64,000 bases of DNA from a virus, in the IMG/VR virus record IMGVR_UViG_3300036980_001087, positions 32,943 to 96,942 of that record. One strand, given 5' to 3'. Shown piece by piece: positions 1 through 64,000 of the stretch. The notes under the pieces were generated by a model, which was given only the letters and a program-made list of their open reading frames with translations, did not search any database and was not told where the DNA came from. The first letter of the stretch is position 1. Each line of letters opens with the position of its first letter. A program made the position numbers and the translations under genes.

Positions 1-472
1 CACTACCATCTTCATTTGGATTAGTTAATATTTTAAAATCATAATTTTGTTTAATATAACCAACCCAAATATCCCCATTTGATCTTTGAGTTACTGCAAC
101 CTGATCAACAAGTTGACCAGTACCATATATATTTGAAGCTACTAAATAGGTTGTACCTTTTGTCCAACCACTACCATTCCAAGTAAATTTTACATAGTAT
201 ACATTCCAATAAGAACTAAAAGAAGTAAATACTAAAAATATATTACCGTCCGCGTCCATATGGCCCGCTGGATATCGTGCATTTGCTGCTGTAATGGCGG
301 TCCAAGATCCAAAAGATGTTCCTCCATTTGAAGACACACTATAATATAAATAGGTGCCCGCATAGGGAGAAAATTGAATTAAATAATCCCCATATCTAAA
401 TACCTGCCTACTTTCTCCTGAAAGACCGGAGGCAAGAGCAGAAGTAATATAACCTATAGCATGTGCGGCCAT
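1..472 (-). CDS. Partial (runs off window start) putative tail/receptor protein, beta-propeller/BNR-like
   Basis: ATG at 472 overlaps TAA of upstream ORF (TAATG); open frame to base 1 translating MAAHAIGYITSALASGL...YYSVSSNGGTSFGSWT... (Asp-box-like), aromatic/Gly/Thr-rich. Confidence 0.5.
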   Translation of the reverse strand, partial: MAAHAIGYITSALASGLSGESRQVFRYGDYLIQFSPYAGTYLYYSVSSNGGTSFGSWTAITAANARYPAGHMDADGNIFLVFTSFSSYWNVYYVKFTWNGSGWTKGTTYLVASNIYGTGQLVDQVAVTQRSNGDIWVGYIKQNYDFKILTNPNEDGS

Positions 473-927
473 TAATTATCCCCTATAGTAATATTTCCAT
501 CTTGATCTACTTGAAGTAATACTTTATGATTAATACCAGATTTATCATTATACTGATATCCGATAAAATATACGATGTTATGCCCAGATTCTAGTAACTC
601 CTGGGTAAGCTTTACTGTATGCCTTCTAAAAAATACCAATCTAATATTACTTTTCTCTTCCTGTAATTCTTTGCCTACATCCTGCTGTTGTGTATTAATA
701 AATAAAAGACCCCTGGTAAGATCAACTGTAATCTTCAGGGGTTTAATGCTGTGTACTATATAAAAAGAAACTAGATTGCTAGAATTTTCAAGAACTTCCT
801 TAAAAGGATGCTCTTTTCCATCTGCATCATATTGAGAAATCTCAGATCCATCTTTAAATGTTGCTGTCCAATGAAACTTTAGTTCTAGGTTTAGCATTGA
901 ATTACCTCCCCATTCATTAGCCATCAT
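472..927 (-). CDS. Hypothetical phage protein (tail region)
   Basis: 151 aa ORF in the structural operon; GGAGG before the internal Met (MLNLELK) suggests that start. Confidence 0.6.
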   Translation of the reverse strand: MMANEWGGNSMLNLELKFHWTATFKDGSEISQYDADGKEHPFKEVLENSSNLVSFYIVHSIKPLKITVDLTRGLLFINTQQQDVGKELQEEKSNIRLVFFRRHTVKLTQELLESGHNIVYFIGYQYNDKSGINHKVLLQVDQDGNITIGDN

Positions 928-952
928 ATTGGCTATTATTTACACCCTCTAC

Positions 953-1432
953 TTAAACTTCGTCGTACTGGAACGTAAATTCCTTCTGGTTTACTGCTCC
1001 TGCCGGAGTGCTTACGGTAGTTTGTAGTTGTAAGCAAATATAACGAGAGTAACCTGCTGCCGTAATTGTAGTTGTTCCAGCTGCAGAAAGAATTGCTAAT
1101 GCCGTACCTTCAGTAGTAGGAATAGTCGTAACTGCACGAGTTGAAGTAGTTTTAACTGGTTGAACATAAGATGTAACCTGATCCGCCTTAATGTCCTCTC
1201 CAGTAACATACGCACCAGCTGACTTCCAGAACTTCATATTAGAAATTTCAGTAAAAGTACCACTAAACTTAGCCTTAATATCTTTCTCATAACTATTATT
1301 TCCAGCTACGATAGGATAAGATGCGGGCGTAAGATTAGCGGCATCAGTATCACCAAAATTCATATTAGAAATTCCATCAGTTACTGTTTCCCCCGAGCCG
1401 TTAGCTTCACTCCATTGATAAGTGGCTGCCAT
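953..1432 (-). CDS. Putative virion structural protein, beta-rich
   Basis: 159 aa, Thr/Ala-rich, strong GGAGG RBS, ends FQYDEV. Confidence 0.55.
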   Translation of the reverse strand: MAATYQWSEANGSGETVTDGISNMNFGDTDAANLTPASYPIVAGNNSYEKDIKAKFSGTFTEISNMKFWKSAGAYVTGEDIKADQVTSYVQPVKTTSTRAVTTIPTTEGTALAILSAAGTTTITAAGYSRYICLQLQTTVSTPAGAVNQKEFTFQYDEV

Positions 1433-1434
1433 GT

Positions 1435-1851
1435 TTATTCACCTCCTTCTATAAGTTTATCTTGTTCATTATTTGTGCTTTGGTTTTTTTCTAGGTTTAC
1501 ATTTTCCGTACATTTTTTAACTCCTTTTCCTTCCTGATCTATATTTCGTCCACAAGATGGGCACTTAATGTAGCCCATCCCTTCTTCCATATAATTGCTA
1601 TATTTAAAATAGGCCAGGCAATGATCACACTGCACCATCTCTTCATCTTTTGGGGGAGGTATTCCCTTTATGAAATGAAGAAACTTATAATTAGCTCGAG
1701 TAATTTCAAAATCTTTCTTTTTATGTTCATCCCAAATACCATAACATTCACCTACAGCTGCTTTTGGATCCTTTCCCTCTTCATGTACTAATTGACGTAC
1801 ACATCTACTTATGAACGGATTCTTTTTTTCATTTGCTCTAGGTTTAGGCAT
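1435..1851 (-). CDS. Hypothetical protein with PKP..E..FISRC..A.ECY.IW motif plus Zn ribbon
   Basis: N-terminal motif I recognise as recurrent in phage morphogenesis-region proteins; CDHC...CPSC Zn-ribbon. Confidence 0.5.
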   Translation of the reverse strand: MPKPRANEKKNPFISRCVRQLVHEEGKDPKAAVGECYGIWDEHKKKDFEITRANYKFLHFIKGIPPPKDEEMVQCDHCLAYFKYSNYMEEGMGYIKCPSCGRNIDQEGKGVKKCTENVNLEKNQSTNNEQDKLIEGGE

Positions 1852-1852
1852 T

Positions 1853-2779
1853 TTAATATTCGTATGTTAATTTTAATTTAATTTTTAAAGAAACTCCACC
1901 AACAGTATCCGCATCATCTGGAATAGTCGCTCTAAGTTGTAAATATTTAGCATTATTATTCGGTATTGGATTAGAAAAAGATACTGGTTCCCCTCCACCA
2001 ATAGGGGTATAGTCCACAATTGCCTCATCTTTTATAGTATACTCATATTCTACATAAGGTAAAGCGGACACCAATGCGGTTCCTAAACCAATTAAGCCCG
2101 TATCAGCATTATATGTTCCACCTGTAAAATAGTTTGTTCCAGTTTTACTGGGATTATCCCAAACTCCAGTAATACCAGTAATTCTGGGGCAATGAGCTAC
2201 TGTAATTATTGTATTACTATTTTTAGTGGCCAGCTCTAAATCAATATGTTTGGTGGAAGAAATAATTCCACTAGATGCAATGCTGATCCATTGTTCAGCA
2301 TAAATAGTTTTACCATATTCGTCTAAATCTGGATTTATTTCTACAGTTATAACATCTAAATTACTTGGAGCTTTTCCATGTACATTATCCCCAAAATCTA
2401 TTTCTCCAGTAGTCATATTGCAAGTATAAACTTGTGCAGATTGTGCATAACTACTTAAAGAGCCTACTTGAGCCCATTTAGTGCCATTAACCAATATCTC
2501 TATGGTACTTAAGGGCATTAGACTAAGTTCATAATGTTGATTAACGGATCCATCACTAATATATTCTATTGTAACTGACATAGTTACTAATTCAATAGAT
2601 AAATTTCTAACATCGTCTGCTCCTAATATATTTCCCTTATCATTGTACAATAAAATATCATATGGAAGATCAACTACATGTCCTCCATAACAAATTCCAA
2701 AATCAATTGGAGTGGTTATAGTCCCAACTTCAACTGTAGGAGCATCATCCTTAAACATTTGTAAATTTGGAGTAGCCAT
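1853..2779 (-). CDS. Putative distal tail / baseplate-like protein
   Basis: Directly after tape measure; W..V.SL...QVY...GEIDFGD..HGKAP motif resembles baseplate wedge-type domains. Confidence 0.5.
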   Translation of the reverse strand: MATPNLQMFKDDAPTVEVGTITTPIDFGICYGGHVVDLPYDILLYNDKGNILGADDVRNLSIELVTMSVTIEYISDGSVNQHYELSLMPLSTIEILVNGTKWAQVGSLSSYAQSAQVYTCNMTTGEIDFGDNVHGKAPSNLDVITVEINPDLDEYGKTIYAEQWISIASSGIISSTKHIDLELATKNSNTIITVAHCPRITGITGVWDNPSKTGTNYFTGGTYNADTGLIGLGTALVSALPYVEYEYTIKDEAIVDYTPIGGGEPVSFSNPIPNNNAKYLQLRATIPDDADTVGGVSLKIKLKLTYEY

Positions 2780-2788
2780 AATTTTATC

Positions 2789-5700
2789 CTATTGAGTTTT
2801 ACCTGCCATTTTTAATCTAGCACGTTCTTCATTTAATGTATCAATCGATTCATATATCCTCATTCTTGCCTCTTGTAATCCATCTGCAGAAGTACTAAAG
2901 CCTGCCTCTAGATCATTTAATAGTGCATTCTGTGCAGCAATCATTCTATCCAATTGTAATAAAGTAGGCGTACTTGAGATCAATTGTGCATTTCGTCCTA
3001 GAGCAGGGGCATATGCTGCCATTTCTGCTACTCCTGGATTTAAAGCTGGACCTTTTGGAGGATTTAATCCAACTAACCATTTGGAAGTTATATCCGTTTC
3101 TTTATTTCCTCCACCTCTTGCCATTAATTCACCTAGTTTTGTTGCCCATGGAATTATTGATAATAATCCTGCTCCTACGGCCTTTCCTAAAGCAAATCCT
3201 AATGTTGCCATTGAAGTTAACAGCTCTTTATTTGAAAATACGCTCTGTAATACTCCCAATAATAAATTTCCAAATGCTGAAATTAATTGATCAAATGGCT
3301 TTGATTTAGCTATAGCAGTAAATACAGTTAAGAACGTAGAAGTTAATGCTTCTGCAATAGGAACAAGTAATGGTAAAATTATCTCCGCTAATTTTGAAAA
3401 ACCAGAAGCTAAATTATCACTAATTTTTGTTCCAAGATTGTGCTTTTCTTGCTGAGCCCCACCATTCAAAATTAAGTCCATATATTTTAAATAATCAGTC
3501 ATTGCTGGACCAACATAAGTATCTACTACACTCTTTAAAAGTTGGCCTGCTTTGTACAATCCTCCGAATAAGCCACCGGCGGTTTTCTTTCCACCTTCAT
3601 CTAAATTTAAAAATGCTTTATATTCTACGGCTAAGCCCTTTAGTGTATCCCTAATTATAGTAAAAAATGAAGTTTGTGCATCACCAGTAAGTAACATTCC
3701 CGCTATTCTAAATATAGCATCCCCAGCAGACATCGCTTGTTTATAAATGGTACCTAAATCTTTTGCTTCCTCTTTAAAGACTGAATCTAACTCCTTAGAT
3801 AGATCTAGAGGTTCCTGCAGGGCCTTAAACATTTCTCTTATGGACGCTACAGTTGCTCCACCAAGATACTGCCCTAATTGTCTAGCAAATGCTGGATTAT
3901 CCTGTAACTGTGAGCCTATGGTTCGTATAAAGTCATTAGCCGATTTAGGGGAAACTCCCTCTGCCATTGCACTATTTAATGCGGCAGATAGTTCTTCCCC
4001 TGCTGTATCAGATATTTCTTGTAACTTCTTTAATCTCGCTTGTTTACTACCAAAAGATCCGGTACCTGATCCTATTTTTTCTTGTAATTTAGATATTTTT
4101 TCTATTCTTTTAGATATAGAATCATAAGTAGTATTCCAAGCAGTGGCTGCTTTTCCTGCTCCTCCACCAAATAGATTCCCTGCTTGTCCCATAGAGGCCA
4201 ATACTGCTAGCCCCTTTTCATCAGGATTCATTAATTTTTCAATTGCTTGTCCAAATTGTACTAATTGTCTTGGCTGCTTTAATCCAACTTGGGCTAATTT
4301 TCCTGCTGATTCTAACACCCCTTTAAATTTTTCTTCTGCTGTTCCTGCTCCAGAAGCAAATGCGGGCATTAACCATTCGGCAATCATTCTTAATTCTTGA
4401 GAAGTAGCATTGGTATTTAACATAACCTTGGTCATATGGTTAGCTAAATTTGCTGCATTTTTATTGATATCTACTTTAAAAAACTGTGCTATCTCTAAGA
4501 AGGAATCATCTATTGAGGATACCTCTTCCCCAGTAATAATTGAATACTGTGTAATGGCTTTCATATAATCCGTTACTCCAGCAGTAGTACCGGCTATACG
4601 AATAAATCTTTGTTCTATTTTACCCATTACTTCCCACATTTCAGTGGACTGTCCTATATTTTCAACCATCGGGAGAGTGGCATTCTTTCGTGCTGTGCCT
4701 GCCTCCATTCCTCTAGCTACAAGAGGATAAATATTTAAAGATAATGTCCTTAATGTATCTTTTGCATTTTTTATTCCACCAGTAAGCCCCTTTATAAACA
4801 TTCCAGCCATAGATGACGTAATTTTAAAAGCTACTCCTGCGGCTGCACCCAATGTACCAAGTACTAGTGCTCCACCTATCATGGCTAATGCTGCTACTGG
4901 ATGGGCCATACCTAATTTTAAAGCAGAAGTAAGGGCACTTGTAAATAATTCTCCAGCTGCAGTTCCTGGAGATTTAAACCACATAACTGCATTAGAGAAT
5001 ACGTCCTTCATTGCTTTAACTGTGGCTTCGGCTTTATCTTTTGCTTTTTTACTTATTTCCTCTGGCTTTTCTTCTGGAGGAGTAGGCTCTTCTGGCTGTC
5101 CAGATGGAGTAATTGGAGGAGCAGGCGGAGGTGGAGGCGTAATGGCCCCTCCCCTAGCAACAAGATTAGCTGCAGCAAATTGATCAATTGGGGAGTGAGT
5201 AATTGATTGCATCTTTTGTATTAAAGACAACGCTCCAGCATTCGATCCCGTTGAGGAAGAAGTTGCAGCCTTTACGGTCTTTGTAATTCCCAAAGCTTCA
5301 GCTACAGCCAGGTCTGCCACAGCTTGACGCATTAAAATTAATGAATTTGTTACTGTAGGGGCTGCTGCTGCCGTTTTACCCGGAACTGGCTTTTCAAGCT
5401 CTTTAGTCATTCCTACTAAAGCATGTTCTGGCGCAGCTCTTTCTTTCATAAATCTTTGTAAATTAGCTATTTCATGGCTACGTTTAGAACGTAAACCAGA
5501 GGTCATTTGTGTATCTTTTGAAAGGGCAACTAAATAATCATTAGAGGCGGCTGCAAATTTAGTTAAATCTGTTTCTGTAGAGGTTCCCTTCTTAACCTTA
5601 TTAAATACAGAACGCATTGCCTTAACTGCAGATTGTTCTGCAGTAGAGGGCTTAGTAGCATTTCCTTCTAAGTCTAATTTAAGGGAAGAAAATATATGTC

Positions 5701-6079
5701 TTATTTCCCGCTCTAAAAGTTGCTGATTAGTCTTTAATTGATCATCACTCTTGGAGCCTTTTACTCCTTTGGGTCCTACTAAATCAGCAAATTTAGATTG
5801 AACTTTAGAGGGTTCAGGGAGGTTTGCCATTTTAGATGGATCAAATGCGTGCATGGATCCAAAATTAGCAAGGCTTTGCGCCTGCCTGGCACTAACTGCC
5901 TCTGTCATAATCTTAGTTTTTAATTCTGTTTTTTCTAGGGTAGAGGCCTGTCGTCCTAAAAATGCTTCAAGCTCCTTCAATTGTGTCTTAAAGGAGCTCT
6001 TATCTACTTTACCGGCCTGTAATGTAACATTTACAGGCTGAATAATTTCAATTGGGTTTGATTTTATTTGATCTGCCAC
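2789..6079 (-). CDS. Tail tape measure protein
   Basis: 1096 aa Ala/Gly/Leu-rich helical protein with hydrophobic segments, downstream of tube and two chaperone-like genes. Confidence 0.8.
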   Translation of the reverse strand: MADQIKSNPIEIIQPVNVTLQAGKVDKSSFKTQLKELEAFLGRQASTLEKTELKTKIMTEAVSARQAQSLANFGSMHAFDPSKMANLPEPSKVQSKFADLVGPKGVKGSKSDDQLKTNQQLLEREIRHIFSSLKLDLEGNATKPSTAEQSAVKAMRSVFNKVKKGTSTETDLTKFAAASNDYLVALSKDTQMTSGLRSKRSHEIANLQRFMKERAAPEHALVGMTKELEKPVPGKTAAAAPTVTNSLILMRQAVADLAVAEALGITKTVKAATSSSTGSNAGALSLIQKMQSITHSPIDQFAAANLVARGGAITPPPPPAPPITPSGQPEEPTPPEEKPEEISKKAKDKAEATVKAMKDVFSNAVMWFKSPGTAAGELFTSALTSALKLGMAHPVAALAMIGGALVLGTLGAAAGVAFKITSSMAGMFIKGLTGGIKNAKDTLRTLSLNIYPLVARGMEAGTARKNATLPMVENIGQSTEMWEVMGKIEQRFIRIAGTTAGVTDYMKAITQYSIITGEEVSSIDDSFLEIAQFFKVDINKNAANLANHMTKVMLNTNATSQELRMIAEWLMPAFASGAGTAEEKFKGVLESAGKLAQVGLKQPRQLVQFGQAIEKLMNPDEKGLAVLASMGQAGNLFGGGAGKAATAWNTTYDSISKRIEKISKLQEKIGSGTGSFGSKQARLKKLQEISDTAGEELSAALNSAMAEGVSPKSANDFIRTIGSQLQDNPAFARQLGQYLGGATVASIREMFKALQEPLDLSKELDSVFKEEAKDLGTIYKQAMSAGDAIFRIAGMLLTGDAQTSFFTIIRDTLKGLAVEYKAFLNLDEGGKKTAGGLFGGLYKAGQLLKSVVDTYVGPAMTDYLKYMDLILNGGAQQEKHNLGTKISDNLASGFSKLAEIILPLLVPIAEALTSTFLTVFTAIAKSKPFDQLISAFGNLLLGVLQSVFSNKELLTSMATLGFALGKAVGAGLLSIIPWATKLGELMARGGGNKETDITSKWLVGLNPPKGPALNPGVAEMAAYAPALGRNAQLISSTPTLLQLDRMIAAQNALLNDLEAGFSTSADGLQEARMRIYESIDTLNEERARLKMAGKTQ

Positions 6080-6366
6080 TATAAATTAACCTTTTGTCCA
6101 TTCTTAAGTTTATCAAGTTGTTCTTTAGTTGCTCCAAATTTCTTAGCCAACTTGACTAAATCTGTTACCGTGGTTTGTTTATTAGTGGGTGGGGGAAGTT
6201 CCTCTGCTTTAACTCCTTTTCTAATCATAATACAACGAATTAGGCCTGAGATTTCAGGCAGAGTTAAGTTCTGAATTGTTTCTATTGTCCAACCATATTC
6301 AGAAGCAAGTAAATCTATAACAGCAAAGGTATCTTCTAATTGTTTATAATCCACTAATTTTTGCAT
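6079..6366 (-). CDS. Tail assembly chaperone-like (second ORF)
   Basis: LASEYGWTIETIQNLTLPE resembles the GT-type W-T-x-x-x-I-x-x-L-T motif; immediately before tape measure. Confidence 0.6.
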   Translation of the reverse strand: MQKLVDYKQLEDTFAVIDLLASEYGWTIETIQNLTLPEISGLIRCIMIRKGVKAEELPPPTNKQTTVTDLVKLAKKFGATKEQLDKLKNGQKVNL

Positions 6367-6377
6367 AGCAGGACCTA

Positions 6378-6701
6378 TTATTTGCCCGCTATTAAATTAC
6401 TAAACGGGTCGTAGAAAGCAATATCAGAAATCTTCTTTAAGACTTCCCCATTCATAAACTCTTCCACGATCTCCCTGGTAATTTCCGGATTATTCTTGCT
6501 AACAATAAAAAAAGCCACATCTATTTGCATATTGATGTAGCTAGAGGCTAAATCTTCGGGCTTACCCTCTTTATACTGCCCAAGCATCTTTAAGTATTCG
6601 TTCTTCTCCTTAAAAGTAAAAGGACGAACCTTAATTTTAGTTCCGTTTAAAAGTTCGATCTCCTGAAAACCAAATTCAGTTACCCTAGCTTTATCTTCCA
6701 T
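6378..6701 (-). CDS. Tail assembly chaperone
   Basis: 107 aa, IKVRPFTFKE motif, position between tube and tape measure. Confidence 0.6.
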   Translation of the reverse strand: MEDKARVTEFGFQEIELLNGTKIKVRPFTFKEKNEYLKMLGQYKEGKPEDLASSYINMQIDVAFFIVSKNNPEITREIVEEFMNGEVLKKISDIAFYDPFSNLIAGK

Positions 6702-6791
6702 TTTATATACTCCTCTACATTGTTAACTTGTTAATTAAGTTCACAAGTTTTTCCCTGGTTTCCAATTTACGCCTCTACATGTGCGACTAAC

Positions 6792-7163
6792 TTAGGTCGC
6801 GTATGACTTACGTAATTCCAGTCTGTAAGTTATAAAGCCATCCTGAGTTGATGTGATCTCATAGTTGGTAGCTTTACAACGATTCAAAGTCAAGCCGGAA
6901 ATACCACGGGCCACATCAAAATCAGAAGCCTGCAGCTCAATGTCAACATAGCCATTAGAAAGAATATCCTCGATATCCTCTACTGACCACTCAACATAAT
7001 CCACGGAAATCGTGGTGGCTCTATTTCCTAACTCAACCTCTAACGGATCCGGAAACCCACCAGCATACATGTCCACAGGGCCACCATCGAAACGTACAGA
7101 AATACCGGTACATTTTCCGATGACTTCGGAACCAATGCTGATCTTACCAACGCTAAACTTCAT
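6792..7163 (-). CDS. Putative tail tube / major tail protein
   Basis: 123 aa all-beta acidic protein, strong GGAGG RBS, GC-richer codons like the capsid gene, between terminator-like gene and chaperones. Confidence 0.55.
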   Translation of the reverse strand: MKFSVGKISIGSEVIGKCTGISVRFDGGPVDMYAGGFPDPLEVELGNRATTISVDYVEWSVEDIEDILSNGYVDIELQASDFDVARGISGLTLNRCKATNYEITSTQDGFITYRLELRKSYAT

Positions 7164-7202
7164 AGTTTCCTCCTCTTATGCTATGATTGTATTCCCTCAC
7201 AT

Positions 7203-7243
7203 ATTGAAAACGCCTAGAAAGGACAAATCTAATGATTTTTATT
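7203..7243 (-). promoter_or_regulatory. Candidate late promoter (AATAAAAA-N20-AGGCGTTTTCAAT)
   Basis: Intergenic; GTTTTCAAT core shared with 9835, 10366, 14777, 24573. Confidence 0.5.
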
Positions 7244-7270
7244 GAATATAAGTATTTACCCGAAAATGGG

Positions 7271-7690
7271 TTAAGTGGTCCGGCAGGCGTAAAACTCAAA
7301 GTCAATAAGGCCTACGTGGCATTGTGCAGAATCGTCAAAATCCATAGTAAAACTAGTTTTCCTAAGTCTATATACTACAGAGGTTAAGGTGTCATTTAGC
7401 TGGGATCCCTTTAAATCTAGTAAATTTATAATCCTTTTAGCTATATCTGTTGCTTTTTTTACCGGTGAGTCTATTCCAGCCTTCACATAAATCTCAATAG
7501 TTATAATGCCATTTTCATAGCCAGTTTCATCCGTTGCTCCCATAACTGTACCAACTGCAACAAGATACGATTCTACATCTCCACGAGTAAATCCTGCCTG
7601 AATAGGGGCACTATTAGCAGAAGAGGCGCCTAACAATGTGCGTAAAGTACTATCATTCTTTAACTCATCAATTATTGTCTCGGTTATCAT
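7271..7690 (-). CDS. Tail terminator / tail completion protein
   Basis: I..ELKNDSTLRTLLG N-terminus, 139 aa, neck-gene position. Confidence 0.65.
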   Translation of the reverse strand: MITETIIDELKNDSTLRTLLGASSANSAPIQAGFTRGDVESYLVAVGTVMGATDETGYENGIITIEIYVKAGIDSPVKKATDIAKRIINLLDLKGSQLNDTLTSVVYRLRKTSFTMDFDDSAQCHVGLIDFEFYACRTT

Positions 7691-7702
7691 CTTTTCCTCT
7701 CC

Positions 7703-8365
7703 TTAGGCCCCAAATGAAAAATTAGGGGGATTTTCTCTTTTTTTTGTAGTCTGTACGTTTGTATCTCGGGCATCTCTATCTGTTAAATTAAGATTACCTA
7801 ATCCTAACTCTATTATAGTAGGTAAGTTACGTAAAATATACTGTGCGCCAAATTTCATATAGTGCACTGGCTTTATTCCCTTAACCCTTACTACTCCTCC
7901 CTTACCCCCGCGCCCTGCAATAAACACTTCTTTAAGCGTCTTTGTGCTATATTTTCTTCTTCCTCTAGCATATTTAGGAGGAGACTGTAGCTTTCTATAT
8001 CCTACAAAATGAATAGTTTTGCCTGCTTTAATTGTATGCTCTTTGGTTCCAGATTCAATATAGGGAGCATAAGGCACAGTATTTGCGGCCGGATAACCGG
8101 CATACATTCTAATTATAATATTTTTTGGAGTACTATGTACATGCACTATCTTAATTGAATTACGTAGCTTACCGCTCTTTTGTGGAACCTTTGGTTTAAC
8201 TACGGTCTCTTGTACATTTAGTACAAATCTATCAACAATTTCTTCTATTCGTTTATCAATTTTTCCAATTATATTAGACCCAACATATTTAGAAACTCTA
8301 CCTGAAATATGTTTATCTAATTGTGAATAAATAGCGGACGAGTCGATCTTTATTCTTCCAGCCAT
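7703..8365 (-). CDS. HK97 gp10-like neck/tail completion protein
   Basis: VPQKSGKLRNSI, VPYAPYIESGT and GIKPVHYM motifs. Confidence 0.75.
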   Translation of the reverse strand: MAGRIKIDSSAIYSQLDKHISGRVSKYVGSNIIGKIDKRIEEIVDRFVLNVQETVVKPKVPQKSGKLRNSIKIVHVHSTPKNIIIRMYAGYPAANTVPYAPYIESGTKEHTIKAGKTIHFVGYRKLQSPPKYARGRRKYSTKTLKEVFIAGRGGKGGVVRVKGIKPVHYMKFGAQYILRNLPTIIELGLGNLNLTDRDARDTNVQTTKKRENPPNFSFGA

Positions 8366-8700
8366 TATTGCCTCACAATATAGAGCTTTATATGGTGGCC
8401 TTGCCCACCTTCATCTTCTACTCCAACTACTAAATAATAAATTGAGTCAATTAAAATTCTATCATTGGCCTGAACATCTACTGGATTTAAATAAAGTACA
8501 TTTTCAACCCAATAAGAAATTCCACCAACTGAAATTTCATACTTCTCATCATTTGGCTGCATACATACTGGAACTGTTGCGATAGTTATAGAGTGCACAG
8601 TATCCTCTTTTTCACCAAATGTATTTGGAGTGGTTGATTGAGCTGGCCGTAAAATAATTGCTGTTTTATTAAGTAAAGAATCAAATATTGAATCTGCCAT
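8365..8700 (-). CDS. Head closure (head-tail joining) protein
   Basis: 111 aa, DVQANDRILID...Y.V..V; SPP1 gp16-like position. Confidence 0.7.
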   Translation of the reverse strand: MADSIFDSLLNKTAIILRPAQSTTPNTFGEKEDTVHSITIATVPVCMQPNDEKYEISVGGISYWVENVLYLNPVDVQANDRILIDSIYYLVVGVEDEGGQGHHIKLYIVRQ

Positions 8701-8708
8701 ATTTACTC

Positions 8709-9299
8709 CTAAGAGGTTGATCCGGGCTCAAATGTTCCCTGCTTAATTAATACTACTAATTGATCAATGGATTGGCTAAAAGACATTTCTCCGCCCGACG
8801 CTGAAGAGTCAACGTGGTATTTAACCATAAAATCCCCAATCTTTTTAGTATCAATCACGCTGGTGTCTATTGTCCCCGGTTTAAATTTATTTAAAGTATC
8901 TATAGCTAGTAATGCTATAAAAAATTTTACTAAAGCTGGAAGAGTACTAGAGGTCCAACCTATGGTGTAGGATACTTTTACTTCAGTATCTTCTGCAATA
9001 GGTGCAGTTAATACTATAAGCTTACGGTCGGCCAAAAATTTATATTCTCCAGTAACTACTTCTGTATATTCTCCAGCGTCATAGCGCTGTTCTATTTTAG
9101 AAATTACAGCAAGTGGTTCATCTAATTCTAATAATTTAGCCTGGGACCACATGTAATAGGTCCTTATTTTATTCTCTAACTTTAGAAACCCTAAAAGCTC
9201 ATGGGCTCTGGCCTCAGCTATTTCCATAATAGAGTTTGGAAATAATTCAGCATCCAGTCCAGTTAACTCCTCCATGTAAGATGCTTGCACTAATGACAT
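8709..9299 (-). CDS. Head-tail adaptor/connector
   Basis: VKVSYTIGW...LPALVK, KKIGDFMVKY motifs typical of adaptor proteins. Confidence 0.7.
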   Translation of the reverse strand: MSLVQASYMEELTGLDAELFPNSIMEIAEARAHELLGFLKLENKIRTYYMWSQAKLLELDEPLAVISKIEQRYDAGEYTEVVTGEYKFLADRKLIVLTAPIAEDTEVKVSYTIGWTSSTLPALVKFFIALLAIDTLNKFKPGTIDTSVIDTKKIGDFMVKYHVDSSASGGEMSFSQSIDQLVVLIKQGTFEPGSTS

Positions 9300-9301
9300 A
9301 A

Positions 9302-9820
9302 TTACCTCCTAATTTTCTTTTTTTCAGTATTACTAAACAACCAGAAGTCCACAAATAATGGCTTTAGGTTTTTAGTTGTAATTAAATGCCTAATAAAGGC
9401 GTTAAAATTTACATGGTTTGATTTAAGCAAGTCCTGCTTAGAAATTACAAAAATTCCACAGTCCGCTATACGTTCATTATCAAAAATAAGATCCCCATTA
9501 GGCTCTACCCTCCAAGTTTTAGAGCCGCGTAACCTTTTAAGAAATACTGCATTTCCCGGTTGTTTACTTGCCAATGCCTCTATCTCCTTAATATTCCCAG
9601 GTAAAACTCTACATCCAAAAGACACTATAATCTGCTGTTCCTCAATGTGGTTACAGATTTCCCTCAATTTATCCATGGTCTTCTCTATGGTGCAGACAGG
9701 ATATTGAGATTCCATTCTAGTAAATACAAAATATTTTCTATCTAGTAATGATAGCAATGCTTTACCAAGAAAATCTACTTCTTGGTCCTGAGTATTAACA
9801 AAAACTATGACTACGGACAT
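9302..9820 (-). CDS. Degenerate sugar-phosphate nucleotidyltransferase-like protein
   Basis: FLGKALL, IIVSFG, IADCGIFVI, FW motifs recall the NTP_transferase fold, but the GGxGxR loop is absent. Confidence 0.35.
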   Translation of the reverse strand: MSVVIVFVNTQDQEVDFLGKALLSLLDRKYFVFTRMESQYPVCTIEKTMDKLREICNHIEEQQIIVSFGCRVLPGNIKEIEALASKQPGNAVFLKRLRGSKTWRVEPNGDLIFDNERIADCGIFVISKQDLLKSNHVNFNAFIRHLITTKNLKPLFVDFWLFSNTEKKKIRR

Positions 9821-9832
9821 TTGGTCCTCCTA

Positions 9833-10351
9833 TTATTGAAAACTAACTTTGCTTCCCTTTCTTAAATTATCTCCGGCCCACAAAGGTTGTAAGTTTGTAT
9901 AATGAAAACATTTACGTTGTTCTGCTGGTTTGCTCAAATCAAAAGAAGCACAGGGCCTTATATGGTCTACATGCCACTTCCCATAATTCCTCCAGGACAT
10001 GCCTGGTTTAAATTTAGATATAAGATGTTGTTTAAGTTGCTCTATGGAACAACCTAATAATTCTATAGTAGGGGCATCTTTTAAGGACATAGCTATATAG
10101 TTACTTACTCTTCTTCTTAAATTTTTAGTTAATTTAAAATTAATATCTGTTTTATACTTAATTCGTTGATATGCCACTGCCTTTGCATTTATTCTGTCTT
10201 TATTCTTTAAATACCACTTATGACTAAAATTTTTAAACTTGGGTAATAAGTTCTTTTTATGTTTTATATACCAACTATGTTGTAATTTTTTAATTTTTAA
10301 TCTATGTGTAGCTCTATAATTCCTAAGATATAAACTACGTGTTTTATCCAT
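9833..10351 (-). CDS. HNH / endonuclease VII-like homing endonuclease (copy 1)
   Basis: LGCSIEQLKQHL..KFKPGMSW.NYGKWHVDHIRPCASFDL...CFHYTNLQPLW. Confidence 0.85.
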   Translation of the reverse strand: MDKTRSLYLRNYRATHRLKIKKLQHSWYIKHKKNLLPKFKNFSHKWYLKNKDRINAKAVAYQRIKYKTDINFKLTKNLRRRVSNYIAMSLKDAPTIELLGCSIEQLKQHLISKFKPGMSWRNYGKWHVDHIRPCASFDLSKPAEQRKCFHYTNLQPLWAGDNLRKGSKVSFQ

Positions 10352-11789
10352 TTTTTTTACGTTTTATTGAAAACGCCTTGATTTCCTTAATAAGTAGATC
10401 TGGTGTAAGTACTTTGGTACATGGAGGAGGGTTCCCTTTACGTACTATTGCAGCGCATTCCTTCCATGCCGCTACATCTTTAACCATCTGTCTATCATAA
10501 CAGGGCTTACATTTAAGTGGAGGATATAGGCTTCTAACTAAATTCTTGTGATGGGATACTCTAATGTCCGGATTAATGGTCGTAAACATAACTACACATG
10601 GCTTTTTAAATGCTAAGCCAATCCAGTAAATTCCCGTGTCCATTGATGCTATTTCATCACAGTTATAAACTACTGAGGCCCATTGCCTTATGTTTAATTT
10701 GCCCGTTAGGTTCTTAACATTTGGCCGCTCTAATAATTTTAATGGGGCCTGATCCATAACTATAACGTTATACCTTCCTAATCTATTTAATTTATTTAAT
10801 AATTCATCCCAGTATTCTCGTGGGTAGGACCGATTTTCACTCCCATTAGACATTAAACCTAATGCTAAATTTATTTTACTTGGGTCAATATATTGCCTAC
10901 CAAATTCTATTTCCTCTTCTGTTAATTGCATAACAGGAGTAAAATCTTCAATCTTTTTAACATCTACTCTAAGTAAATCACATATAGAGTCGATTCTACA
11001 ATTTAAATTACGGGTAATTCTGTAATCTTCTAGATTAGTGGCTAAAGTAAAATACCATAAGTAGTCTTTTATTTTTGGTAAGGCATTTAATTTTTCATGT
11101 TGCATTGAACATAATTCATGGGACGTTGAATATATTTTATTAATATAAGGATTATTTTTAAGTAGCTCTGCTCCTGCTTTTCTAACTATATAATCTATCT
11201 TCCACCCATTTTCAGCTAGATATTTTAATGGGATTGTAGTCATTAGAATGTCCCCTAATCCGCGATCTGCGCAATAAGATACTGTATCAAATAATAAAGT
11301 TTTCTGTGCTACTTCTGTAGACTCAACATGTAAAATTGGCTGTAATTCAGATAATATAGCGTCTACATTGGCTAAGGAATCAAATACAGGATCCACCCTC
11401 TTACAATTAAAATCATTTAATTTAGTAAATTTATTTGTAATTTCTAAAGTACTTTTGCCCGAATTAAAAGCTAAACAAAATTTGTGATAGTCTAAAAAAG
11501 CTGTAGGATTAAACCAGGCCCACTCAGAAACAACATACACAATTGATGGGTGTATAAGTATATTGCTAGGAAGTTCATCACAGAAATAAACTACTCCGAA
11601 ATTACGAGCTATAAGCTCTTGAATAAAAGATCTAGGAAACTTATCCCCTGCAATAATAGAACCAAAACCAAGAGCTAGTAAGGTTCCTTCTGGTTCAAAT
11701 ATAGTAGAAGAATTAGATGAGGCCAGTTGATTAGGTTGAATCTTGGAGGCGTAATGGATGGTATACTTCTCTGATATTAGCTTTAGCAT
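10344..11789 (-). CDS. Glycosyltransferase family 9 (heptosyltransferase-like) with extra N-terminal domain
   Basis: RGLGDILMT, LLKNNPYINKI, RSYP..YW, NLTGKLNI, SMDTG..WIG.A..KP.V..F, CKPCY...C...C. Confidence 0.85.
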   Translation of the reverse strand: MLKLISEKYTIHYASKIQPNQLASSNSSTIFEPEGTLLALGFGSIIAGDKFPRSFIQELIARNFGVVYFCDELPSNILIHPSIVYVVSEWAWFNPTAFLDYHKFCLAFNSGKSTLEITNKFTKLNDFNCKRVDPVFDSLANVDAILSELQPILHVESTEVAQKTLLFDTVSYCADRGLGDILMTTIPLKYLAENGWKIDYIVRKAGAELLKNNPYINKIYSTSHELCSMQHEKLNALPKIKDYLWYFTLATNLEDYRITRNLNCRIDSICDLLRVDVKKIEDFTPVMQLTEEEIEFGRQYIDPSKINLALGLMSNGSENRSYPREYWDELLNKLNRLGRYNVIVMDQAPLKLLERPNVKNLTGKLNIRQWASVVYNCDEIASMDTGIYWIGLAFKKPCVVMFTTINPDIRVSHHKNLVRSLYPPLKCKPCYDRQMVKDVAAWKECAAIVRKGNPPPCTKVLTPDLLIKEIKAFSIKRKKNG

Positions 11790-11797
11790 CTTTACCC

Positions 11798-12331
11798 TTA
11801 TACTTTAAAAAATTTATTTTTCTTTAAATTATCTTTTGCCCATAAAGGTTGTAAATTAGTATAATGGAAACACTGTTTTTGTTTATCCGGCTTACTAAGA
11901 TCAAAAGAAGCACAGGGCCTAATATGATCTATGTGCCACTTACCATAATTGCTCCAGGACATACCAGGTTTGAATTGTTTCTCTAAATGCTGTTTAAGTT
12001 GTGAAATAGTACATCCTATTAAATTTAAAGTTACTGTAGTTTTAACGTTTCTTTTTAGTGCCCACCATATTCTACTTGATAAATAATGACGTAATTTAAA
12101 ATTTAAATCTCGTTCCCTTCTTAATTTACGTTTTAGATTTATTTCTTTTTTATGTATTTTATAATAAAATTTATCGGTTTTCTTGATTTGTTCCTGGTGG
12201 GTATTACGATATAACTTGTGGTGGGATTTAATTTTCTCTTTGTTTACCTGATAATATACGGCATGCTCGAGTTTATGTTTTTGTTTATGTAATGTATTAT
12301 ATTGTTTATTATAGCTTGTTCTATTAAACAT
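11798..12331 (-). CDS. HNH / endonuclease VII-like homing endonuclease (copy 2)
   Basis: Same WHIDHIRPCASFDL...CFHYTNLQPLW domain; basic N-terminal repeats. Confidence 0.85.
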   Translation of the reverse strand: MFNRTSYNKQYNTLHKQKHKLEHAVYYQVNKEKIKSHHKLYRNTHQEQIKKTDKFYYKIHKKEINLKRKLRRERDLNFKLRHYLSSRIWWALKRNVKTTVTLNLIGCTISQLKQHLEKQFKPGMSWSNYGKWHIDHIRPCASFDLSKPDKQKQCFHYTNLQPLWAKDNLKKNKFFKV

Positions 12332-12346
12332 CCCAACCTCTACATT

Positions 12347-12388
12347 AAAATTAGGGCCGGAAAGACTTGTTAGCCCAACCGGCCCTAA
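12347..12388 (-). terminator. Intrinsic terminator after major capsid gene
   Basis: 10-bp inverted repeat TTAGGGCCGG (12351-60) / CCGGCCCTAA (12379-88) followed by TTTT on minus strand. Confidence 0.65.
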
Positions 12389-12433
12389 GTTACTTTCTTC
12401 TAATTCTCACACATTTTACAGGGTAACTAAAGT

Positions 12434-13399
12434 TTAGCTACCAGATTTTTTGATCAGCGTGAGGCCAACGGCCTTATCGCTAGCGTTCTGAAGTGACCAT
12501 ACGAAGTCAATAACTTCAGCCATGATCAACAGGGTGGAGAACTGCTCTTCGATCAATTTCCGACGGAAGATTATGCTCCCTCTCTGTCCCAGCATAGCAC
12601 CATCAACGCGAGCCAAGATGGCAACTTCGCCAGAGTTCTTAGCTTCAAGAACGGAAGATTCCACAATCTTTACACCATGAATCAGGGGTAAAGAACCGCT
12701 GCGAGTAACACCTTTTTCAGCCACATTGTACGTTCCAACCTGGGCGATCTTGTCAGATCTGCGCAGTTTGTTAGCAAATGTGTTTGATGCAAAAAGAACC
12801 AACATGCCTCTATCCTGTCCGTAAACGCCCTGGCCCTTGATGGCGTCAGAGATTTTGTCTACGAGATCATCAGAATCGCCGTAAGTTACGGGAGTCTGGG
12901 CACATTTTCCGGAATCGTTGGCGATGGTGTAGATGCCATCAAACATATCAACGTAGGATCCGGTTCCAGCTTCAACACCGATCATCATGGCTCTCTCTTC
13001 GGCTCTTGCGAGGGTCAGAGTAAGGGATCTGCGAATGTAATTCGCGAGATCAACACCAGCGGTATCGAGGTCAGAGTCTAACAACTTGGTGAACGCGACT
13101 AACAACTGAGGTTCAAGAACGACTGATTTGGTCGCAAAACCAGTTTCACTGTTTCCGGTACGAATATCAACGCCGTAGGCAACTTTATACGCATTCACAT
13201 CATCACCAAACAGAATGCGAGGAACGCTCAATGAGCGACCAGCAACATTCAGGGTCTGGCAATAAGAACGCATAATATTAGCCTCTACCAACTCTTCGAT
13301 GATCTTGCTGGATACTTCCTTAGGCAGAAAATCATTAGCCGCAGAAACATTATCCGGAATAGCACCGAGGTCTGCACCTTTTAAAATATTGAATTCCAT
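12434..13399 (-). CDS. Major capsid protein (HK97 fold)
   Basis: FLPKEVSSKIIEEL, LANYIRRSL...ARAEERAMMIG, FDGI, IHGVKIVES; follows prohead protease; biased codons. Confidence 0.9.
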   Translation of the reverse strand: MEFNILKGADLGAIPDNVSAANDFLPKEVSSKIIEELVEANIMRSYCQTLNVAGRSLSVPRILFGDDVNAYKVAYGVDIRTGNSETGFATKSVVLEPQLLVAFTKLLDSDLDTAGVDLANYIRRSLTLTLARAEERAMMIGVEAGTGSYVDMFDGIYTIANDSGKCAQTPVTYGDSDDLVDKISDAIKGQGVYGQDRGMLVLFASNTFANKLRRSDKIAQVGTYNVAEKGVTRSGSLPLIHGVKIVESSVLEAKNSGEVAILARVDGAMLGQRGSIIFRRKLIEEQFSTLLIMAEVIDFVWSLQNASDKAVGLTLIKKSGS

Positions 13400-13424
13400 T
13401 TGTATCCTCCTGTTTTTGGTTTTA

Positions 13425-14756
13425 TTATTTTCCCTGCAAAACTTTCAAAAAGCCCTGCTCGGGTGTTACTACTTCTTTAACTTCTTTCACCGGCACCACA
13501 GCATCTTTATTGACTAAGGGGGTGCTTTTCGAGGGATCAACAACTACCTCTTTTACCTTAGCCTGCAAGGCGCCTAGATCCTTCGTTATCTGATTCAGTT
13601 GTTCCGTGATAGGAGCTTGATTCGCCTTTTCGATCTTCAAACCGTCTACTTCGGCAGTGAGGGATTTAATCATAGCCTCTTTCTCTTCCAACTGTTTCTG
13701 ATAATCGGCTCTAATAGCCTTTAATTCTTCTTCTGTATAAGTTCTAACTGCTACTACCTGTTCAGTTTCGGTAACTTTCAGCGCGTCATTTATTAAGGTT
13801 TCTTTGGTAGATTCTACCTTAGATTCCTGGGTAATGACAGCTTTGCCTTCTGTGACTTCCCTTGTGGTAACTATTTCAGCAGTCTCTTTGACTGTTTCAA
13901 CTACCACATTGGCAGGCGCTGGATCAGCAGGAGCTTCCTGCTTCACGACAGGTTCAACCGCAGGGTCAATTTTTACTTCCTCGGCCTTGACTTCTTCAGA
14001 TTTAACTTCTTCAACTACTGGGGCAGTAACTATTTCTTCCACCTTTACTTCTTCTACTGCAGTCTTTTCCACAACTACCTCCTCTGCTATAAGTTCTTTA
14101 GTTTCAGTAACTTCTACATCTTTTTTAGTAGTCACTGGTTTGGGTAATTTATCATCCTTTACTTCATCTGGAATTGCGCCTAAATTCTCAATCTGCTTTT
14201 CTTTAAATGTATCCTCTTGTCCAACAACATCTTGCAATGCTTTAGTTAAAGACTTATGTGCAAACTCAGCCCTACAATTGGCAGGCAATCCTACCACAGA
14301 CACTTCAAAAAGTTCCATCGAAGAGATCACATTTACGGGAGTTGCGGGCTTGGTCTTTAAATAGGGGAACCGGTGAATCGCCTCTGTAGGAGAAACCCTT
14401 TCCCCAGCGGTAAGCCTGCCCCCAATAGAGAACTTGCTAATTATTCCTTCTTCAATCTTTTTACGTAACTCCTCTTCCCACTGAGAGATATAGATTTTAA
14501 CCCATAGTCCCTGATTATCTACTTTAGCATCATCTAAGCGGCCGATTGCGCGGTTATAATCATGATTAAAGAAGACAGTATTTCCAAATTCTAATAGGCC
14601 AATAGCTGCCTCTTTGAGGGCATCAAGGACTATAATATCACCCTGGCGATCTAAGTCTTTAGTCGCCGCATATCCCTCGATGTAAAACCCCTTGCCTTCA
14701 TGGCCGGATTTTACGATATCTAAACTAAAATAAAAATCGTTTTTTAAAAGTGTCAT
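13425..14756 (-). CDS. HK97-type prohead protease fused to scaffold-like acidic/coiled-coil region
   Basis: IEGYAAT..LDRQGD, FNHD...IG, FSIGG, LFEVSVVGLPAN; start at MTLLKND (14756) after GAGAGGG. Confidence 0.9.
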   Translation of the reverse strand: MTLLKNDFYFSLDIVKSGHEGKGFYIEGYAATKDLDRQGDIIVLDALKEAAIGLLEFGNTVFFNHDYNRAIGRLDDAKVDNQGLWVKIYISQWEEELRKKIEEGIISKFSIGGRLTAGERVSPTEAIHRFPYLKTKPATPVNVISSMELFEVSVVGLPANCRAEFAHKSLTKALQDVVGQEDTFKEKQIENLGAIPDEVKDDKLPKPVTTKKDVEVTETKELIAEEVVVEKTAVEEVKVEEIVTAPVVEEVKSEEVKAEEVKIDPAVEPVVKQEAPADPAPANVVVETVKETAEIVTTREVTEGKAVITQESKVESTKETLINDALKVTETEQVVAVRTYTEEELKAIRADYQKQLEEKEAMIKSLTAEVDGLKIEKANQAPITEQLNQITKDLGALQAKVKEVVVDPSKSTPLVNKDAVVPVKEVKEVVTPEQGFLKVLQGK

Positions 14757-14776
14757 AGTTTGTTCCCTCTCTACTA

Positions 14777-14817
14777 ATTGAAAACACCTCAAATCATGAA
14801 AGTTACAACTTTTTATT
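14777..14817 (-). promoter_or_regulatory. Candidate late promoter (AATAAAAA-N20-AGGTGTTTTCAAT)
   Basis: Same bipartite spacing as at 7203-7243, directly upstream of protease-capsid genes. Confidence 0.5.
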
Positions 14818-14825
14818 CTAATTCT

Positions 14826-15065
14826 TTAGTTTAATGCACTTCTAGCAGCCTGTCTTGCGGTGATTTCAGTCAGCTCATCAGAAGAAAATAAAGTCTGTTC
14901 TGGGTTATCAGTAACCCACTGCTGAAGTAATTTTTCAAGTAATTTTAATAATTTATAATCTGTAGCTCCTAATAGTTGATAATTTGAATCACATACATGT
15001 TCCGGATCATCACTATTAAATGTTTTACCACATTTAGTACATATGCCTTTATCTGCCATGATCAC
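14826..15065 (-). CDS. Small Zn-finger hypothetical protein
   Basis: CTKC...HVC; follows fibre genes. Confidence 0.5.
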   Translation of the reverse strand: MIMADKGICTKCGKTFNSDDPEHVCDSNYQLLGATDYKLLKLLEKLLQQWVTDNPEQTLFSSDELTEITARQAARSALN

Positions 15066-15068
15066 TCC

Positions 15069-17483
15069 TTATAGTTTCTTTTTCAATATCCATAACTCAA
15101 CGTGAGTACCCGCTCCAAAGCCACCAGTTACTGAGGATCTTATGGGAATGATAGTTATATTGTCACTAGCATTATTCCAACTATGCCCACATAAACTAAC
15201 TCCGGTAACTGTAGTGGTACCTATTCCAGCACAGCTTTCAACTAATGCTACCCTAATATTCCCACTTTTTACATACATTAAACATTTAGAATACCCAAGT
15301 TGTCCAGAATTTGTAAAAGCAGAGTCCCCTAAATATATTTTGTCTTCTATTGTAGAGCGATTAGCGGATGCTGTTGTATTAATTCCATATAGTGATTGCC
15401 TTCCATAATTGGCTCCTATATCAGTATTAAAAATAAAATAATCTTGCATAGAGGCTTGTGCAGATACAGTCCTTACAATTAATTCATAAAGCGTATCTAT
15501 ATTTCCATTAAGATCGGTTAACACTATCTGTGTTCTTGCTCCCCCATAATCAGAAAATATTGGAGGGGTAAAATTTGAGGTCCATTTAGCTAGGCCCTTG
15601 GATATTCGATATTCATTAATATATCCCGTAATACCAGTTCCATTAGAGGCCACATATAGCGCCGCACCAATGTCTCCAAAAGTATTTGAACTTATTACCG
15701 TAGTAACAGTAACGTCCGTTAATTCGATCCCATTTAAATATGCTTTTAATGAAGTGCCATTCCTAACTATTGCTATATGGTGCCAAGTATTAGTCGTTAT
15801 TCCCGTATTATTCCAAGTATAGTCAGCCCTGGCAGTACTTGAATCTACCGCATAAAATCTTAATTCCCCATTTAAATTAAACCAACTACAAATACGATTA
15901 TTAGAATCGGCGTATTGATAATAAAAATATGAACCGTTCTGCAGGGAAGTAAACCTAATCCAAGTATCTATGGTAAAATCCCCGCTTCCAAAATTCCAAT
16001 CTGCAGAATCTGAAAGAGAAAGATATTGTCCACTCCCAGAAAAAGATATGGCACTTCCACACTCAGGAAATTTATATTGTGTAGTAGATAATGTAGTTCC
16101 TGAATTTGTAATTGTCTTTCCAGTAGCATCTGCAATAGCATCCCCATGTATCATTAACTTAGTGTATGCATCAAGTGTTGGAATGTCTATTTCTTTTGTT
16201 AATTGCATAATTCCTGCATTAATATTAGTTTTAATATTTAATTTTCCAGTCTTTACTCCTACAGTAGCAGCTTCTCCGGAGAGAGTACGTTTAAAAAGTA
16301 GTAAATGAGTACCTACTCCAATTGCTCCTGGTTGACTAGTAGCTAAAACTAAAGAGGTAATATTATCTACTACGTTATTCCAACTACGACCAATAAGAAC
16401 CACTCCAGTTACTGTAGTAGTAGATATATCATATGCAAATTTTTCAATTGATGTTCTAACTAGTCCAGATTTTGCTTGTAATATAATATCTGACATACTT
16501 ATTCTATTTAATGCTGCTGCTCCACCACCTAAATAAAATTCAGCCGCAGTAGACCTTACTGCTGCTGCAGCCGTGCTTATTCCAGATATATTTTGTCCCC
16601 CATAATTAGCAGCGGTAGAGTCGTTATTTGGGCGTAAATAACAACCACATGCTCCATCATATTTATTAACTAATCTACTTACTAATCTATACTCTTCGTC
16701 CACATCTCCGTTAAGTCCAGAGAATGTATAGGAATTTGTTATATAGGCCTCAGTAGGCGGAGTAAAGTTTGAGGTCCACCTTGCTATTCCTTTACTTACT
16801 CTAAATTCATCAATCCAACCATTAAAATAAGACTCCCAATAACCAAAACGTCCAATTTGAAATAATTGAGCAAAGTTATCTAATGTACAACTATATGAAC
16901 CTGCGTCTAAAGTTAATGCTTTACTAACCCCGTCTATAAACATATACCATGTATTTCCACTTCTTACTAAAGCAATATGATACCAAGTATTAACTACAGG
17001 AGTAAATGAACAATGGCATGTAATCCTAAAGGTTCCAAGATTATTAGCCATAAATATTAATGTATGTGAGGAATTATCATATCTTAGTCCATTGTAATAA
17101 TTAGTACCAAAATCCGCCTGGGACCAAATAGTTTCGATTCCTGCCAAAGATGCAAACCTAATCCAACAATCTGTTGTAAAACTACCAGAACCGAAATCCC
17201 ATGAAGCACTATCAGGTAAAGTTACGTAGTCCGAATCCCCATCTAATAATAATGATGCACTTCCAAATTTCTTTTGGGCAGTATCTAATTGAGCAGTACC
17301 ATTAAAAGTAAATGCTCCGGCTATATGGTCTGTATAAGCAGTAGCACCATCTGCTCCATCAAAGTGGGAGCATGTTTTATCATAGGAATCCACTGCATAT
17401 TCAACTAATTTTTCTTCTACTAGTTGCCACCCATCAAAGTGTAAATTTCCTAAAGAGGATTGGTTTAATTTTCCAATATCCAT
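15069..17483 (-). CDS. Fibre/receptor-binding protein with two LamG (ConA-like) domains
   Basis: Two copies of W.FGSG.FT.D.WIRF...W.HIA.VR.G...G.I.E.R.SKG.A.WTSNFTPP. Confidence 0.8.
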   Translation of the reverse strand: MDIGKLNQSSLGNLHFDGWQLVEEKLVEYAVDSYDKTCSHFDGADGATAYTDHIAGAFTFNGTAQLDTAQKKFGSASLLLDGDSDYVTLPDSASWDFGSGSFTTDCWIRFASLAGIETIWSQADFGTNYYNGLRYDNSSHTLIFMANNLGTFRITCHCSFTPVVNTWYHIALVRSGNTWYMFIDGVSKALTLDAGSYSCTLDNFAQLFQIGRFGYWESYFNGWIDEFRVSKGIARWTSNFTPPTEAYITNSYTFSGLNGDVDEEYRLVSRLVNKYDGACGCYLRPNNDSTAANYGGQNISGISTAAAAVRSTAAEFYLGGGAAALNRISMSDIILQAKSGLVRTSIEKFAYDISTTTVTGVVLIGRSWNNVVDNITSLVLATSQPGAIGVGTHLLLFKRTLSGEAATVGVKTGKLNIKTNINAGIMQLTKEIDIPTLDAYTKLMIHGDAIADATGKTITNSGTTLSTTQYKFPECGSAISFSGSGQYLSLSDSADWNFGSGDFTIDTWIRFTSLQNGSYFYYQYADSNNRICSWFNLNGELRFYAVDSSTARADYTWNNTGITTNTWHHIAIVRNGTSLKAYLNGIELTDVTVTTVISSNTFGDIGAALYVASNGTGITGYINEYRISKGLAKWTSNFTPPIFSDYGGARTQIVLTDLNGNIDTLYELIVRTVSAQASMQDYFIFNTDIGANYGRQSLYGINTTASANRSTIEDKIYLGDSAFTNSGQLGYSKCLMYVKSGNIRVALVESCAGIGTTTVTGVSLCGHSWNNASDNITIIPIRSSVTGGFGAGTHVELWILKKKL

Positions 17484-19108
17484 TATGTTATCCTCCGGTA
17501 TAAATCTATCTGTGAACCAATTCCAATACCATTTGTTTGATCAGCTAAAATTACTAAAGAAGTAATATTATCGGCAGTATTATTCCAAGCTTGCCCCTCT
17601 ATTTTAAGCACAGAAACAGTAGTTCCGGATGTTCTATATTGCGCCTTTTGTATAACTGTACGAATATATCCAGCTTTAGCATATAAATTTAATTCTGAAA
17701 AAGATATATCCCCTAATGCTGCAGCTGCCGTTATAACAATACAATTATTTCCAGTTGTAGATCTACCTGCTCCAATAGTAGTATTGGCCCCATATAAAAT
17801 CTGTTGCCCATATGTATCTGTAGAAATATTATTTATTAATAATTTATAATTTGGGCCTCCATTATATCCATTAACTATTTTAACTCTAAGCATATATTCA
17901 ACATCAGTGTCCCCGTTTAAACAATAATTAAAAATATTCTCTGAAGTGGTTTGCGGAATAGTTGTACCTTCAATGCAGATTGCTCCGTCAATATAACCAG
18001 AAGTATCACCACTTATTACGCCAAGAAAACAATACACTTGTGTAGCAGAACTGTCAACCGTGCGTGTAACTGTAATCCATTCCCAGGTGGACCCACCTGT
18101 ATGCCAAGTGGATTCCGAAGTACCTACTCCATCTTCAATATATAATCTTACTCTCGTTGCTACTGTTGCATAAACCCAAGCGCCGAAAGTCACTGTTCTG
18201 CCCCTCCAATAGCTTATTCCCTTCTCCGCGTGAAATATATTATTTAGTTGTACGTTTGTTCCTGATCTTGTAAGTTTAGCAGAATAAGTGCCTATATTAA
18301 CTATGGTGCTTTCTTTTGCAATAATTGCACCAGCACCAGAAGTCGTCCAACCATCGGGGTCCGAAGAAGCGCCAGCTGACCAAGTCTCAAAATCAGAATT
18401 AGCTAAAAGATTACCATTAAGTCCTGAAATTATGATTGATGTGGCTGGAAGTGGAGTTATTGCAAACTGAACATTTTGAATAAAGCCATATATGGGATAA
18501 GTTCCTGCTTGATGACAATGATTAATTCCATAAAAATATCTATATTTTGTGGTGCTTAATCCAGATAAAGTTAATGTTGTTGCTACTTTATTTGTACGTT
18601 CTACATTAGTATAAAAATTACATATAGCCGTGTCTGCACCGGCTGCACGTATTACTCTTGCATAATAAGTTGTATCTGCAGAAAAAGCATAAGCCGTAGC
18701 ATCATAGGTAGCAAAATTTCCTCTTAATGCAACTGCTCTAATTCCTCCAGCTTCTTTATTAAGTCCAAATTGAATAGCTACTGAACTACCAGATACATCA
18801 TCTATAATATTGCTAAAGGCAATTCCAGAAAATCCTGCAGTAGAACAAGCAGTATCTATGCGCATTTCAAAATCTACATATATTCTATCAAAATAATCCG
18901 TGCCAAAATCTTTATATACGTAATCGTCTACGTTAGAAACATATCCAGACAAAGTAATTTTATTAGTCTCTACTGTTAATTTATTTTGAGTATTGACTAC
19001 AGTATATTCAGAAAAATTTTCTATTGGATTTAAGGTAAAGGGAATTGAATAGATTTTCTGCCAGACATTATTTAAAGAGCCTAAAGCTCTAAGGTTTCCT
19101 ATTTTCAT
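17483..19108 (-). CDS. Fibre-like protein with carbohydrate-binding (CBM4/9-like) domain
   Basis: NLLANSDFETW...PDGW...W.WITVT...YIDG; shares LNGD/DNITSL module with 15069 protein. Confidence 0.65.
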   Translation of the reverse strand: MKIGNLRALGSLNNVWQKIYSIPFTLNPIENFSEYTVVNTQNKLTVETNKITLSGYVSNVDDYVYKDFGTDYFDRIYVDFEMRIDTACSTAGFSGIAFSNIIDDVSGSSVAIQFGLNKEAGGIRAVALRGNFATYDATAYAFSADTTYYARVIRAAGADTAICNFYTNVERTNKVATTLTLSGLSTTKYRYFYGINHCHQAGTYPIYGFIQNVQFAITPLPATSIIISGLNGNLLANSDFETWSAGASSDPDGWTTSGAGAIIAKESTIVNIGTYSAKLTRSGTNVQLNNIFHAEKGISYWRGRTVTFGAWVYATVATRVRLYIEDGVGTSESTWHTGGSTWEWITVTRTVDSSATQVYCFLGVISGDTSGYIDGAICIEGTTIPQTTSENIFNYCLNGDTDVEYMLRVKIVNGYNGGPNYKLLINNISTDTYGQQILYGANTTIGAGRSTTGNNCIVITAAAALGDISFSELNLYAKAGYIRTVIQKAQYRTSGTTVSVLKIEGQAWNNTADNITSLVILADQTNGIGIGSQIDLYRRIT

Positions 19109-19111
19109 AGT

Positions 19112-19570
19112 TTACACCTGATAAATATAGCCCCAGGTTCCAGTTAAAGTACCATAAGAGGTAAGGTCTATTTCCACTGAATTAGTTGCTCCAGTTACTT
19201 CATCCGGAATGATCTGCTTATTATCATTATTAAAAATTGCAATAATAATGCAATATGGAGCGGAAAGACCTTTACTGTGGGTAATAGTAAGTTTACCTGC
19301 ACTTAAAGATGCATTGGTGAAGGTTCCTCTAGTGGCTGCTGCTCCTACCTGCTCTTCAGTTCCGGAACTATCTAATTTATAAAGTTTACTATCAGATTTA
19401 AAATAAAGTTTATTAGTTCCCGAAGATGGATTGGCTGGTGTTGAAATTTGGGTGCAGATCATTGCACCTAATACATTAATAGTTTTAAAGAATGCAGAAA
19501 GCCAGTTCTTTGCACTGGTTCCTATATTTCCTTCACCATCTGCGCGAGGTACAATATTTCTAGTGGCCAT
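19112..19570 (-). CDS. Minor virion/fibre protein
   Basis: NIVPRADGEGNIGT..K.W and TPANPSSG..KLYFKSD, ITHS.GL motifs. Confidence 0.55.
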   Translation of the reverse strand: MATRNIVPRADGEGNIGTSAKNWLSAFFKTINVLGAMICTQISTPANPSSGTNKLYFKSDSKLYKLDSSGTEEQVGAAATRGTFTNASLSAGKLTITHSKGLSAPYCIIIAIFNNDNKQIIPDEVTGATNSVEIDLTSYGTLTGTWGYIYQV

Positions 19571-19607
19571 CTTTACGCTCCTTGAATTGCATGCATAACA
19601 GAGCTAG

Positions 19608-20159
19608 TTATGCTTTTGGTTGAATATCATCATTACCATCTAACTCATATACATCATCTATAATTCCATCAGTCTGTGGCTCAATATCCCCATTTATATC
19701 AATCTCAAACAATCCAGACTGCCCTAAATCTGTCCAGGTCTCACTATCCCCACCATTACTAATTTTCCATTTTAATTCATTTGCATCATACTTAATTGTT
19801 GGACAATAAGTCTGATTAGTTCTAGCTATAAAAGACTTATCATTTAATAAACTATCCCCTAAATAAAAATTATTATCCGATGATTTTGAAATCTCGGTCC
19901 ATACAGCGCCAGTATAAATGTAAAGTTTATCTGTGTCCTCAACCCAACAAATTAGTCCCTCTACTCTGGCCTTATATTCCCAGGTACTGTCGGTATATGT
20001 TGCTATATCTAATTTATGAGACTCCCAAACTCCAGTAGCATTACTAGGAATTAGGTACCTGTCTCCCTTATTAGGGCTAGTAGGTACGTCAGTAGACGCA
20101 CTTTTAACAGGCTGTTGCCAGGAGAACTGTTCTAGAGTTGGGACTTTATATCCTGCCAT
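19608..20159 (-). CDS. DUF2793-like fibre-associated protein
   Basis: P..P.KGDRYLI...ATG.W......IA.Y....W.Y....EG...WV.D. Confidence 0.7.
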   Translation of the reverse strand: MAGYKVPTLEQFSWQQPVKSASTDVPTSPNKGDRYLIPSNATGVWESHKLDIATYTDSTWEYKARVEGLICWVEDTDKLYIYTGAVWTEISKSSDNNFYLGDSLLNDKSFIARTNQTYCPTIKYDANELKWKISNGGDSETWTDLGQSGLFEIDINGDIEPQTDGIIDDVYELDGNDDIQPKA

Positions 20160-20183
20160 TTTATTCTATTCAATTAGTCAAAG

Positions 20184-21911
20184 TTATTTCCATGCCTCAG
20201 GAATAGAAGCAGCATTACTAAATCTTGCCGCAACTTGCCATCCAGAGAAGCAGTCCGTTTTTATAGGAGTTGCTGTTCCAAAATCATAATTCCATAGATC
20301 TGGGGCTTCTCCTTGTATTCCGGTCCAATCAGCATTATCATGGAAACAATTTGTAAAAATAACTTCTTGGTTTAAAAATCTTGTATCCTCATCTCCCTCA
20401 TCACAAAAAATACGAGCATTAACTTGTAATTTCTTACCATATGAAAGGGCCTGTTCAAAATTAGTAGCAAGCGTATTATATTTAAATAATCCCTCAGGTA
20501 GTGTAGCTAAATCATAACATTGTATAAACGCATATCCAAAACTTAAAGCTTTAGTATTATATCTAAATAAATCAGTAGGCAGAGAGGTAATCCCTGAATT
20601 ACCAAAAGCACTATCAAAATACTCTACTTCTGTATTATATTTAAAAATATCCGCAGGAATAGTGGTTAAGTCTGGACAAACACAGAATACTCCCCAAAAA
20701 TCATTTACAATAATATTATATTTAAATAAATTAGCAGGAATAGAGGTTATTTTAGTACAACTAAAAGAACCACCAAAAGTAGTAACTTTTGTATTGTATT
20801 TAAAAATATTCTCGTTTATTGATACTATCCCTGTATTATAAAATACATTACTTAAATCCCACACTTCTGTATTATACTTAAACAATTCCTCAGGAATTGA
20901 TGTTATATTTTCACAATTAAAAAATAAACCAGCAAAATCTTCTGCTAAAACTAACGTATCCAATAGGTGTTCTGGTATTTCTGTTAATCCAGTACAATCA
21001 GAAAATGCATTATAAAATATTCTTGCATTTATATTATACTTAAATATATTTACTGGAATTGAAGTTAAAGATGTGCATTCAGAAAATATAGTATTAAAAT
21101 CTTCAGCTAATGTATTATATTTAAAAAGGTCTTCAGGTATTGATGTTAATCCAGTACATCCACTAAATACTCCAACAAAATTTATTGCATCTATATTATA
21201 CTTAAAAAGATCCTCAGGTATTGATTTTAATCTACTACATCTACTAAATGTTTCTGTAAAATCAGCTCCCGTATAATATTTAAAAAGTCGCTTAGGTATA
21301 TACTCTAAAGATTTACAATTATAAAACATTTTAGTATAATTTGTTAAAGCAGAAAGATTGGCCATAGTGCTATCTAAAGTAATAAGATTAGTACAATCTC
21401 CAAAATTCAATTTAGTTAAGCCTACAGTACCTACCACATCCCCAACTCTTGTAATCATCTTTTTAGAAAGATCATGTCCTACATAAACGAAATAGGTTTC
21501 CCAGTTAGCTCCTGTAGTGGGTTCATTTTCAGGTCTATGTTCCTCTTCCAAAATACATTCGTAAATATCTCCGTTGTCCAGAGTTATCCTATCTCCAACT
21601 AAATAATTTGAACTAAACCCAACTGGAGAATCCCAATGTATTAAATCTGGAGCTTGGTTGAAGTCTAATATTGTACATTGCCCAATAATAACTATAATTT
21701 TAGGTGTTGCATTTAAATAAGTATGGCTTATATCTTCATCATCATAAGAAGTAATTGTTGCTATGGCTGATCCGTCCCCCCAATTTACAGTAAAATCATA
21801 AGTACCATCTTCATGTAATGGGAGAGTAAATTTATAATCATCTACTGGAGTAATATATAATTTTATTCTATTTGTACTTGGGTCTATTTTAGTTGGTAAT
21901 GGACTAGACAT
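20184..21911 (-). CDS. BspA/DUF285-like leucine-rich repeat surface protein
   Basis: VNWGDGS..SHTY PKD-like start, then ~12 repeats F..C..LTSIPE.LFKYN. Confidence 0.8.
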   Translation of the reverse strand: MSSPLPTKIDPSTNRIKLYITPVDDYKFTLPLHEDGTYDFTVNWGDGSAIATITSYDDEDISHTYLNATPKIIVIIGQCTILDFNQAPDLIHWDSPVGFSSNYLVGDRITLDNGDIYECILEEEHRPENEPTTGANWETYFVYVGHDLSKKMITRVGDVVGTVGLTKLNFGDCTNLITLDSTMANLSALTNYTKMFYNCKSLEYIPKRLFKYYTGADFTETFSRCSRLKSIPEDLFKYNIDAINFVGVFSGCTGLTSIPEDLFKYNTLAEDFNTIFSECTSLTSIPVNIFKYNINARIFYNAFSDCTGLTEIPEHLLDTLVLAEDFAGLFFNCENITSIPEELFKYNTEVWDLSNVFYNTGIVSINENIFKYNTKVTTFGGSFSCTKITSIPANLFKYNIIVNDFWGVFCVCPDLTTIPADIFKYNTEVEYFDSAFGNSGITSLPTDLFRYNTKALSFGYAFIQCYDLATLPEGLFKYNTLATNFEQALSYGKKLQVNARIFCDEGDEDTRFLNQEVIFTNCFHDNADWTGIQGEAPDLWNYDFGTATPIKTDCFSGWQVAARFSNAASIPEAWK

Positions 21912-21929
21912 ACTACTCCTTATTTAATA

Positions 21930-21958
21930 GGGAGGATCCCAAAAAATGGGATCCTCCC
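21930..21958 (-). terminator. Strong hairpin / probable terminator after collagen gene
   Basis: 12-bp perfect stem GGGAGGATCCCA-AAAAA-TGGGATCCTCCC; weak U tract. Confidence 0.6.
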
Positions 21959-21974
21959 CGATTATTTCTTTAAA

Positions 21975-23741
21975 TTATCCGTCTATAAGCAAGCACTTAT
22001 AATCGGCATCATACACTGCACCGGGACCGGTCTCACCTTGAAAACCCTGGTTACCCTGGTCGCCCTGGTCTCCCTTTACTCCTTGGAAGCCTTGAGTTCC
22101 CTGGTCTCCTTGGTCACCTTGTGCTCCAGTGTCGCCCTGAGGCCCTTGAGCTCCAGTTGCACCTTGTGCGCCTTGATCTCCCTGAGGACCAACATCTCCA
22201 ACGTCTCCTGTTCTTGCAAAAGTAATTAAAATATCAGCAAGATTTGAAAAGGCAGTTAAAGATCCAGAAACATATGCACATGCAACAGTATCATACCCAG
22301 ACTTATCAGTAATTCCTCCAATAGTAAAGAGTGCAAACTGAGAAGCATCAGTTTTAAGGGAGATCTTAAAATGTCCCTTAATTGTGCTGGTGGATCCTGC
22401 TATTGTGTGCAAGAATGTTTCTATATTGGTGCTATTATCATCAACATCATCAATATGCATTGACGTTGCCAATGATAAGTCATCATTATCAAACTTTAAT
22501 TTTCCGGCTCCAGGATCAGTGTCATCATTATCCGTACTAAAGGTATAATCAAAAGTTTCTCCTCCAAAAGATCCTTGAGCGCCTTGCGCACCTTGATCTC
22601 CTTGGTCACCTTTGGCTCCCTGAAATCCTTGGGTGCCCTGATTTCCTTGAAAACCTTGGTTTCCCTGATCCCCTTGGTCACCTTGATCACCTTTGGCTCC
22701 TTCATCCCCTTGGTCGCCTTGAGGCCCTTGGGCTCCTGTTTCTCCCTGGTCGCCTTGATTACCTTGATTTCCCTTTTCCACAAATAGTTCCCAAAATAAG
22801 GGATCAACTGTAGGTTCCTCGTCAGTTGTGGCTTGAATACAAACGTATCCACTGCCATTATATTCAACACAATCATTAATACTATATACTCCCGAAACCC
22901 ATGTGCCTTTCCATACAAATCCTTCAGCATCTGCTCCTGTGGCGCCTGTTACTCCTTGAAATCCTTGAGGACCCTGAGCTCCGGTTTCACCTTGGTCTCC
23001 CTGGAAACCTTGGTCACCCTGTGCACCCGCGTCACCTTGAAAGCCTTGATTGCCCTGGTCACCCTGGTAACCCATTTCACCCTGGGGCCCATCATTTCCT
23101 TGAAATCCCTGATCTCCAGTTTCACCATCAGCTCCCTTAACAGCCATTACTTCCCAATAAGCTGTATCAACCGTGGGTTCTTCATCTGTAGTAGCTTGAA
23201 TACAAATAAAACTACTACTAAAATACTCTACAACATCATTAACAGCGTAAACTCCTGCAACCCAAGGACCTTTCCAGGTAAATCCAAGTCCCTGATATCC
23301 CTGGTCTCCTTGGAAGCCTTTAGCTCCCTGGACTCCCTGATTACCTTGATCTCCTTGGGGTCCTTGATCTCCTTGAAAACCTTGATCCCCCTGGTCCCCT
23401 TGAGTTCCTTGAGGTCCATCTTCACCTTGAGGGCCTTGGTCACCTTGTGGCCCTACTACGTCTCTAGCTTCCCAAACACCCCCTATAACATACAAAAATT
23501 CTTGAGTTGCCATATTCCATACTTGCCATCCATCTTCTGGAATATCATAGGTCCATGTTACAGGGCCAACTCCTGTACAAGTTGCAATCCAATTATCCTT
23601 ATCTGCCCATATTCCCGTCGCTCCAACACCAATTATATGACGATCTCCCTTATCGGGGGTGGAGTCAGGAGTTACAAGTACATCAAGGACTGGAGGTTGC
23701 CATGAAAATGTCTCTAAAACTGGTATTCTATACTGTGCCAT
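21975..23741 (-). CDS. Collagen triple-helix fibre protein with N-terminal DUF2793-like domain
   Basis: Four G-X-Y blocks (GDQ/GFQ/GPQ), two repeated WKG.W..GVY..ND.VEY..S...CIQATTDEEPTVD modules; N-terminus paralogous to 19608. Confidence 0.85.
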   Translation of the reverse strand: MAQYRIPVLETFSWQPPVLDVLVTPDSTPDKGDRHIIGVGATGIWADKDNWIATCTGVGPVTWTYDIPEDGWQVWNMATQEFLYVIGGVWEARDVVGPQGDQGPQGEDGPQGTQGDQGDQGFQGDQGPQGDQGNQGVQGAKGFQGDQGYQGLGFTWKGPWVAGVYAVNDVVEYFSSSFICIQATTDEEPTVDTAYWEVMAVKGADGETGDQGFQGNDGPQGEMGYQGDQGNQGFQGDAGAQGDQGFQGDQGETGAQGPQGFQGVTGATGADAEGFVWKGTWVSGVYSINDCVEYNGSGYVCIQATTDEEPTVDPLFWELFVEKGNQGNQGDQGETGAQGPQGDQGDEGAKGDQGDQGDQGNQGFQGNQGTQGFQGAKGDQGDQGAQGAQGSFGGETFDYTFSTDNDDTDPGAGKLKFDNDDLSLATSMHIDDVDDNSTNIETFLHTIAGSTSTIKGHFKISLKTDASQFALFTIGGITDKSGYDTVACAYVSGSLTAFSNLADILITFARTGDVGDVGPQGDQGAQGATGAQGPQGDTGAQGDQGDQGTQGFQGVKGDQGDQGNQGFQGETGPGAVYDADYKCLLIDG

Positions 23742-23810
23742 TTTGTTTCTCCTTTATTATATTACTTCTAAAACAAAGCTCAGAACCCTCTGAGTAATCT
23801 ACACATATAC

Positions 23811-24056
23811 TTATGGTTCAGTTACAACATATGCTTTAAACGGGGCTACATACTCCATAACCCTCGGAATTGCTAGTGGATCAGCATGCACATGGCTATT
23901 TGGATCTACTGGGCCCGCTGCTCCTTGCGGACCTTGTGGTCCAGTTGCCCCAGATGTAGTTATTCCTACCCTAATAATTTCAACCTCATTCATTGTAATA
24001 TGAATAGGTTGGGCTTCTGTTATTGTTACAAATATTTGATCAGTACTATCTGGCAT
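23811..24056 (-). CDS. Small collagen-motif protein
   Basis: GATGPQGPQGAAG. Confidence 0.6.
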   Translation of the reverse strand: MPDSTDQIFVTITEAQPIHITMNEVEIIRVGITTSGATGPQGPQGAAGPVDPNSHVHADPLAIPRVMEYVAPFKAYVVTEP

Positions 24057-24060
24057 ATAA

Positions 24061-24411
24061 TTAAGAAGTACGTTTTGTAGCGTCTGCGTTAAAAGTAATT
24101 ACTCCTGCAACTATGGTCTCTACTACTGTCCCATGTTTAATCTGGATATCATAATAATAATCACCCAGTAAATTAGTATCTGCTGGAAGTAAATTTATGG
24201 TTGTCTTTCCATGGGTAGGATCTGTGTGCACAGTAATGGTTTTTACTATTTGAGCATGTGTATCGTCGGCAGCCTCTAAGTTATCTGTAACTGTGAAGAA
24301 TACAGTCCATCCAGTTATATCTTTAGCCACTCCAGAGCCATCTGTAAACTCTAATAAATAAGACTTACTATCTCCCCTGGTAATTTCTAAATTTTCACTT
24401 TGAACAGACAT
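24061..24411 (-). CDS. BppU-N-like Ig domain protein (fibre attachment)
   Basis: LEITRGDS, DITGWTVFFTV, G.YYYDIQ. Confidence 0.6.
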   Translation of the reverse strand: MSVQSENLEITRGDSKSYLLEFTDGSGVAKDITGWTVFFTVTDNLEAADDTHAQIVKTITVHTDPTHGKTTINLLPADTNLLGDYYYDIQIKHGTVVETIVAGVITFNADATKRTS

Positions 24412-24460
24412 AACTCCACCTCTATGTTTAAAATTTTAGCTCGCTACCTATCTTACTTAT

Positions 24461-24546
24461 TTCAGCCCTAACTAGGGTCAATGAAAAGGATCAAGTCCCG
24501 TTGCAGAAGGCCCTGTCATGAACAGGATTTTCGGCAGCAAGCTGAA
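24461..24546. ncRNA. Possible multi-branched structured RNA in leader of structural operon
   Basis: Closing TTCAGC/GCTGAA, inner stems CCCT/AGGG, GGA/TCC, TTGC/GCAA with nested CCTGT/ACAGG. Confidence 0.3.
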
Positions 24547-24572
24547 TCTAATAATTCTCTTTTTCCTCTATA

Positions 24573-24586
24573 ATTGAAAACTACTC
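24573..24586 (-). promoter_or_regulatory. Candidate late promoter at head of structural arm (GAGTAGTTTTCAAT)
   Basis: GTTTTCAAT core as at 7203 and 14777. Confidence 0.45.
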
Positions 24587-24599
24587 TATATATAATAAT

Positions 24600-25120
24600 T
24601 GGGTAATAAAACCTCTTTATTTTAAAGGGGTTGCGCCTAACTTTATTATCTGTAAAAACAGGCCCCCTCCGGGGTCCCCTCATTAAGCAATCTTAAGCCC
24701 CCTTTCTACAACCGGGTTGCTTAATTTGCTTATTAGGGACTCTTTATTCAAGGCATATACCCCCTTTCAAGCTTAGATACTATAACCACCTATATTAATT
24801 GCGCTCAAATACTATTCATGTCTAACATTTAAGCACAAACTAATTCTACAAATAGATAAAATTATCTATATACAGAATCCTACTTACGGGAGGGTACCCT
24901 TAAATAAGTCCCTAAGGGATCCTAAAATAGGCCCAGTTAAGGCTAGGGAGCTTATTGCAGCCCCTAATTAGAGATACTAGTGCCAGGGTAAGGTTTGAAA
25001 ATTCATTAGTAGGTAAGTTCAAGATGGATGATACTATGTAAATTTAAAATATAATTCCATTTGTAAAGATACTAACCTATTGATATATAACAACTTACAA
25101 CAACAAAATATTTTACTTAT
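24600..25120. other. Palindrome-rich non-coding region at transcription switch (candidate origin or genome-end/packaging region)
   Basis: No credible ORF; IR ATTAAGCAA (24682-90) / TTGCTTAAT (24717-25), palindrome AGGGTACCCT (24891-900); coding strand flips here. Confidence 0.4.
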
Positions 25121-25124
25121 TTAT

Positions 25125-25152
25125 TTGACAAAACAATTTTTTGTGCTATACT
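25125..25152 (+). promoter_or_regulatory. Early sigma70-type promoter
   Basis: TTGACA-N16-TATACT with extended -10 TG, heads the right arm. Confidence 0.75.
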
Positions 25153-25250
25153 TTCTATGTTGCCAAAACAACAAAAAAACAAAAAAACAGGCAACCAGCA
25201 AGGCTATATTATAACCCAACCCAAAGCAACAAAACAGAAAGGATATTACT

Positions 25251-25544
25251 ATGAAAACGCTCATAGAGCAAAAATACAAGTATATATACCAAGACGATAG
25301 AGCAACCCGCAGGACACACCAGTTTGAATACTGGGAAGCCGTAGAAGAAGAGAAAATTGAGATAGAAAACTTCGTGAAGAAGTTAGATAACAATATAGAA
25401 GACAAGTGGTTACAAGACTACCTCAAGAATTACTACCAAGTGCCAGCACTTGACGGACAGACTAATGTAGACTATATGATAGCGAGATGTGAGAGATTAT
25501 ACACTTGGGAAGAGATGGAACACTCTTGGAAGAGCAAGAAGTAA
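25251..25544 (+). CDS. First early hypothetical protein
   Basis: AAAGGA RBS, 97 aa. Confidence 0.6.
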   Translation: MKTLIEQKYKYIYQDDRATRRTHQFEYWEAVEEEKIEIENFVKKLDNNIEDKWLQDYLKNYYQVPALDGQTNVDYMIARCERLYTWEEMEHSWKSKK

Positions 25545-25570
25545 AGCAACCAATGAGGAGGGCAGTAGTT

Positions 25571-25771
25571 ATGAAGAAAGAGAAAGACAGACCAGCAAGC
25601 AAGTTTGAAGAAGAATACGCAAAGTTTACAGGATGTAAGAGGGAAGAACCAAGACAGCACAAGCAGTACATACATCTAAGGTATACACTCGGATGGATCA
25701 CCATAAGTATATACAGATTAGGGCAGAGGTTTAGCGTAAGACTTGAGATAGCAAGAGGATGGAATAACTAA
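25571..25771 (+). CDS. Early hypothetical protein
   Basis: GAGGAGG RBS before MKKEKDRP. Confidence 0.55.
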   Translation: MKKEKDRPASKFEEEYAKFTGCKREEPRQHKQYIHLRYTLGWITISIYRLGQRFSVRLEIARGWNN

Positions 25772-25861
25772 GGAGGACAAGATGAATAAGACAATGGTAT
25801 GGAGATGGAAGTTAGCGACTATCGAAGCGGGAGTGGACCATCTAATAGACTGGAGGACAGA

Positions 25862-26074
25862 ATGATTACCAAGATCATCGAGCCGAGAATGTTTGTAAGT
25901 AGCACTGGGGTAAAGAGTTTCGATATTGTCCAGCTTACCAAGTATGGCACACGCACAATATCCAGAGCAACACTTGCTTCAGGCTTAGACTTCAACCAGG
26001 CAGTAACCTATGCGGAAGGCATAGCCAAGGAAGTAAGCACATACCAAGCGATGAAAGGAGACCACAATGTATAA
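25862..26074 (+). CDS. Early hypothetical protein
   Basis: GGAGG RBS before MITKIIE. Confidence 0.55.
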   Translation: MITKIIEPRMFVSSTGVKSFDIVQLTKYGTRTISRATLASGLDFNQAVTYAEGIAKEVSTYQAMKGDHNV

Positions 26075-26393
26075 GTTAAGCGCAATGGGTAGACTCAATT
26101 CACATTCACGCAAGGTCCAGATCTGTTCACCTAAGATGATGGCCCTTAAGTATAAGATGACCAAGAGTGCCTGTGAAGTTCCACCTAAGTTCGACACCGA
26201 CTGGATGCTCGAGTCTCTTAGGAGATTAAAGAAGAATGGTAACATACCGGAGCAATGGATGGACCAGAATAGAAAGACACCGGCTGAAGTGCAGAGATCA
26301 GCGAGAGTGCTACACTTTCACGGATCATATGCTGGAGATGGTAACAAGATCAAGGGCTGGGACAAGCTGAATGGAATGGTAGTTCCAACATAG
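26067..26393 (+). CDS. Early hypothetical protein
   Basis: AAGGAG RBS, 108 aa. Confidence 0.55.
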   Translation: MYKLSAMGRLNSHSRKVQICSPKMMALKYKMTKSACEVPPKFDTDWMLESLRRLKKNGNIPEQWMDQNRKTPAEVQRSARVLHFHGSYAGDGNKIKGWDKLNGMVVPT

Positions 26394-26402
26394 GAGGAGA
26401 AG

Positions 26403-26471
26403 ATGTTAGAGCTTATAGGGTTAATTATACTATTACCCTTGGCAATATGGATTGCCAATACACTACCATAA
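26403..26471 (+). CDS. 22-aa hydrophobic micropeptide
   Basis: AGGAGG RBS; MLELIGLIILLPLAIWIANTLP. Confidence 0.5.
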   Translation: MLELIGLIILLPLAIWIANTLP

Positions 26472-26481
26472 GGAGGAGCCT

Positions 26482-26568
26482 ATGCATTGGTCCACAGGAG
26501 TAGTAATAGTATTTGTAACCTTGAAGGTATTGCTGATACTAGGGTTAGTAGCGGCACTATTCTTCTAA
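26482..26568 (+). CDS. 28-aa hydrophobic micropeptide
   Basis: AGGAGG RBS; MHWSTGVVIVFVTLKVLLILGLVAALFF. Confidence 0.5.
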   Translation: MHWSTGVVIVFVTLKVLLILGLVAALFF

Positions 26569-26583
26569 TAAAAGGAGCCGGAG

Positions 26584-26760
26584 ATGGCACAGGTAAAAGT
26601 GCTGGTCAATGATGGTGCGAGTAAAAGGAAAGAAGTAGAAGCAGAGCTGCTACAAACTAGAGCCACTACACTCTTGGTAAGATTGCCTGACGGAAAGGTA
26701 ATCACCAGAAAAAAGAAAAGAGATCTGCCTAACTCGGAGGTGTCTAATGGCAAAGCGTAA
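26584..26760 (+). CDS. 58-aa hypothetical protein
   Basis: AAGGAG RBS; MAQVKVLVNDG... Confidence 0.5.
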   Translation: MAQVKVLVNDGASKRKEVEAELLQTRATTLLVRLPDGKVITRKKKRDLPNSEVSNGKA

Positions 26761-26965
26761 TAGAAACCACGACATCGTTGAAGAGCTTTACTTCTCACAC
26801 GATAATCCGGATGCATATCGTGAGAAGATAGATCCTGAAGTAAGCTTACTCAATACCATCATCAATGATGGAGAAGAAAGCGCAAGGGAAGTATTTGGGG
26901 ACGACAAGGTAGATCGTGCCCTGGTAAGAAACCATCTTGCTCGGAGTTACAATCCGAACATATAG
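26747..26965 (+). CDS. Hypothetical protein
   Basis: GGAGG RBS, 72 aa. Confidence 0.55.
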   Translation: MAKRNRNHDIVEELYFSHDNPDAYREKIDPEVSLLNTIINDGEESAREVFGDDKVDRALVRNHLARSYNPNI

Positions 26966-26976
26966 AGGAGGCTAAG

Positions 26977-27159
26977 ATGGAAAAGAAAATTGAGATGATA
27001 AAAGCAAGGTTGAGATTAGCAGAGGATCACCTCTTTAACTACACTTCTCATATGTCAGAGTGTGATAGAACAGAACACCACATCTTTGAGGAGGCAATTG
27101 TAGGATTAAGAAAAGAGATAGCGGTCCTTAAATGGACGCTTAAGGTCCTGGGGGGCTAA
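26977..27159 (+). CDS. Hypothetical coiled-coil protein
   Basis: GGAGG RBS, 60 aa. Confidence 0.55.
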   Translation: MEKKIEMIKARLRLAEDHLFNYTSHMSECDRTEHHIFEEAIVGLRKEIAVLKWTLKVLGG

Positions 27160-27708
27160 ATGACTTGGAAAGAGTTTTATAAGTCTAGAGTAACAAGTGT
27201 AGAATATGAAAATTACTTTATAGATAAATATTCTATATTCTTGGATACTCTAGACTGCCAAGTAGGAAAGTCTTTTCTGGAAGTGGGATGTGGCACAGGG
27301 CTAGTTACTAAGCTAATCTATCATCCAAAAAGAACATTCACTCTTATGGATAATGATAGAGCAATGTTAGGACTAGCAAAGAATAGGTTACAGCCATTGC
27401 CCATATCTTATATCTGTAAAGATATTAGAGCTCCATTACATCAGCATTATGATGTAATATATTCTCACGGAGTGCTAGAACATTTATCTTTAACAGAATG
27501 TAAGAGGATCATACGCAATCAACTATCAGTAAGTAATACGCTAGTGCATTATGTTCCTACTGATGGCTATAACGAGCCTAGCTTTGGAGATGAAAATTTA
27601 TTAGCCAAAGAGGTATGGGATGGTGCACTATACCCAACAAAGAGTATAGCCTTTAATGGGTTTAAAGACTTGCTCTTAATCTGGGAGAAAGGAAAAGATG
27701 GGACTTAA
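27160..27708 (+). CDS. Class I SAM-dependent methyltransferase
   Basis: FLEVGCGTG, MDND..ML, YDVIYSHGVLEH. Confidence 0.85.
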   Translation: MTWKEFYKSRVTSVEYENYFIDKYSIFLDTLDCQVGKSFLEVGCGTGLVTKLIYHPKRTFTLMDNDRAMLGLAKNRLQPLPISYICKDIRAPLHQHYDVIYSHGVLEHLSLTECKRIIRNQLSVSNTLVHYVPTDGYNEPSFGDENLLAKEVWDGALYPTKSIAFNGFKDLLLIWEKGKDGT

Positions 27709-28367
27709 AGAGAATCAAGAGAAGCAAAAGACCAGGCACGATGTGATCTTGATATTTGGGAACAATACGGTCAATAGAGAGGGTGAAGTCTATGTGCCTG
27801 TAATTGGAGACGAAGTACAAACTCCTCTCTGTAGAGGTAAGATTATATGGAGAGAGAAAACTCCATCTGGCTGGAGAGTAGGAGTGAAATTGCCTGATAG
27901 TTTCGTTCCATCAGGAACGTTAGACTAGGAGGGAATATGAGTTATGATGAAGATCGCTATAGTGAACTTCCTCCTGAAGGTAAGGAGTTAGTGGATGCTC
28001 TTGTTGCGGATAGTCTTAAGCGCCTTATGAAACAAGCTGGTATAGAGGGCACAGAGGACGTATTCCGGAGAGTATATAAAGAACAACCTATCATTCTAAA
28101 TCGCTTTCAGGAGATTTATGATAGGCTAATAGGGAGGATAAAGAAATGATCTTTACAGGAGTAAGATATATTCTATTTAACGGAGATCACAAGAATATAG
28201 TTTCAGATTCTAAATCTGATTCTATGGAACGCAATACACTCTCTGGAATAGAAAAAGTTAGAAGGTTACATATTGCTGATGATCTTTTTTATACCAAAGG
28301 TAGGATAAAAGAGGTAATCATCAAAACAACTGATGGTAAAAAATTTATAATTCCATCAGGAATATAG
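27698..28367 (+). CDS. Three small hypothetical proteins (27698-27928, 27937-28149, 28146-28367)
   Basis: Tightly packed, RBS-preceded ORFs. Confidence 0.5.
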
Positions 28368-28497
28368 GAGGAAAAATGAGACACTTCATCAACTTCTTGA
28401 ACTTCGTGTATCGTCACACAATCAGAAGTAGGGATTATAGAAGCATAGCAAGAGTAATAGGTTTAGGTATAGAGATCTATTACTAGAAAGGAAAGAA

Positions 28498-28755
28498 ATG
28501 GACCTAGAAATTAAATGTTCAGCCTATAAGTGCCATTGCACTATGGGAGTGCACGATGAGACCTATTGTGCAGATTGCTACAACGAACAAGGAAATCAGC
28601 TAGAGGAGTTTAAGAAAGACAACGAGACTAAAGAGGCTGATATAGATTCACTAAAATATACAATAGAGGCTTTAGAATTAAAGATCAGCGATCTAAAGGA
28701 AGTAATAAAGAACTGCACAACTTGCTCAGCTATTCTAGTAGCTAAAAACCTATAG
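28498..28755 (+). CDS. Zn-finger/coiled-coil protein, C-terminal tag ...ILVAKNL
   Basis: C-x4-C...CADC, coiled coil, CTTC. Confidence 0.55.
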   Translation: MDLEIKCSAYKCHCTMGVHDETYCADCYNEQGNQLEEFKKDNETKEADIDSLKYTIEALELKISDLKEVIKNCTTCSAILVAKNL

Positions 28756-28766
28756 AGAGGAGAAAA

Positions 28767-28997
28767 ATGCTAATCTATGTTAAATCCCCATATAAACAAC
28801 ATACCTTAATACTGGGGAAAATCCAGGAAATAACATATACCTTTGGTAAAGCTTATCCTTGGCGGATCAAAGTAGTTTGTCAAGAGAATAGTGGACTAGA
28901 AATTAATGTGGGGAGTATAATTACCTGCGTATCATTACGTGCCTTAAGCTTTATTAGACTAAGAAAGGAGAAAACGTGGAACGTAAGGAGTTTATAA
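28767..28997 (+). CDS. Hypothetical protein
   Basis: GAGGAG RBS, 76 aa. Confidence 0.5.
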   Translation: MLIYVKSPYKQHTLILGKIQEITYTFGKAYPWRIKVVCQENSGLEINVGSIITCVSLRALSFIRLRKEKTWNVRSL

Positions 28998-29338
28998 TTG
29001 AATTGCTAGCGCTACAAATGGAGGATGAGAAAATCGTTCTAGTAACAAAAGCGGGTTATCCTGAATCAACTGAGGAAGAAATCAAGAATCAACTGGCAGT
29101 AGCTAAGTCAGAAATTAGAAAGGAGGAAAAAGACCAACCAGATAAGATCATTGATCCTATTGAAAAATCTGATGTTCCTACTATACACCATATTTTGATC
29201 GGAGGGTTGAGAGAAAACAAAACCAACTCACAGCTCTTGGATGATCTGAAGAAACATCATTCAACCGTAGACGAAAAGAAATTGAAACAACGAGTCTACG
29301 AATATCGCTATCACTATAATCACGGTAAGATCAAATAA
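28976..29338 (+). CDS. Hypothetical protein; C-terminal helical domain resembles 59967-60134
   Basis: HILIGGLRENKTNSQLLDDLKKHHSTVDEKKLK vs SIIKNGFFQGKNSIQVFLMVKDQYPHYDDKKLR. Confidence 0.55.
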   Translation: MERKEFIIELLALQMEDEKIVLVTKAGYPESTEEEIKNQLAVAKSEIRKEEKDQPDKIIDPIEKSDVPTIHHILIGGLRENKTNSQLLDDLKKHHSTVDEKKLKQRVYEYRYHYNHGKIK

Positions 29339-29361
29339 TCCACCATAACATAGGAGGACCT

Positions 29362-29682
29362 ATGATCCAACTCGACTGGAAAGTCTTTGCCTGGTTTGTC
29401 TTGGCATTGGCTATCCTAAAGGGTATCATTACGGGCTTAACCAATCTGTATACCTACATTTACAAGGGAGGATATACGCTTGGTAGAAAGCAAATGGAAA
29501 GTGAAGATACAACCCAGTTACTCAAAGCAATTCAGGATGTTAAAACCGAGATGCCGGAGTCTGAACTTGCTTTAGTATTACTCTGGAGTAAACTGGTAGG
29601 AGCAGAAACAAAGAGCACTAAAGAAAAAGAAAAGGAACCAATTGGATTTGGACCAGCAAAAAAGGAGGAAAAGAATGCGTAG
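29362..29682 (+). CDS. Membrane-anchored protein ending in ...KEPIGFG
   Basis: N-terminal TM helix; overlaps AAA+ start; IGF tripeptide near C-terminus. Confidence 0.55.
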   Translation: MIQLDWKVFAWFVLALAILKGIITGLTNLYTYIYKGGYTLGRKQMESEDTTQLLKAIQDVKTEMPESELALVLLWSKLVGAETKSTKEKEKEPIGFGPAKKEEKNA

Positions 29683-30748
29683 TATTTCACACGATGAATT
29701 AAAGAGCGCGTTAAAGAAGTCTTACTTCAGTAGAGTAACAGCCTTTATATGGGGAGCTACTGGAATAGGAAAGTCAGAAACCGTAAGACAGGCTTGCCGG
29801 GAATTAGCTAAGGACCTCAAGCTTCAATATGCTGAGGGCGGAGAGCCGGAAGAGGGAAAGTTCACCGTAATAGACCAGAGGTTATCCCAGATGGACCCGT
29901 CAGATCTTAGAGGTCTGCCATATGTAACTAAAGATGGTAAGACTGGATGGGCGTATCCAAGCTGGTTACCTACTAAGGGCAAGGGAATATTACTTCTAGA
30001 TGAAGTCAATCTTGCGCCTCCTCTGGTTCAGTCTTCAGCATATCAGCTCGTATTAGATGGAAAGCTTGGAGATTATACTCTACCAGAAGGATGGGGAATA
30101 ATCGCAGCCGGTAATAGGGCTGAGGATAAAGCCTATACCTTCGAGCTTGCCGGTCCATTATGTAATAGGTTCGTGCATATGGAACTGGCTTGTCCACCTA
30201 TAGCGGACTGGACCACCTGGGCAATTGAGAACCAGGTAGATTCAAGAATAATCACCTTCTTGAATTATAAACCTCAGCATCTGTTCAAGTTCGATAGCAA
30301 ATTGAAAGAGAAAGCATTTCCTACGCCTAGATCGTGGGCGAGATATTGCTCTCCTCTAATCAAGGATGTTGTCGACAATACAGAGCTCTTAATCCTGATG
30401 GGATCAGCCATAGGAGAGGGCGTTGCTACGGAATGCGTAGCCTATCTGAAACTTACCAAGCAGATTGATCTTAAGGATATCTTAGAGCATCCTGAGAAAG
30501 CTGCCGATATCAAGGGGATTGATGTAAGATATTCCCTGGTAAGTGCCTTATCAGAACTCGTCAAGAAGGACACCAAGACCACGCTACCAAAAGTATGTAA
30601 GGTTGCGGAGCACTTCGAGGCTGAGTTTGCTATCTTACTTCTGAGATTCATCAAGGTCAATGTTCCGAAATTACTTGAGTTCATTCAGAAGGATAAGAGC
30701 GTTGCGGATGTCTACAAGAAATATATGAAGTATGTAATGGTTGAATAA
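29675..30748 (+). CDS. MoxR-like AAA+ ATPase (AAA_5 type)
   Basis: WGATGIGKS Walker A, LLLDE Walker B, AAGN, L.NRF.H, PTPRSW; start after GGAGG at 29675. Confidence 0.9.
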   Translation: MRSISHDELKSALKKSYFSRVTAFIWGATGIGKSETVRQACRELAKDLKLQYAEGGEPEEGKFTVIDQRLSQMDPSDLRGLPYVTKDGKTGWAYPSWLPTKGKGILLLDEVNLAPPLVQSSAYQLVLDGKLGDYTLPEGWGIIAAGNRAEDKAYTFELAGPLCNRFVHMELACPPIADWTTWAIENQVDSRIITFLNYKPQHLFKFDSKLKEKAFPTPRSWARYCSPLIKDVVDNTELLILMGSAIGEGVATECVAYLKLTKQIDLKDILEHPEKAADIKGIDVRYSLVSALSELVKKDTKTTLPKVCKVAEHFEAEFAILLLRFIKVNVPKLLEFIQKDKSVADVYKKYMKYVMVE

Positions 30749-30762
30749 CCTAAGGAGGTATA

Positions 30763-31959
30763 ATGAACCAAGAAGCTAAGGATAAGATAATCAAAGCGAG
30801 GGTTGCGCTTCAGAAGACACATCCTTTCTTCTCTTATCTTGCTCTTCATCTTCAGCCTACCGAGGTAGAAGCCAAAGTGGTTCCTACCTTGGGGGTTGAC
30901 AATCAAGGGAATCTTTATTATAATCCCGAGTTTGTCAATAAGATGACACAGGATGAAGTTAAGGGAGTGGTATGTCACGAGGTTATGCATATAGCCCTTG
31001 AGCATCTTAAAGGCTTAAAGGGCAAGGACGCTAAAGTTAGCAATGTTGCTCAGGATATTGTAATCAATGATATTATCCTGGAAAATCAACTTCAGCTTCC
31101 TAGGGAAGGATTACTTCCTCATAACCACGAGATAACGATCAATGGTAATATCAAGATCGTAAAGATAGACAAGAAGCCTTGGGAGCAAGTCTATCACGAA
31201 TTGGAAAAGAAACTTCCTAAGGAAAAAGTATATGGCTTTGATGAGCATATGCGAGGTAATGGAGATGGTAAAGATGATCCTAAAGATGGTAAGGGTCCAG
31301 CAGAAGGTAAAGACTGGAAGCAAATCATCAATGAGGGTTATGCTTATGCCAAGCTTCAAGGTAAGGCTCCGGCTGGAATGGATAGGTATGTAGAAGAACT
31401 CAACTATCCGAAATTAAACTGGAGGCAGATGTTACAGAAGTTCATAGTAAGAGAGATTCCATATGACTTCTGCTATACTAGACCATCTAAGCGATCTCTT
31501 GCTTGTGGTGTATTTATGCCTAGCGTTACAAGAGAGAGCCTAGAGATTGGAGTGGCACTTGATACTTCAGGTTCAATGTCACCTAAGGATCTGAAAGAGT
31601 GTCTAAGTGAAACCGTAGGAATAGTCAAGGCTTATAGCAATGTGAAACTTACGGTAGTAACTTGTGATGCTGAAGTTCACACAGTAGGAGAGGTTACTTC
31701 TGAGGAAGATGTAGCCAATCTTGAGATCAAGGGTGGTGGAGGAACTGACTTCATCCCAGTCTTTAAGTGGGTAGAAGAGAATAAGCCACAGATGAGACTG
31801 CTGATATTCTTCACGGATGGGTTTGGTTCTTTCCCTAATGATGCTCCACAGGTCAAGACACTCTGGTGTATTACACAGGGTGGACTGGAGCTAGACAAAA
31901 TACCCTTCGGAGAAAGGGTTAATCTAGACTTTAGAGATAAAGAAGAGGAGCAAGAATGA
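30763..31959 (+). CDS. DUF2201-type metallopeptidase (HExxH) + VWA domain protein
   Basis: HPFF..L, CHEVMH, MIDAS DTSGS, GGGGTDF, FTDG. Confidence 0.9.
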   Translation: MNQEAKDKIIKARVALQKTHPFFSYLALHLQPTEVEAKVVPTLGVDNQGNLYYNPEFVNKMTQDEVKGVVCHEVMHIALEHLKGLKGKDAKVSNVAQDIVINDIILENQLQLPREGLLPHNHEITINGNIKIVKIDKKPWEQVYHELEKKLPKEKVYGFDEHMRGNGDGKDDPKDGKGPAEGKDWKQIINEGYAYAKLQGKAPAGMDRYVEELNYPKLNWRQMLQKFIVREIPYDFCYTRPSKRSLACGVFMPSVTRESLEIGVALDTSGSMSPKDLKECLSETVGIVKAYSNVKLTVVTCDAEVHTVGEVTSEEDVANLEIKGGGGTDFIPVFKWVEENKPQMRLLIFFTDGFGSFPNDAPQVKTLWCITQGGLELDKIPFGERVNLDFRDKEEEQE

Positions 31960-33021
31960 ATAATGAATTGGGAGTATTCCTAAAGATGGGGCATTACTAT
32001 CGATGGATTTACTCCCCTAATGCCGTATTCCAAGCAAAACTATGCACCTTTTGTAATGGCAAGAATGTTACAAATTATAATAAGTGCATATTTGCGGGGA
32101 AGGGTGAGATAAGAGTACTGGGGATGACTGGATGTCTTGATCAAAGCCACTCCCTAGTAGAGATCACAGAACAAGAGTATGAAGCTAGAAGGCTAGCAAA
32201 AGCCGTGGAGGAACTGTGAAAGAACATATTATGGAGAACGGAGACTTAGCAACTGTAAATAGGTGGCACTTACAATTACAAGATTGTATAGTTAAGATTG
32301 TTGACTGTACAATGCCAGCTAATATCCTAGTTAGGGTAATGGTTCCTAAAGATGATGATACCTGGTATGCTAGGTTTCCAACTTGGTATGTACACTTTGA
32401 TGCTCTGGAAGTAATATCCGATCCTAGAAAAGTAGACCAACTTGAGGCAGAGATTTGCTTCAAGAACCTTTAAGGAGGAAGGATGAAACAAAATAACAAA
32501 GAACCAATGTTTGATGAGAACGAAGCCTATGTCAGAGAAAGGGATGGCAAAAGGCTTATCTTGGTAGTGCGTAAGTGTGACCAATGTCCTCCTGAAATGA
32601 CCTGTGATTATTGTAGGCAGATGTTGGTAGACGCACAGACCAAAGAAAAGTTTCCGGAATGTGTCTATCGTGAGAGAAAGTTATCTCTAGATGGATATAG
32701 AACTTGTCCGGCTAGTGAAATAGGGGCTCTAATCTTGGAGAATCTATGAAATATGTTGACCAAATCTGCATAACTAGAGGAGGTAAAGGTACACTTAAGT
32801 CTGGAATACGTAGGGAAGTCTGGAAAGTATACTTAGGAGGAGAGGGGGAACATCCTTATTGTGTAACCTTTCTTGGCTGGTATTCTTCTAGGGATGGTTT
32901 TATTTCCTATACGGGTAGAATTCCATATAAAAGAGGATTTCGTTCCGCTGAGGAAATTAAGAAAAGAGTAAGGTTAGCATCTAAACAAGAAAAACTAACA
33001 ATAGAATTAGCACACTACTAA
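31956..33021 (+). CDS. Four small tagged proteins (31956-32219, 32216-32473, 32483-32749, 32746-33021)
   Basis: First overlaps the VWA gene stop; ends ITEQEYEARRLAKAVEEL, EAEICFKNL, GALILENL, ASKQEKLTIELAHY. Confidence 0.6.
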
Positions 33022-33035
33022 GGAGGTGATTAGTT

Positions 33036-33875
33036 ATGAGAGTAGACCAGAAAGAAATAAAGAAGTATCAAGCCTTGAATAGAAAGCTTAATACTTTCTG
33101 CTTGTTACAAAACGAGTTACAATTCAAGAATACCTATGATCCTAAGTTTAAGAATATACTTATGTGTTCAGCCTCTAAGCTGGTAGGATGTGAGGCTAAG
33201 ATCAAGATCAATCCTAGGGTTGAAGGCGAATCTAGGTATAATAGTAAGGAGTATGTTCTTACACGGCAAGGAATTAAAGAGAGCTTTGGTTATAATGGTG
33301 ACTTTAAGGCTAGGTTCATTCAATACTCTGGCTGGATTGCGGACTATGTCAGCGAGTATGAAGTTACAGCTGGTTTAGTCAAGCTACTCCAGAGTAAAGA
33401 GTGTCAAAGTCCAGAGGCACTTAGACTACATCTTCAAGCAAGAGAAGACATTAGTAAACTTGGTATTGAAGATGAAAACTATGCAGTTCACGTTCAGTCT
33501 AATAAGGTCTTTAGTGTATTTGGAAATATAGAAGCAGGGGAACAAGACAAAGAGGACAAGACCACTGAACTAATATTAACTACAAGTAGTGGCTGGTCTT
33601 CTAAAGCTCTTTCTCTCTGCACTCCTGGCTCAGTTAGTCTTTCCAAAAATATGTATCGTGGAAAGAGTTATGATGGAAATGTTATTCTGGGATTGTCCAG
33701 TATGGCAACTTTCATAGAGTTCCTTAGGATTTCTGAAGAGCCTACTTATACCCAGATAATGGACTTGCTTCAGGAACATATTACCAAGTGTCAGGCTCAC
33801 ATAAAAGCGAAGCAGGCTGCCTTAGATGTAGTTACAAATAAGTATGGGCAGTATTTGGTATTCAAAGAGTTATAA
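33036..33875 (+). CDS. Hypothetical protein, paralog of 35277-36152
   Basis: Shared YD.KF..I..C...KLVGC, RISE..TY, LDVV..KYG..L..KEL. Confidence 0.65.
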   Translation: MRVDQKEIKKYQALNRKLNTFCLLQNELQFKNTYDPKFKNILMCSASKLVGCEAKIKINPRVEGESRYNSKEYVLTRQGIKESFGYNGDFKARFIQYSGWIADYVSEYEVTAGLVKLLQSKECQSPEALRLHLQAREDISKLGIEDENYAVHVQSNKVFSVFGNIEAGEQDKEDKTTELILTTSSGWSSKALSLCTPGSVSLSKNMYRGKSYDGNVILGLSSMATFIEFLRISEEPTYTQIMDLLQEHITKCQAHIKAKQAALDVVTNKYGQYLVFKEL

Positions 33876-33890
33876 AAGAAAGGAGGACTA

Positions 33891-34169
33891 ATGATGTTCG
33901 GATTAAATGTAACAATATTTAAATGGGAAAAATATACTCAACTACAAAAAGACGGAACTATAAAGGAGAAATTCTGGAAAGGCAACTGTTCTAACTGTAA
34001 AAAGCAAATACCTAGTGGAGTAATGATAGTAACCCAAGCCTATGGCAACCGGTTTGGTGGTGGTATCCATAAGTATTGTCCTACTTGTTCTGAGGCTGGG
34101 ATAAAAGAACTTAAGGAAGCTACCAAGAACATAAAATTCCGAGCCAAGATAGGCTGGGATAACTTTTAA
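33891..34169 (+). CDS. PARP-like Zn-finger small protein
   Basis: CSNCKKQI..G...YCPTC. Confidence 0.5.
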   Translation: MMFGLNVTIFKWEKYTQLQKDGTIKEKFWKGNCSNCKKQIPSGVMIVTQAYGNRFGGGIHKYCPTCSEAGIKELKEATKNIKFRAKIGWDNF

Positions 34170-34185
34170 CTAAAGGAGGCTAGTA

Positions 34186-34473
34186 ATGAAAAGACCAGCA
34201 AAAGTAACGCTTCAAAGAGCAGTCAAGTTATTAAGGGCTACCAATGGAACAGTCTTCCGTGCCACATTCGTGAAGAGAACAGACGGCACCGTAAGAAACT
34301 TGGTAGGCAGGCTTGATGTGACCAAGGGCATCACAGGTAAGGGAATGGCGTATGACCCTTTCGATAAAGGACTTATGACAGTCTACGACTTCCAGAAGAA
34401 AGGGTTCAGGATGGTGAATCTCGAATCCTTAACAGAGATCTGTGTGAAAGGACATACCTATGCGATTAAGTAA
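34186..34473 (+). CDS. WYL_2 / SH3 beta-barrel protein
   Basis: FRATFVKRTDGTVR.L..RL...VYDFQKKGFRMVN. Confidence 0.75.
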   Translation: MKRPAKVTLQRAVKLLRATNGTVFRATFVKRTDGTVRNLVGRLDVTKGITGKGMAYDPFDKGLMTVYDFQKKGFRMVNLESLTEICVKGHTYAIK

Positions 34474-35280
34474 GTATTACACTCAAGATGGGGGAAATGT
34501 GTATACAATTAGAAAAATGAAAGGACCAGGTCTTAAGAATTGGAGAGTTACTTATAAGGGTAGGTTCTTTAAAAATGGGGAAGAGTTTGATACGGGCCTT
34601 GATGGTCCACATTATGACTATTATAACTTTGCGGATATTCGAAAGCACCTATATCCCATTACTAAAAAACAACTTATGATTTTAGTATTAAAACACTACT
34701 AAGGAGGCATTATGGAACAAGACTTGATTCTAGGATTCAAAGAACTTAGACGCAAGATCTGGGAAGGAATGTCAATAACAGAACTGTACCAAGTAAAGAA
34801 TAGCAGGCTGGAGATGCTTGATTCAGGTATGCATATCGATAAAAAAGATTTGGAAGAGATTAACAGGGAGTTAAGAAAGAGAGGGGAAAATGTCTGAACC
34901 ATATGCTAGAACCAAGATACCAATTGAGACCTTGATGGACGAAGCTTATGCTTGGTGGGAAAGTAAACTAGACCACGAGAAACAAAATATGTATTTAGAG
35001 TTGTATATGAAAGCGAAGAATATAGGACCAGAAGAAGTTCAATACTAAGGAGGTTAAGATGGCAAAGAGTACCAAGTTCAAGAAAGGTGAGTACGCGATT
35101 CAGATCAATGCCCCTATGGATAACTGCTTGGTAAAGATTCTAGACACACCTCGAGATGGGGCCGTGTGGCATGAGCACCTAAATAGTAATAGGCCAGATA
35201 CCGGGATCGTGAATGAGAAGTTCATTAGGCGAGCTACCAAGAAAGAAATTCTAATCCACGCCGTAAGAAAGGAGTATTGA
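34460..35280 (+). CDS. Four small proteins (34460-34702, 34712-34897, 34890-35048, 35059-35280), three with Tyr-terminal tag
   Basis: Ends ITKKQLMILVLKHY, GPEEVQY, ATKKEILIHAVRKEY. Confidence 0.6.
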
Positions 35281-36152
35281 TGATATTTCCAAGAGAAGAA
35301 AAGTTGAAGTATGAGAAGCTTCAGCGCTTGCTGGATAATCTTAAGGAGACCTGTAAGAAGTTGGAGATAAGTACCTACTATGATGAGAAGTTTATTACCA
35401 TAATCAAATGTGCATCTCAGAAGTTAGTCGGATGTACCGACGAGTTGCCCATAATGGTGGACTCTAGCAATCCTAAGGGGGTATACCAACTTAGAAGAAA
35501 GGGTCTAGTAATTCAGTTCGGATATTCAGGAGATCGTTATAAAATACCTGATTACAATTACTTATCAAAGATTATTATAGGCCCACATTCTGAGAGAGAA
35601 GATAATCGGGGATTCTTTAAGAAGTTTAGTACTGCACTACAAAGTCTCCAATCTCGGGCCCAGAATCCAGCTGGAGTTGGGATCCTCCTACAAGCGCTAC
35701 AAGATATCAAGGCTACCAAGTTCTATAAAAATACTGATGGTTGGTCATCTAATACTTCAGATCTAGCAATCGAAGGCAGTAGGCCCTTGGTAGTTCCTCT
35801 AGAAATACAAGCGTCTGAAGAAATTGAAGAAGAAAGAGAACGTGACTTTTATGATGATGCATCTTTAACCTGTTCAGTATCAGCTAGTAAGGTACTAGTT
35901 AACTTAAAGTATGATGAGTTGGAGCTTAAGTTTCTGAATGCTGGTACAAAGAAAGAGGAAGGATTCATAATAAAAGAAAGGATATGTTTATCTGATTATA
36001 TTCGGATCTCTGAACCGGCAACGTATGACTACATTACCAAGTTGATTCTTGATCTGACTGCTCAGGTAAACGCAAAGGTATCTAAAGAAGCTGCACATCT
36101 AGACGTGGTCCTGGAAAAGTATGGGCACTTCTTATGCTACAAAGAACTCTAG
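35277..36152 (+). CDS. Hypothetical protein, paralog of 33036-33875
   Basis: See paralog; ends KYGHFLCYKEL. Confidence 0.65.
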   Translation: MMIFPREEKLKYEKLQRLLDNLKETCKKLEISTYYDEKFITIIKCASQKLVGCTDELPIMVDSSNPKGVYQLRRKGLVIQFGYSGDRYKIPDYNYLSKIIIGPHSEREDNRGFFKKFSTALQSLQSRAQNPAGVGILLQALQDIKATKFYKNTDGWSSNTSDLAIEGSRPLVVPLEIQASEEIEEERERDFYDDASLTCSVSASKVLVNLKYDELELKFLNAGTKKEEGFIIKERICLSDYIRISEPATYDYITKLILDLTAQVNAKVSKEAAHLDVVLEKYGHFLCYKEL

Positions 36153-36164
36153 AGAGGAGGATAT

Positions 36165-36437
36165 GTGAAAGCGAGCACGTATGAGGTAGGAGATGTAGTG
36201 GCTTTTAAAAGGGGAAAAGTAGTAAAAATATTAAGGGTTTCTAAAGTCTATCCTTGTGATGGAGAATGCGCGATAAGGGGTCAAAGGGAAGACGCCTGTA
36301 GACATTGTGATAAAAATTTCTACACAGGGATAATCCTAGCGGGGAAGGAGGGGACGCATAAAGGGAATCAAAGAAACTTAGCTGGATGTTTCACAAGTAA
36401 GCTGACGGAGGAAGAGTCGTTATACTATTCTTTTTAG
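36165..36437 (+). CDS. SH3-like Cys-insert small protein, tag LTEEESLYYSF
   Basis: YEVGDVV..., C-x3-C...CRHC; GAGGAGG RBS, GTG start. Confidence 0.6.
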   Translation: MKASTYEVGDVVAFKRGKVVKILRVSKVYPCDGECAIRGQREDACRHCDKNFYTGIILAGKEGTHKGNQRNLAGCFTSKLTEEESLYYSF

Positions 36438-36473
36438 TACATATATCACACTATATAAAAGAATATAAGACAC

Positions 36474-36590
36474 AAGTACTTTATATTTATAAAGTACTTA
36501 ATAAGTACTATATATTCCCCGGAGGGGCCCCTAAGATATATTATATACCAAATTTAGGGTATATGTAAGTACCAAGTAAAAATACTTGGT
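36474..36590. promoter_or_regulatory. Palindromic AT-rich control island with leftward (antisense) promoter
   Basis: AAGTACTTTAT-N4-ATAAAGTACTT (36474-99), ACCAAGTA-N4-TACTTGGT (36571-90), minus-strand TTACAT-N17-TATAAT. Confidence 0.5.
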
Positions 36591-36627
36591 TCCGAGCCCA
36601 TGCGGCGCGAGTAAAGGAGGTTACATA

Positions 36628-36981
36628 ATGAGTAAAGCTGTACGTAAGAATGCTAAGTGGTACTTGGTAGATATCCCTGAGGACATGGTCCTTACGCCGG
36701 ATCTACCGCGGAGACAACGGGCCTTCAGAGGCAGGCGTTGTAATAAGTGTGGAGTCCCAATCATTGCAGGTGAAGAGCACTTGGCTATGTTCTTTAAGAC
36801 TGATCGCTTCTTCATGATGCGCCATAACCTATGTTGTATCTGTGGGTTAGAGCAATTAAAGGAGAATGCCATAAGGGCGCAGGCACTATATACCTATGTT
36901 ACAGAACAGATCAAATCTGTAACTAAGTATATCAAAATAAAGAACTTAGAGTTAAAACGTGATGTACACAACCACATCTAG
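36628..36981 (+). CDS. Zn-finger hypothetical protein
   Basis: CNKCG.PI..GE...CCIC; GGAGG before MSKAVRK. Confidence 0.6.
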   Translation: MSKAVRKNAKWYLVDIPEDMVLTPDLPRRQRAFRGRRCNKCGVPIIAGEEHLAMFFKTDRFFMMRHNLCCICGLEQLKENAIRAQALYTYVTEQIKSVTKYIKIKNLELKRDVHNHI

Positions 36982-37170
36982 GGCCCCAAGGAGGCGCGAT
37001 TCTGCAGCGGCTGAGGTAAGAGTAGGGTCCTACCAAGAACGTACACCAGGGACCCGGGATCCTGCAGGCAAAGGGCCCTTTTACAGGGAGGTGCCAAGTG
37101 AGGAAATGAGCATCAATAATATTGGAGCAATAGGAATTAAGCTTAAATACTGCATTCTAGATAAGAATTT

Positions 37171-37213
37171 ACTTGACAAATTACAAATTATATGTTATAC
37201 TTAACAAAAGGAG
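37171..37213 (+). promoter_or_regulatory. Early sigma70 promoter (duplicate of 39812-39854)
   Basis: TTGACA-N17-TATACT, extended -10 TG; 38/43 identical to second copy. Confidence 0.8.
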
Positions 37214-37219
37214 TTTAAT

Positions 37220-37447
37220 ATGGCAAAAGGAAGACATAAACTTTGTGGTCAGATAAGAGGTTCAAAGCTGGAATTCGTTAGTACTTTAGGAACTCACTTT
37301 GATAATAACTGTATTGAGCTTACTATTAATGATGAGCCCTACAGGCTGGACGTAGAAGAGCTTCTACCCATCCTAAAGCGCTGTACCTTCGACGCCGAGA
37401 CTGCTCGGGTCCATACGTACTTAAGTAACCCAAAATTAAGGAGGTAA
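37220..37447 (+). CDS. Hypothetical protein
   Basis: First gene after promoter, AAGGAG RBS. Confidence 0.55.
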   Translation: MAKGRHKLCGQIRGSKLEFVSTLGTHFDNNCIELTINDEPYRLDVEELLPILKRCTFDAETARVHTYLSNPKLRR

Positions 37448-37448
37448 T

Positions 37449-38021
37449 ATGTTGGTAAGTAGAGGGAATCACAAACTTGGTACTGATACTTTGATCCTAA
37501 ATATAACTAGCGCAATGGATTGCATGTCCCGGAAGCTTGGCCTTTGTAAGATAGGGACCAAGTGCTATGCCATGAAGGCCGAGCGCATGTACAAAGCAGT
37601 CCTGCCTTACAGGCGTAGACAGACCGAGTACTGGGACCAGAACCATCCGGCCACGATTGCAATGGATCTCTGGGGGGAGATTCATAAGGGTACTACCAAG
37701 TCCAGAATTAAGTACATCCGGATCTCAGAAGCAGGAGACTTCAGGAGCCAAGCAGATGTGGACAAGTTGATAAAAATAGCAGAAATACTTGGTGCTCTTG
37801 ATGTTACGTTATACGGATACACGGCCCGTAGAGACCTGGCCTTTGGTAAGTGCCCGAGCAACCTGATCATGAATGGTTCGGGATTTATGATTCACAATAG
37901 CTTCACGGCCGTACCTAAAGCTAGTCTAGCCCAGCACAAGGTTACGTGCGCGGGGAACTGCCGGGGATGCAACCTTTGTAAGATCCGCGGTAAACTGGCC
38001 ATCAAAGTGGGGATACATTAA
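37449..38021 (+). CDS. GP88-like protein (radical-SAM-like Cys cluster)
   Basis: GNHKLG, C-x6-C-x5-CYA, IRISEAGDF, YGYT, C-x3-C-x2-C-x2-C. Confidence 0.7.
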   Translation: MLVSRGNHKLGTDTLILNITSAMDCMSRKLGLCKIGTKCYAMKAERMYKAVLPYRRRQTEYWDQNHPATIAMDLWGEIHKGTTKSRIKYIRISEAGDFRSQADVDKLIKIAEILGALDVTLYGYTARRDLAFGKCPSNLIMNGSGFMIHNSFTAVPKASLAQHKVTCAGNCRGCNLCKIRGKLAIKVGIH

Positions 38022-38839
38022 TGGCTACTAAAAAACGTAAAGATATGTGGGAGCCCATTAAAGGGTGGGTCATATGTAGAGGCCACTTAACTTGTAATTC
38101 CAGAGGCAGGTGTAAACATATGAAACTGCATAAATGGGTAAAGAGTGAGCCAAAGGATCCCAATGCAAAGGGTTGTTACTGTAGTCCCAATCCTAATCAT
38201 GCAAACTCCTGCAACTGTGTGCCCATGACTAAGGAGCAACTGCTATTGGAGGCCTATTAATGGCTAAAATCTGTCCAAGGTATAAGTACTGTCCTAAAAA
38301 GTTTAGTGCTAGATGTGGTTGTAGTGTGGTCCATAAATGGAATTGTGAGGAAGATGAATGTGATCACTACCTCAAATTGAAGATAGTATGTCGTGAAGCT
38401 ACACCAGAAGAAGTAATGTTAAGTGACTTTTAATAGGAGGAATAATGGACCTAAGGATTTGCCCTAGTGCGCTAAGAGGAACCTGTAAATCTGAGTACTG
38501 TCCCCATAAGGCCCTTCATAAAGAGGTAGAGTCCTTCACTACATGGGAGAAGTGTAATTATGAGGGGAAGATGTCCTATGGTTGTCCTGCTTGTAAATAT
38601 TTAAAGGACTTACCTAAGAAAACCAGATTAAAGTTAATAGTCAAGGAGTATTAATGGAAAAACTAATCTGTCCACGCGCTGGAACTTGTTGTGATGATGC
38701 TCTCTGTAAGCATAAGCGGCCACATATACCTAATGATTATTGTAATGCTACCACCCATGTCTGTACATATAACTGCTGTGAAGCTACTCCTGAATTACTG
38801 GAGAAGATAGAAGCAGAGAAGATAGTAACTAATTTCTAA
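38021..38839 (+). CDS. Four tandem Cys/His-rich paralogs (38021-38260, 38260-38433, 38445-38654, 38654-38839) with C-terminal tag
   Basis: IC-x5-7-C-x-C-x-H-x3-H pattern; ends MTKEQLLLEAY, ATPEEVMLSDF, RLKLIVKEY, EAEKIVTNF. Confidence 0.65.
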
Positions 38840-38934
38840 ATAATTATTAAGCACTTTGAGAAAGGTGCGTTAGCAGAGAACGGAAGGAGAATTTATATGT
38901 TCACCTCAATTATTATCTTATTTGCCTTAATTAC

Positions 38935-39750
38935 TTGGTTTTTAATCCTCTATTGCTTAATTTACTTACTATTACAATGATGTTAATTACCCGTATATTC
39001 TGTTTTATTAGTGATAATTACCTTATTCCTATGCTTTTAATCTTATTAGGGTTATGTATTCTCCTTTCTTATTTAGAGATAAATAGGGGTAAATTAGTCA
39101 AAATGGGTAATATAGTCTATGATATTGAGGGTGGATATATAGGTATGATAGATAGTTTTGTAGATATGGATGGCTTTGTTAGGCTTACAAATAATAGAGG
39201 GGCATTTTGGTATATAGATATTAGGAAGCTTAGAAGATTAACCCCTAAAGAAAGGTTTGATTATTATGTCCAATCTCTTTGAAGTAGGTATGTGGGTAAA
39301 GGATATGAGCAAGGGGCAGATAGGTAAGATAACTGATATAGGCAAAGAGCTGATTACTTTAGAAGTTACCTATCCTTATATAGTATGCCCTCTCATTCTT
39401 GGAATCACTTATTGCCAAGACAATAGGGGAATTGTTCAGTCTTGGAGAGCTTGGGTTTGGGATATTGAGCCACTTACAGAACAGGAAAAGTTGCGACTAA
39501 TGGTGGAGAAACTATAATGTTAAAGAGAGGAACTTTATTATACCATAAGGTTTTAGGGAAATATGGCATTGTTTCTAAGAGATGGTCAGTAACTAATCCA
39601 GAGAAGGATGAAGATGGGTTGGGAGATATGTATATGGTAAGGCCCATTGAGAAAGAGGACAGATATTGTCCACACATTTGGAGTGAAGGACTTTGTTATG
39701 AAGTAGTGAATGAAGATGAGCAGATGGCAGTATTATTAAAGATGCTTTAA
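38935..39750 (+). CDS. Three SH3-like small tagged proteins (~39103-39282, 39266-39517, 39517-39750)
   Basis: G..V.D...G..G.I pattern; ends LTPKERFDYYVQSL, LTEQEKLRLMVEKL, VNEDEQMAVLLKML; first start uncertain. Confidence 0.55.
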
Positions 39751-39811
39751 GCTTAATTGCTATTGATGGCTATAGTAATTACTCTCAAATCGCTAATAAT
39801 CTAAAAGAAAA

Positions 39812-39854
39812 ACTTGACAAACAGCAATTTATATGTTATACTTAACACAAGGAG
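39812..39854 (+). promoter_or_regulatory. Early sigma70 promoter
   Basis: TTGACA-N17-TATACT with TG extension, runs into GGAGG. Confidence 0.8.
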
Positions 39855-39860
39855 GAAACT

Positions 39861-41247
39861 ATGAGTGATTTAGTAAATAGTGAATCAATTAAAGCAAAAA
39901 ATATCCGTAAACATATTGATGAGATAAGCTTATTGGGCGGAATACTTTATGGATATTATCGCCAATTAAAAGAAACAATTACCAGAAAAACACAGGACAT
40001 TGATAGTGATAAAAGACGGCTCAGAGATATAATTATCTCAATCCGATCTGGACAAACGAGTGTTCAAAAAGAAAAAGCTGTACTTATTGAAACCAAAGAT
40101 GTATTAAAAAAGTGCTATAGAATAGACGTTGATGCGCTTGAAACTGCGGAGGAGTTATAATGTCTAAGCCAGAAATACATTTAGTTGAAAATAGGACATT
40201 TGTAGGGATTATTGCTTGTTCTAAATGTGGCTATGAGTGTGTTTGGATATCAAAGAACTGGAATGAGGGGAAGTGTAAAAGGTGCGGAAGTCCAACCCGC
40301 AACCTTATTACAGCTTGTTCTTCGGGAAGTAAACGCCCCCTTGACCAAACAATCCAAAGCTATATTAGAGGACTGAGAGGCACGATATGACCACTATGAT
40401 TAGCAGTAGTATAGAAAATAAAGCAAAACAATTAGATGAGTTACTTACTAAATTAGATTATAAAACTAAAGAGCCATTTATGCCTTATTCAAAAGTTGTA
40501 ATTTTTGAAAATGGGCAATTTATTAGGGCTGTCTTTGTAGAATATAATGTTAAATGTAAAATGAATGGAAAAAATAAACACTTGTGTAAAGCCTGTCCTG
40601 GCAGTATGAAATTTGTAGGGATAGATAGGCCGAGAGACTTATTTTATTTATCTGGATGTAATACAGCTACTTGGGATAATGCACACCGCAGAGTATTCTT
40701 AGTGGATGATCCCATTGTGGATTTAATTAGAATTAATTTTAACTTCTAAAGGAGGCCCAAATGACACGAAAAGTATTTGAGGTAGGGGACAGGGTAGTAA
40801 CAAGAGATTTAGAGGGGACTATATCGGAAGTCGTTAATTCACATAAAGTTATGGTGAATTGGATTGACTCCTTAATTATAGGAAATACTTACTTAGAAAG
40901 TAAGTTGTTAAAGTGGGATGAAGAAATGAAAGTTTGGGATGTTAAACAGGGGAGGAATTATGTATAATGTAGTCAGAGCAGAAGTTCTATCAGCGTTGTT
41001 TGTGAAAAGCTTTTTAGCAGTATGGGTAGGATTAGTTGTTATGTCTATCATTGTAATCTGTGGAATTTATATTAAGGATTATCTTGATAGAAAACAAGCA
41101 AGAGAAATAATTGTGATTGAAGAAGGAGAAACAGTTGTGCCGTGTACTGTTTGTGGTGAAGCTTGTAATAAGATAGAAGTTAAGAAGGTTAAAAGAACTA
41201 AAAAACCAGTAAGTAAAAAGAAGAATAAGGCAAAGAAAAGCAAATAA
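39861..41247 (+). CDS. Five small hypothetical proteins (39861-40160, 40160-40390 Zn ribbon, 40387-40749, 40761-40967, ~40960-41247 TM + Zn ribbon)
   Basis: Contiguous RBS-preceded ORFs. Confidence 0.5.
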
Positions 41248-41281
41248 CTTGGTGGATTATTTTTAGAAATATGCTATACTT
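41247..41281 (+). promoter_or_regulatory. Class II promoter ACTTGGTKGATTATTTT-N3-AAATATGYTATACTT
   Basis: 30/35 identical to 59914-59948; TG-extended TATACT, non-consensus -35. Confidence 0.65.
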
Positions 41282-41308
41282 TAACTGACAAAACAAAGGA
41301 GGAAGTAA

Positions 41309-42202
41309 ATGGCAAGACGTAAAGTAAAGAAGTTGAATAAGTTTTTGGTATTTTTAAAGGAATATAGCTATCCAATAATTGTGGGTATTATATTATTGGG
41401 CTGTATTTTATTTGCTGGATCCTTGGCTCATGCCTGTACTGGCCCGAATTGCTCACCTGATAGCGCAGTCTATGATACTAATAATGGACAGGCTGGACAG
41501 ATACTTGTTAATAATGGGTGTGCCGATTCTGGTAATAAAGAATTGGGAACTTGGACTAATCCTTCTGATATCCCTGGATTAAAGGGGGACAAAGGCGATA
41601 AGGGTGATAAGGGGGCAACAGGTGCGCAAGGAATACAAGGAATTAAAGGTGAGAAGGGAGATCAGGGAGAAAAAGGCAATCAGGGTTTTGTAGGAAATAA
41701 TGGTAAAGATGGCACTAATGGAATTGATGGTAAGGATGGAAAAGACGGGGCTGTCGGAGCTAAAGGAGATCAGGGAGATATGGGATTACCTGGAACACCG
41801 GGAGCCGAAGGAGAAAAAGGAGATAAAGGGGAGCAGGGTATTCAAGGAATAAAGGGTGTTGATTTTGACCCGGCTACTCTTAATGAACAAAATAGTAAAC
41901 TTGATAATATGAACTCCCGTATTAACAAGTTAGAAAGAACCCAGTATGTATTTCAGGGAGAGGTTAGGTTATTTGATACTCGCAAATGGACAGGAAAACC
42001 TTTTGTGCGATACAATATTCAAAGGCACAAGGTGGATACCGTGGGCTTTATACTCACCTATAAAATGGGTAAGAGCTATGAAGAACGCCAGATGGAGTTA
42101 TTGAATAAGCGACTTGATCGGTTGGAAAAGGAACAACCTGCTGTAATTGAAAAGGTTTATAATGCTGATGGGACATTAAGGCAGATTTCCATTCATGAAT
42201 AA
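41309..42202 (+). CDS. Secreted collagen-like protein with coiled coil and beta-strand C-terminal domain
   Basis: Signal peptide ending AHA, ~31 G-X-Y triplets, NSRINKLE coil, amphipathic strands. Confidence 0.7.
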   Translation: MARRKVKKLNKFLVFLKEYSYPIIVGIILLGCILFAGSLAHACTGPNCSPDSAVYDTNNGQAGQILVNNGCADSGNKELGTWTNPSDIPGLKGDKGDKGDKGATGAQGIQGIKGEKGDQGEKGNQGFVGNNGKDGTNGIDGKDGKDGAVGAKGDQGDMGLPGTPGAEGEKGDKGEQGIQGIKGVDFDPATLNEQNSKLDNMNSRINKLERTQYVFQGEVRLFDTRKWTGKPFVRYNIQRHKVDTVGFILTYKMGKSYEERQMELLNKRLDRLEKEQPAVIEKVYNADGTLRQISIHE

Positions 42203-42236
42203 ACTGTGCACCAACACAGCAGGAAAGTAACAAGAA

Positions 42237-42260
42237 GGGCGGGGGCTACGGCCCCCGTCT
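42237..42260 (+). terminator. GC hairpin with cUACGg tetraloop, probable terminator/processing stem
   Basis: GGGCGGGGGC-TACG-GCCCCCGTCT. Confidence 0.55.
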
Positions 42261-42276
42261 CTAACCTGGAGAACAA

Positions 42277-42516
42277 ATGATAGTTGCCAATCCTGGAAAG
42301 TTAGCCACCTTATTACAAATTATACGCATCTGCACTAAAGTAATTGGTTGGTGCTTATGGTGTTTTTTAATAGGGTGGGCTCTTGTTAATATGTTATTCT
42401 TTAAAAGAAAGAATTGGGACATCATTACAAAAGGGTTTCTTCTATTTGCCGGTAGTAAGTTCCTGACTAACGCATTAAAACCAAAGAGGAGTAAATTATG
42501 CCTACATATAAAGTAA
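42277..42516 (+). CDS. Small membrane protein
   Basis: Hydrophobic segments. Confidence 0.45.
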   Translation: MIVANPGKLATLLQIIRICTKVIGWCLWCFLIGWALVNMLFFKRKNWDIITKGFLLFAGSKFLTNALKPKRSKLCLHIK

Positions 42517-42659
42517 TACGAATTGAAAAAGTATCACAGAATAAAAAGGACAGAAAGATTATAACCACCGTGCTAAGACATTCAGCTCAGTTAGAAAAAG
42601 ACTTGAATAAAGTAGTTTCTAAACATCGTAAGGCAGTTGAAATAAAGGTGGAGGGCTAA

Positions 42660-43877
42660 ATGAAGATCAGCATATTCACACCAACACATAACCCAAAATA
42701 TTTACAGGAGGCCTATGATTCAATTAAGAATCAGGCCTTTGATGAGTGGGTTATAGTAGCCAACAATACCAAAATACCTAACTTTAATGATTCACGTGTA
42801 AAGGTATTTGAATATAATGATGTCCATTTTGTTGGAGCATTAAAGAAAGTTGCGTGTGGATATTGCACGGGGGACATCTTGGTTGAACTAGACCACGATG
42901 ATCTTCTTACGGAAGATGCCATTGAAGAGATCCGTCTAGCATTTGAAGATCCAGATGTTGGTTTCGTACATTCAAATGCGACAAATTTTAAAGATAATTT
43001 TCAACCTACTCCTATATATAGCTCGGCTTATGGCTGGAAATACCGTCCCTTTCTATATAAAGGACATAAGCTGGATGAATACATTGCGTTTCCTTCTACT
43101 CCAGCTAGTGTATCTCGTATTTGGTATTGTCCTAATCATGTTCGGGCTTGGAGAAAAGATGCATACATAAAGGCTGGTGGACACGCAGAGGATATGCGTG
43201 TATTAGATGACCAGGATTTAATTGCCAGAACATATTTAGTTACTGAATTTAAGCATATAGATAAATGCCTATATCTGTATAGAATTACAGGAGAAAATAC
43301 TTGGATCAAACACAATGCTGAAATTCAGAATAACGTTTATAGAATTTATGATAAGTATATTTTTAAGATTGTAGAAAAGTGGGCGGATGAGAATAAATTT
43401 CTAAAGTTGGATTTAGGAGGAAGATTTAATTGTCCTCTTGGGTATAAAAGTGTGGATTTAAAGGGGGCAGATTATAATTTTGATCTAACCAAAGTATGGC
43501 CCATTAAAGATAATTCTGTGGGCGTTCTTAGGGCGCAAGATATTCTGGAGCATCTTAAAGATCCAATTCACGTGATGAAAGAGGCGCATAGAGTGTTGGT
43601 ACCAGGGGGATATTTTATGATTAATGTTCCCAGTACTGATGGAAGGGGAGCCTTTCAAGATCCAACCCACGTTAGTTACTGGAATGAGAATAGTTTTTGG
43701 TATTATACCAAGCACGATCAGGCAAGATTTATTGATACTCCTGTTAGATTTCAAACAATGAGGCTGTATAGCAGTAATCCAAATGAGCATTGTAAAGCCA
43801 ATTATATTTGTTATGTAACGGCCCACCTAATAGCATTAAAGGGACAGCCAAGACAACCAGGACTTATTGAAATCTAA
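42660..43877 (+). CDS. GT2 glycosyltransferase fused to class I methyltransferase
   Basis: ISIFTPTHN, ELDHDD, DDQDL; then KLDLGG, DILEHL, HRVLVPGG, DPTHVSYW. Confidence 0.85.
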   Translation: MKISIFTPTHNPKYLQEAYDSIKNQAFDEWVIVANNTKIPNFNDSRVKVFEYNDVHFVGALKKVACGYCTGDILVELDHDDLLTEDAIEEIRLAFEDPDVGFVHSNATNFKDNFQPTPIYSSAYGWKYRPFLYKGHKLDEYIAFPSTPASVSRIWYCPNHVRAWRKDAYIKAGGHAEDMRVLDDQDLIARTYLVTEFKHIDKCLYLYRITGENTWIKHNAEIQNNVYRIYDKYIFKIVEKWADENKFLKLDLGGRFNCPLGYKSVDLKGADYNFDLTKVWPIKDNSVGVLRAQDILEHLKDPIHVMKEAHRVLVPGGYFMINVPSTDGRGAFQDPTHVSYWNENSFWYYTKHDQARFIDTPVRFQTMRLYSSNPNEHCKANYICYVTAHLIALKGQPRQPGLIEI

Positions 43878-43886
43878 GGAGGGCAT

Positions 43887-44087
43887 ATGAAAATTAAAAC
43901 TTTAAATAAGAAACAGCCTGACCCAGCAACATCTTTAGTGCTTATATGCTCTACCTTAATTCATTTAAGTAGTCAAAAGAGCCTATCTAAGGATGATAAA
44001 TTATCTCTAGCCTATTTAGGTGCAATGGGAATGATACACACGGCAAAGTTAGCCCGAGAAAATAGGAGACTAAAAAGTGGCAAATAA
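43887..44087 (+). CDS. Hypothetical protein
   Basis: GGAGG RBS, 66 aa. Confidence 0.5.
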   Translation: MKIKTLNKKQPDPATSLVLICSTLIHLSSQKSLSKDDKLSLAYLGAMGMIHTAKLARENRRLKSGK

Positions 44088-44715
44088 AAACTTTATGTCT
44101 ACTGGACTACTTGAACTAGATAAAGCTCTTGGGGGAGGATTAATTCCAGGAAGATTTATTGAAGTTTATGGTGGGGTTGGAGTAGGCAAAAGCCTAATGT
44201 GCCTAGAGATAATTAGAGCATTGCAGGCGCAAGAGAAAGAAGTTTTATATGTGGATGCGGATCAATCATTCGATCCAATTCATGCATCAAAAGTTGGAGT
44301 AAATTTAAAAACTTTAGCCCTAGCCCGTATTCAGTCTGGAGATTTAGATGGATTATTGGATGCGTGTAATGAGTATGATGTAATTATCATTGATCCAATT
44401 ATAGGTTTGGATGGACCCGAACAAATTGTGGACTTCTTTGTAAGGAACTTAGAAACTTTAAGTAATTCTCGTGCTTGTTTTATATTGACAAATCAATTAC
44501 GAGTTAATCTTGGAAGAGGAAATTGTATAGCTCCGTTGGGGACTACCTTCCATCATTTTATTTCAGTTAGAATATTATTATCCAAGAAGGAAGTATTAAA
44601 GAATAAAACTGGACTTCTTGGATATAAATTATATTGTGATGTAATAAAGAATAAACTTGCCCCTATGTTAGGGGGATTTGAAATGACGATACCATATAAA
44701 ACGGAGGCTATATGA
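44077..44715 (+). CDS. recA: Truncated RecA-family ATPase
   Basis: STGLLELDKALGGG..PGRFIEVYG..GVGKS, YVDA, NQLR, KNKLAP; only 212 aa. Confidence 0.75.
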   Translation: MANKNFMSTGLLELDKALGGGLIPGRFIEVYGGVGVGKSLMCLEIIRALQAQEKEVLYVDADQSFDPIHASKVGVNLKTLALARIQSGDLDGLLDACNEYDVIIIDPIIGLDGPEQIVDFFVRNLETLSNSRACFILTNQLRVNLGRGNCIAPLGTTFHHFISVRILLSKKEVLKNKTGLLGYKLYCDVIKNKLAPMLGGFEMTIPYKTEAI

Positions 44716-45533
44716 AATTTGTAGGCTTGAAACATATCCTCTATGAACTTAAATTAGTGGCTGAGAGCCGCAAGCCCTTTCCACATACCCTATTTAAAGG
44801 ACCTCGTGGGTGTGGTAAAACTGTATTAAGCAGGGAAATAGGGATAATTACTGGGCAGAGATTGATTGAATTGAATGCTCCAGCTTTAGACAAAAAGAGG
44901 ATGTATGTTACACTTTTAAATATGAAGGCAAATGACATCCTCTTTATTGATGAAATACATAGGCTTAATCCAGTAGTAGAAGAAATACTATATCAGCCCT
45001 TAGAATCTAAAACATTAACTATTCCCATAGGGGGAAGATTAGCAACTATAAAGTTTGTTCCCTTTACTTTGATAGGAGCAACTACCAGACCAGCTTTAAT
45101 AACTAAGCCATTACTATCTAGAATACATTTAACTATTGATATTCCTCCCTATACAACTAGGGACTTAGCTAGAATTATTCAGGGCAAGTACCAAGTTAGT
45201 AACAGGGACGCGCTAGATGTAGCAAGATATACCTTAGTACCAAGAGAAGCCTTAAACTTAGCCGGAAGAGTACTTGCTTTAAATATGGGGGTAGAGAAAG
45301 GATTGTCCTTCCTTAATTTTAAAAGTGGACTTTCTGCCGATGAACGTTTATATTTAAAGCAATTAGCCCAGGGGGATCAGCACTCAATTCAATCTTTAGC
45401 AAGTGGAATGCAGTTTGAGCTCGACTCTATTACATTCCTTGAGGATAGGTTATTTAAACTCGGATATATTGAAGTAACAAATAAGGGACGACAACTTACC
45501 GCATATGGTATGGCAAAAGTAAGGAGCCTATAA
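44712..45533 (+). CDS. ruvB: RuvB-like Holliday junction branch-migration ATPase
   Basis: H.LFKGPRGCGKT, ILFIDEIHRL, EEILY, FTLIGATTR, C-terminal wHTH T.KGR.LT. Confidence 0.8.
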   Translation: MKFVGLKHILYELKLVAESRKPFPHTLFKGPRGCGKTVLSREIGIITGQRLIELNAPALDKKRMYVTLLNMKANDILFIDEIHRLNPVVEEILYQPLESKTLTIPIGGRLATIKFVPFTLIGATTRPALITKPLLSRIHLTIDIPPYTTRDLARIIQGKYQVSNRDALDVARYTLVPREALNLAGRVLALNMGVEKGLSFLNFKSGLSADERLYLKQLAQGDQHSIQSLASGMQFELDSITFLEDRLFKLGYIEVTNKGRQLTAYGMAKVRSL

Positions 45534-46621
45534 TGATATTTTCAATGCTCTATGCTAAAGCAAGTAATGGTAAGATAAAGATGTGGTCTATCACTGCCGA
45601 AGGCAATACTATGATAATTCGTAGTGGCTACGAAGGTGGGAAGATGGCAGAGCAAAGAAAGACTATTACTGGAAAGAATATAGGTAAAGCAAATGAAACA
45701 TCAGCCGAAGAACAGTGCCACTTAGAATGTAAATCGAAGTGGAATAAAAAGATAGATGAGCAGTATACTGAAAATAGAAATAATATTAAAGAGTATGGAG
45801 AACAAAAAGTATTACTTCCAATGTTGGCCTTGAACTTTAGAGACCGAGAGCATGATATTAAATTTCCTTGCTATGTCCAACCTAAACTTAATGGGGTACG
45901 ATGTATCTATCAAGGAGATAAGTTTATATCACGTAAAGGAAAAGAATATACAACACTTAACCATCTCGCCATAGAATTAAAGGAACTTGGTATTACTATG
46001 CCGGATGGAGAGATCTATGTGCATGGGATGGCCTTTCAAGAGATAATTCGTAGGGTAAAGAAAGACCGTGGCGTAAAGACCCAGGCTTTAGAGTATTGGA
46101 TTTATGATCAAGTCAATGAACACAAGTTTAAAGCACGTAATGATGAGATCAGTAATAGATTTAAGGATTATTTTATTCAGGCCCCTAGCATCAGGAAGTG
46201 CAAGATAAAATATGTTGAGACTGTTTTAGTTAATTCTAAAGAAGAGATTAAACAATGGCATGATAAGTTTGTACAGCAGGGATTTGAAGGGGTAATCATT
46301 CGTAATGTGGATGGATTATATAAAGTGAAACACCGTTCTCAGGATCTTCAGAAATATAAAGAATTCTTTGATGCTGAGTTTGAGATTGTAGGTTATCACG
46401 AAGGAACTGGAACTGATGATGGAACAGTTATATTTGAAGTAAAGACTAAAAAAGGACAGGTATTTAGTGTCCGCCCTAGAGGAACACATGAAGTAAGATC
46501 AGAATATTTGGAAGATATTGATAGTATTATTGGAAAAGAACTTACAGTTAGGTATCAAAATCTTAGTGAGGAAGGAATTCCAATTTTTCCAGTTGGAATA
46601 TCTATTAGAGACTATGAATAA
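45533..46621 (+). CDS. lig: ATP-dependent DNA ligase with N-terminal WGR-like domain
   Basis: PMLA, YVQPKLNGVR, DGEIY, FEGVIIRN, LQKYK, IGKELTVRYQ..SEEGIP.FP. Confidence 0.9.
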   Translation: MIFSMLYAKASNGKIKMWSITAEGNTMIIRSGYEGGKMAEQRKTITGKNIGKANETSAEEQCHLECKSKWNKKIDEQYTENRNNIKEYGEQKVLLPMLALNFRDREHDIKFPCYVQPKLNGVRCIYQGDKFISRKGKEYTTLNHLAIELKELGITMPDGEIYVHGMAFQEIIRRVKKDRGVKTQALEYWIYDQVNEHKFKARNDEISNRFKDYFIQAPSIRKCKIKYVETVLVNSKEEIKQWHDKFVQQGFEGVIIRNVDGLYKVKHRSQDLQKYKEFFDAEFEIVGYHEGTGTDDGTVIFEVKTKKGQVFSVRPRGTHEVRSEYLEDIDSIIGKELTVRYQNLSEEGIPIFPVGISIRDYE

Positions 46622-46796
46622 AAGAATGATCTGCAAACATAGAACTGAGAAGTGTGTAAGGACAGAATGTGTACATCGTGTACCACACGAAGAGATGCTA
46701 GGTACATGTGGTAGAAAAGCATGTGGCCATGCCTTTAATCCAAAAGCACATTGTAAAGTACTAACTAAAACAGAGTTAATTATGGAAGTTTACTAA
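46614..46796 (+). CDS. Cys/His-rich paralog with tag LTKTELIMEVY
   Basis: MICKHRTEKCVRTECVHRVPH. Confidence 0.6.
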   Translation: MNKRMICKHRTEKCVRTECVHRVPHEEMLGTCGRKACGHAFNPKAHCKVLTKTELIMEVY

Positions 46797-46806
46797 GGAG
46801 GTTACA

Positions 46807-47100
46807 ATGAACGATCCAATTATTGAACAAGATAAGAGTAATCCTTTCACTGAACAAGCCCCAGAACAAGTGGGTTTAGATTTAAAGTGCCCCGGTTGTG
46901 GTAATGCTTTAACTATGACAGATAAAGGTTTAGTGTGCCCTGTCTGTGAAAATGACCGTAAATTAGTAGTGCGTAGAAATTGGTTAGGTCTATATAAAGT
47001 TATTGAGTCACAGAATGTATTCTGTGAAGGCTATTTAACTATTCAACAATGTGAAGAGTTAACTAATAAGGGAGTAAAAATACATGTCCTCTATTCCTAG
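46807..47100 (+). CDS. Zn-ribbon protein
   Basis: CPGC...CPVC. Confidence 0.55.
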   Translation: MNDPIIEQDKSNPFTEQAPEQVGLDLKCPGCGNALTMTDKGLVCPVCENDRKLVVRRNWLGLYKVIESQNVFCEGYLTIQQCEELTNKGVKIHVLYS

Positions 47101-47299
47101 CCCCTGGAAAGCGTATCTTTGCCAAGTTTATCCATATGGAACCAAAGAGGTTGTAGTCTTACTAATGAATGAGCCAAGTAGATTATTTAACTATACTACA
47201 GGTAAATTTATACATATTGATGAAATTGGACCACGTGTTGTTAAAGAAGTAGGGATGCCTAAAGATGTAATGGATAAATTATTAGTATCCTATTACTAA
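47084..47299 (+). CDS. Small tagged protein (ends MPKDVMDKLLVSYY)
   Basis: 71 aa, GGAG RBS. Confidence 0.55.
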   Translation: MSSIPSPWKAYLCQVYPYGTKEVVVLLMNEPSRLFNYTTGKFIHIDEIGPRVVKEVGMPKDVMDKLLVSYY

Positions 47300-47309
47300 G
47301 GAGGAGTAA

Positions 47310-48212
47310 ATGAATCTAAATGGTACAATTCAAATAGTAAAGGGCTTGATTGACCTACCGCATAATAAGTTTAATCTTAGTAATTATAGATTTATATTGG
47401 AGGATAAGGTGCCTTATATAAATTTTGAAAGTATGCCTTCCGATTCTCCTATACAGTTAATGTCCGGACGAAATTATAATTCTGGATTAATTAGAATACT
47501 TCCCCGTAAAGTTTCCGATCAAGGTAATATCTATATCATAGGCAAAGGAATTCTTTTTGATTCTGGAGGCCTAGACCTAAAAAGAAGTATGGTGGACATG
47601 TCAAATGATAAAGCGGGCATGCTTATTGCAGTAGCAATAGCTGATTATTTTCACGATGCCCCTAAGGGAGTATTTGCTTGTTGCCCCGTTACTACCAACT
47701 TTGTACAAAACAGTTTGATAATTCCCGGAGATATATTAACTATTGGTAAAAAGGAAGTAAAGATTACTAATACAGATGCAGAGGGTAGATTAATTCTTGC
47801 CGAGGCACTAACTGCTTGTAAATTACAGAAAAAAGATATCGTAATTACCATTGCTACTCTTACTGGAGCTGTGGAAGGAGCAATAGATAAGCGGGCCACT
47901 GGGGTATTTGGTACTAATGATGTATTAGTTAATCAGTATCTTACTGCAGCTACTCAAGTTAAAGAATTAGCTTGGAGACTACCCCTTTGGGCGGATCTTG
48001 AAAAAGCATATTATAAGGGAAATAAAATTAAGAATTATGTTAAAGAAATTAAGGCTGGTGCTACAGAGGCTGCTTTATTTGTAAAACAATTTGTTCCGTA
48101 TCCTGAAAATTGGATCCACTTAGATATCGCAGCTTCTGCATTTGATAAAAATAATAAAGCAAATGGAGTACCAATTAAATCCTTAGTAAGATTTATTGAA
48201 AATTTAAAATAA
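47310..48212 (+). CDS. pepA: M17 leucyl aminopeptidase (catalytic domain only)
   Basis: GKGILFDSGGLDLK, NTDAEGRLILAE, ATLTGA, WRLPL, WIHLDIA. Confidence 0.9.
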   Translation: MNLNGTIQIVKGLIDLPHNKFNLSNYRFILEDKVPYINFESMPSDSPIQLMSGRNYNSGLIRILPRKVSDQGNIYIIGKGILFDSGGLDLKRSMVDMSNDKAGMLIAVAIADYFHDAPKGVFACCPVTTNFVQNSLIIPGDILTIGKKEVKITNTDAEGRLILAEALTACKLQKKDIVITIATLTGAVEGAIDKRATGVFGTNDVLVNQYLTAATQVKELAWRLPLWADLEKAYYKGNKIKNYVKEIKAGATEAALFVKQFVPYPENWIHLDIAASAFDKNNKANGVPIKSLVRFIENLK

Positions 48213-48213
48213 A

Positions 48214-48641
48214 ATGTCTAAGCATAAGAAAATTTGTCCTAAAGTATTAAACGGAGATTGCCCATTTGGGGATGAACGGGGAGCATGTTACCACGCTAAA
48301 CTACATATGGATGCCCAGGAACAATGCGAGGATAATGGTATTTCTGGAGATCCCAATGATTCACGACAGTGTGGTAGTTGTATATCTTACGCTAAATTAT
48401 CTAAAAATGATAAGTTAAAAGTAATGTTAATGGAGTTATGATGGAAAAATATATTTGCCCTAAATATAAAACATGTACTGCAGTGTGTGACCACCAAGTA
48501 GTGCATGAGTATGGAGAAACGTGTACATATAGTTGTAGGCCCGAGAAGGAGGTTGATGGGACTACTATTCAAGAGGAGGAGTATCAAAAAGTACAATGTA
48601 GAAAAGCAACAGAAGAGGAAATTATTGAATCCAGTTATTAA
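48214..48641 (+). CDS. Two Cys/His-rich paralogs (48214-48441, 48438-48641) with tag
   Basis: ICP..C..CxHxxxH; ends LSKNDKLKVMLMEL, ATEEEIIESSY. Confidence 0.6.
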
Positions 48642-48658
48642 GTTGGTATATAATATAT
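48625..48658 (+). promoter_or_regulatory. Class III promoter (TTGGTATATAATATA)
   Basis: TTGAAT-N18-TATAAT; 13-15 bp core repeated at 55922, 58979 and 36537 (minus). Confidence 0.6.
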
Positions 48659-48685
48659 AGTAAGGAACACTAAATAGGAGGAAAG

Positions 48686-48844
48686 ATGATTAATTTAACA
48701 AAAGAACAGATCAAACTTGGTTGTAAAGCAGTAAGTATTATAGTCGCCGTGGTTGGTTTAGGGATTATATTTAAAACTAGCCCTATAGCTGTAATCTTAG
48801 TAGTAGTTGGAGCAGCGGGATTTTACTTTACAGACAAAGCTTAA
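48686..48844 (+). CDS. 52-aa two-TM membrane protein
   Basis: GGAGG RBS; MINLTKEQIKLGCKAVSIIVAVVGLGIIF... Confidence 0.55.
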   Translation: MINLTKEQIKLGCKAVSIIVAVVGLGIIFKTSPIAVILVVVGAAGFYFTDKA

Positions 48845-48857
48845 CTCGGAGGAGCCA

Positions 48858-49922
48858 ATGTCACGTGTATTTAAAAGCATTCTTGCTGGGTTAATAGTTA
48901 TTATTCTTGCTGCTAATGCAAAATTTACAATGGGAGTAAATAATAGGCTCAGCTTTATTGACCAAGGCCAAAGTATCATAACCTATGACCTTGACGTGCT
49001 TAATAAAAACCTCCTTAATACTAATAATAATGTATTGGAGGGCACTAAAGCCACGTTTGAATTAAATAAAGTTATGGTTAAGATTATGCAAGCAATAGAT
49101 GGTAATAGCGTAGAGAGGGACAATCAATTAACAATTCAATTAGATCAATTAGTCCAGTCTCTTGCTAAAGAAATTAAACTTAATAAAATACGTGATGCAT
49201 ATTTAGCACAAGTAACAAATTTTATTCTTAAAAGTAATAGAGACGAGGCCATGTCTCAAGAATTATTTGACAGAGAAATCGAAGGCGTAAGGAAATTAAT
49301 TGCTCAATCTGAAGATGCAGCTAGACTAGGAAAAGAAGTAATAGAACATAATATAATGTTATGTAATATAATGCTTTATAATAATGAAGAAGGAACGCAG
49401 GGATCAGGAATTACAGTAAAATTACAGGATAAATTTTATATTCTATCTGCTGCACACTTGGTATCTAATAAAGACCAAATATTACAGTTAGTAGAAAATG
49501 GAATTACTATCTGTGATGTGCGTGTGGTTAGGTGGGATACACAAACAGATTTACTCTTATTGGAAACCGTGGATCCTGAAATCCAGCCTAGGGTTTGGAC
49601 TACAATTGCAAAAAATGAACCACAAAAGGGAGTAGAGTCCATCTATGTATGTGGTAATCCAATTGGGCTAGAGGACGTATTAAGTACTGCCAGGGTTATA
49701 AAATTTACAGGTGCCTTCTTTTATTACCTTGATCATAGTTACTTTGGATCCTCTGGTGGTGGAATATTCAATATGGCTGGAGAATTAATTGGGACCATCT
49801 CTCATTTAATTGCAGTTGATCCTACTCCCCCAGGAATTGTGACACAACGCTCACCTATGTTTGTAATTCATGGAGCAGTACGAACACAGGCGATCCATAA
49901 ATTCTTGGAAGGACTAGAGTAA
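48858..49922 (+). CDS. Membrane-anchored trypsin-like serine protease
   Basis: Signal/TM, coiled coil, SAAH, DLLLL, GNP.G, GSSGGG; start after GGAGG at 48858. Confidence 0.85.
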   Translation: MSRVFKSILAGLIVIILAANAKFTMGVNNRLSFIDQGQSIITYDLDVLNKNLLNTNNNVLEGTKATFELNKVMVKIMQAIDGNSVERDNQLTIQLDQLVQSLAKEIKLNKIRDAYLAQVTNFILKSNRDEAMSQELFDREIEGVRKLIAQSEDAARLGKEVIEHNIMLCNIMLYNNEEGTQGSGITVKLQDKFYILSAAHLVSNKDQILQLVENGITICDVRVVRWDTQTDLLLLETVDPEIQPRVWTTIAKNEPQKGVESIYVCGNPIGLEDVLSTARVIKFTGAFFYYLDHSYFGSSGGGIFNMAGELIGTISHLIAVDPTPPGIVTQRSPMFVIHGAVRTQAIHKFLEGLE

Positions 49923-50521
49923 TGGAAAATATAATTACCCCAGAATTTCAGGAATTTAAAAAGATCCCTAGATTTAGTAGGGATATAATTATTACTGAAA
50001 AACTGGATGGGACCAATGGTGTAATTTATATTGGTGAAACTGGAGAATTTCTGGTAGGATCAAGGTCCAGATGGATTACACCAACAGATGATAATCATGG
50101 TTTTGCTAGATGGGCCTATGATAATAAAGAAGAGTTATTAAAATTAGGTCCTGGATGGCATTATGGAGAATGGTGGGGTAGTGGAGTAAATAGAGGATAT
50201 GGACTTATTAAAGGGGAAAAAAGATTTTCTCTTTTTAATTCTGGGCGATGGGTAAAGAAAACCGCTGACAACATCTCCCCGCTTGGGGAGAAACAAGAAT
50301 ATTGCCCTGATTGTTGTTATGTTGTGCCTATTTTATACCAGGGTATATTCCATTCAACTATGATCTTTAATGCCTTAGGTATTTTGGAAGAGAAGGGAAG
50401 TTTAGCTTCTCCAGGATTTATGAATCCGGAGGGGATAGTTATTTATCATGTTGCTGCAAGACAATATTTTAAAAAGACTATTAAAAATGACGACATGCAT
50501 AAAGGTGAAATAAGTGGCTAA
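49922..50521 (+). CDS. RNA ligase (Rnl2-like nucleotidyltransferase)
   Basis: ITEKLDGTNG, YGEWWG.G, F.LFN, PEGIVIY. Confidence 0.8.
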   Translation: MENIITPEFQEFKKIPRFSRDIIITEKLDGTNGVIYIGETGEFLVGSRSRWITPTDDNHGFARWAYDNKEELLKLGPGWHYGEWWGSGVNRGYGLIKGEKRFSLFNSGRWVKKTADNISPLGEKQEYCPDCCYVVPILYQGIFHSTMIFNALGILEEKGSLASPGFMNPEGIVIYHVAARQYFKKTIKNDDMHKGEISG

Positions 50522-51110
50522 GTATTGCACACACTGTAAACGAACTAGAGATATAAAGTTTTTCTCTAAAACTAAAACTGAGAAGGACGGACATCAATAT
50601 GTTTGTAAGCAGTGTGTTGCAATATATAAAAGAGCACATTATAAAAAGAACCGTGTAAAATTATTAGAACAACATAAAAAGTATTATGTATTACATAGGA
50701 ACGAACGTATTTTATCTGCCAAAAACTATACTAGTAAACATCAGGAGCAACGAAAAGTGTATGTCCGTCAATGGCATAGAGAAATGTGCCATACTAATAT
50801 AAATTATCATATATTACAAAACCTTCGGAGACGACTTAACCATGCCTTACATGGCGCTTTAAAGGCCACGAATACAGTAAGTTTACTTGGTTGTTCTATT
50901 GAGCAGTTAAAACAGCACCTTGAGAAACAATTTAAACCCGGCATGACTTGGAATAATTACGGTAGGGTTGGTTGGGTAATTGACCACATTAAACCCTGTG
51001 TTAGTTTTAATTTTATTAACCCAGAAGAACAAAAGAAGTGTTTCCACTATACTAATTTACAACCTCTATGGTATGTAGATAATCTTAGAAAAGGCAAACA
51101 TGCAAGATAA
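50514..51110 (+). CDS. HNH / endonuclease VII-like homing endonuclease (copy 3)
   Basis: CTHC..CKQC N-terminus; W.IDHIKPC...CFHYTNLQPLW. Confidence 0.85.
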   Translation: MAKYCTHCKRTRDIKFFSKTKTEKDGHQYVCKQCVAIYKRAHYKKNRVKLLEQHKKYYVLHRNERILSAKNYTSKHQEQRKVYVRQWHREMCHTNINYHILQNLRRRLNHALHGALKATNTVSLLGCSIEQLKQHLEKQFKPGMTWNNYGRVGWVIDHIKPCVSFNFINPEEQKKCFHYTNLQPLWYVDNLRKGKHAR

Positions 51111-51879
51111 ACAAATTCTCTGCATTGATTTTAGTGAGCTCTTCTTCAGTTCAATATTTGGCTGGAGAAGAGCTTGTCAAATGGGCAATAAGTTACCATT
51201 AGAATTTATGGTACTTAAGAAGTTATTTTCCTATTGCAAAGCATTTCCAGGTAGAGAAATATATATCATGTGTGATGGTACAAAGACCTGGCGTAAAGAA
51301 GTATATCCTGAATATAAAGCACAACGTAAAGAACAGAGGGATAAGTATGAAGATCTAGACTGGACTGATCTTTTTGCTAGATATGGCCAGATGATTAGTG
51401 CCATAGAGAACTTCACTCCTATGCTTACTTTTAGGGACGATATACTTGAGGCTGATGATCTTGAGGCCATCTTAGCTAAGGATGGGGAAGACCTTATTAT
51501 CTTTTCATCTGATAAAGACCTTAACCAATTAACTACTTATTCCAATCTTAAACTAGTATCTCCTAAAGGTAAAAAAGTAAAGGGTAAATTTGTTTTTAAA
51601 GTTGTGGAGGATCCGCTTAAAGAACTAGATAAACTTGTGATGAAGGGGGATCGTTGTGATAATGTTCCACGTGCTTCTTCCGAAGCACAGAGAATGATAA
51701 ATAATAAAATAGTTAACCTCATTAATCTACCTAAAAATATTGAGGATAGATGTAGAGCAGTACTTAATCAAAAAAGATGTAAATCCCCTGACTTAATTGG
51801 CTTTTGTAACCTTTACCGGTGGGATTTCGTAGGCATTGAATTAAAGAGAATTTATCCTGGGTATTTTAAAAATGAATAA
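51100..51879 (+). CDS. 5'-3' exonuclease / RNase H (FEN family)
   Basis: IDFS, CDG..TWRKEVYPEYKAQR, EADD, SSDKDL.QL, GD..DNVP. Confidence 0.9.
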   Translation: MQDKQILCIDFSELFFSSIFGWRRACQMGNKLPLEFMVLKKLFSYCKAFPGREIYIMCDGTKTWRKEVYPEYKAQRKEQRDKYEDLDWTDLFARYGQMISAIENFTPMLTFRDDILEADDLEAILAKDGEDLIIFSSDKDLNQLTTYSNLKLVSPKGKKVKGKFVFKVVEDPLKELDKLVMKGDRCDNVPRASSEAQRMINNKIVNLINLPKNIEDRCRAVLNQKRCKSPDLIGFCNLYRWDFVGIELKRIYPGYFKNE

Positions 51880-52459
51880 TAGACAACAATACATGCAAAT
51901 TTGGAGAAACCTGCATAGTACACACATTAAAATGTATGGATTACATTATCGTAAGACACATAAAGTAACAATACAGAAATATAGACTGAAGCATAAAGGT
52001 GAATATTATAAATTACATAAAAAAGAACATCAACTATGGGCAAAGGCCTATTATAAAAGTCGTTCTGATTACTTTAAGAGACTCCAGAGTAAGTATCAAA
52101 AGACACACAAAGTACAGTATAATAAATACCGTAGAGAACGAAGAATTGATGACATTAATTTTAAATTAAGATATTATTTAAGTAATCGTATTAGAGGATG
52201 TTTAAAACTTAAATATAAATTTACACATTTTAACAATCTACTTGGTTGTTCTGTAGAACAACTTAAACAACACTTAGAACAACAATTTAAACCAGGTATG
52301 TCTTGGGAGAATTACGGTTATTATGGTTGGCATATAGATCATATTAGGCCCTGTGCTTCTTTTGATCTTAGTAAGCCAGATAAACAAAAACAGTGTTTCC
52401 ATTATACTAACTTGCAACCTTTGTGGGCAAAAGATAATATGTCAAAGGGAAGTCGTTAA
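51872..52459 (+). CDS. HNH / endonuclease VII-like homing endonuclease (copy 4)
   Basis: WHIDHIRPCASFDLSKPDKQKQCFHYTNLQPLWAKDN identical in protein to copy 2. Confidence 0.85.
   Translation: MNNRQQYMQIWRNLHSTHIKMYGLHYRKTHKVTIQKYRLKHKGEYYKLHKKEHQLWAKAYYKSRSDYFKRLQSKYQKTHKVQYNKYRRERRIDDINFKLRYYLSNRIRGCLKLKYKFTHFNNLLGCSVEQLKQHLEQQFKPGMSWENYGYYGWHIDHIRPCASFDLSKPDKQKQCFHYTNLQPLWAKDNMSKGSR
52328..52438. repeat. 111-bp inverted repeat with 11828-11938
   Basis: 106/111 identical; all 5 differences synonymous. Confidence 0.85.
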
Positions 52460-52466
52460 CTATATC

Positions 52467-52745
52467 ATGAAGACAAAAATATTAAAATATAAAAAGGGAG
52501 ATATTTATAAACATAAAGATAATTTTGGGAAGGCTGAATATTTTATTGTTCGTCCTTGCACCTATTGTACCATGGGATTTTGTGAAATAGCAGTAGCTAA
52601 ACAAACTAAAAAGGAATTAGAGTGTAGGGGATTAGGCTTATATGTACTAGATAGACAAGATTGGATCTCTACTTGTTCTAATTCCCCATATCACCATGAA
52701 ATGACTAAAGTAACTGAAGCTGAAAAGCTACTAATCGGATATTAA
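52467..52745 (+). CDS. Cys-insert SH3-like tagged protein (ends VTEAEKLLIGY)
   Basis: YKKGDIY, CTYC...C. Confidence 0.55.
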   Translation: MKTKILKYKKGDIYKHKDNFGKAEYFIVRPCTYCTMGFCEIAVAKQTKKELECRGLGLYVLDRQDWISTCSNSPYHHEMTKVTEAEKLLIGY

Positions 52746-52746
52746 T

Positions 52747-53031
52747 ATGGTAGAATTAAAACAATATAAAGTTTCGTTTGAAGTACTCTGTAATTGTTCA
52801 GATAACCGTACTATTAAAGGTCTATTGGGGCATTTTGAACGTACTAATCCACAGGAACACGGGAAAGGCACCATATATAAATATATTTGTTCTAAATGTG
52901 GACAGGTACACCTCACCTTAGAACATTATACCTGTACTTTGGTACTAGATATTAATAGCACTGATAAATTGTGTAGCCATTGTACCGGTTTAATTATGCA
53001 ATTAAATCTTGCTGAATATGGAGGTGCTTGA
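52747..53031 (+). CDS. Zn-finger hypothetical protein
   Basis: CNC...CSKC...CSHC. Confidence 0.5.
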   Translation: MVELKQYKVSFEVLCNCSDNRTIKGLLGHFERTNPQEHGKGTIYKYICSKCGQVHLTLEHYTCTLVLDINSTDKLCSHCTGLIMQLNLAEYGGA

Positions 53032-53471
53032 TGTCCGTTAGACCAATTGTAACCGATCGTAGAGAATTATCTAGGCCTTGTGGAAAAGTACTTGATGGAG
53101 AAGATATTTCCCAAATCATTCAGGACCTAAAAGATACATTTGAGCCTCTTAAGGGACGTGGCTTTGGATTAGCTGCCAATCAGATTGGCTATAATAAAGC
53201 AGTGGCCTATATAGTTTTTGCTGGGCAAGAGTATATTATTATAAATCCTATAAAGTTAGAGGCTAGGATGCCCATTCCATTTAAGGAGGGCTGCTTTAGT
53301 TTTAGTGGACTTGAGATCAAGACCTCCCGTTATAATTACTTTAAAATTAAACATGGACTAGGAGAAGGAAAGGAAGAGGAGTTTAAGGGTCTATTAGGGA
53401 TAGTTGTGCAGCACGAGGTAGATCATTTAAATGGCATAACTTTATTTCAAAGACGCTGGAGAGCTAAATAA
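53028..53471 (+). CDS. def: Peptide deformylase
   Basis: GFGLAANQIG, EGCFS, QHEVDHLNG. Confidence 0.92.
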   Translation: MMSVRPIVTDRRELSRPCGKVLDGEDISQIIQDLKDTFEPLKGRGFGLAANQIGYNKAVAYIVFAGQEYIIINPIKLEARMPIPFKEGCFSFSGLEIKTSRYNYFKIKHGLGEGKEEEFKGLLGIVVQHEVDHLNGITLFQRRWRAK

Positions 53472-53917
53472 TGATAATACTTAAAGTATTTATTTGGATG
53501 ATTGTATTGGCCTTATTACATGCGCTCCAAGAGACCCAAATCGAAGGAAGAAATGGTTGGGCTAGGCACCTACCTACCTTTCAGATCAATGTATTTTTTT
53601 ATAAGTTCTTAGGCGGAAAGCCCTTAACTGGGTACCATCTTTATATGCTTTTATTATTTATTACTATTTTCCATGGGGTATTTTTATTTCAAATTTGGAG
53701 TTGGCGATTAGAGATGTTAATATTTGGTTTCTTTTCTATATATTTTGTAATTGAGGATTTCTTATTTTTTGTAGTTAATCCTCACTATAGTTTAAGAAAT
53801 TTTAAAAAAGGGAATATTGAGTGGCATAAACGTTGGTTCTGGGGATTACCTTATACTTATTGGTGGGGATTAATTATTGGAACTGCTCTATTGCTGTGTG
53901 GAGGCCAAGTAAAATGA
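53471..53917 (+). CDS. Multi-pass membrane protein
   Basis: Four hydrophobic segments; E.QIEG..GWA, EDFL.F..NP. Confidence 0.65.
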   Translation: MIILKVFIWMIVLALLHALQETQIEGRNGWARHLPTFQINVFFYKFLGGKPLTGYHLYMLLLFITIFHGVFLFQIWSWRLEMLIFGFFSIYFVIEDFLFFVVNPHYSLRNFKKGNIEWHKRWFWGLPYTYWWGLIIGTALLLCGGQVK

Positions 53918-54273
53918 AGAATTTAGGATGTCATAATTGTAAATGGGCAAGGTCCTCTGGGGACGTGGGTGACTTTTTTAGGTGGTTATTTAAATTACCC
54001 AAAAGTTATCCTCGCTGTGCTTTAAATACAAAACATCCTTTATTTAAGCAACAAGATAGGGATCATCGCGGTTTATTATTAGATAAACCTAAAAATTTTG
54101 GACTCTTAAAAGCAATAGTGGACAAATTAGATGATCACCGGGATTATTGGGATTCAGATTGTGGGCTTAATTCTAATTTTGAATGCCCTTGTTTTCATAA
54201 ACAGTTTACTAAAATTACCCAACAGGAGTTAGAGGATTTACTTATACGCTTAAAAGTGGAGTTTAGCTTATGA
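53914..54273 (+). CDS. Cys-rich tagged protein (ends ITQQELEDLLIRLKVEFSL)
   Basis: CHNCKW...C...C..N...C; GGAGG RBS. Confidence 0.55.
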   Translation: MKNLGCHNCKWARSSGDVGDFFRWLFKLPKSYPRCALNTKHPLFKQQDRDHRGLLLDKPKNFGLLKAIVDKLDDHRDYWDSDCGLNSNFECPCFHKQFTKITQQELEDLLIRLKVEFSL

Positions 54274-54590
54274 CAAGTGCCAATAGATTTTGGTTAGCTT
54301 GGACAATACTTATCCTTTTATGGGCTTTTTTATGCACTAGTAATATTTTTGCTATGACATTTAAAGAATATATTAATCAGCCAATTACTATTACAGAGAC
54401 TAAGGGAGAATTGAGATTAAAGTGGCATAATTTTTTTGGTTGTGATTTATTTAAGCCTTATTTTGCAATCAAAGATCTAGAAGATTCCTTTACTGTATTC
54501 ACAGCATTAGATCTCGGAAGATTAAAGGGGCGATTGCATTTTGGAAATAACTATAAGTCGATAGAATATAAATTTAAATATGAATTCTAA
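54270..54590 (+). CDS. Secreted protein with beta-signal-like C-terminus
   Basis: Signal peptide ending NIFA; ends SIEYKFKYEF. Confidence 0.5.
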   Translation: MTSANRFWLAWTILILLWAFLCTSNIFAMTFKEYINQPITITETKGELRLKWHNFFGCDLFKPYFAIKDLEDSFTVFTALDLGRLKGRLHFGNNYKSIEYKFKYEF

Positions 54591-55731
54591 AGTTAGATTA
54601 GTCTTTGGATTATCTATACTTACATATTTTATTCAGGGGGTTGAGGGCCTCCCAGGACAAAGTTTATTTGTCTTTATGAAGACAAAGCTAGGCATGACTC
54701 CACAAGCAATCATGTGGTTTGGTACATTTATAGGCATAGCCTGGCTTATAAAGCCAATCATAGGTGCCTTAATAGACAAACTATTTGGAAAGAAATGGTG
54801 GTATTTTGGGGCCGTCCTGCTAAGTATGGGCGCATGTGCTCTTTTAGCTAGATTAAGCCTTCCAATCGTGCTCCTAGGCTGTTTGTTAGCCCTTTTAAGC
54901 ACGGCTGCCAGCATTAGGGACATTTCGGTAGACGGAATAGCAGTTTGTTCAGGTAAGACTGAGGGCATTTGTGATAAATTACAATCTGTGCAGTGGATTG
55001 CAGTAACTATTGGAGGTCTCTTGGTAGGTATCGGGGGAGGACTTATAGCACAGTACCTACCTTACCAAGTGGGATTTGCAATACTTATTCCTCTATATGC
55101 AATAGCTGGAATGTTAATACTTAAATATAAACCTGAACAAAAAGAATGCCAAGTTACAATGCATTCAGTAATACAACTATTTAAAGATAAACGATTTATA
55201 TTAACTTGTCTTTTTATATTTCTTTATAAATATAGTCCGTCCTTTGGCACGCCCTTAGGCTTTATTATAAGGGATAAATTTCATTGGTCAGAAATTTTTA
55301 TTGGCGTACTTGGTACAATAACTGCAGTAACTAGTATCATCGGAGCCTTAATATATTATAGGGTATCTAAAAGAATAGATGCAAAAAAATGGATCACTAT
55401 TTCAATTTGGTTAGGGGCCATTACTACATTATTTTATCTTTATTATACTCGTTATACTGCAATAGGTTATGATGTTGTGTTTAGTTTAACTGGAATGTTT
55501 TTTCATTTAATAATTATGACATTCATGGCTGAGAATTCAGTTACCGGCCTAGAGACCACTTCTTTTGCTACACTATGTGCCATAAGTAATTTAGCAGGTA
55601 CAGCAGGAAGCGCTTCAGGAGCATTGTTACTTCCCATCATAGGCTTACCTGGATTAATTATTCTATCAGCATCCACATCATTTCTTTGTCTACCATTAGT
55701 ACCAATTATATTTAAGAAGAGTAATGTTTAA
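54580..55731 (+). CDS. BT1/FBT-family (folate-biopterin) MFS transporter
   Basis: YFIQG..GL, K..LG..P, W.IKP..G...D, D.SVDG, LQS..W; ~12 TM. Confidence 0.75.
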   Translation: MNSKVRLVFGLSILTYFIQGVEGLPGQSLFVFMKTKLGMTPQAIMWFGTFIGIAWLIKPIIGALIDKLFGKKWWYFGAVLLSMGACALLARLSLPIVLLGCLLALLSTAASIRDISVDGIAVCSGKTEGICDKLQSVQWIAVTIGGLLVGIGGGLIAQYLPYQVGFAILIPLYAIAGMLILKYKPEQKECQVTMHSVIQLFKDKRFILTCLFIFLYKYSPSFGTPLGFIIRDKFHWSEIFIGVLGTITAVTSIIGALIYYRVSKRIDAKKWITISIWLGAITTLFYLYYTRYTAIGYDVVFSLTGMFFHLIIMTFMAENSVTGLETTSFATLCAISNLAGTAGSASGALLLPIIGLPGLIILSASTSFLCLPLVPIIFKKSNV

Positions 55732-55921
55732 GTATAAATTTATGATTGGAGATCTTGTTTCCTCCTGTCCCCACAATACTAGGGAAAACTTTATGCCAGG
55801 AGTTGGAGAGATAAAGTTGATTCTTAAACTAGATCAAACAGAGAAACTTTACATCTGTGAACATAATGATAAATATTATATGTACACAGAAGAACAAATA
55901 TATTTATATGATCCGTACTAA
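55724..55921 (+). CDS. SH3-like small protein (ends YTEEQIYLYDPY)
   Basis: KFMIGDLV. Confidence 0.55.
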   Translation: MFKYKFMIGDLVSSCPHNTRENFMPGVGEIKLILKLDQTEKLYICEHNDKYYMYTEEQIYLYDPY

Positions 55922-55936
55922 TTGGTATATAATATA
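55922..55936 (+). promoter_or_regulatory. Class III promoter core
   Basis: TTGGTATATAATATA intergenic before GGAGG. Confidence 0.6.
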
Positions 55937-55950
55937 GGATAGGAGGATGT

Positions 55951-56124
55951 ATGAGTGAAAAATTACTATTAAAATTAATGTGTTTGATATTTGGCCTAAC
56001 TACGTGTTTATTATTTTTATTAATGGGCTGTGGCACTTTAAGTCAGTATGATATTGATTCAGCTCGGGGACGTATTGATAGAGATACAGAGCCCCAAGCA
56101 CCATTCACTATTCCTGGAAAATAA
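55951..56124 (+). CDS. 57-aa lipoprotein
   Basis: GGAGG RBS; hydrophobic leader with lipobox LMGC. Confidence 0.6.
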   Translation: MSEKLLLKLMCLIFGLTTCLLFLLMGCGTLSQYDIDSARGRIDRDTEPQAPFTIPGK

Positions 56125-56125
56125 A

Positions 56126-56521
56126 ATGTGGAGAGTTGGAGTATTATTGAAAAATGGAATACCTAAGGCGGAAACTTTTCCTACTAGGGAAGCAGCCGAT
56201 GAATGGGTATTAACTTTAATAGAAACAGAAGGGGTAAATTTAGTTAGATATAAAAATCTAGAGACTGGAGAAACTTCAGAGGAGAAATTTTAAATGGGCC
56301 AGAGAAGTGATTGTTGTAATGCAAAAGTAAAAATAGTAGGTGAAACTGATCCACATTATGTTTGTCGTAGGTGTAAACAGGTCTGTCATGTTATAATGAA
56401 AGTACGGCAAGAATGGGGACTTGATCCTAGTACAAAGATAATTCCTACTAAAAAGCGAAATAAAAGAACAAGACTAACTCCCAAAGAAGAGAGGGAGATT
56501 ATGCGAGATCTATTATATTAG
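56126..56521 (+). CDS. Two small proteins (56126-56293; 56294-56521 Zn-finger ending LTPKEEREIMRDLLY)
   Basis: SDCC.A...Y.C..C..C. Confidence 0.55.
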
Positions 56522-56529
56522 GAGGGAAT

Positions 56530-57231
56530 ATGAATGAGCTTATTGTAGCAGTCATTGGAGTAGGAAGTGCAATATTGGGGGCATTGTTGTTCCCTATCAT
56601 TAAAAGCTTTATAATTTCTGCCGGAGCTAAAGTAGTTAAGGAGAAATTGGGGGTTGAGGTTAAAAATACATATACAGGAAGTACTTTATTGGCAAAAATT
56701 AAATATGATCTTCAGCCCATAAAGTTTTTAACTACCTCCATACGTACCTTAGCCCTTGCTGCTGCAATAGCAGGAGCAGTATATGGTATTGGTTTTTGGC
56801 GTGGACAAGTTAATAAACCAGTACACTTTGATCTTCAAGGTAAAGAGGCAACTATTAAACTTAACGAACATTTCCTTAAGATTTTTTCTGATGGGACTGC
56901 AAAAGTATTAGATAAAGAGGGAAAAGTGCTTAAAGTAATTAGCCCTAAAGATATACCTGAGTTGGAAAGAGAGTTAAGGCCAATAGGCTTTGAGTTTAAG
57001 CCCGTAATGGTTACTGGTTTAGGAGTAGGGACTTCTCTTAAATATGAGGCCGGGTTAGGGGTATCAGTATTTAAGTTTAATAAGTTTTCACTTAATGCTT
57101 TTATCACCAATGGTGGTGGTTATGTGGGCCCAAGTTATAGATTAACTCCTAACTTTGATGCTTTAGTTGGTATAGGGAAAGGCTATCAAATGGACACCCG
57201 CGTATTTGCAGGAGGAAGGTGGAAATTTTAA
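56530..57231 (+). CDS. Membrane protein with N-terminal TM helices and beta-barrel-like C-terminus
   Basis: Two hydrophobic helices; ~6 amphipathic strands ending VFAGGRWKF. Confidence 0.55.
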   Translation: MNELIVAVIGVGSAILGALLFPIIKSFIISAGAKVVKEKLGVEVKNTYTGSTLLAKIKYDLQPIKFLTTSIRTLALAAAIAGAVYGIGFWRGQVNKPVHFDLQGKEATIKLNEHFLKIFSDGTAKVLDKEGKVLKVISPKDIPELERELRPIGFEFKPVMVTGLGVGTSLKYEAGLGVSVFKFNKFSLNAFITNGGGYVGPSYRLTPNFDALVGIGKGYQMDTRVFAGGRWKF

Positions 57232-57405
57232 TGCGTCCTAATTATGTTGAAATTATATCTAAAGGCTTAGTAGCTCAAGGCTATATAGAGAAGGGCGGAA
57301 GTGATGTATTTAGGCTCTTAGTAGATCCAAAGACTGGACAGCATATAAAAGTTTTTTACTCAGACTATAATCTTCAGGCAGAAGTAATAGTAAGGGAGAG
57401 CTAGT

Positions 57406-57993
57406 ATGGATATTTCAACAGTACTTAATGGAATTAAAGCTATACCTTCTACTACTACCGTAGAAGAGTGTATGCTACTTTATTCTTATGTTAAACAATT
57501 AGAACCAAATGCTATAATTGTAGAATTAGGCACTGGATTAGGTAGAACTACGGCCGCTATGGCTTATGCATGTATAGGCTCTAGTAGAAAAATTTATACC
57601 ATAGATAATTATTCCCAGGCCACTAGATTTACACAAGTGGTTAAGTCAGATTGGTCACTGACTGCAGCACAAGAGAATTTAAAAAGACTAAACTTAGATG
57701 AGCATGTTGTTTTTTTAAATTATACTACTACAGATCCAGCCCTGTTAACAATAATACCTACCCCAATTGATATGGTATTTATAGATGCAACCCATACTTA
57801 CCAGGAAGTCGTAAATGATATTAATTTTTGGAAAGCCGTACTTAGAATGAATGGAATAATGTGTGGCCACGATTGGGGCCTAGAGTGCTCAGATGGAAGA
57901 GAAGTAATTAAAGCAGTAGCAGATACAGTATTAGACCCTGCACATAACTTTGAAGTGCAGCATAAAATATGGAAATGTAGGAGATACTGGTAA
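57406..57993 (+). CDS. Class I methyltransferase (Methyltransf_24-like)
   Basis: IVELGTGLGRTT, IYTID, IDMVFIDATHTY..V..D, G...GHD. Confidence 0.85.
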   Translation: MDISTVLNGIKAIPSTTTVEECMLLYSYVKQLEPNAIIVELGTGLGRTTAAMAYACIGSSRKIYTIDNYSQATRFTQVVKSDWSLTAAQENLKRLNLDEHVVFLNYTTTDPALLTIIPTPIDMVFIDATHTYQEVVNDINFWKAVLRMNGIMCGHDWGLECSDGREVIKAVADTVLDPAHNFEVQHKIWKCRRYW

Positions 57994-58979
57994 TGGTTTA
58001 CGCCTTTGGTGCTTATGGTACTAATAATATTGGGGATGAAGCTATATTTGCTGGATTAAAGCATGAATATCCAGACGCAATACAAATATATGTAAACAAG
58101 CCCTGGTCCTGGTCCCCAACCGCAAATCTTCCCATATGGTATGCAGATTTTCTTACAGGAGTGTGTAAATTTACTAAAGAGGACACCCTTATAATTGGTG
58201 GTGGTGGATTATTGCACAGCCTTAAGGCCGTAAATGACTATTATACAATGGCCTCTTTAGTAACTGAAGCGGGAGGTAAAGTTTTAATTGAAGGTATTGG
58301 GGCTGAGGGAATTCAATCTAGCTACAAAGATATTGTTAAGCAACTTTTAAGTCTGGCTAGCCATATCTCTGTTAGAACTACTACATCTAAAGACTTATTA
58401 CAGCCATTAACCAAAAATAAAATAGACGTGCGTAAAGACTTTGCATATTCTATGGCTACAAAATCTAATACTCCTGGTCCCCTATCAACACAACGGTATA
58501 TTGGAATTGTGGTTGGTGGGGCCGAAGATTTACATGTTTATGATGAACTTAGCAACTTATTAGCAAAGTATACAGTTGGACCAGAGCATTATAATTTTTT
58601 ATTGATACCTCATTCAATTTCTTATACAAATCCAATGAATAATGATCTATTAATCTTCCAGTATTTATGGTCTAATTGTAATATTTATCATGCTAAACGT
58701 GAGGAACGAATTTATATTTTAGATTATACTCCACATGATCCAGAAGAGGCCCTTAATTTATACAAGGATTTAATGCTTGGATGTATTGGATGGAGATATC
58801 ACTCTTTAATATTTAGTGAGATGGCCAATGTTCCAATGCTATTAGCTGCACCTACATTTAAGAACATGGCCTATGTTAAAGACGTTAAAAGATCCAACTT
58901 AATTGTAAAGCAGAGCAATGAAACTTTAGAGCAGGCATTTAATAATTTTATACCATTACTTGCAGTTCAACAATTTTAG
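57993..58979 (+). CDS. Polysaccharide pyruvyl transferase family protein
   Basis: GAYG..NIGDEAI, IIGGGGL, GIG, ISVR, D.A, RYH..I.S...VP. Confidence 0.8.
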   Translation: MVYAFGAYGTNNIGDEAIFAGLKHEYPDAIQIYVNKPWSWSPTANLPIWYADFLTGVCKFTKEDTLIIGGGGLLHSLKAVNDYYTMASLVTEAGGKVLIEGIGAEGIQSSYKDIVKQLLSLASHISVRTTTSKDLLQPLTKNKIDVRKDFAYSMATKSNTPGPLSTQRYIGIVVGGAEDLHVYDELSNLLAKYTVGPEHYNFLLIPHSISYTNPMNNDLLIFQYLWSNCNIYHAKREERIYILDYTPHDPEEALNLYKDLMLGCIGWRYHSLIFSEMANVPMLLAAPTFKNMAYVKDVKRSNLIVKQSNETLEQAFNNFIPLLAVQQF

Positions 58980-58992
58980 GTATATAATATAT
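58960..58992 (+). promoter_or_regulatory. Class III promoter
   Basis: TTGCAG-N17-TATAAT within GGTATATAATATA. Confidence 0.6.
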
Positions 58993-59223
58993 GGTAGTAG
59001 CAGATTTTAATTTAGATATTACTAGTGCATTACAAACTTTAACTGCTTTAGTTAAATTTCCTGGAGGACATTGTCATAAGGTACATATTTTTACTAGTCC
59101 ATCAGAATTAAATATAGCTACTCCTTTTTTTGATGTACTTTATATAGATGGAATACGTAAGAACATAGCACAAGGGCGGATTAACAAATTAAAAGACCAA
59201 ATAATTAACCTGGGAGGGTAAAG

Positions 59224-59661
59224 ATGGAAGGAATACTGCAAGAATTAAGCGGGGAGTTGGTTCGTATCGATTCAAAATGGTATAAAGTTGCTTCACCTCA
59301 GTACGTGCCTAAAGAAATGGGCATTAAGGTTTCTTTTAGTACTGATGATGCGGATCCGGGAATGATTAAGTTTATCAAGGCCTTTGTAGCCGGAGAAGGC
59401 AAGCCTACTACTAAACCTTATGTTAAAAAAGCGTATGGCCAGGCAAAAGCAGAGCCCGCCTCAGGAGGAGCTACCCCTGGTCCTAAATCTACCGGTTATG
59501 GTAGTGAGGCCGACGTTAAGGGTAAAGAAGTGGGTTGTGCTATTGGTGCTGCTGCACAGATATTATCCGGTAGTGGTGAAGCACCTTCAGTTATTCTTGT
59601 TAAGATGAAGCAGCTGGTCGAAGGGCTCTTAGCAATATCGAAGGAATTTAAAGTTAAATAA
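59224..59661 (+). CDS. Hypothetical protein (possible ssDNA-binding/annealing)
   Basis: GGAGG RBS, OB-like N-terminus, flexible linker, helical C-terminus. Confidence 0.4.
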   Translation: MEGILQELSGELVRIDSKWYKVASPQYVPKEMGIKVSFSTDDADPGMIKFIKAFVAGEGKPTTKPYVKKAYGQAKAEPASGGATPGPKSTGYGSEADVKGKEVGCAIGAAAQILSGSGEAPSVILVKMKQLVEGLLAISKEFKVK

Positions 59662-59662
59662 A

Positions 59663-59911
59663 ATGGAAAAACAAATAACTATAAGAGTATGTGATAGATG
59701 TACTTGTAAAAAGCCGAGACGTGCAGTTATTAGATGCATTATATGTCAAAGAGATGTCTGTTCTGAACATAGAAGTTGGAATGATTTCTTTGATGGCCTT
59801 TGTAGTGAATGTAGTACTGCTATAGAGGAGCTTAAGCCTGCACAAAAGGCACAAGTACAAAAACAAATAGCAGACATACTCGCGCCTATTATAGTTGTAC
59901 ATAAGTTATAA
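59663..59911 (+). CDS. B-box-like Zn-finger tagged protein (ends ILAPIIVVHKL)
   Basis: CDRC, CIIC..DVC..H, CSEC. Confidence 0.55.
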   Translation: MEKQITIRVCDRCTCKKPRRAVIRCIICQRDVCSEHRSWNDFFDGLCSECSTAIEELKPAQKAQVQKQIADILAPIIVVHKL

Positions 59912-59913
59912 AT

Positions 59914-59948
59914 ACTTGGTTGATTATTTTGGTAAATATGTTATACTT
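59914..59948 (+). promoter_or_regulatory. Class II promoter driving the mini-sigma operon
   Basis: Near-duplicate of 41247-41281. Confidence 0.65.
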
Positions 59949-59966
59949 ATACTGGAGGAAAAGAGA

Positions 59967-60134
59967 ATGAAGATTCAAGGAAGCTCACCTACAAGCATCA
60001 TAAAGAATGGCTTTTTCCAGGGAAAGAACTCAATACAGGTCTTTCTTATGGTTAAAGACCAATATCCTCATTATGATGATAAGAAGTTGAGAAAATTGAT
60101 CTCCGTTCTTAAGAGCAAGTTTATCAAAAAATAG
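59967..60134 (+). CDS. 55-aa basic helical protein
   Basis: GGAGG RBS before MKIQG. Confidence 0.6.
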   Translation: MKIQGSSPTSIIKNGFFQGKNSIQVFLMVKDQYPHYDDKKLRKLISVLKSKFIKK

Positions 60135-60142
60135 GAGGACTT

Positions 60143-60514
60143 ATGAGTACAAAGACAGTTGACTCTATTGTCTCCGCTCTCCAGTCTAAGAAGGGGATTA
60201 GTAATAAGGACTATCAGAGGGTATATAGGGTGTGTAAGAAGGTATCAAGTAAAGTGTTTAATCAATATGGCATGAATTCCATTGTACATAATCCCCACCT
60301 TAAAGAAGAAATTATTGAGGACGTAGCTACTATGTCTTTAGTAAAATCTATTAAGGGATTTAATCCAGAGAAGAAGGCTAAGTTCTTTACTTATTACTAT
60401 AATAAAGCAAGATCAGCTACTAGAGTGCATGCTATGAAGTGCCATCGCAGGTACCATTTGATTAATGCAAGTAGTCTGGATGCTTTTAATGATAAGGAAT
60501 CACAAGAGGACTAA
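60143..60514 (+). CDS. Sigma70 region-2-only phage sigma factor
   Basis: EDVATMSLVKSIKGFNPEKKAKFFTYYYNKAR matches region 2.2-2.3 (L.KA...FDP.KG.KFSTY); ends shortly after SSLD; no region 4. Confidence 0.65.
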   Translation: MSTKTVDSIVSALQSKKGISNKDYQRVYRVCKKVSSKVFNQYGMNSIVHNPHLKEEIIEDVATMSLVKSIKGFNPEKKAKFFTYYYNKARSATRVHAMKCHRRYHLINASSLDAFNDKESQED

Positions 60515-60533
60515 GCAAGAACTAATAAATAAG

Positions 60534-60550
60534 AAGCCCAACGGGCTTTT
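60534..60550 (+). terminator. Intrinsic terminator
   Basis: AAGCCC-AAC-GGGCTTTT. Confidence 0.6.
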
Positions 60551-60561
60551 AGATAGGATAT

Positions 60562-60933
60562 ATGCGTTTACTAATTTGTGGTGATAGGAATTGGACAAAC
60601 AAGGAATTAATCTTAGATGTTGTACGAGCAATAAGACCTAAGCCTAAAGTGATTATTAGTGGTGGTGCACAAGGTGCAGATAAATTAGCTGCTGAAGTAG
60701 CTATAGAATTAAAGATTCCATTGCAAGAATTTCTAGCTAAATGGGAACAATTTGGTAAAGCGGCAGGACCAATCCGAAATCAAACTATGTTACGGGAAGG
60801 ACAGCCTACATTAGTTATTGCATTCCATGATGATATAAAAAATTCAAAAGGAACTGCACATATGCTTTATATCGCTAAATATAATAAAATTAAAACTCGT
60901 CTATACACTACGAAAGGTTTAGTCAATGATTAA
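60562..60933 (+). CDS. YspA/SLOG-family (DUF2493) protein
   Basis: LLICGDRNW, ISGGAQGAD, A.W...GKAAGPIRN..M, SKGT.HM. Confidence 0.85.
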   Translation: MRLLICGDRNWTNKELILDVVRAIRPKPKVIISGGAQGADKLAAEVAIELKIPLQEFLAKWEQFGKAAGPIRNQTMLREGQPTLVIAFHDDIKNSKGTAHMLYIAKYNKIKTRLYTTKGLVND

Positions 60934-63166
60934 AAATCTAGGAGAAACCATAGAGGCCCTCAAGCCCCATCTTAAAAAGTACCTTCTTGCTAAAGGCACC
61001 CAATTTAAAGGCAGACTATTCCAATGTCCCAATAGGAATGCTCACCGTAACCAGGATGTCAAGCCGGGATGTAATTTCCTAGATAAGGACGAAAGTAAAT
61101 TTTATTGTTATGTCTGTGGTGCCACTGGGGATATCTTTGATGCAGTACATCTACTTGAAAATAGGCAAGTTACAGGTGCCGGATTTCACGATACAGTAGA
61201 GTATTTATGCAAGATAACTAAAGTGCCTTATGCCTTGGCCGAGGATACTCCTGAGTCTCAATTCATGCAGGAAGTTGAATCTTTCCTTGATGCTCTTGTT
61301 TCTAGGGCACATACAAATCTTAAAAATTTAGTAACTACTGAACCTACCCATCCAGCAGTAAAATTATTACAGACTAAGGGGTGGTTAGGAAGTGTTGATA
61401 CTTATAGGTTAGGGATTATCCAGGCAGTAAAAGAGCCCAAAGTTCAGAAATTAAAGGACGTATGCAATTTTTTAAACCTTAACTTGAATGATCTAGTCAA
61501 TGGAATTATTATTCCTATTGAATTTAAGCATAAGTTAATAGGGTTTCAGATTAGAGCCACAGAATTAAATACTTTAAGTGGGATGAAATATAAGACTTAT
61601 CTTTCCACTAATAAAGGGCTCTTTAATCTTGATAATATTGATCCTTCCCAAACCGTTTATATGGTGGAAGGGGCATCTTCCATTATTGTAATGCACAATT
61701 ATGGCCTTGATAACGCTGTAGCTACCTTAGGTAATGGAATTAATGATGCTCACTATGAGGCCCTTATTACTAAAGATATTAAAGATGTCTGCTTAATGTA
61801 TGATAATGATGATGGTGGAGACATTGGTAGAAAACGTGCCTGCGAGACATTTGTAGGAAAGAATGAGATCAAGCTTAGTTTTAAATTACTTACTAAAGAA
61901 AATGATCCTGCAGATTTCTTATTAGCCAACCATAAATTTGATGAATTACCTACTCTTAGTTTATGGGATTATCTTTTGCATAAGGGGTATAAGGAATTAA
62001 TGTTAAAGTATGTGGCTGCTCAACAGGATTTAATTGATAAAGAGCGCCTGGTAGGCATCTTATCAAAAGAGTTGGATGTAACCAAAGCCGTATTAATGGA
62101 AGAGATCCATAAATATGAGAGCACTTTAAGTGAAGTTCCTACCATCATGTCACTTAAAGAAAAGGAATCCATCATTGAGACAATCAATAGTTTTGAGAAG
62201 TGGGCCTGGAGTAGAGGAGAGCTCCTTGGAATTAAATCTTTTGATTGTTTTGATAAAAGTTTTGATGGATTACAGGAAGGTTTGATCTTGGTAGGTGGTG
62301 CGCCTAACGTAGGGAAGTCTGCTCTAACCACTTCAATAGCCTGTAGAATTATGGAAACTACAGCCAATGCTTATATTATTTATTTAAGTATTGATGATTC
62401 TGCTATCATTACCACAGCAAGATTTCTTGCTAATCTATCTGGTATTCCTATTAATATAGTCTCCAATCCCAAACATAGGATTGTTGACAATAAATATTAT
62501 ACGGATGCAGAAAAGAAAGACTTAATGGTTCGCAGGGAGAAGGCTCTGGAATATATGCGTAAGCATGTAGCTGTATTTAATTTGAAAGACGCCTCCAGTG
62601 GTTATACAATAGAGTACCTTAATACTTTATTTAAATCACTTGAGCCCATAATTAAGGATAAGAAGGTAGTTTTAATAGTGGATAATCTGCACAAGCTTCG
62701 CAGCCTTAAAGAATACAAAAGTGATAAGTCTTTAGTAGATTCAGTGTGTAATAATCTAAAGATACTTTCTGGAATTTATAAATGTCCTGTAATTGCTACA
62801 GTGGAGCATACTAAGGCCTCAATTCAATTAGGAGAAATTGGTGGATCAGCTATAAAAGAATCTTCGTCTTTGCATTATGATGCTAATTTAATATTAACTG
62901 TAGTTGTGAAGCAGGTAGTAGGCGCATTTAAATTAATCGACGTCATGGTTAGTAAGAATAAAATGAGCACCTTTATAGGGGCAATGCCTTTTAGATTATA
63001 TCCTGATCAGTCTAAAATGGAAGAATGTGGTGCCACGCAAGGTAACTTTGGAACTAATTTAGGAGGGCAAGATGGACCAGCAGATAAAATGGAAGGTACT
63101 GGAACGACAGATAAACTTAATCAAGACTCCAGAGATTCAACAGTTTGTGAAGGAGACCCTAAATAA
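60926..63166 (+). CDS. Primase-helicase (Zn finger + TOPRIM + DnaB-like)
   Basis: CP...H..C..CYVC..GDIFD; VEG, YDND..G; GAPNVGKS, IVDNLH, YDA, KN. Confidence 0.88.
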   Translation: MIKNLGETIEALKPHLKKYLLAKGTQFKGRLFQCPNRNAHRNQDVKPGCNFLDKDESKFYCYVCGATGDIFDAVHLLENRQVTGAGFHDTVEYLCKITKVPYALAEDTPESQFMQEVESFLDALVSRAHTNLKNLVTTEPTHPAVKLLQTKGWLGSVDTYRLGIIQAVKEPKVQKLKDVCNFLNLNLNDLVNGIIIPIEFKHKLIGFQIRATELNTLSGMKYKTYLSTNKGLFNLDNIDPSQTVYMVEGASSIIVMHNYGLDNAVATLGNGINDAHYEALITKDIKDVCLMYDNDDGGDIGRKRACETFVGKNEIKLSFKLLTKENDPADFLLANHKFDELPTLSLWDYLLHKGYKELMLKYVAAQQDLIDKERLVGILSKELDVTKAVLMEEIHKYESTLSEVPTIMSLKEKESIIETINSFEKWAWSRGELLGIKSFDCFDKSFDGLQEGLILVGGAPNVGKSALTTSIACRIMETTANAYIIYLSIDDSAIITTARFLANLSGIPINIVSNPKHRIVDNKYYTDAEKKDLMVRREKALEYMRKHVAVFNLKDASSGYTIEYLNTLFKSLEPIIKDKKVVLIVDNLHKLRSLKEYKSDKSLVDSVCNNLKILSGIYKCPVIATVEHTKASIQLGEIGGSAIKESSSLHYDANLILTVVVKQVVGAFKLIDVMVSKNKMSTFIGAMPFRLYPDQSKMEECGATQGNFGTNLGGQDGPADKMEGTGTTDKLNQDSRDSTVCEGDPK

Positions 63167-63644
63167 TACCCCTGATTATTTCTTTAAAGCCTGGGCATCT
63201 TCTACTGGCAAATATCATCCAGCTTGTACTTGTGTAGATGGTGGGCTTGTAAGGCACGTTCGTAGGGCAACATATATTGCCAATCGTTTATGTGAGGGTT
63301 GGGGTTTATTTGATTTAAGTAGAGATATAGTTTTGGCTGCGATTATTATCCATGATATAGCCAAGGTACCTTCCGGTGGTAATTATGCTGAGTATGAAAA
63401 TCATCCCATACATGCTCAAAAATATTTTGCAGTAATGGAAGTCAGTGACTCTTTTCCTGTGGAGAAGGCCTTTCCTGTGCAAACTGGAATTACAAATGCT
63501 GTAATTCATCATATGGGAAGGTGGACCCCAAAGAGTGTGGCCAAGCCCATTGAATCCTATACATTAACAGAATTAGCAGTTTATACTGCCGACTATATGG
63601 CAACCACTAAAGATTTAGTTACTCCGGAGGACACGCTTGAATAA
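63072..63644 (+). CDS. HD-domain phosphohydrolase
   Basis: ASSTGKYHP, GGL.RH, HDIAK, HHMG.W, AD. Confidence 0.8.
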   Translation: MDQQIKWKVLERQINLIKTPEIQQFVKETLNNTPDYFFKAWASSTGKYHPACTCVDGGLVRHVRRATYIANRLCEGWGLFDLSRDIVLAAIIIHDIAKVPSGGNYAEYENHPIHAQKYFAVMEVSDSFPVEKAFPVQTGITNAVIHHMGRWTPKSVAKPIESYTLTELAVYTADYMATTKDLVTPEDTLE

Positions 63645-64000
63645 ACAGGAACTAGAGCAAAGAATCCGCGCGTTAGACCCCTGGTTTGAGTATATTCAAT
63701 TTCCTTTTGGGTTAGAATCAAGGCCATGTCAAGATATTCAGCATGAAGTTTATAATCATCCCATATCTTTAGCTGCTAGAGTAGAAAAATTATTGCCCTC
63801 TAATAGCGTACAGGATAAAATGATTTTAGATATGGGGTGTAATGGGGGTTACTTTACCTATCTTTATGCAAAGAATGGTGCAATCGTAGATGCAATGGAT
63901 TTAAACCCTAGATATGTGGAGCAAACCAAATTAGTAAGGGACGTCTTTGGAGGAGAATTTACAAGACCGGTAACTGTTTCACAAGCAAATATAGAGTCTT
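63637..64000 (+). CDS. Partial class I SAM methyltransferase (CmoB/DUF1698-like)
   Basis: TTG start after GGAGG; MNKQELEQRIRALDPWF...ILDMGCNGGYF; open to window end. Confidence 0.75.
   Translation, partial: MNKQELEQRIRALDPWFEYIQFPFGLESRPCQDIQHEVYNHPISLAARVEKLLPSNSVQDKMILDMGCNGGYFTYLYAKNGAIVDAMDLNPRYVEQTKLVRDVFGGEFTRPVTVSQANIES

Follow-up and report, generated by a model that had tools for sequence, protein, structure and literature searches.

C-terminal peptides that dock proteins on a hub are known from several systems, among them the clamp motifs QL[SD]LF and QLxLxL, T4 gp43, gp33 and gp55 on gp45, and the SSB-Ct, ssrA and SspB-XB peptides. Poxvirus ankyrin-repeat proteins carry a larger C-terminal module, a PRANC/F-box-like domain that is about 50 residues long and docks onto the Skp1 protein of the host. 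Terminal helices also commonly pack on small barrels or zinc knuckles, as in Sso7d and chromo-like folds, and the sequence [LIAMV]-[TS]-x-x-E, or h-[ST]-x-x-[EQ], often with Pro at N1 (TPEE, TPKE), is exactly what textbooks describe as a helix N-terminus, with its hydrophobic staple and capping box, and does not denote a particular ligand. In the vWA-MoxR ternary conflict systems, the published model is that the VWA protein captures a client peptide and MoxR releases it (Kaur, Burroughs, Iyer and Aravind 2020; PMC7159879).

The locus described here belongs to an uncultured phage with a 96.9-kb genome, of which a stretch of 64,000 nucleotides (hereafter, the window) was analysed, and in which about 20 small early proteins share the same short, capped C-terminal helix. 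As in the hub-docking peptides, unlike bodies carry one short, conserved, free C-terminal peptide with a hydrophobic or aromatic last residue; however, those peptides are extended and belong to replication and repair enzymes, whereas the tail described here forms a capped helix, 10 or 13-14 residues long, that matches none of their consensus motifs, and its carriers are about 20 small proteins with a putative hub. The poxvirus proteins are likewise a viral multigene family that joins variable target-binding heads to one constant C-terminal module, and PRANC plugs into a single machine, but PRANC is a folded domain, while the phage module, with a putative reader, is only a helix, 10-14 residues in length. 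Small beta-barrel heads with a short amphipathic terminal helix recall the Sso7d/Sac7d, chromo-like and WYL_2/Sm-like folds, although in those folds the helix is a private structural element that is not found on zinc-finger heads and shows no concerted shift within a genome. The capping box accounts for the start of the helix only, and not for its fixed length, its hydrophobic stripe, its Y/F/L end or its restriction to one phage group. As in the MoxR-VWA systems, an AAA+ ATPase gene adjoins that of a VWA protein whose MIDAS is intact and which in this phage is joined to an HExxH peptidase, and both are genetically linked to diversifying proteins; unlike in those systems, the third components VMAP, iSTAND, FtsH and beta-propeller (PMC7159879) are absent, the partners are phage arrays of tiny tailed proteins, and many phages that have no arrays also carry this ATPase/VWA pair.

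All the window features given below with start and end coordinates lie on the plus strand. The ATPase (29675..30748) matches PHROG 1297 (E = 9e-83), and its Pfam matches are below threshold (AAA_5, E = 0.012; AAA_3, E = 0.11), which makes its MoxR assignment weak. The product of the neighbouring gene (30763..31959) is a fusion of a DUF2201 metallopeptidase with a VWA domain (DUF2201 VWA-like in Pfam, E = 6e-25). Its HExxH and the residues D267, S269, S271, T328 and D352 of its intact MIDAS (DxSxS..T..D) do not vary among 29 homologues. Of 82 loci searched, 79 have the ATPase beside the VWA gene. A GP88-like protein (PF17338; 37449..38021) is encoded in all four array-bearing genomes, and at the other loci no such gene was seen up to a distance of 10 kb from the VWA gene.

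All 26 of the open reading frames in which the sequence-only reading had seen a common tail are present, with the stops and C-termini that it gave, and nineteen of them have the core form. The one at 31956..32219 (87 aa), whose start overlaps the stop of the VWA-peptidase gene, has a Cys-containing body and a long tail, ITEQEYEARRLAKAVEEL. Those at 32746..33021 (91 aa; a basic helix before the 13-residue tail SKQEKLTIELAHY), 34460..34702 (80 aa; a beta-rich body without Cys; TKKQLMILVLKHY), 35059..35280 (73 aa; an SH3-like KFKKGEY N-terminus; TKKEILIHAVRKEY) and 36165..36437 (90 aa; an EVGDVV strand, a CxxC pair and the 10-residue tail TEEESLYYSF) come next among the core members, and the last is followed by a gap of 190 nt. 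Seven members form one paralogous Cys/His-rich family (hhalign up to 94%): 38021..38260 (79 aa, TKEQLLLEAY), 38260..38433 (57 aa, TPEEVMLSDF), 38445..38654 (69 aa, PKKTRLKLIVKEY; its homologue in the relative G002 ends ..YLTNKL), 38654..38839 (61 aa, with the long tail TPELLEKIEAEKIVTNF and a 305-nt gap after it), 46614..46796 (60 aa, TKTELIMEVY), 48214..48441 (75 aa, SKNDKLKVMLMEL) and 48441..48641 (66 aa, TEEEIIESSY). The other core members are 38977..39282 (a hydrophobic N-terminal segment; tail TPKERFDYYVQSL; the start is uncertain, with a minimal form from 39103), 39266..39517 (83 aa; an SH3-like FEVGMWVKD strand; TEQEKLRLMVEKL), 39517..39750 (77 aa; NEDEQMAVLLKML, capped by Asn), 47084..47299 (71 aa; PKDVMDKLLVSYY), 52467..52745 (92 aa; a KYKKGDIY strand plus Cys; TEAEKLLIGY), 53914..54273 (119 aa, Cys-rich, with the long tail TQQELEDLLIRLKVEFSL) and 56294..56521 (75 aa; a zinc-ribbon-like head, a basic linker and TPKEEREIMRDLLY). 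The protein at 47084..47299 also has a second, internal tail-like stretch, GTKEVVVLLMNE.

Seven looser members complete the set. Three of them are Cys-rich: 28498..28755, in which a Cys-rich head and a coiled coil precede the end ..SAILVAKNL, 32483..32749 (..SEIGALILENL) and 59663..59911 (..APIIVVHKL). The body of 32231..32473 (..LEAEICFKNL) is weakly similar to that of 35059; 33036..33875 (279 aa, ..YLVFKEL) and 35280..36152 (290 aa, ..FLCYKEL) are paralogues; and 40387..40749 (120 aa) ends in ..LIRINFNF, or ..IKIHFNY in the related genome G001.

The pattern originally proposed for the tail fits 12 of the 19 core tails strictly. The cap residue is Ser or Thr in 16, with E/Q or K/E at +3 as in a capping box, and Pro or Asn in the other three (38654, 47299 and 39750). 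The strict motif [LIAMV][TS]x[EKQ][EQ], starting 8-22 residues from the end, occurs in 13 of the 67 small plus-strand ORFs of the early region, compared to an expectation of 0.67 (2000 shuffles, maximum 5), and 12 ORFs combine it with a terminal Y/F/L, where 0.1 are expected. Its rate inside proteins is 28-fold below that at C-termini, and it is absent from all 23 proteins longer than 150 aa, so that both the predicted enrichment over shuffled and structural controls and the claim that most recognisable enzymes and structural proteins lack the tag are borne out. When real proteins from T4, SPO1, phiFa and G7C were taken as controls, with the same both-strand ORF caller throughout, the motif with a terminal Y/F/L was found in 0 of 158 small ORFs vs 11 of 67 here (Fisher p = 9e-7), and after paralogues were collapsed it was found in 7 of 57 units (p = 7e-5). 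The distance from cap to end is quantised at 10 residues (7 cases), 13 (5) or 14 (3), and its distribution is flat in controls. A single geometric rule selects 9 of 67 ORFs in the window, 12 of 81 in G001, 4 of 36 in L005, 8 of 62 in G002 and 14 of 146 in G004, compared to 2 of 1256 control phage ORFs. The rest of the 96.9-kb genome has only one further tagged member (genome positions 1134-1397).

Several known endings were compared with the tails and did not match, among them SSB-Ct, the SspB XB tail and HbYX, which had been suggested as analogies. No sliding-clamp gene was identified in the window. The Gln that opens the clamp motif QL[SD]LF/QLxLxL occurs at position 1 in only a few tails (34702, 38260 and 39750), most having K/R/E there and ending x-x-Y/F/L. 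No core tail ends in ..LAA, as in an ssrA-type ClpX degron (C-motif 1), or resembles the LRVVK of SspB XB; Tyr is the last and not the penultimate residue, as HbYX would require, with the exception of 47299 (..SYY); and no tail has the Pro at -1 or the pre-terminal acidic run of SSB-Ct (acidic run plus I-P-F). A PDZ-type reading of the tails by the trypsin-like protease (48858) was also discarded, since this protein has a Trypsin_2 domain only (residues 182-312) and no PDZ; no homologue of it was found in the G002 and G004 records, both of which are incomplete.

Tagged arrays are also present in G002, a more distant relative, and in G004, an otherwise unrelated jumbo-phage fragment of 144.5 kb, with about 24 tailed ORFs each. 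In all three lineages (G000/G001/L005, G002 and G004), the arrays surround homologues of the ATPase, the metallopeptidase-VWA protein and the GP88-like protein, which are essentially all that G004 shares with this phage. The consensus ending is specific to the lineage: Y/F/L in the window, ..LLEKL in G002 and ..MVELL in G004. The Cys/His family follows the genome in which it resides, being L-terminal in 1 of 7 members here vs 3 of 3 in G002. Within the loci L014 and L012, the same tail is found on KxGD, CxxC and other heads, and in an unbiased comparison self-similarity is much greater for C-terminal than for internal 8-mers (16.3% vs 0.4% in L014; 7.1% vs 0.1% in L012); the values are 1.2% vs 0.3% for the window and 0.4% vs 0.3% for the median locus. 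The tails of the window are far less uniform than those of L014.

The tail is conserved above the body in 14 of 15 orthologue pairs, as the sequence-only reading had anticipated, and untagged small ORFs show no C-terminal conservation bias (Mann-Whitney p = 0.002 vs tagged). Conservation among orthologues is confined to two pieces, the N-terminal strand and the tail; between 35059..35280 and its G001 counterpart, these are identical and the middle is variable, with indels. Synonymous sites vary in the tails, which are under stronger purifying selection than the bodies, and terminal Tyr uses both codons (TAC 6, TAT 6), in accordance with the claim that conservation lies at the protein level. 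When tails of different genes in the window are compared, their nucleotide identity is just what synonymous resampling predicts, and among 16 L014 paralogues with near-identical tails it is 0.626 vs 0.618 expected. Since this identity is only what the peptides predict, the likeness is old and not due to recent duplication or gene conversion. According to AlphaFold2 models, the segment after the cap is predicted to be helical both in 48441..48641 (18-row alignment, pLDDT 72.6; tail helix 58-65 at about 81-85, the highest in the model) and, at low confidence, in 34460..34702 (tail helix 69-77, with another helix at 57-63).

It is very improbable that the tails are an artefact of chance, of overlap with the Shine-Dalgarno (SD) sequence or start of the next gene, or of in-frame reading of some conserved nucleotide signal such as a promoter or a recombination cassette. 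Some signals do point in that direction: GGAG in the last codons of 7 of the 19 tails is the SD of the next gene and accounts for an E at -2 or -3, terminal Tyr is encoded by TAC more often than the genome as a whole would suggest (19% TAC) and each such TAC precedes TAAGGAGG, and synonymous differences are slightly fewer in tails than in bodies (22.6% vs 30.4%). However, 12 of the 19 tails have no internal SD, five are followed by gaps of 44-305 nt, the cap codons vary, and the enrichment over the 1256 control ORFs is about 60-fold or more, which, together with the nucleotide identities given above, contradicts this explanation. A better case, though one that we still consider doubtful, can be made for a family signature only, in which the carriers descend from a few ancestral proteins and the helix packs on its own N-terminal strand or zinc knuckle with no external reader, the tail being simply the slowest-evolving part of each protein. 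The seven-member Cys/His family, the tandem gene arrays, the co-conservation of N-terminus and tail around a variable middle, the generic cap motif and the top pLDDT of the tail helix in the 48441 model are all consistent with it, as are the L014 members, which have MKFKKGD-type N-termini and similar lengths, some pairs still being detectable by BLAST. The KxGD N-termini common to several tagged ORFs hint at a second, SH3-like family. On the other hand, with the last 14 aa removed, hhalign found no links among bodies outside the Cys/His family; body homology without the tail was detected for those seven and for the 33036/35280 pair but not for the other 12 or so, and the same tail sits on heads with differing cysteine patterns. 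Moreover, different head families of one genome carry the same lineage-specific ending, each protein stops exactly on the hydrophobic residue, whose distance from the cap takes fixed values, and a homologous WYL_2-type body occurs both with and without the tail (the neighbour at 34186 lacks it here, and the homologous protein of G002 has a tail-like ending in addition).

Two further explanations name a reader. Delivery of the heads or their cargo by the tails to the linked AAA+ ATPase and metallopeptidase-VWA machine, for remodelling or timed proteolysis, is unlikely in our judgement; in this scheme the invariant tail Glu or the free C-terminus would be captured by the VWA MIDAS or the peptidase. 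The surrounding of the ATPase/VWA pair by arrays in all three lineages would fit, above all in G004, where 17 of 17 pattern-positive tails lie within 14 kb around the ATPase, VWA-peptidase and GP88-like genes, and so would the invariant HExxH and five MIDAS residues, the overlap of the VWA gene with the first tagged ORF, and the published capture-and-release model (PMC7159879). Against it, no arrays were found at 78 other loci with the same VWA protein, nearly all with the ATPase beside it, nor in N4-like G7C or Thermus phiFa; the linkage may simply have been inherited along with the gene order, or a block of early genes may have been transferred together; and the MoxR assignment is weak and the tail charge variable. 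Still less probable is a reading of the tail by a host hub, or as a host degron (sliding clamp, ClpXP/Lon-type protease, RNA polymerase), in which case the lineage differences would mirror different hosts. Lineage-specific endings would suit this, the xLxhxh pattern of the 13-residue tails is loosely like the clamp-binding hexapeptides, and the tagged genes of the early region lie behind sigma-70-like promoters; but few tails have Gln at motif position 1, none of LAA, the XB tail, SSB-Ct or HbYX is matched, and clamp motifs and degrons are bound as extended peptides, in contrast to the helix predicted for the tail.

The original interpretation thus stands in part. The tail is real, conserved as protein and absent from enzymes and structural proteins, and its carriers include two or more clearly distinct types of body, among them a Cys/His-rich and an SH3-like one, as well as singletons. 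Of the hubs that had been suggested, the AAA+/VWA pair gained circumstantial support from its conserved linkage to the arrays in three lineages, although it also occurs at the 78 loci that have none. That some 25 carriers are unrelated was overstated, given the Cys/His family, the 33036/35280 paralogues and the several KxGD strands; the frequent E/K near the end is, in 7 of the 19 tails, the downstream SD read in frame; and the shared pattern marks a generic helix start and not a ligand-specific docking motif.

The explanation that we favour, to which we give about an even chance, is that the helix, portable and kept by selection, is a constant element of early gene families that otherwise evolve fast, and that it works as a contact handle common to them. 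It is worth noting some points on the other side: the cap is generic, the co-conservation of N-terminal strand and tail also fits an intramolecular clasp, and paralogues supply much of the count of tagged ORFs. Because the tail is under selection, sits on different folds and shifts in concert between lineages, we read it as a protein-contact handle and not merely as a private structural element of each protein, and the recurrence of the same design beside the same ATPase and VWA-peptidase genes in two more distant lineages gives it the look of a constant handle on variable heads. The tag is a short C-terminal alpha-helix of two or three turns, capped by a hydrophobic residue, Ser/Thr and, three residues on, Glu/Gln, with a hydrophobic stripe at -3, -4, -5 (and -7) and a hydrophobic or aromatic residue occupying the free C-terminus. 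Since the net charge of the tails ranges from -3 to +4, a common reading is possible for the hydrophobic positions only. The tail is the constant part of tandemly arrayed, fast-evolving small early protein families whose heads vary, among them the Cys/His-rich family, which resembles zinc fingers, and the SH3-like family with KxGD. The tail peptide itself, placed on different folds, is kept by long-term purifying selection and changes its ending in concert between phage lineages. In this way, the variable heads may bind different things, and the constant tail may be read by one common partner, or by other tails.

All of the ORF ends and tails quoted in the sequence-only reading, which had proposed that many small plus-strand proteins share one C-terminal tag, are present in the window, and the enrichment that it implied was confirmed. 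Its regular expression occurs 8-22 residues from the end in 13 of the 67 small plus-strand ORFs, compared with 0.67 in composition-preserving shuffles, and internal positions of these proteins match it 28 times less often. In 12 of these 13 ORFs, the last residue is Y, F or L. The tag had also been described as missing from most recognisable enzymes and structural proteins, and we found the motif in none of the 23 larger proteins of the window. Since the pattern had been picked from these same data, real proteins were also taken as controls; for these counts, an ORF caller working on both strands was used, with which the window has 12 strict matches, 11 of them with the Y/F/L end. The motif with the Y/F/L end is found in 0 of 158 small ORFs of T4, SPO1, Thermus phiFa and the N4-like phage G7C (Fisher p = 9e-7; p = 7e-5 when obvious paralogues are collapsed).

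The tails are also defined by their geometry. Cap and C-terminus are separated by 10, 13 or 14 residues, a quantised spacing for which the controls show a flat distribution. A rule requiring the cap S/T at exactly one of these distances, an acidic residue or Gln at +3, two hydrophobic residues between -5 and -3, and a final L, Y, F, I or M is matched by 9 of the 67 window ORFs versus 2 of 1256 over all control ORFs. A chance origin is thus ruled out by the shuffles, the real-protein controls and the geometric rule. The cap itself, h-[ST]-x-x-[EQ], often TPEE or TPKE, is a classical capping box with a hydrophobic staple at the N-terminus of a helix. It is followed by hydrophobic residues at -5, -4 and -3 (in the longer form also at -7) and by the hydrophobic or aromatic final residue. 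The tail is helical in both proteins modelled with AF2, one of the models being of low confidence, and in the Cys/His member it is the part of the chain predicted with the highest local confidence. A membrane-targeting helix was rejected because the net charge of the tails spans -3 to +4.

Explanations in which the tail is a by-product of its genomic setting were rejected. The Shine-Dalgarno (SD) sequence of the next gene lies within the last codons of 7 of the 19 core tails, and this overlap accounts for the Glu in KEY, LEAY, VEKL and MEL. In the other 12 core tails the SD follows the stop codon, five of them being followed by gaps of 44-305 nt, so that SD overlap was rejected as the source of the tails. 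Cap codons and Tyr codons vary among tails, and the nucleotide identity of tails from different genes is that predicted from their peptides under random synonymous codons, which excludes a promoter, a recombination cassette or recent gene conversion, both in the window and in locus L014 of an otherwise unrelated phage described below. Artefact explanations are, for practical purposes, excluded. Terminal Tyr is encoded by TAC in 6 of 12 cases (33021, 34702, 46796 and 47299 among the ends) though TAC makes up 19% of the Tyr codons of the region; every terminal TAC is followed by TAAGGAGG, which points to an apparent preference for this context where stop and SD meet.

Tails are retained in a sister phage from IMG/VR (G001; 95 kb, syntenic, 30-100% protein identity) and in a 13-kb metagenome contig (L005), both of which hold extra members missing from the window (..CRKLTKEEEILIYY, ..CREATPEEVAIIELEYY); the metagenome scan yielded only this sister contig and one fragment. 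The expectation that orthologues would keep their tails was borne out, as in 14 of 15 pairs conservation is higher over the last 15 residues than over the remainder of the protein, by 12 points on average, while untagged small ORFs have no such C-terminal bias (p = 0.002). The conserved tail residues differ at synonymous sites in 22.6% of codons, in agreement with the earlier claim that conservation acts at the protein level.

Searching IMG/VR with an alignment of 29 diverse VWA-peptidase homologues gave 80 loci, of which the best and the third-best by identity have their own arrays of small ORFs with the same tail architecture; these arrays in other lineages are new. The first belongs to a more distant relative (L012/G002; VWA identity 53%, structural genes 31-72% identical to those of the window phage), in which about 24 of 44 small ORFs share the ending h-[TS]-K-x-[ED]-x-L-L-E-K-L. 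The second is in a 144.5-kb jumbo-phage fragment (L014/G004; VWA identity 40%), where [KR]-K-[LI]-[ST]-x-[DE]-E-h-M-V-E-x-L closes about 24 of the locus's 56 small ORFs. The cap-to-end distance is 10 residues in each of the two arrays; both records are incomplete (30% and 45%, respectively). As an unbiased measure of self-similarity, which singles out these two loci, we used the share of C-terminal 8-mer pairs with a BLOSUM62 score of at least 12, relative to 8-mers taken 20 residues upstream. The values were 16.3% versus 0.4% in L014, 7.1% versus 0.1% in L012, 1.2% versus 0.3% in the window and 1.6% versus 0.4% in G001, with a median of 0.4% versus 0.3% over 53 loci, so that the tails of the window and its sister are above background and far less uniform than those of L014 and L012. 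Among 16 paralogues of L014, the tail peptides are nearly identical and their nucleotide identity is 0.626, against a synonymous expectation of 0.618, which indicates that the constraint is old and acts on the peptide.

The heads carrying these tails are mixed in L012 and L014, including MKFKKGD-type proteins, the Cys/His family, CxxC pairs and others, and the ending tracks the genome rather than the head family. In the window the Cys/His members terminate with Y or F (L in 1 of 7), and the three Cys-rich members recognised in G002 all terminate with L. The WYL_2-domain protein 34186 stops at its domain in the window, whereas its G002 homologue has an added tail-like ending. The sequence-only reading had held the bodies to be unrelated, which holds only in part: seven Cys/His ORFs (38021, 38260, 38445, 38654, 46614, 48214 and 48441) belong to one family, and 33036 and 35280 are paralogues. 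Profile comparison with the last 14 residues removed gave no convincing pair outside these families. The Cys/His family, with the pattern MxKxICP-x(3-5)-C-x(4-8)-C-x-H-x3-H ... C followed by the tail, is confined to its own phage clade. Four members (35059, 36165, 39266 and 52467) begin with an SH3-like K-x-G-D/E-h-h strand; in their orthologues this N-terminal strand and the tail are conserved and the middle is indel-rich.

Searches with the tagged proteins returned little: Pfam and PHROGs gave no family for 20 of them, the ESM Atlas nothing usable, a homologue search with 36165 only the query itself, and Foldseek against PDB and VIA-align wide, both with the 48441 model, no match. A 35-position tail profile compared with 1.84 billion proteins retrieved two (82 and 80 aa), which are probably the clade's own, and no description of such tails was found in the literature. 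The ORF 47084-47299 has an internal tail-like stretch (..YGTKEVVVLLMNE..) besides its terminal tail, which may have arisen by internal duplication or by fusion of two small genes. ORF calling was mechanical and some starts are uncertain, notably 38977/39103; read from 38977, as its 100-aa G001 orthologue suggests, 38977-39282 has a hydrophobic N-terminal segment and would be a membrane-anchored member of the set.

The window is the final 64 kb of a 96,942-bp record without a close relative among 50,697 deposited phages. Virion genes occupy the minus strand at 1-24.7 kb, and from about 25 kb there is a tightly packed plus-strand early region with strong GGAGG ribosome sites and, in its few gaps, extended -10 sigma-70-like promoters at 25125, 37173 and 39814. 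It encodes an AAA+ ATPase (29675-30748), a DUF2201 HExxH-peptidase/VWA protein (30763-31959), RecA-like and RuvB-like proteins, a DNA ligase and an RNA ligase, a collagen triple-helix-repeat protein of 297 aa (41309-42202; Pfam Collagen 3e-17), an M17 leucyl aminopeptidase (47310-48212), a trypsin/HtrA-like protease with a 180-aa N-terminal part of unassigned type (48858-49922), a peptide deformylase (53031-53471), a 383-aa MFS/BT1 (folate-biopterin transporter family) membrane protein (54580-55731) and a 746-aa primase-helicase (60926-63166). Four peptidase-type enzymes (M17, trypsin/HtrA-like, deformylase and HExxH-VWA) are unusual for a 97-kb phage. Similarity to residues 28-59 of the trypsin-like protease (37.5% over 32 aa, E = 6e-4) was seen in the C-terminal half of a 61-aa ORF (34712-34897) that is 100% identical in G001. 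The G001 primase-helicase is one 1518-aa ORF (L001:8729-13282), with an intein carrying a LAGLIDADG endonuclease within the DnaB domain (Pfam Intein_splicing 2e-21) and, near residue 64, a further in-frame insertion (about 360 aa) without a Pfam match. HNH-type endonuclease copies ending in ..HYTNLQPLWA.DN lie at 9833-10351 and 11798-12331 (-) and at 50757-51110 and 51872-52459 (+); two of them are missing from G001, as expected of mobile homing genes.

The first tagged ORF of the window overlaps the stop codon of the VWA gene; the next 8 kb hold 12 of the 19 core members. In the G004 fragment, which has 146 small ORFs, all 17 motif-positive tails lie at 117-131 kb, surrounding its ATPase (128.1-129.2 kb), VWA-peptidase (126.3-127.6 kb) and GP88-like gene (117.9-118.3 kb); these three genes are shared with the window phage, and otherwise there are only two weak matches. 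The GP88-like gene (37449-38021, plus strand, in the window) is present in all four array-bearing genomes, and no copy turned up in the other loci within 10 kb of their VWA gene. Among deposited viruses, its product (PF17338) has relatives only in the archaeal Halogranum tailed virus 1 (HGTV-1) and Synechococcus phage S-SRM01. The HExxH motif and five MIDAS residues of the VWA-peptidase are invariant, and the assignment of the ATPase to MoxR is sub-threshold only; PDB sequence searches yielded nothing of use for the ATPase, VWA-peptidase or GP88-like protein. In a published model for such pairs, the VWA domain captures a peptide and the ATPase releases it (PMC7159879).

We consider the chances about even that the tail is a contact handle common to its carriers. 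A common role is argued for by long-term conservation of the peptide against very divergent heads, by its presence on different head types, by chains that end exactly on the last hydrophobic residue at fixed cap distances, and by an ending that is concerted and genome-specific. The generic nature of the cap motif, the extensive paralogy and the co-conserved N-terminal strand, which could be the surface on which the helix packs, keep a strong, if less probable, rival in play: that the tail is an intramolecular helix, slow to evolve, in a few families that have expanded.

If the tail is a handle, its most concrete candidate partner is the linked ATPase/VWA-peptidase machine, though docking there is unlikely overall. 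A simple reader role is opposed by the abundance of the pair in phages without arrays (764 deposited phages, N4-like included), and tails as a general attribute of VWA-bearing phages were rejected, as no shared tail was found in 78 of the analysed VWA loci or in G7C and phiFa. The trypsin-like protease as shared reader was likewise rejected, having no homologue in the incomplete G002 and G004 records. That the tail is read by a host hub, or is a host degron, seems improbable. In the fullest form of the docking reading, which we regard as a speculative, low-probability proposal, the array would be a set of adaptors with variable heads and a constant tail. The heads would each recognise a separate target in host or phage, the shared capped helix would deliver them to the co-inherited AAA+ ATPase/VWA-metallopeptidase/GP88-like machine for remodelling or timed proteolysis, and the module would move between unrelated phages as a single block.

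The host-takeover and anti-defence functions of phages reside mainly in small early proteins, almost none of which, to our knowledge, can be annotated. With a constant, selected tail shared by dozens of proteins that are otherwise unrecognisable, the whole class becomes accessible to experiment at once: used as a single bait, the tail could expose the common partner of all carriers, and the heads would then be screenable as a natural library of binders. The conserved linkage of the arrays to an AAA+/VWA-peptidase pair that is N4 gp24/gp25-like, widespread and without a known role provides a testable lead to its function.
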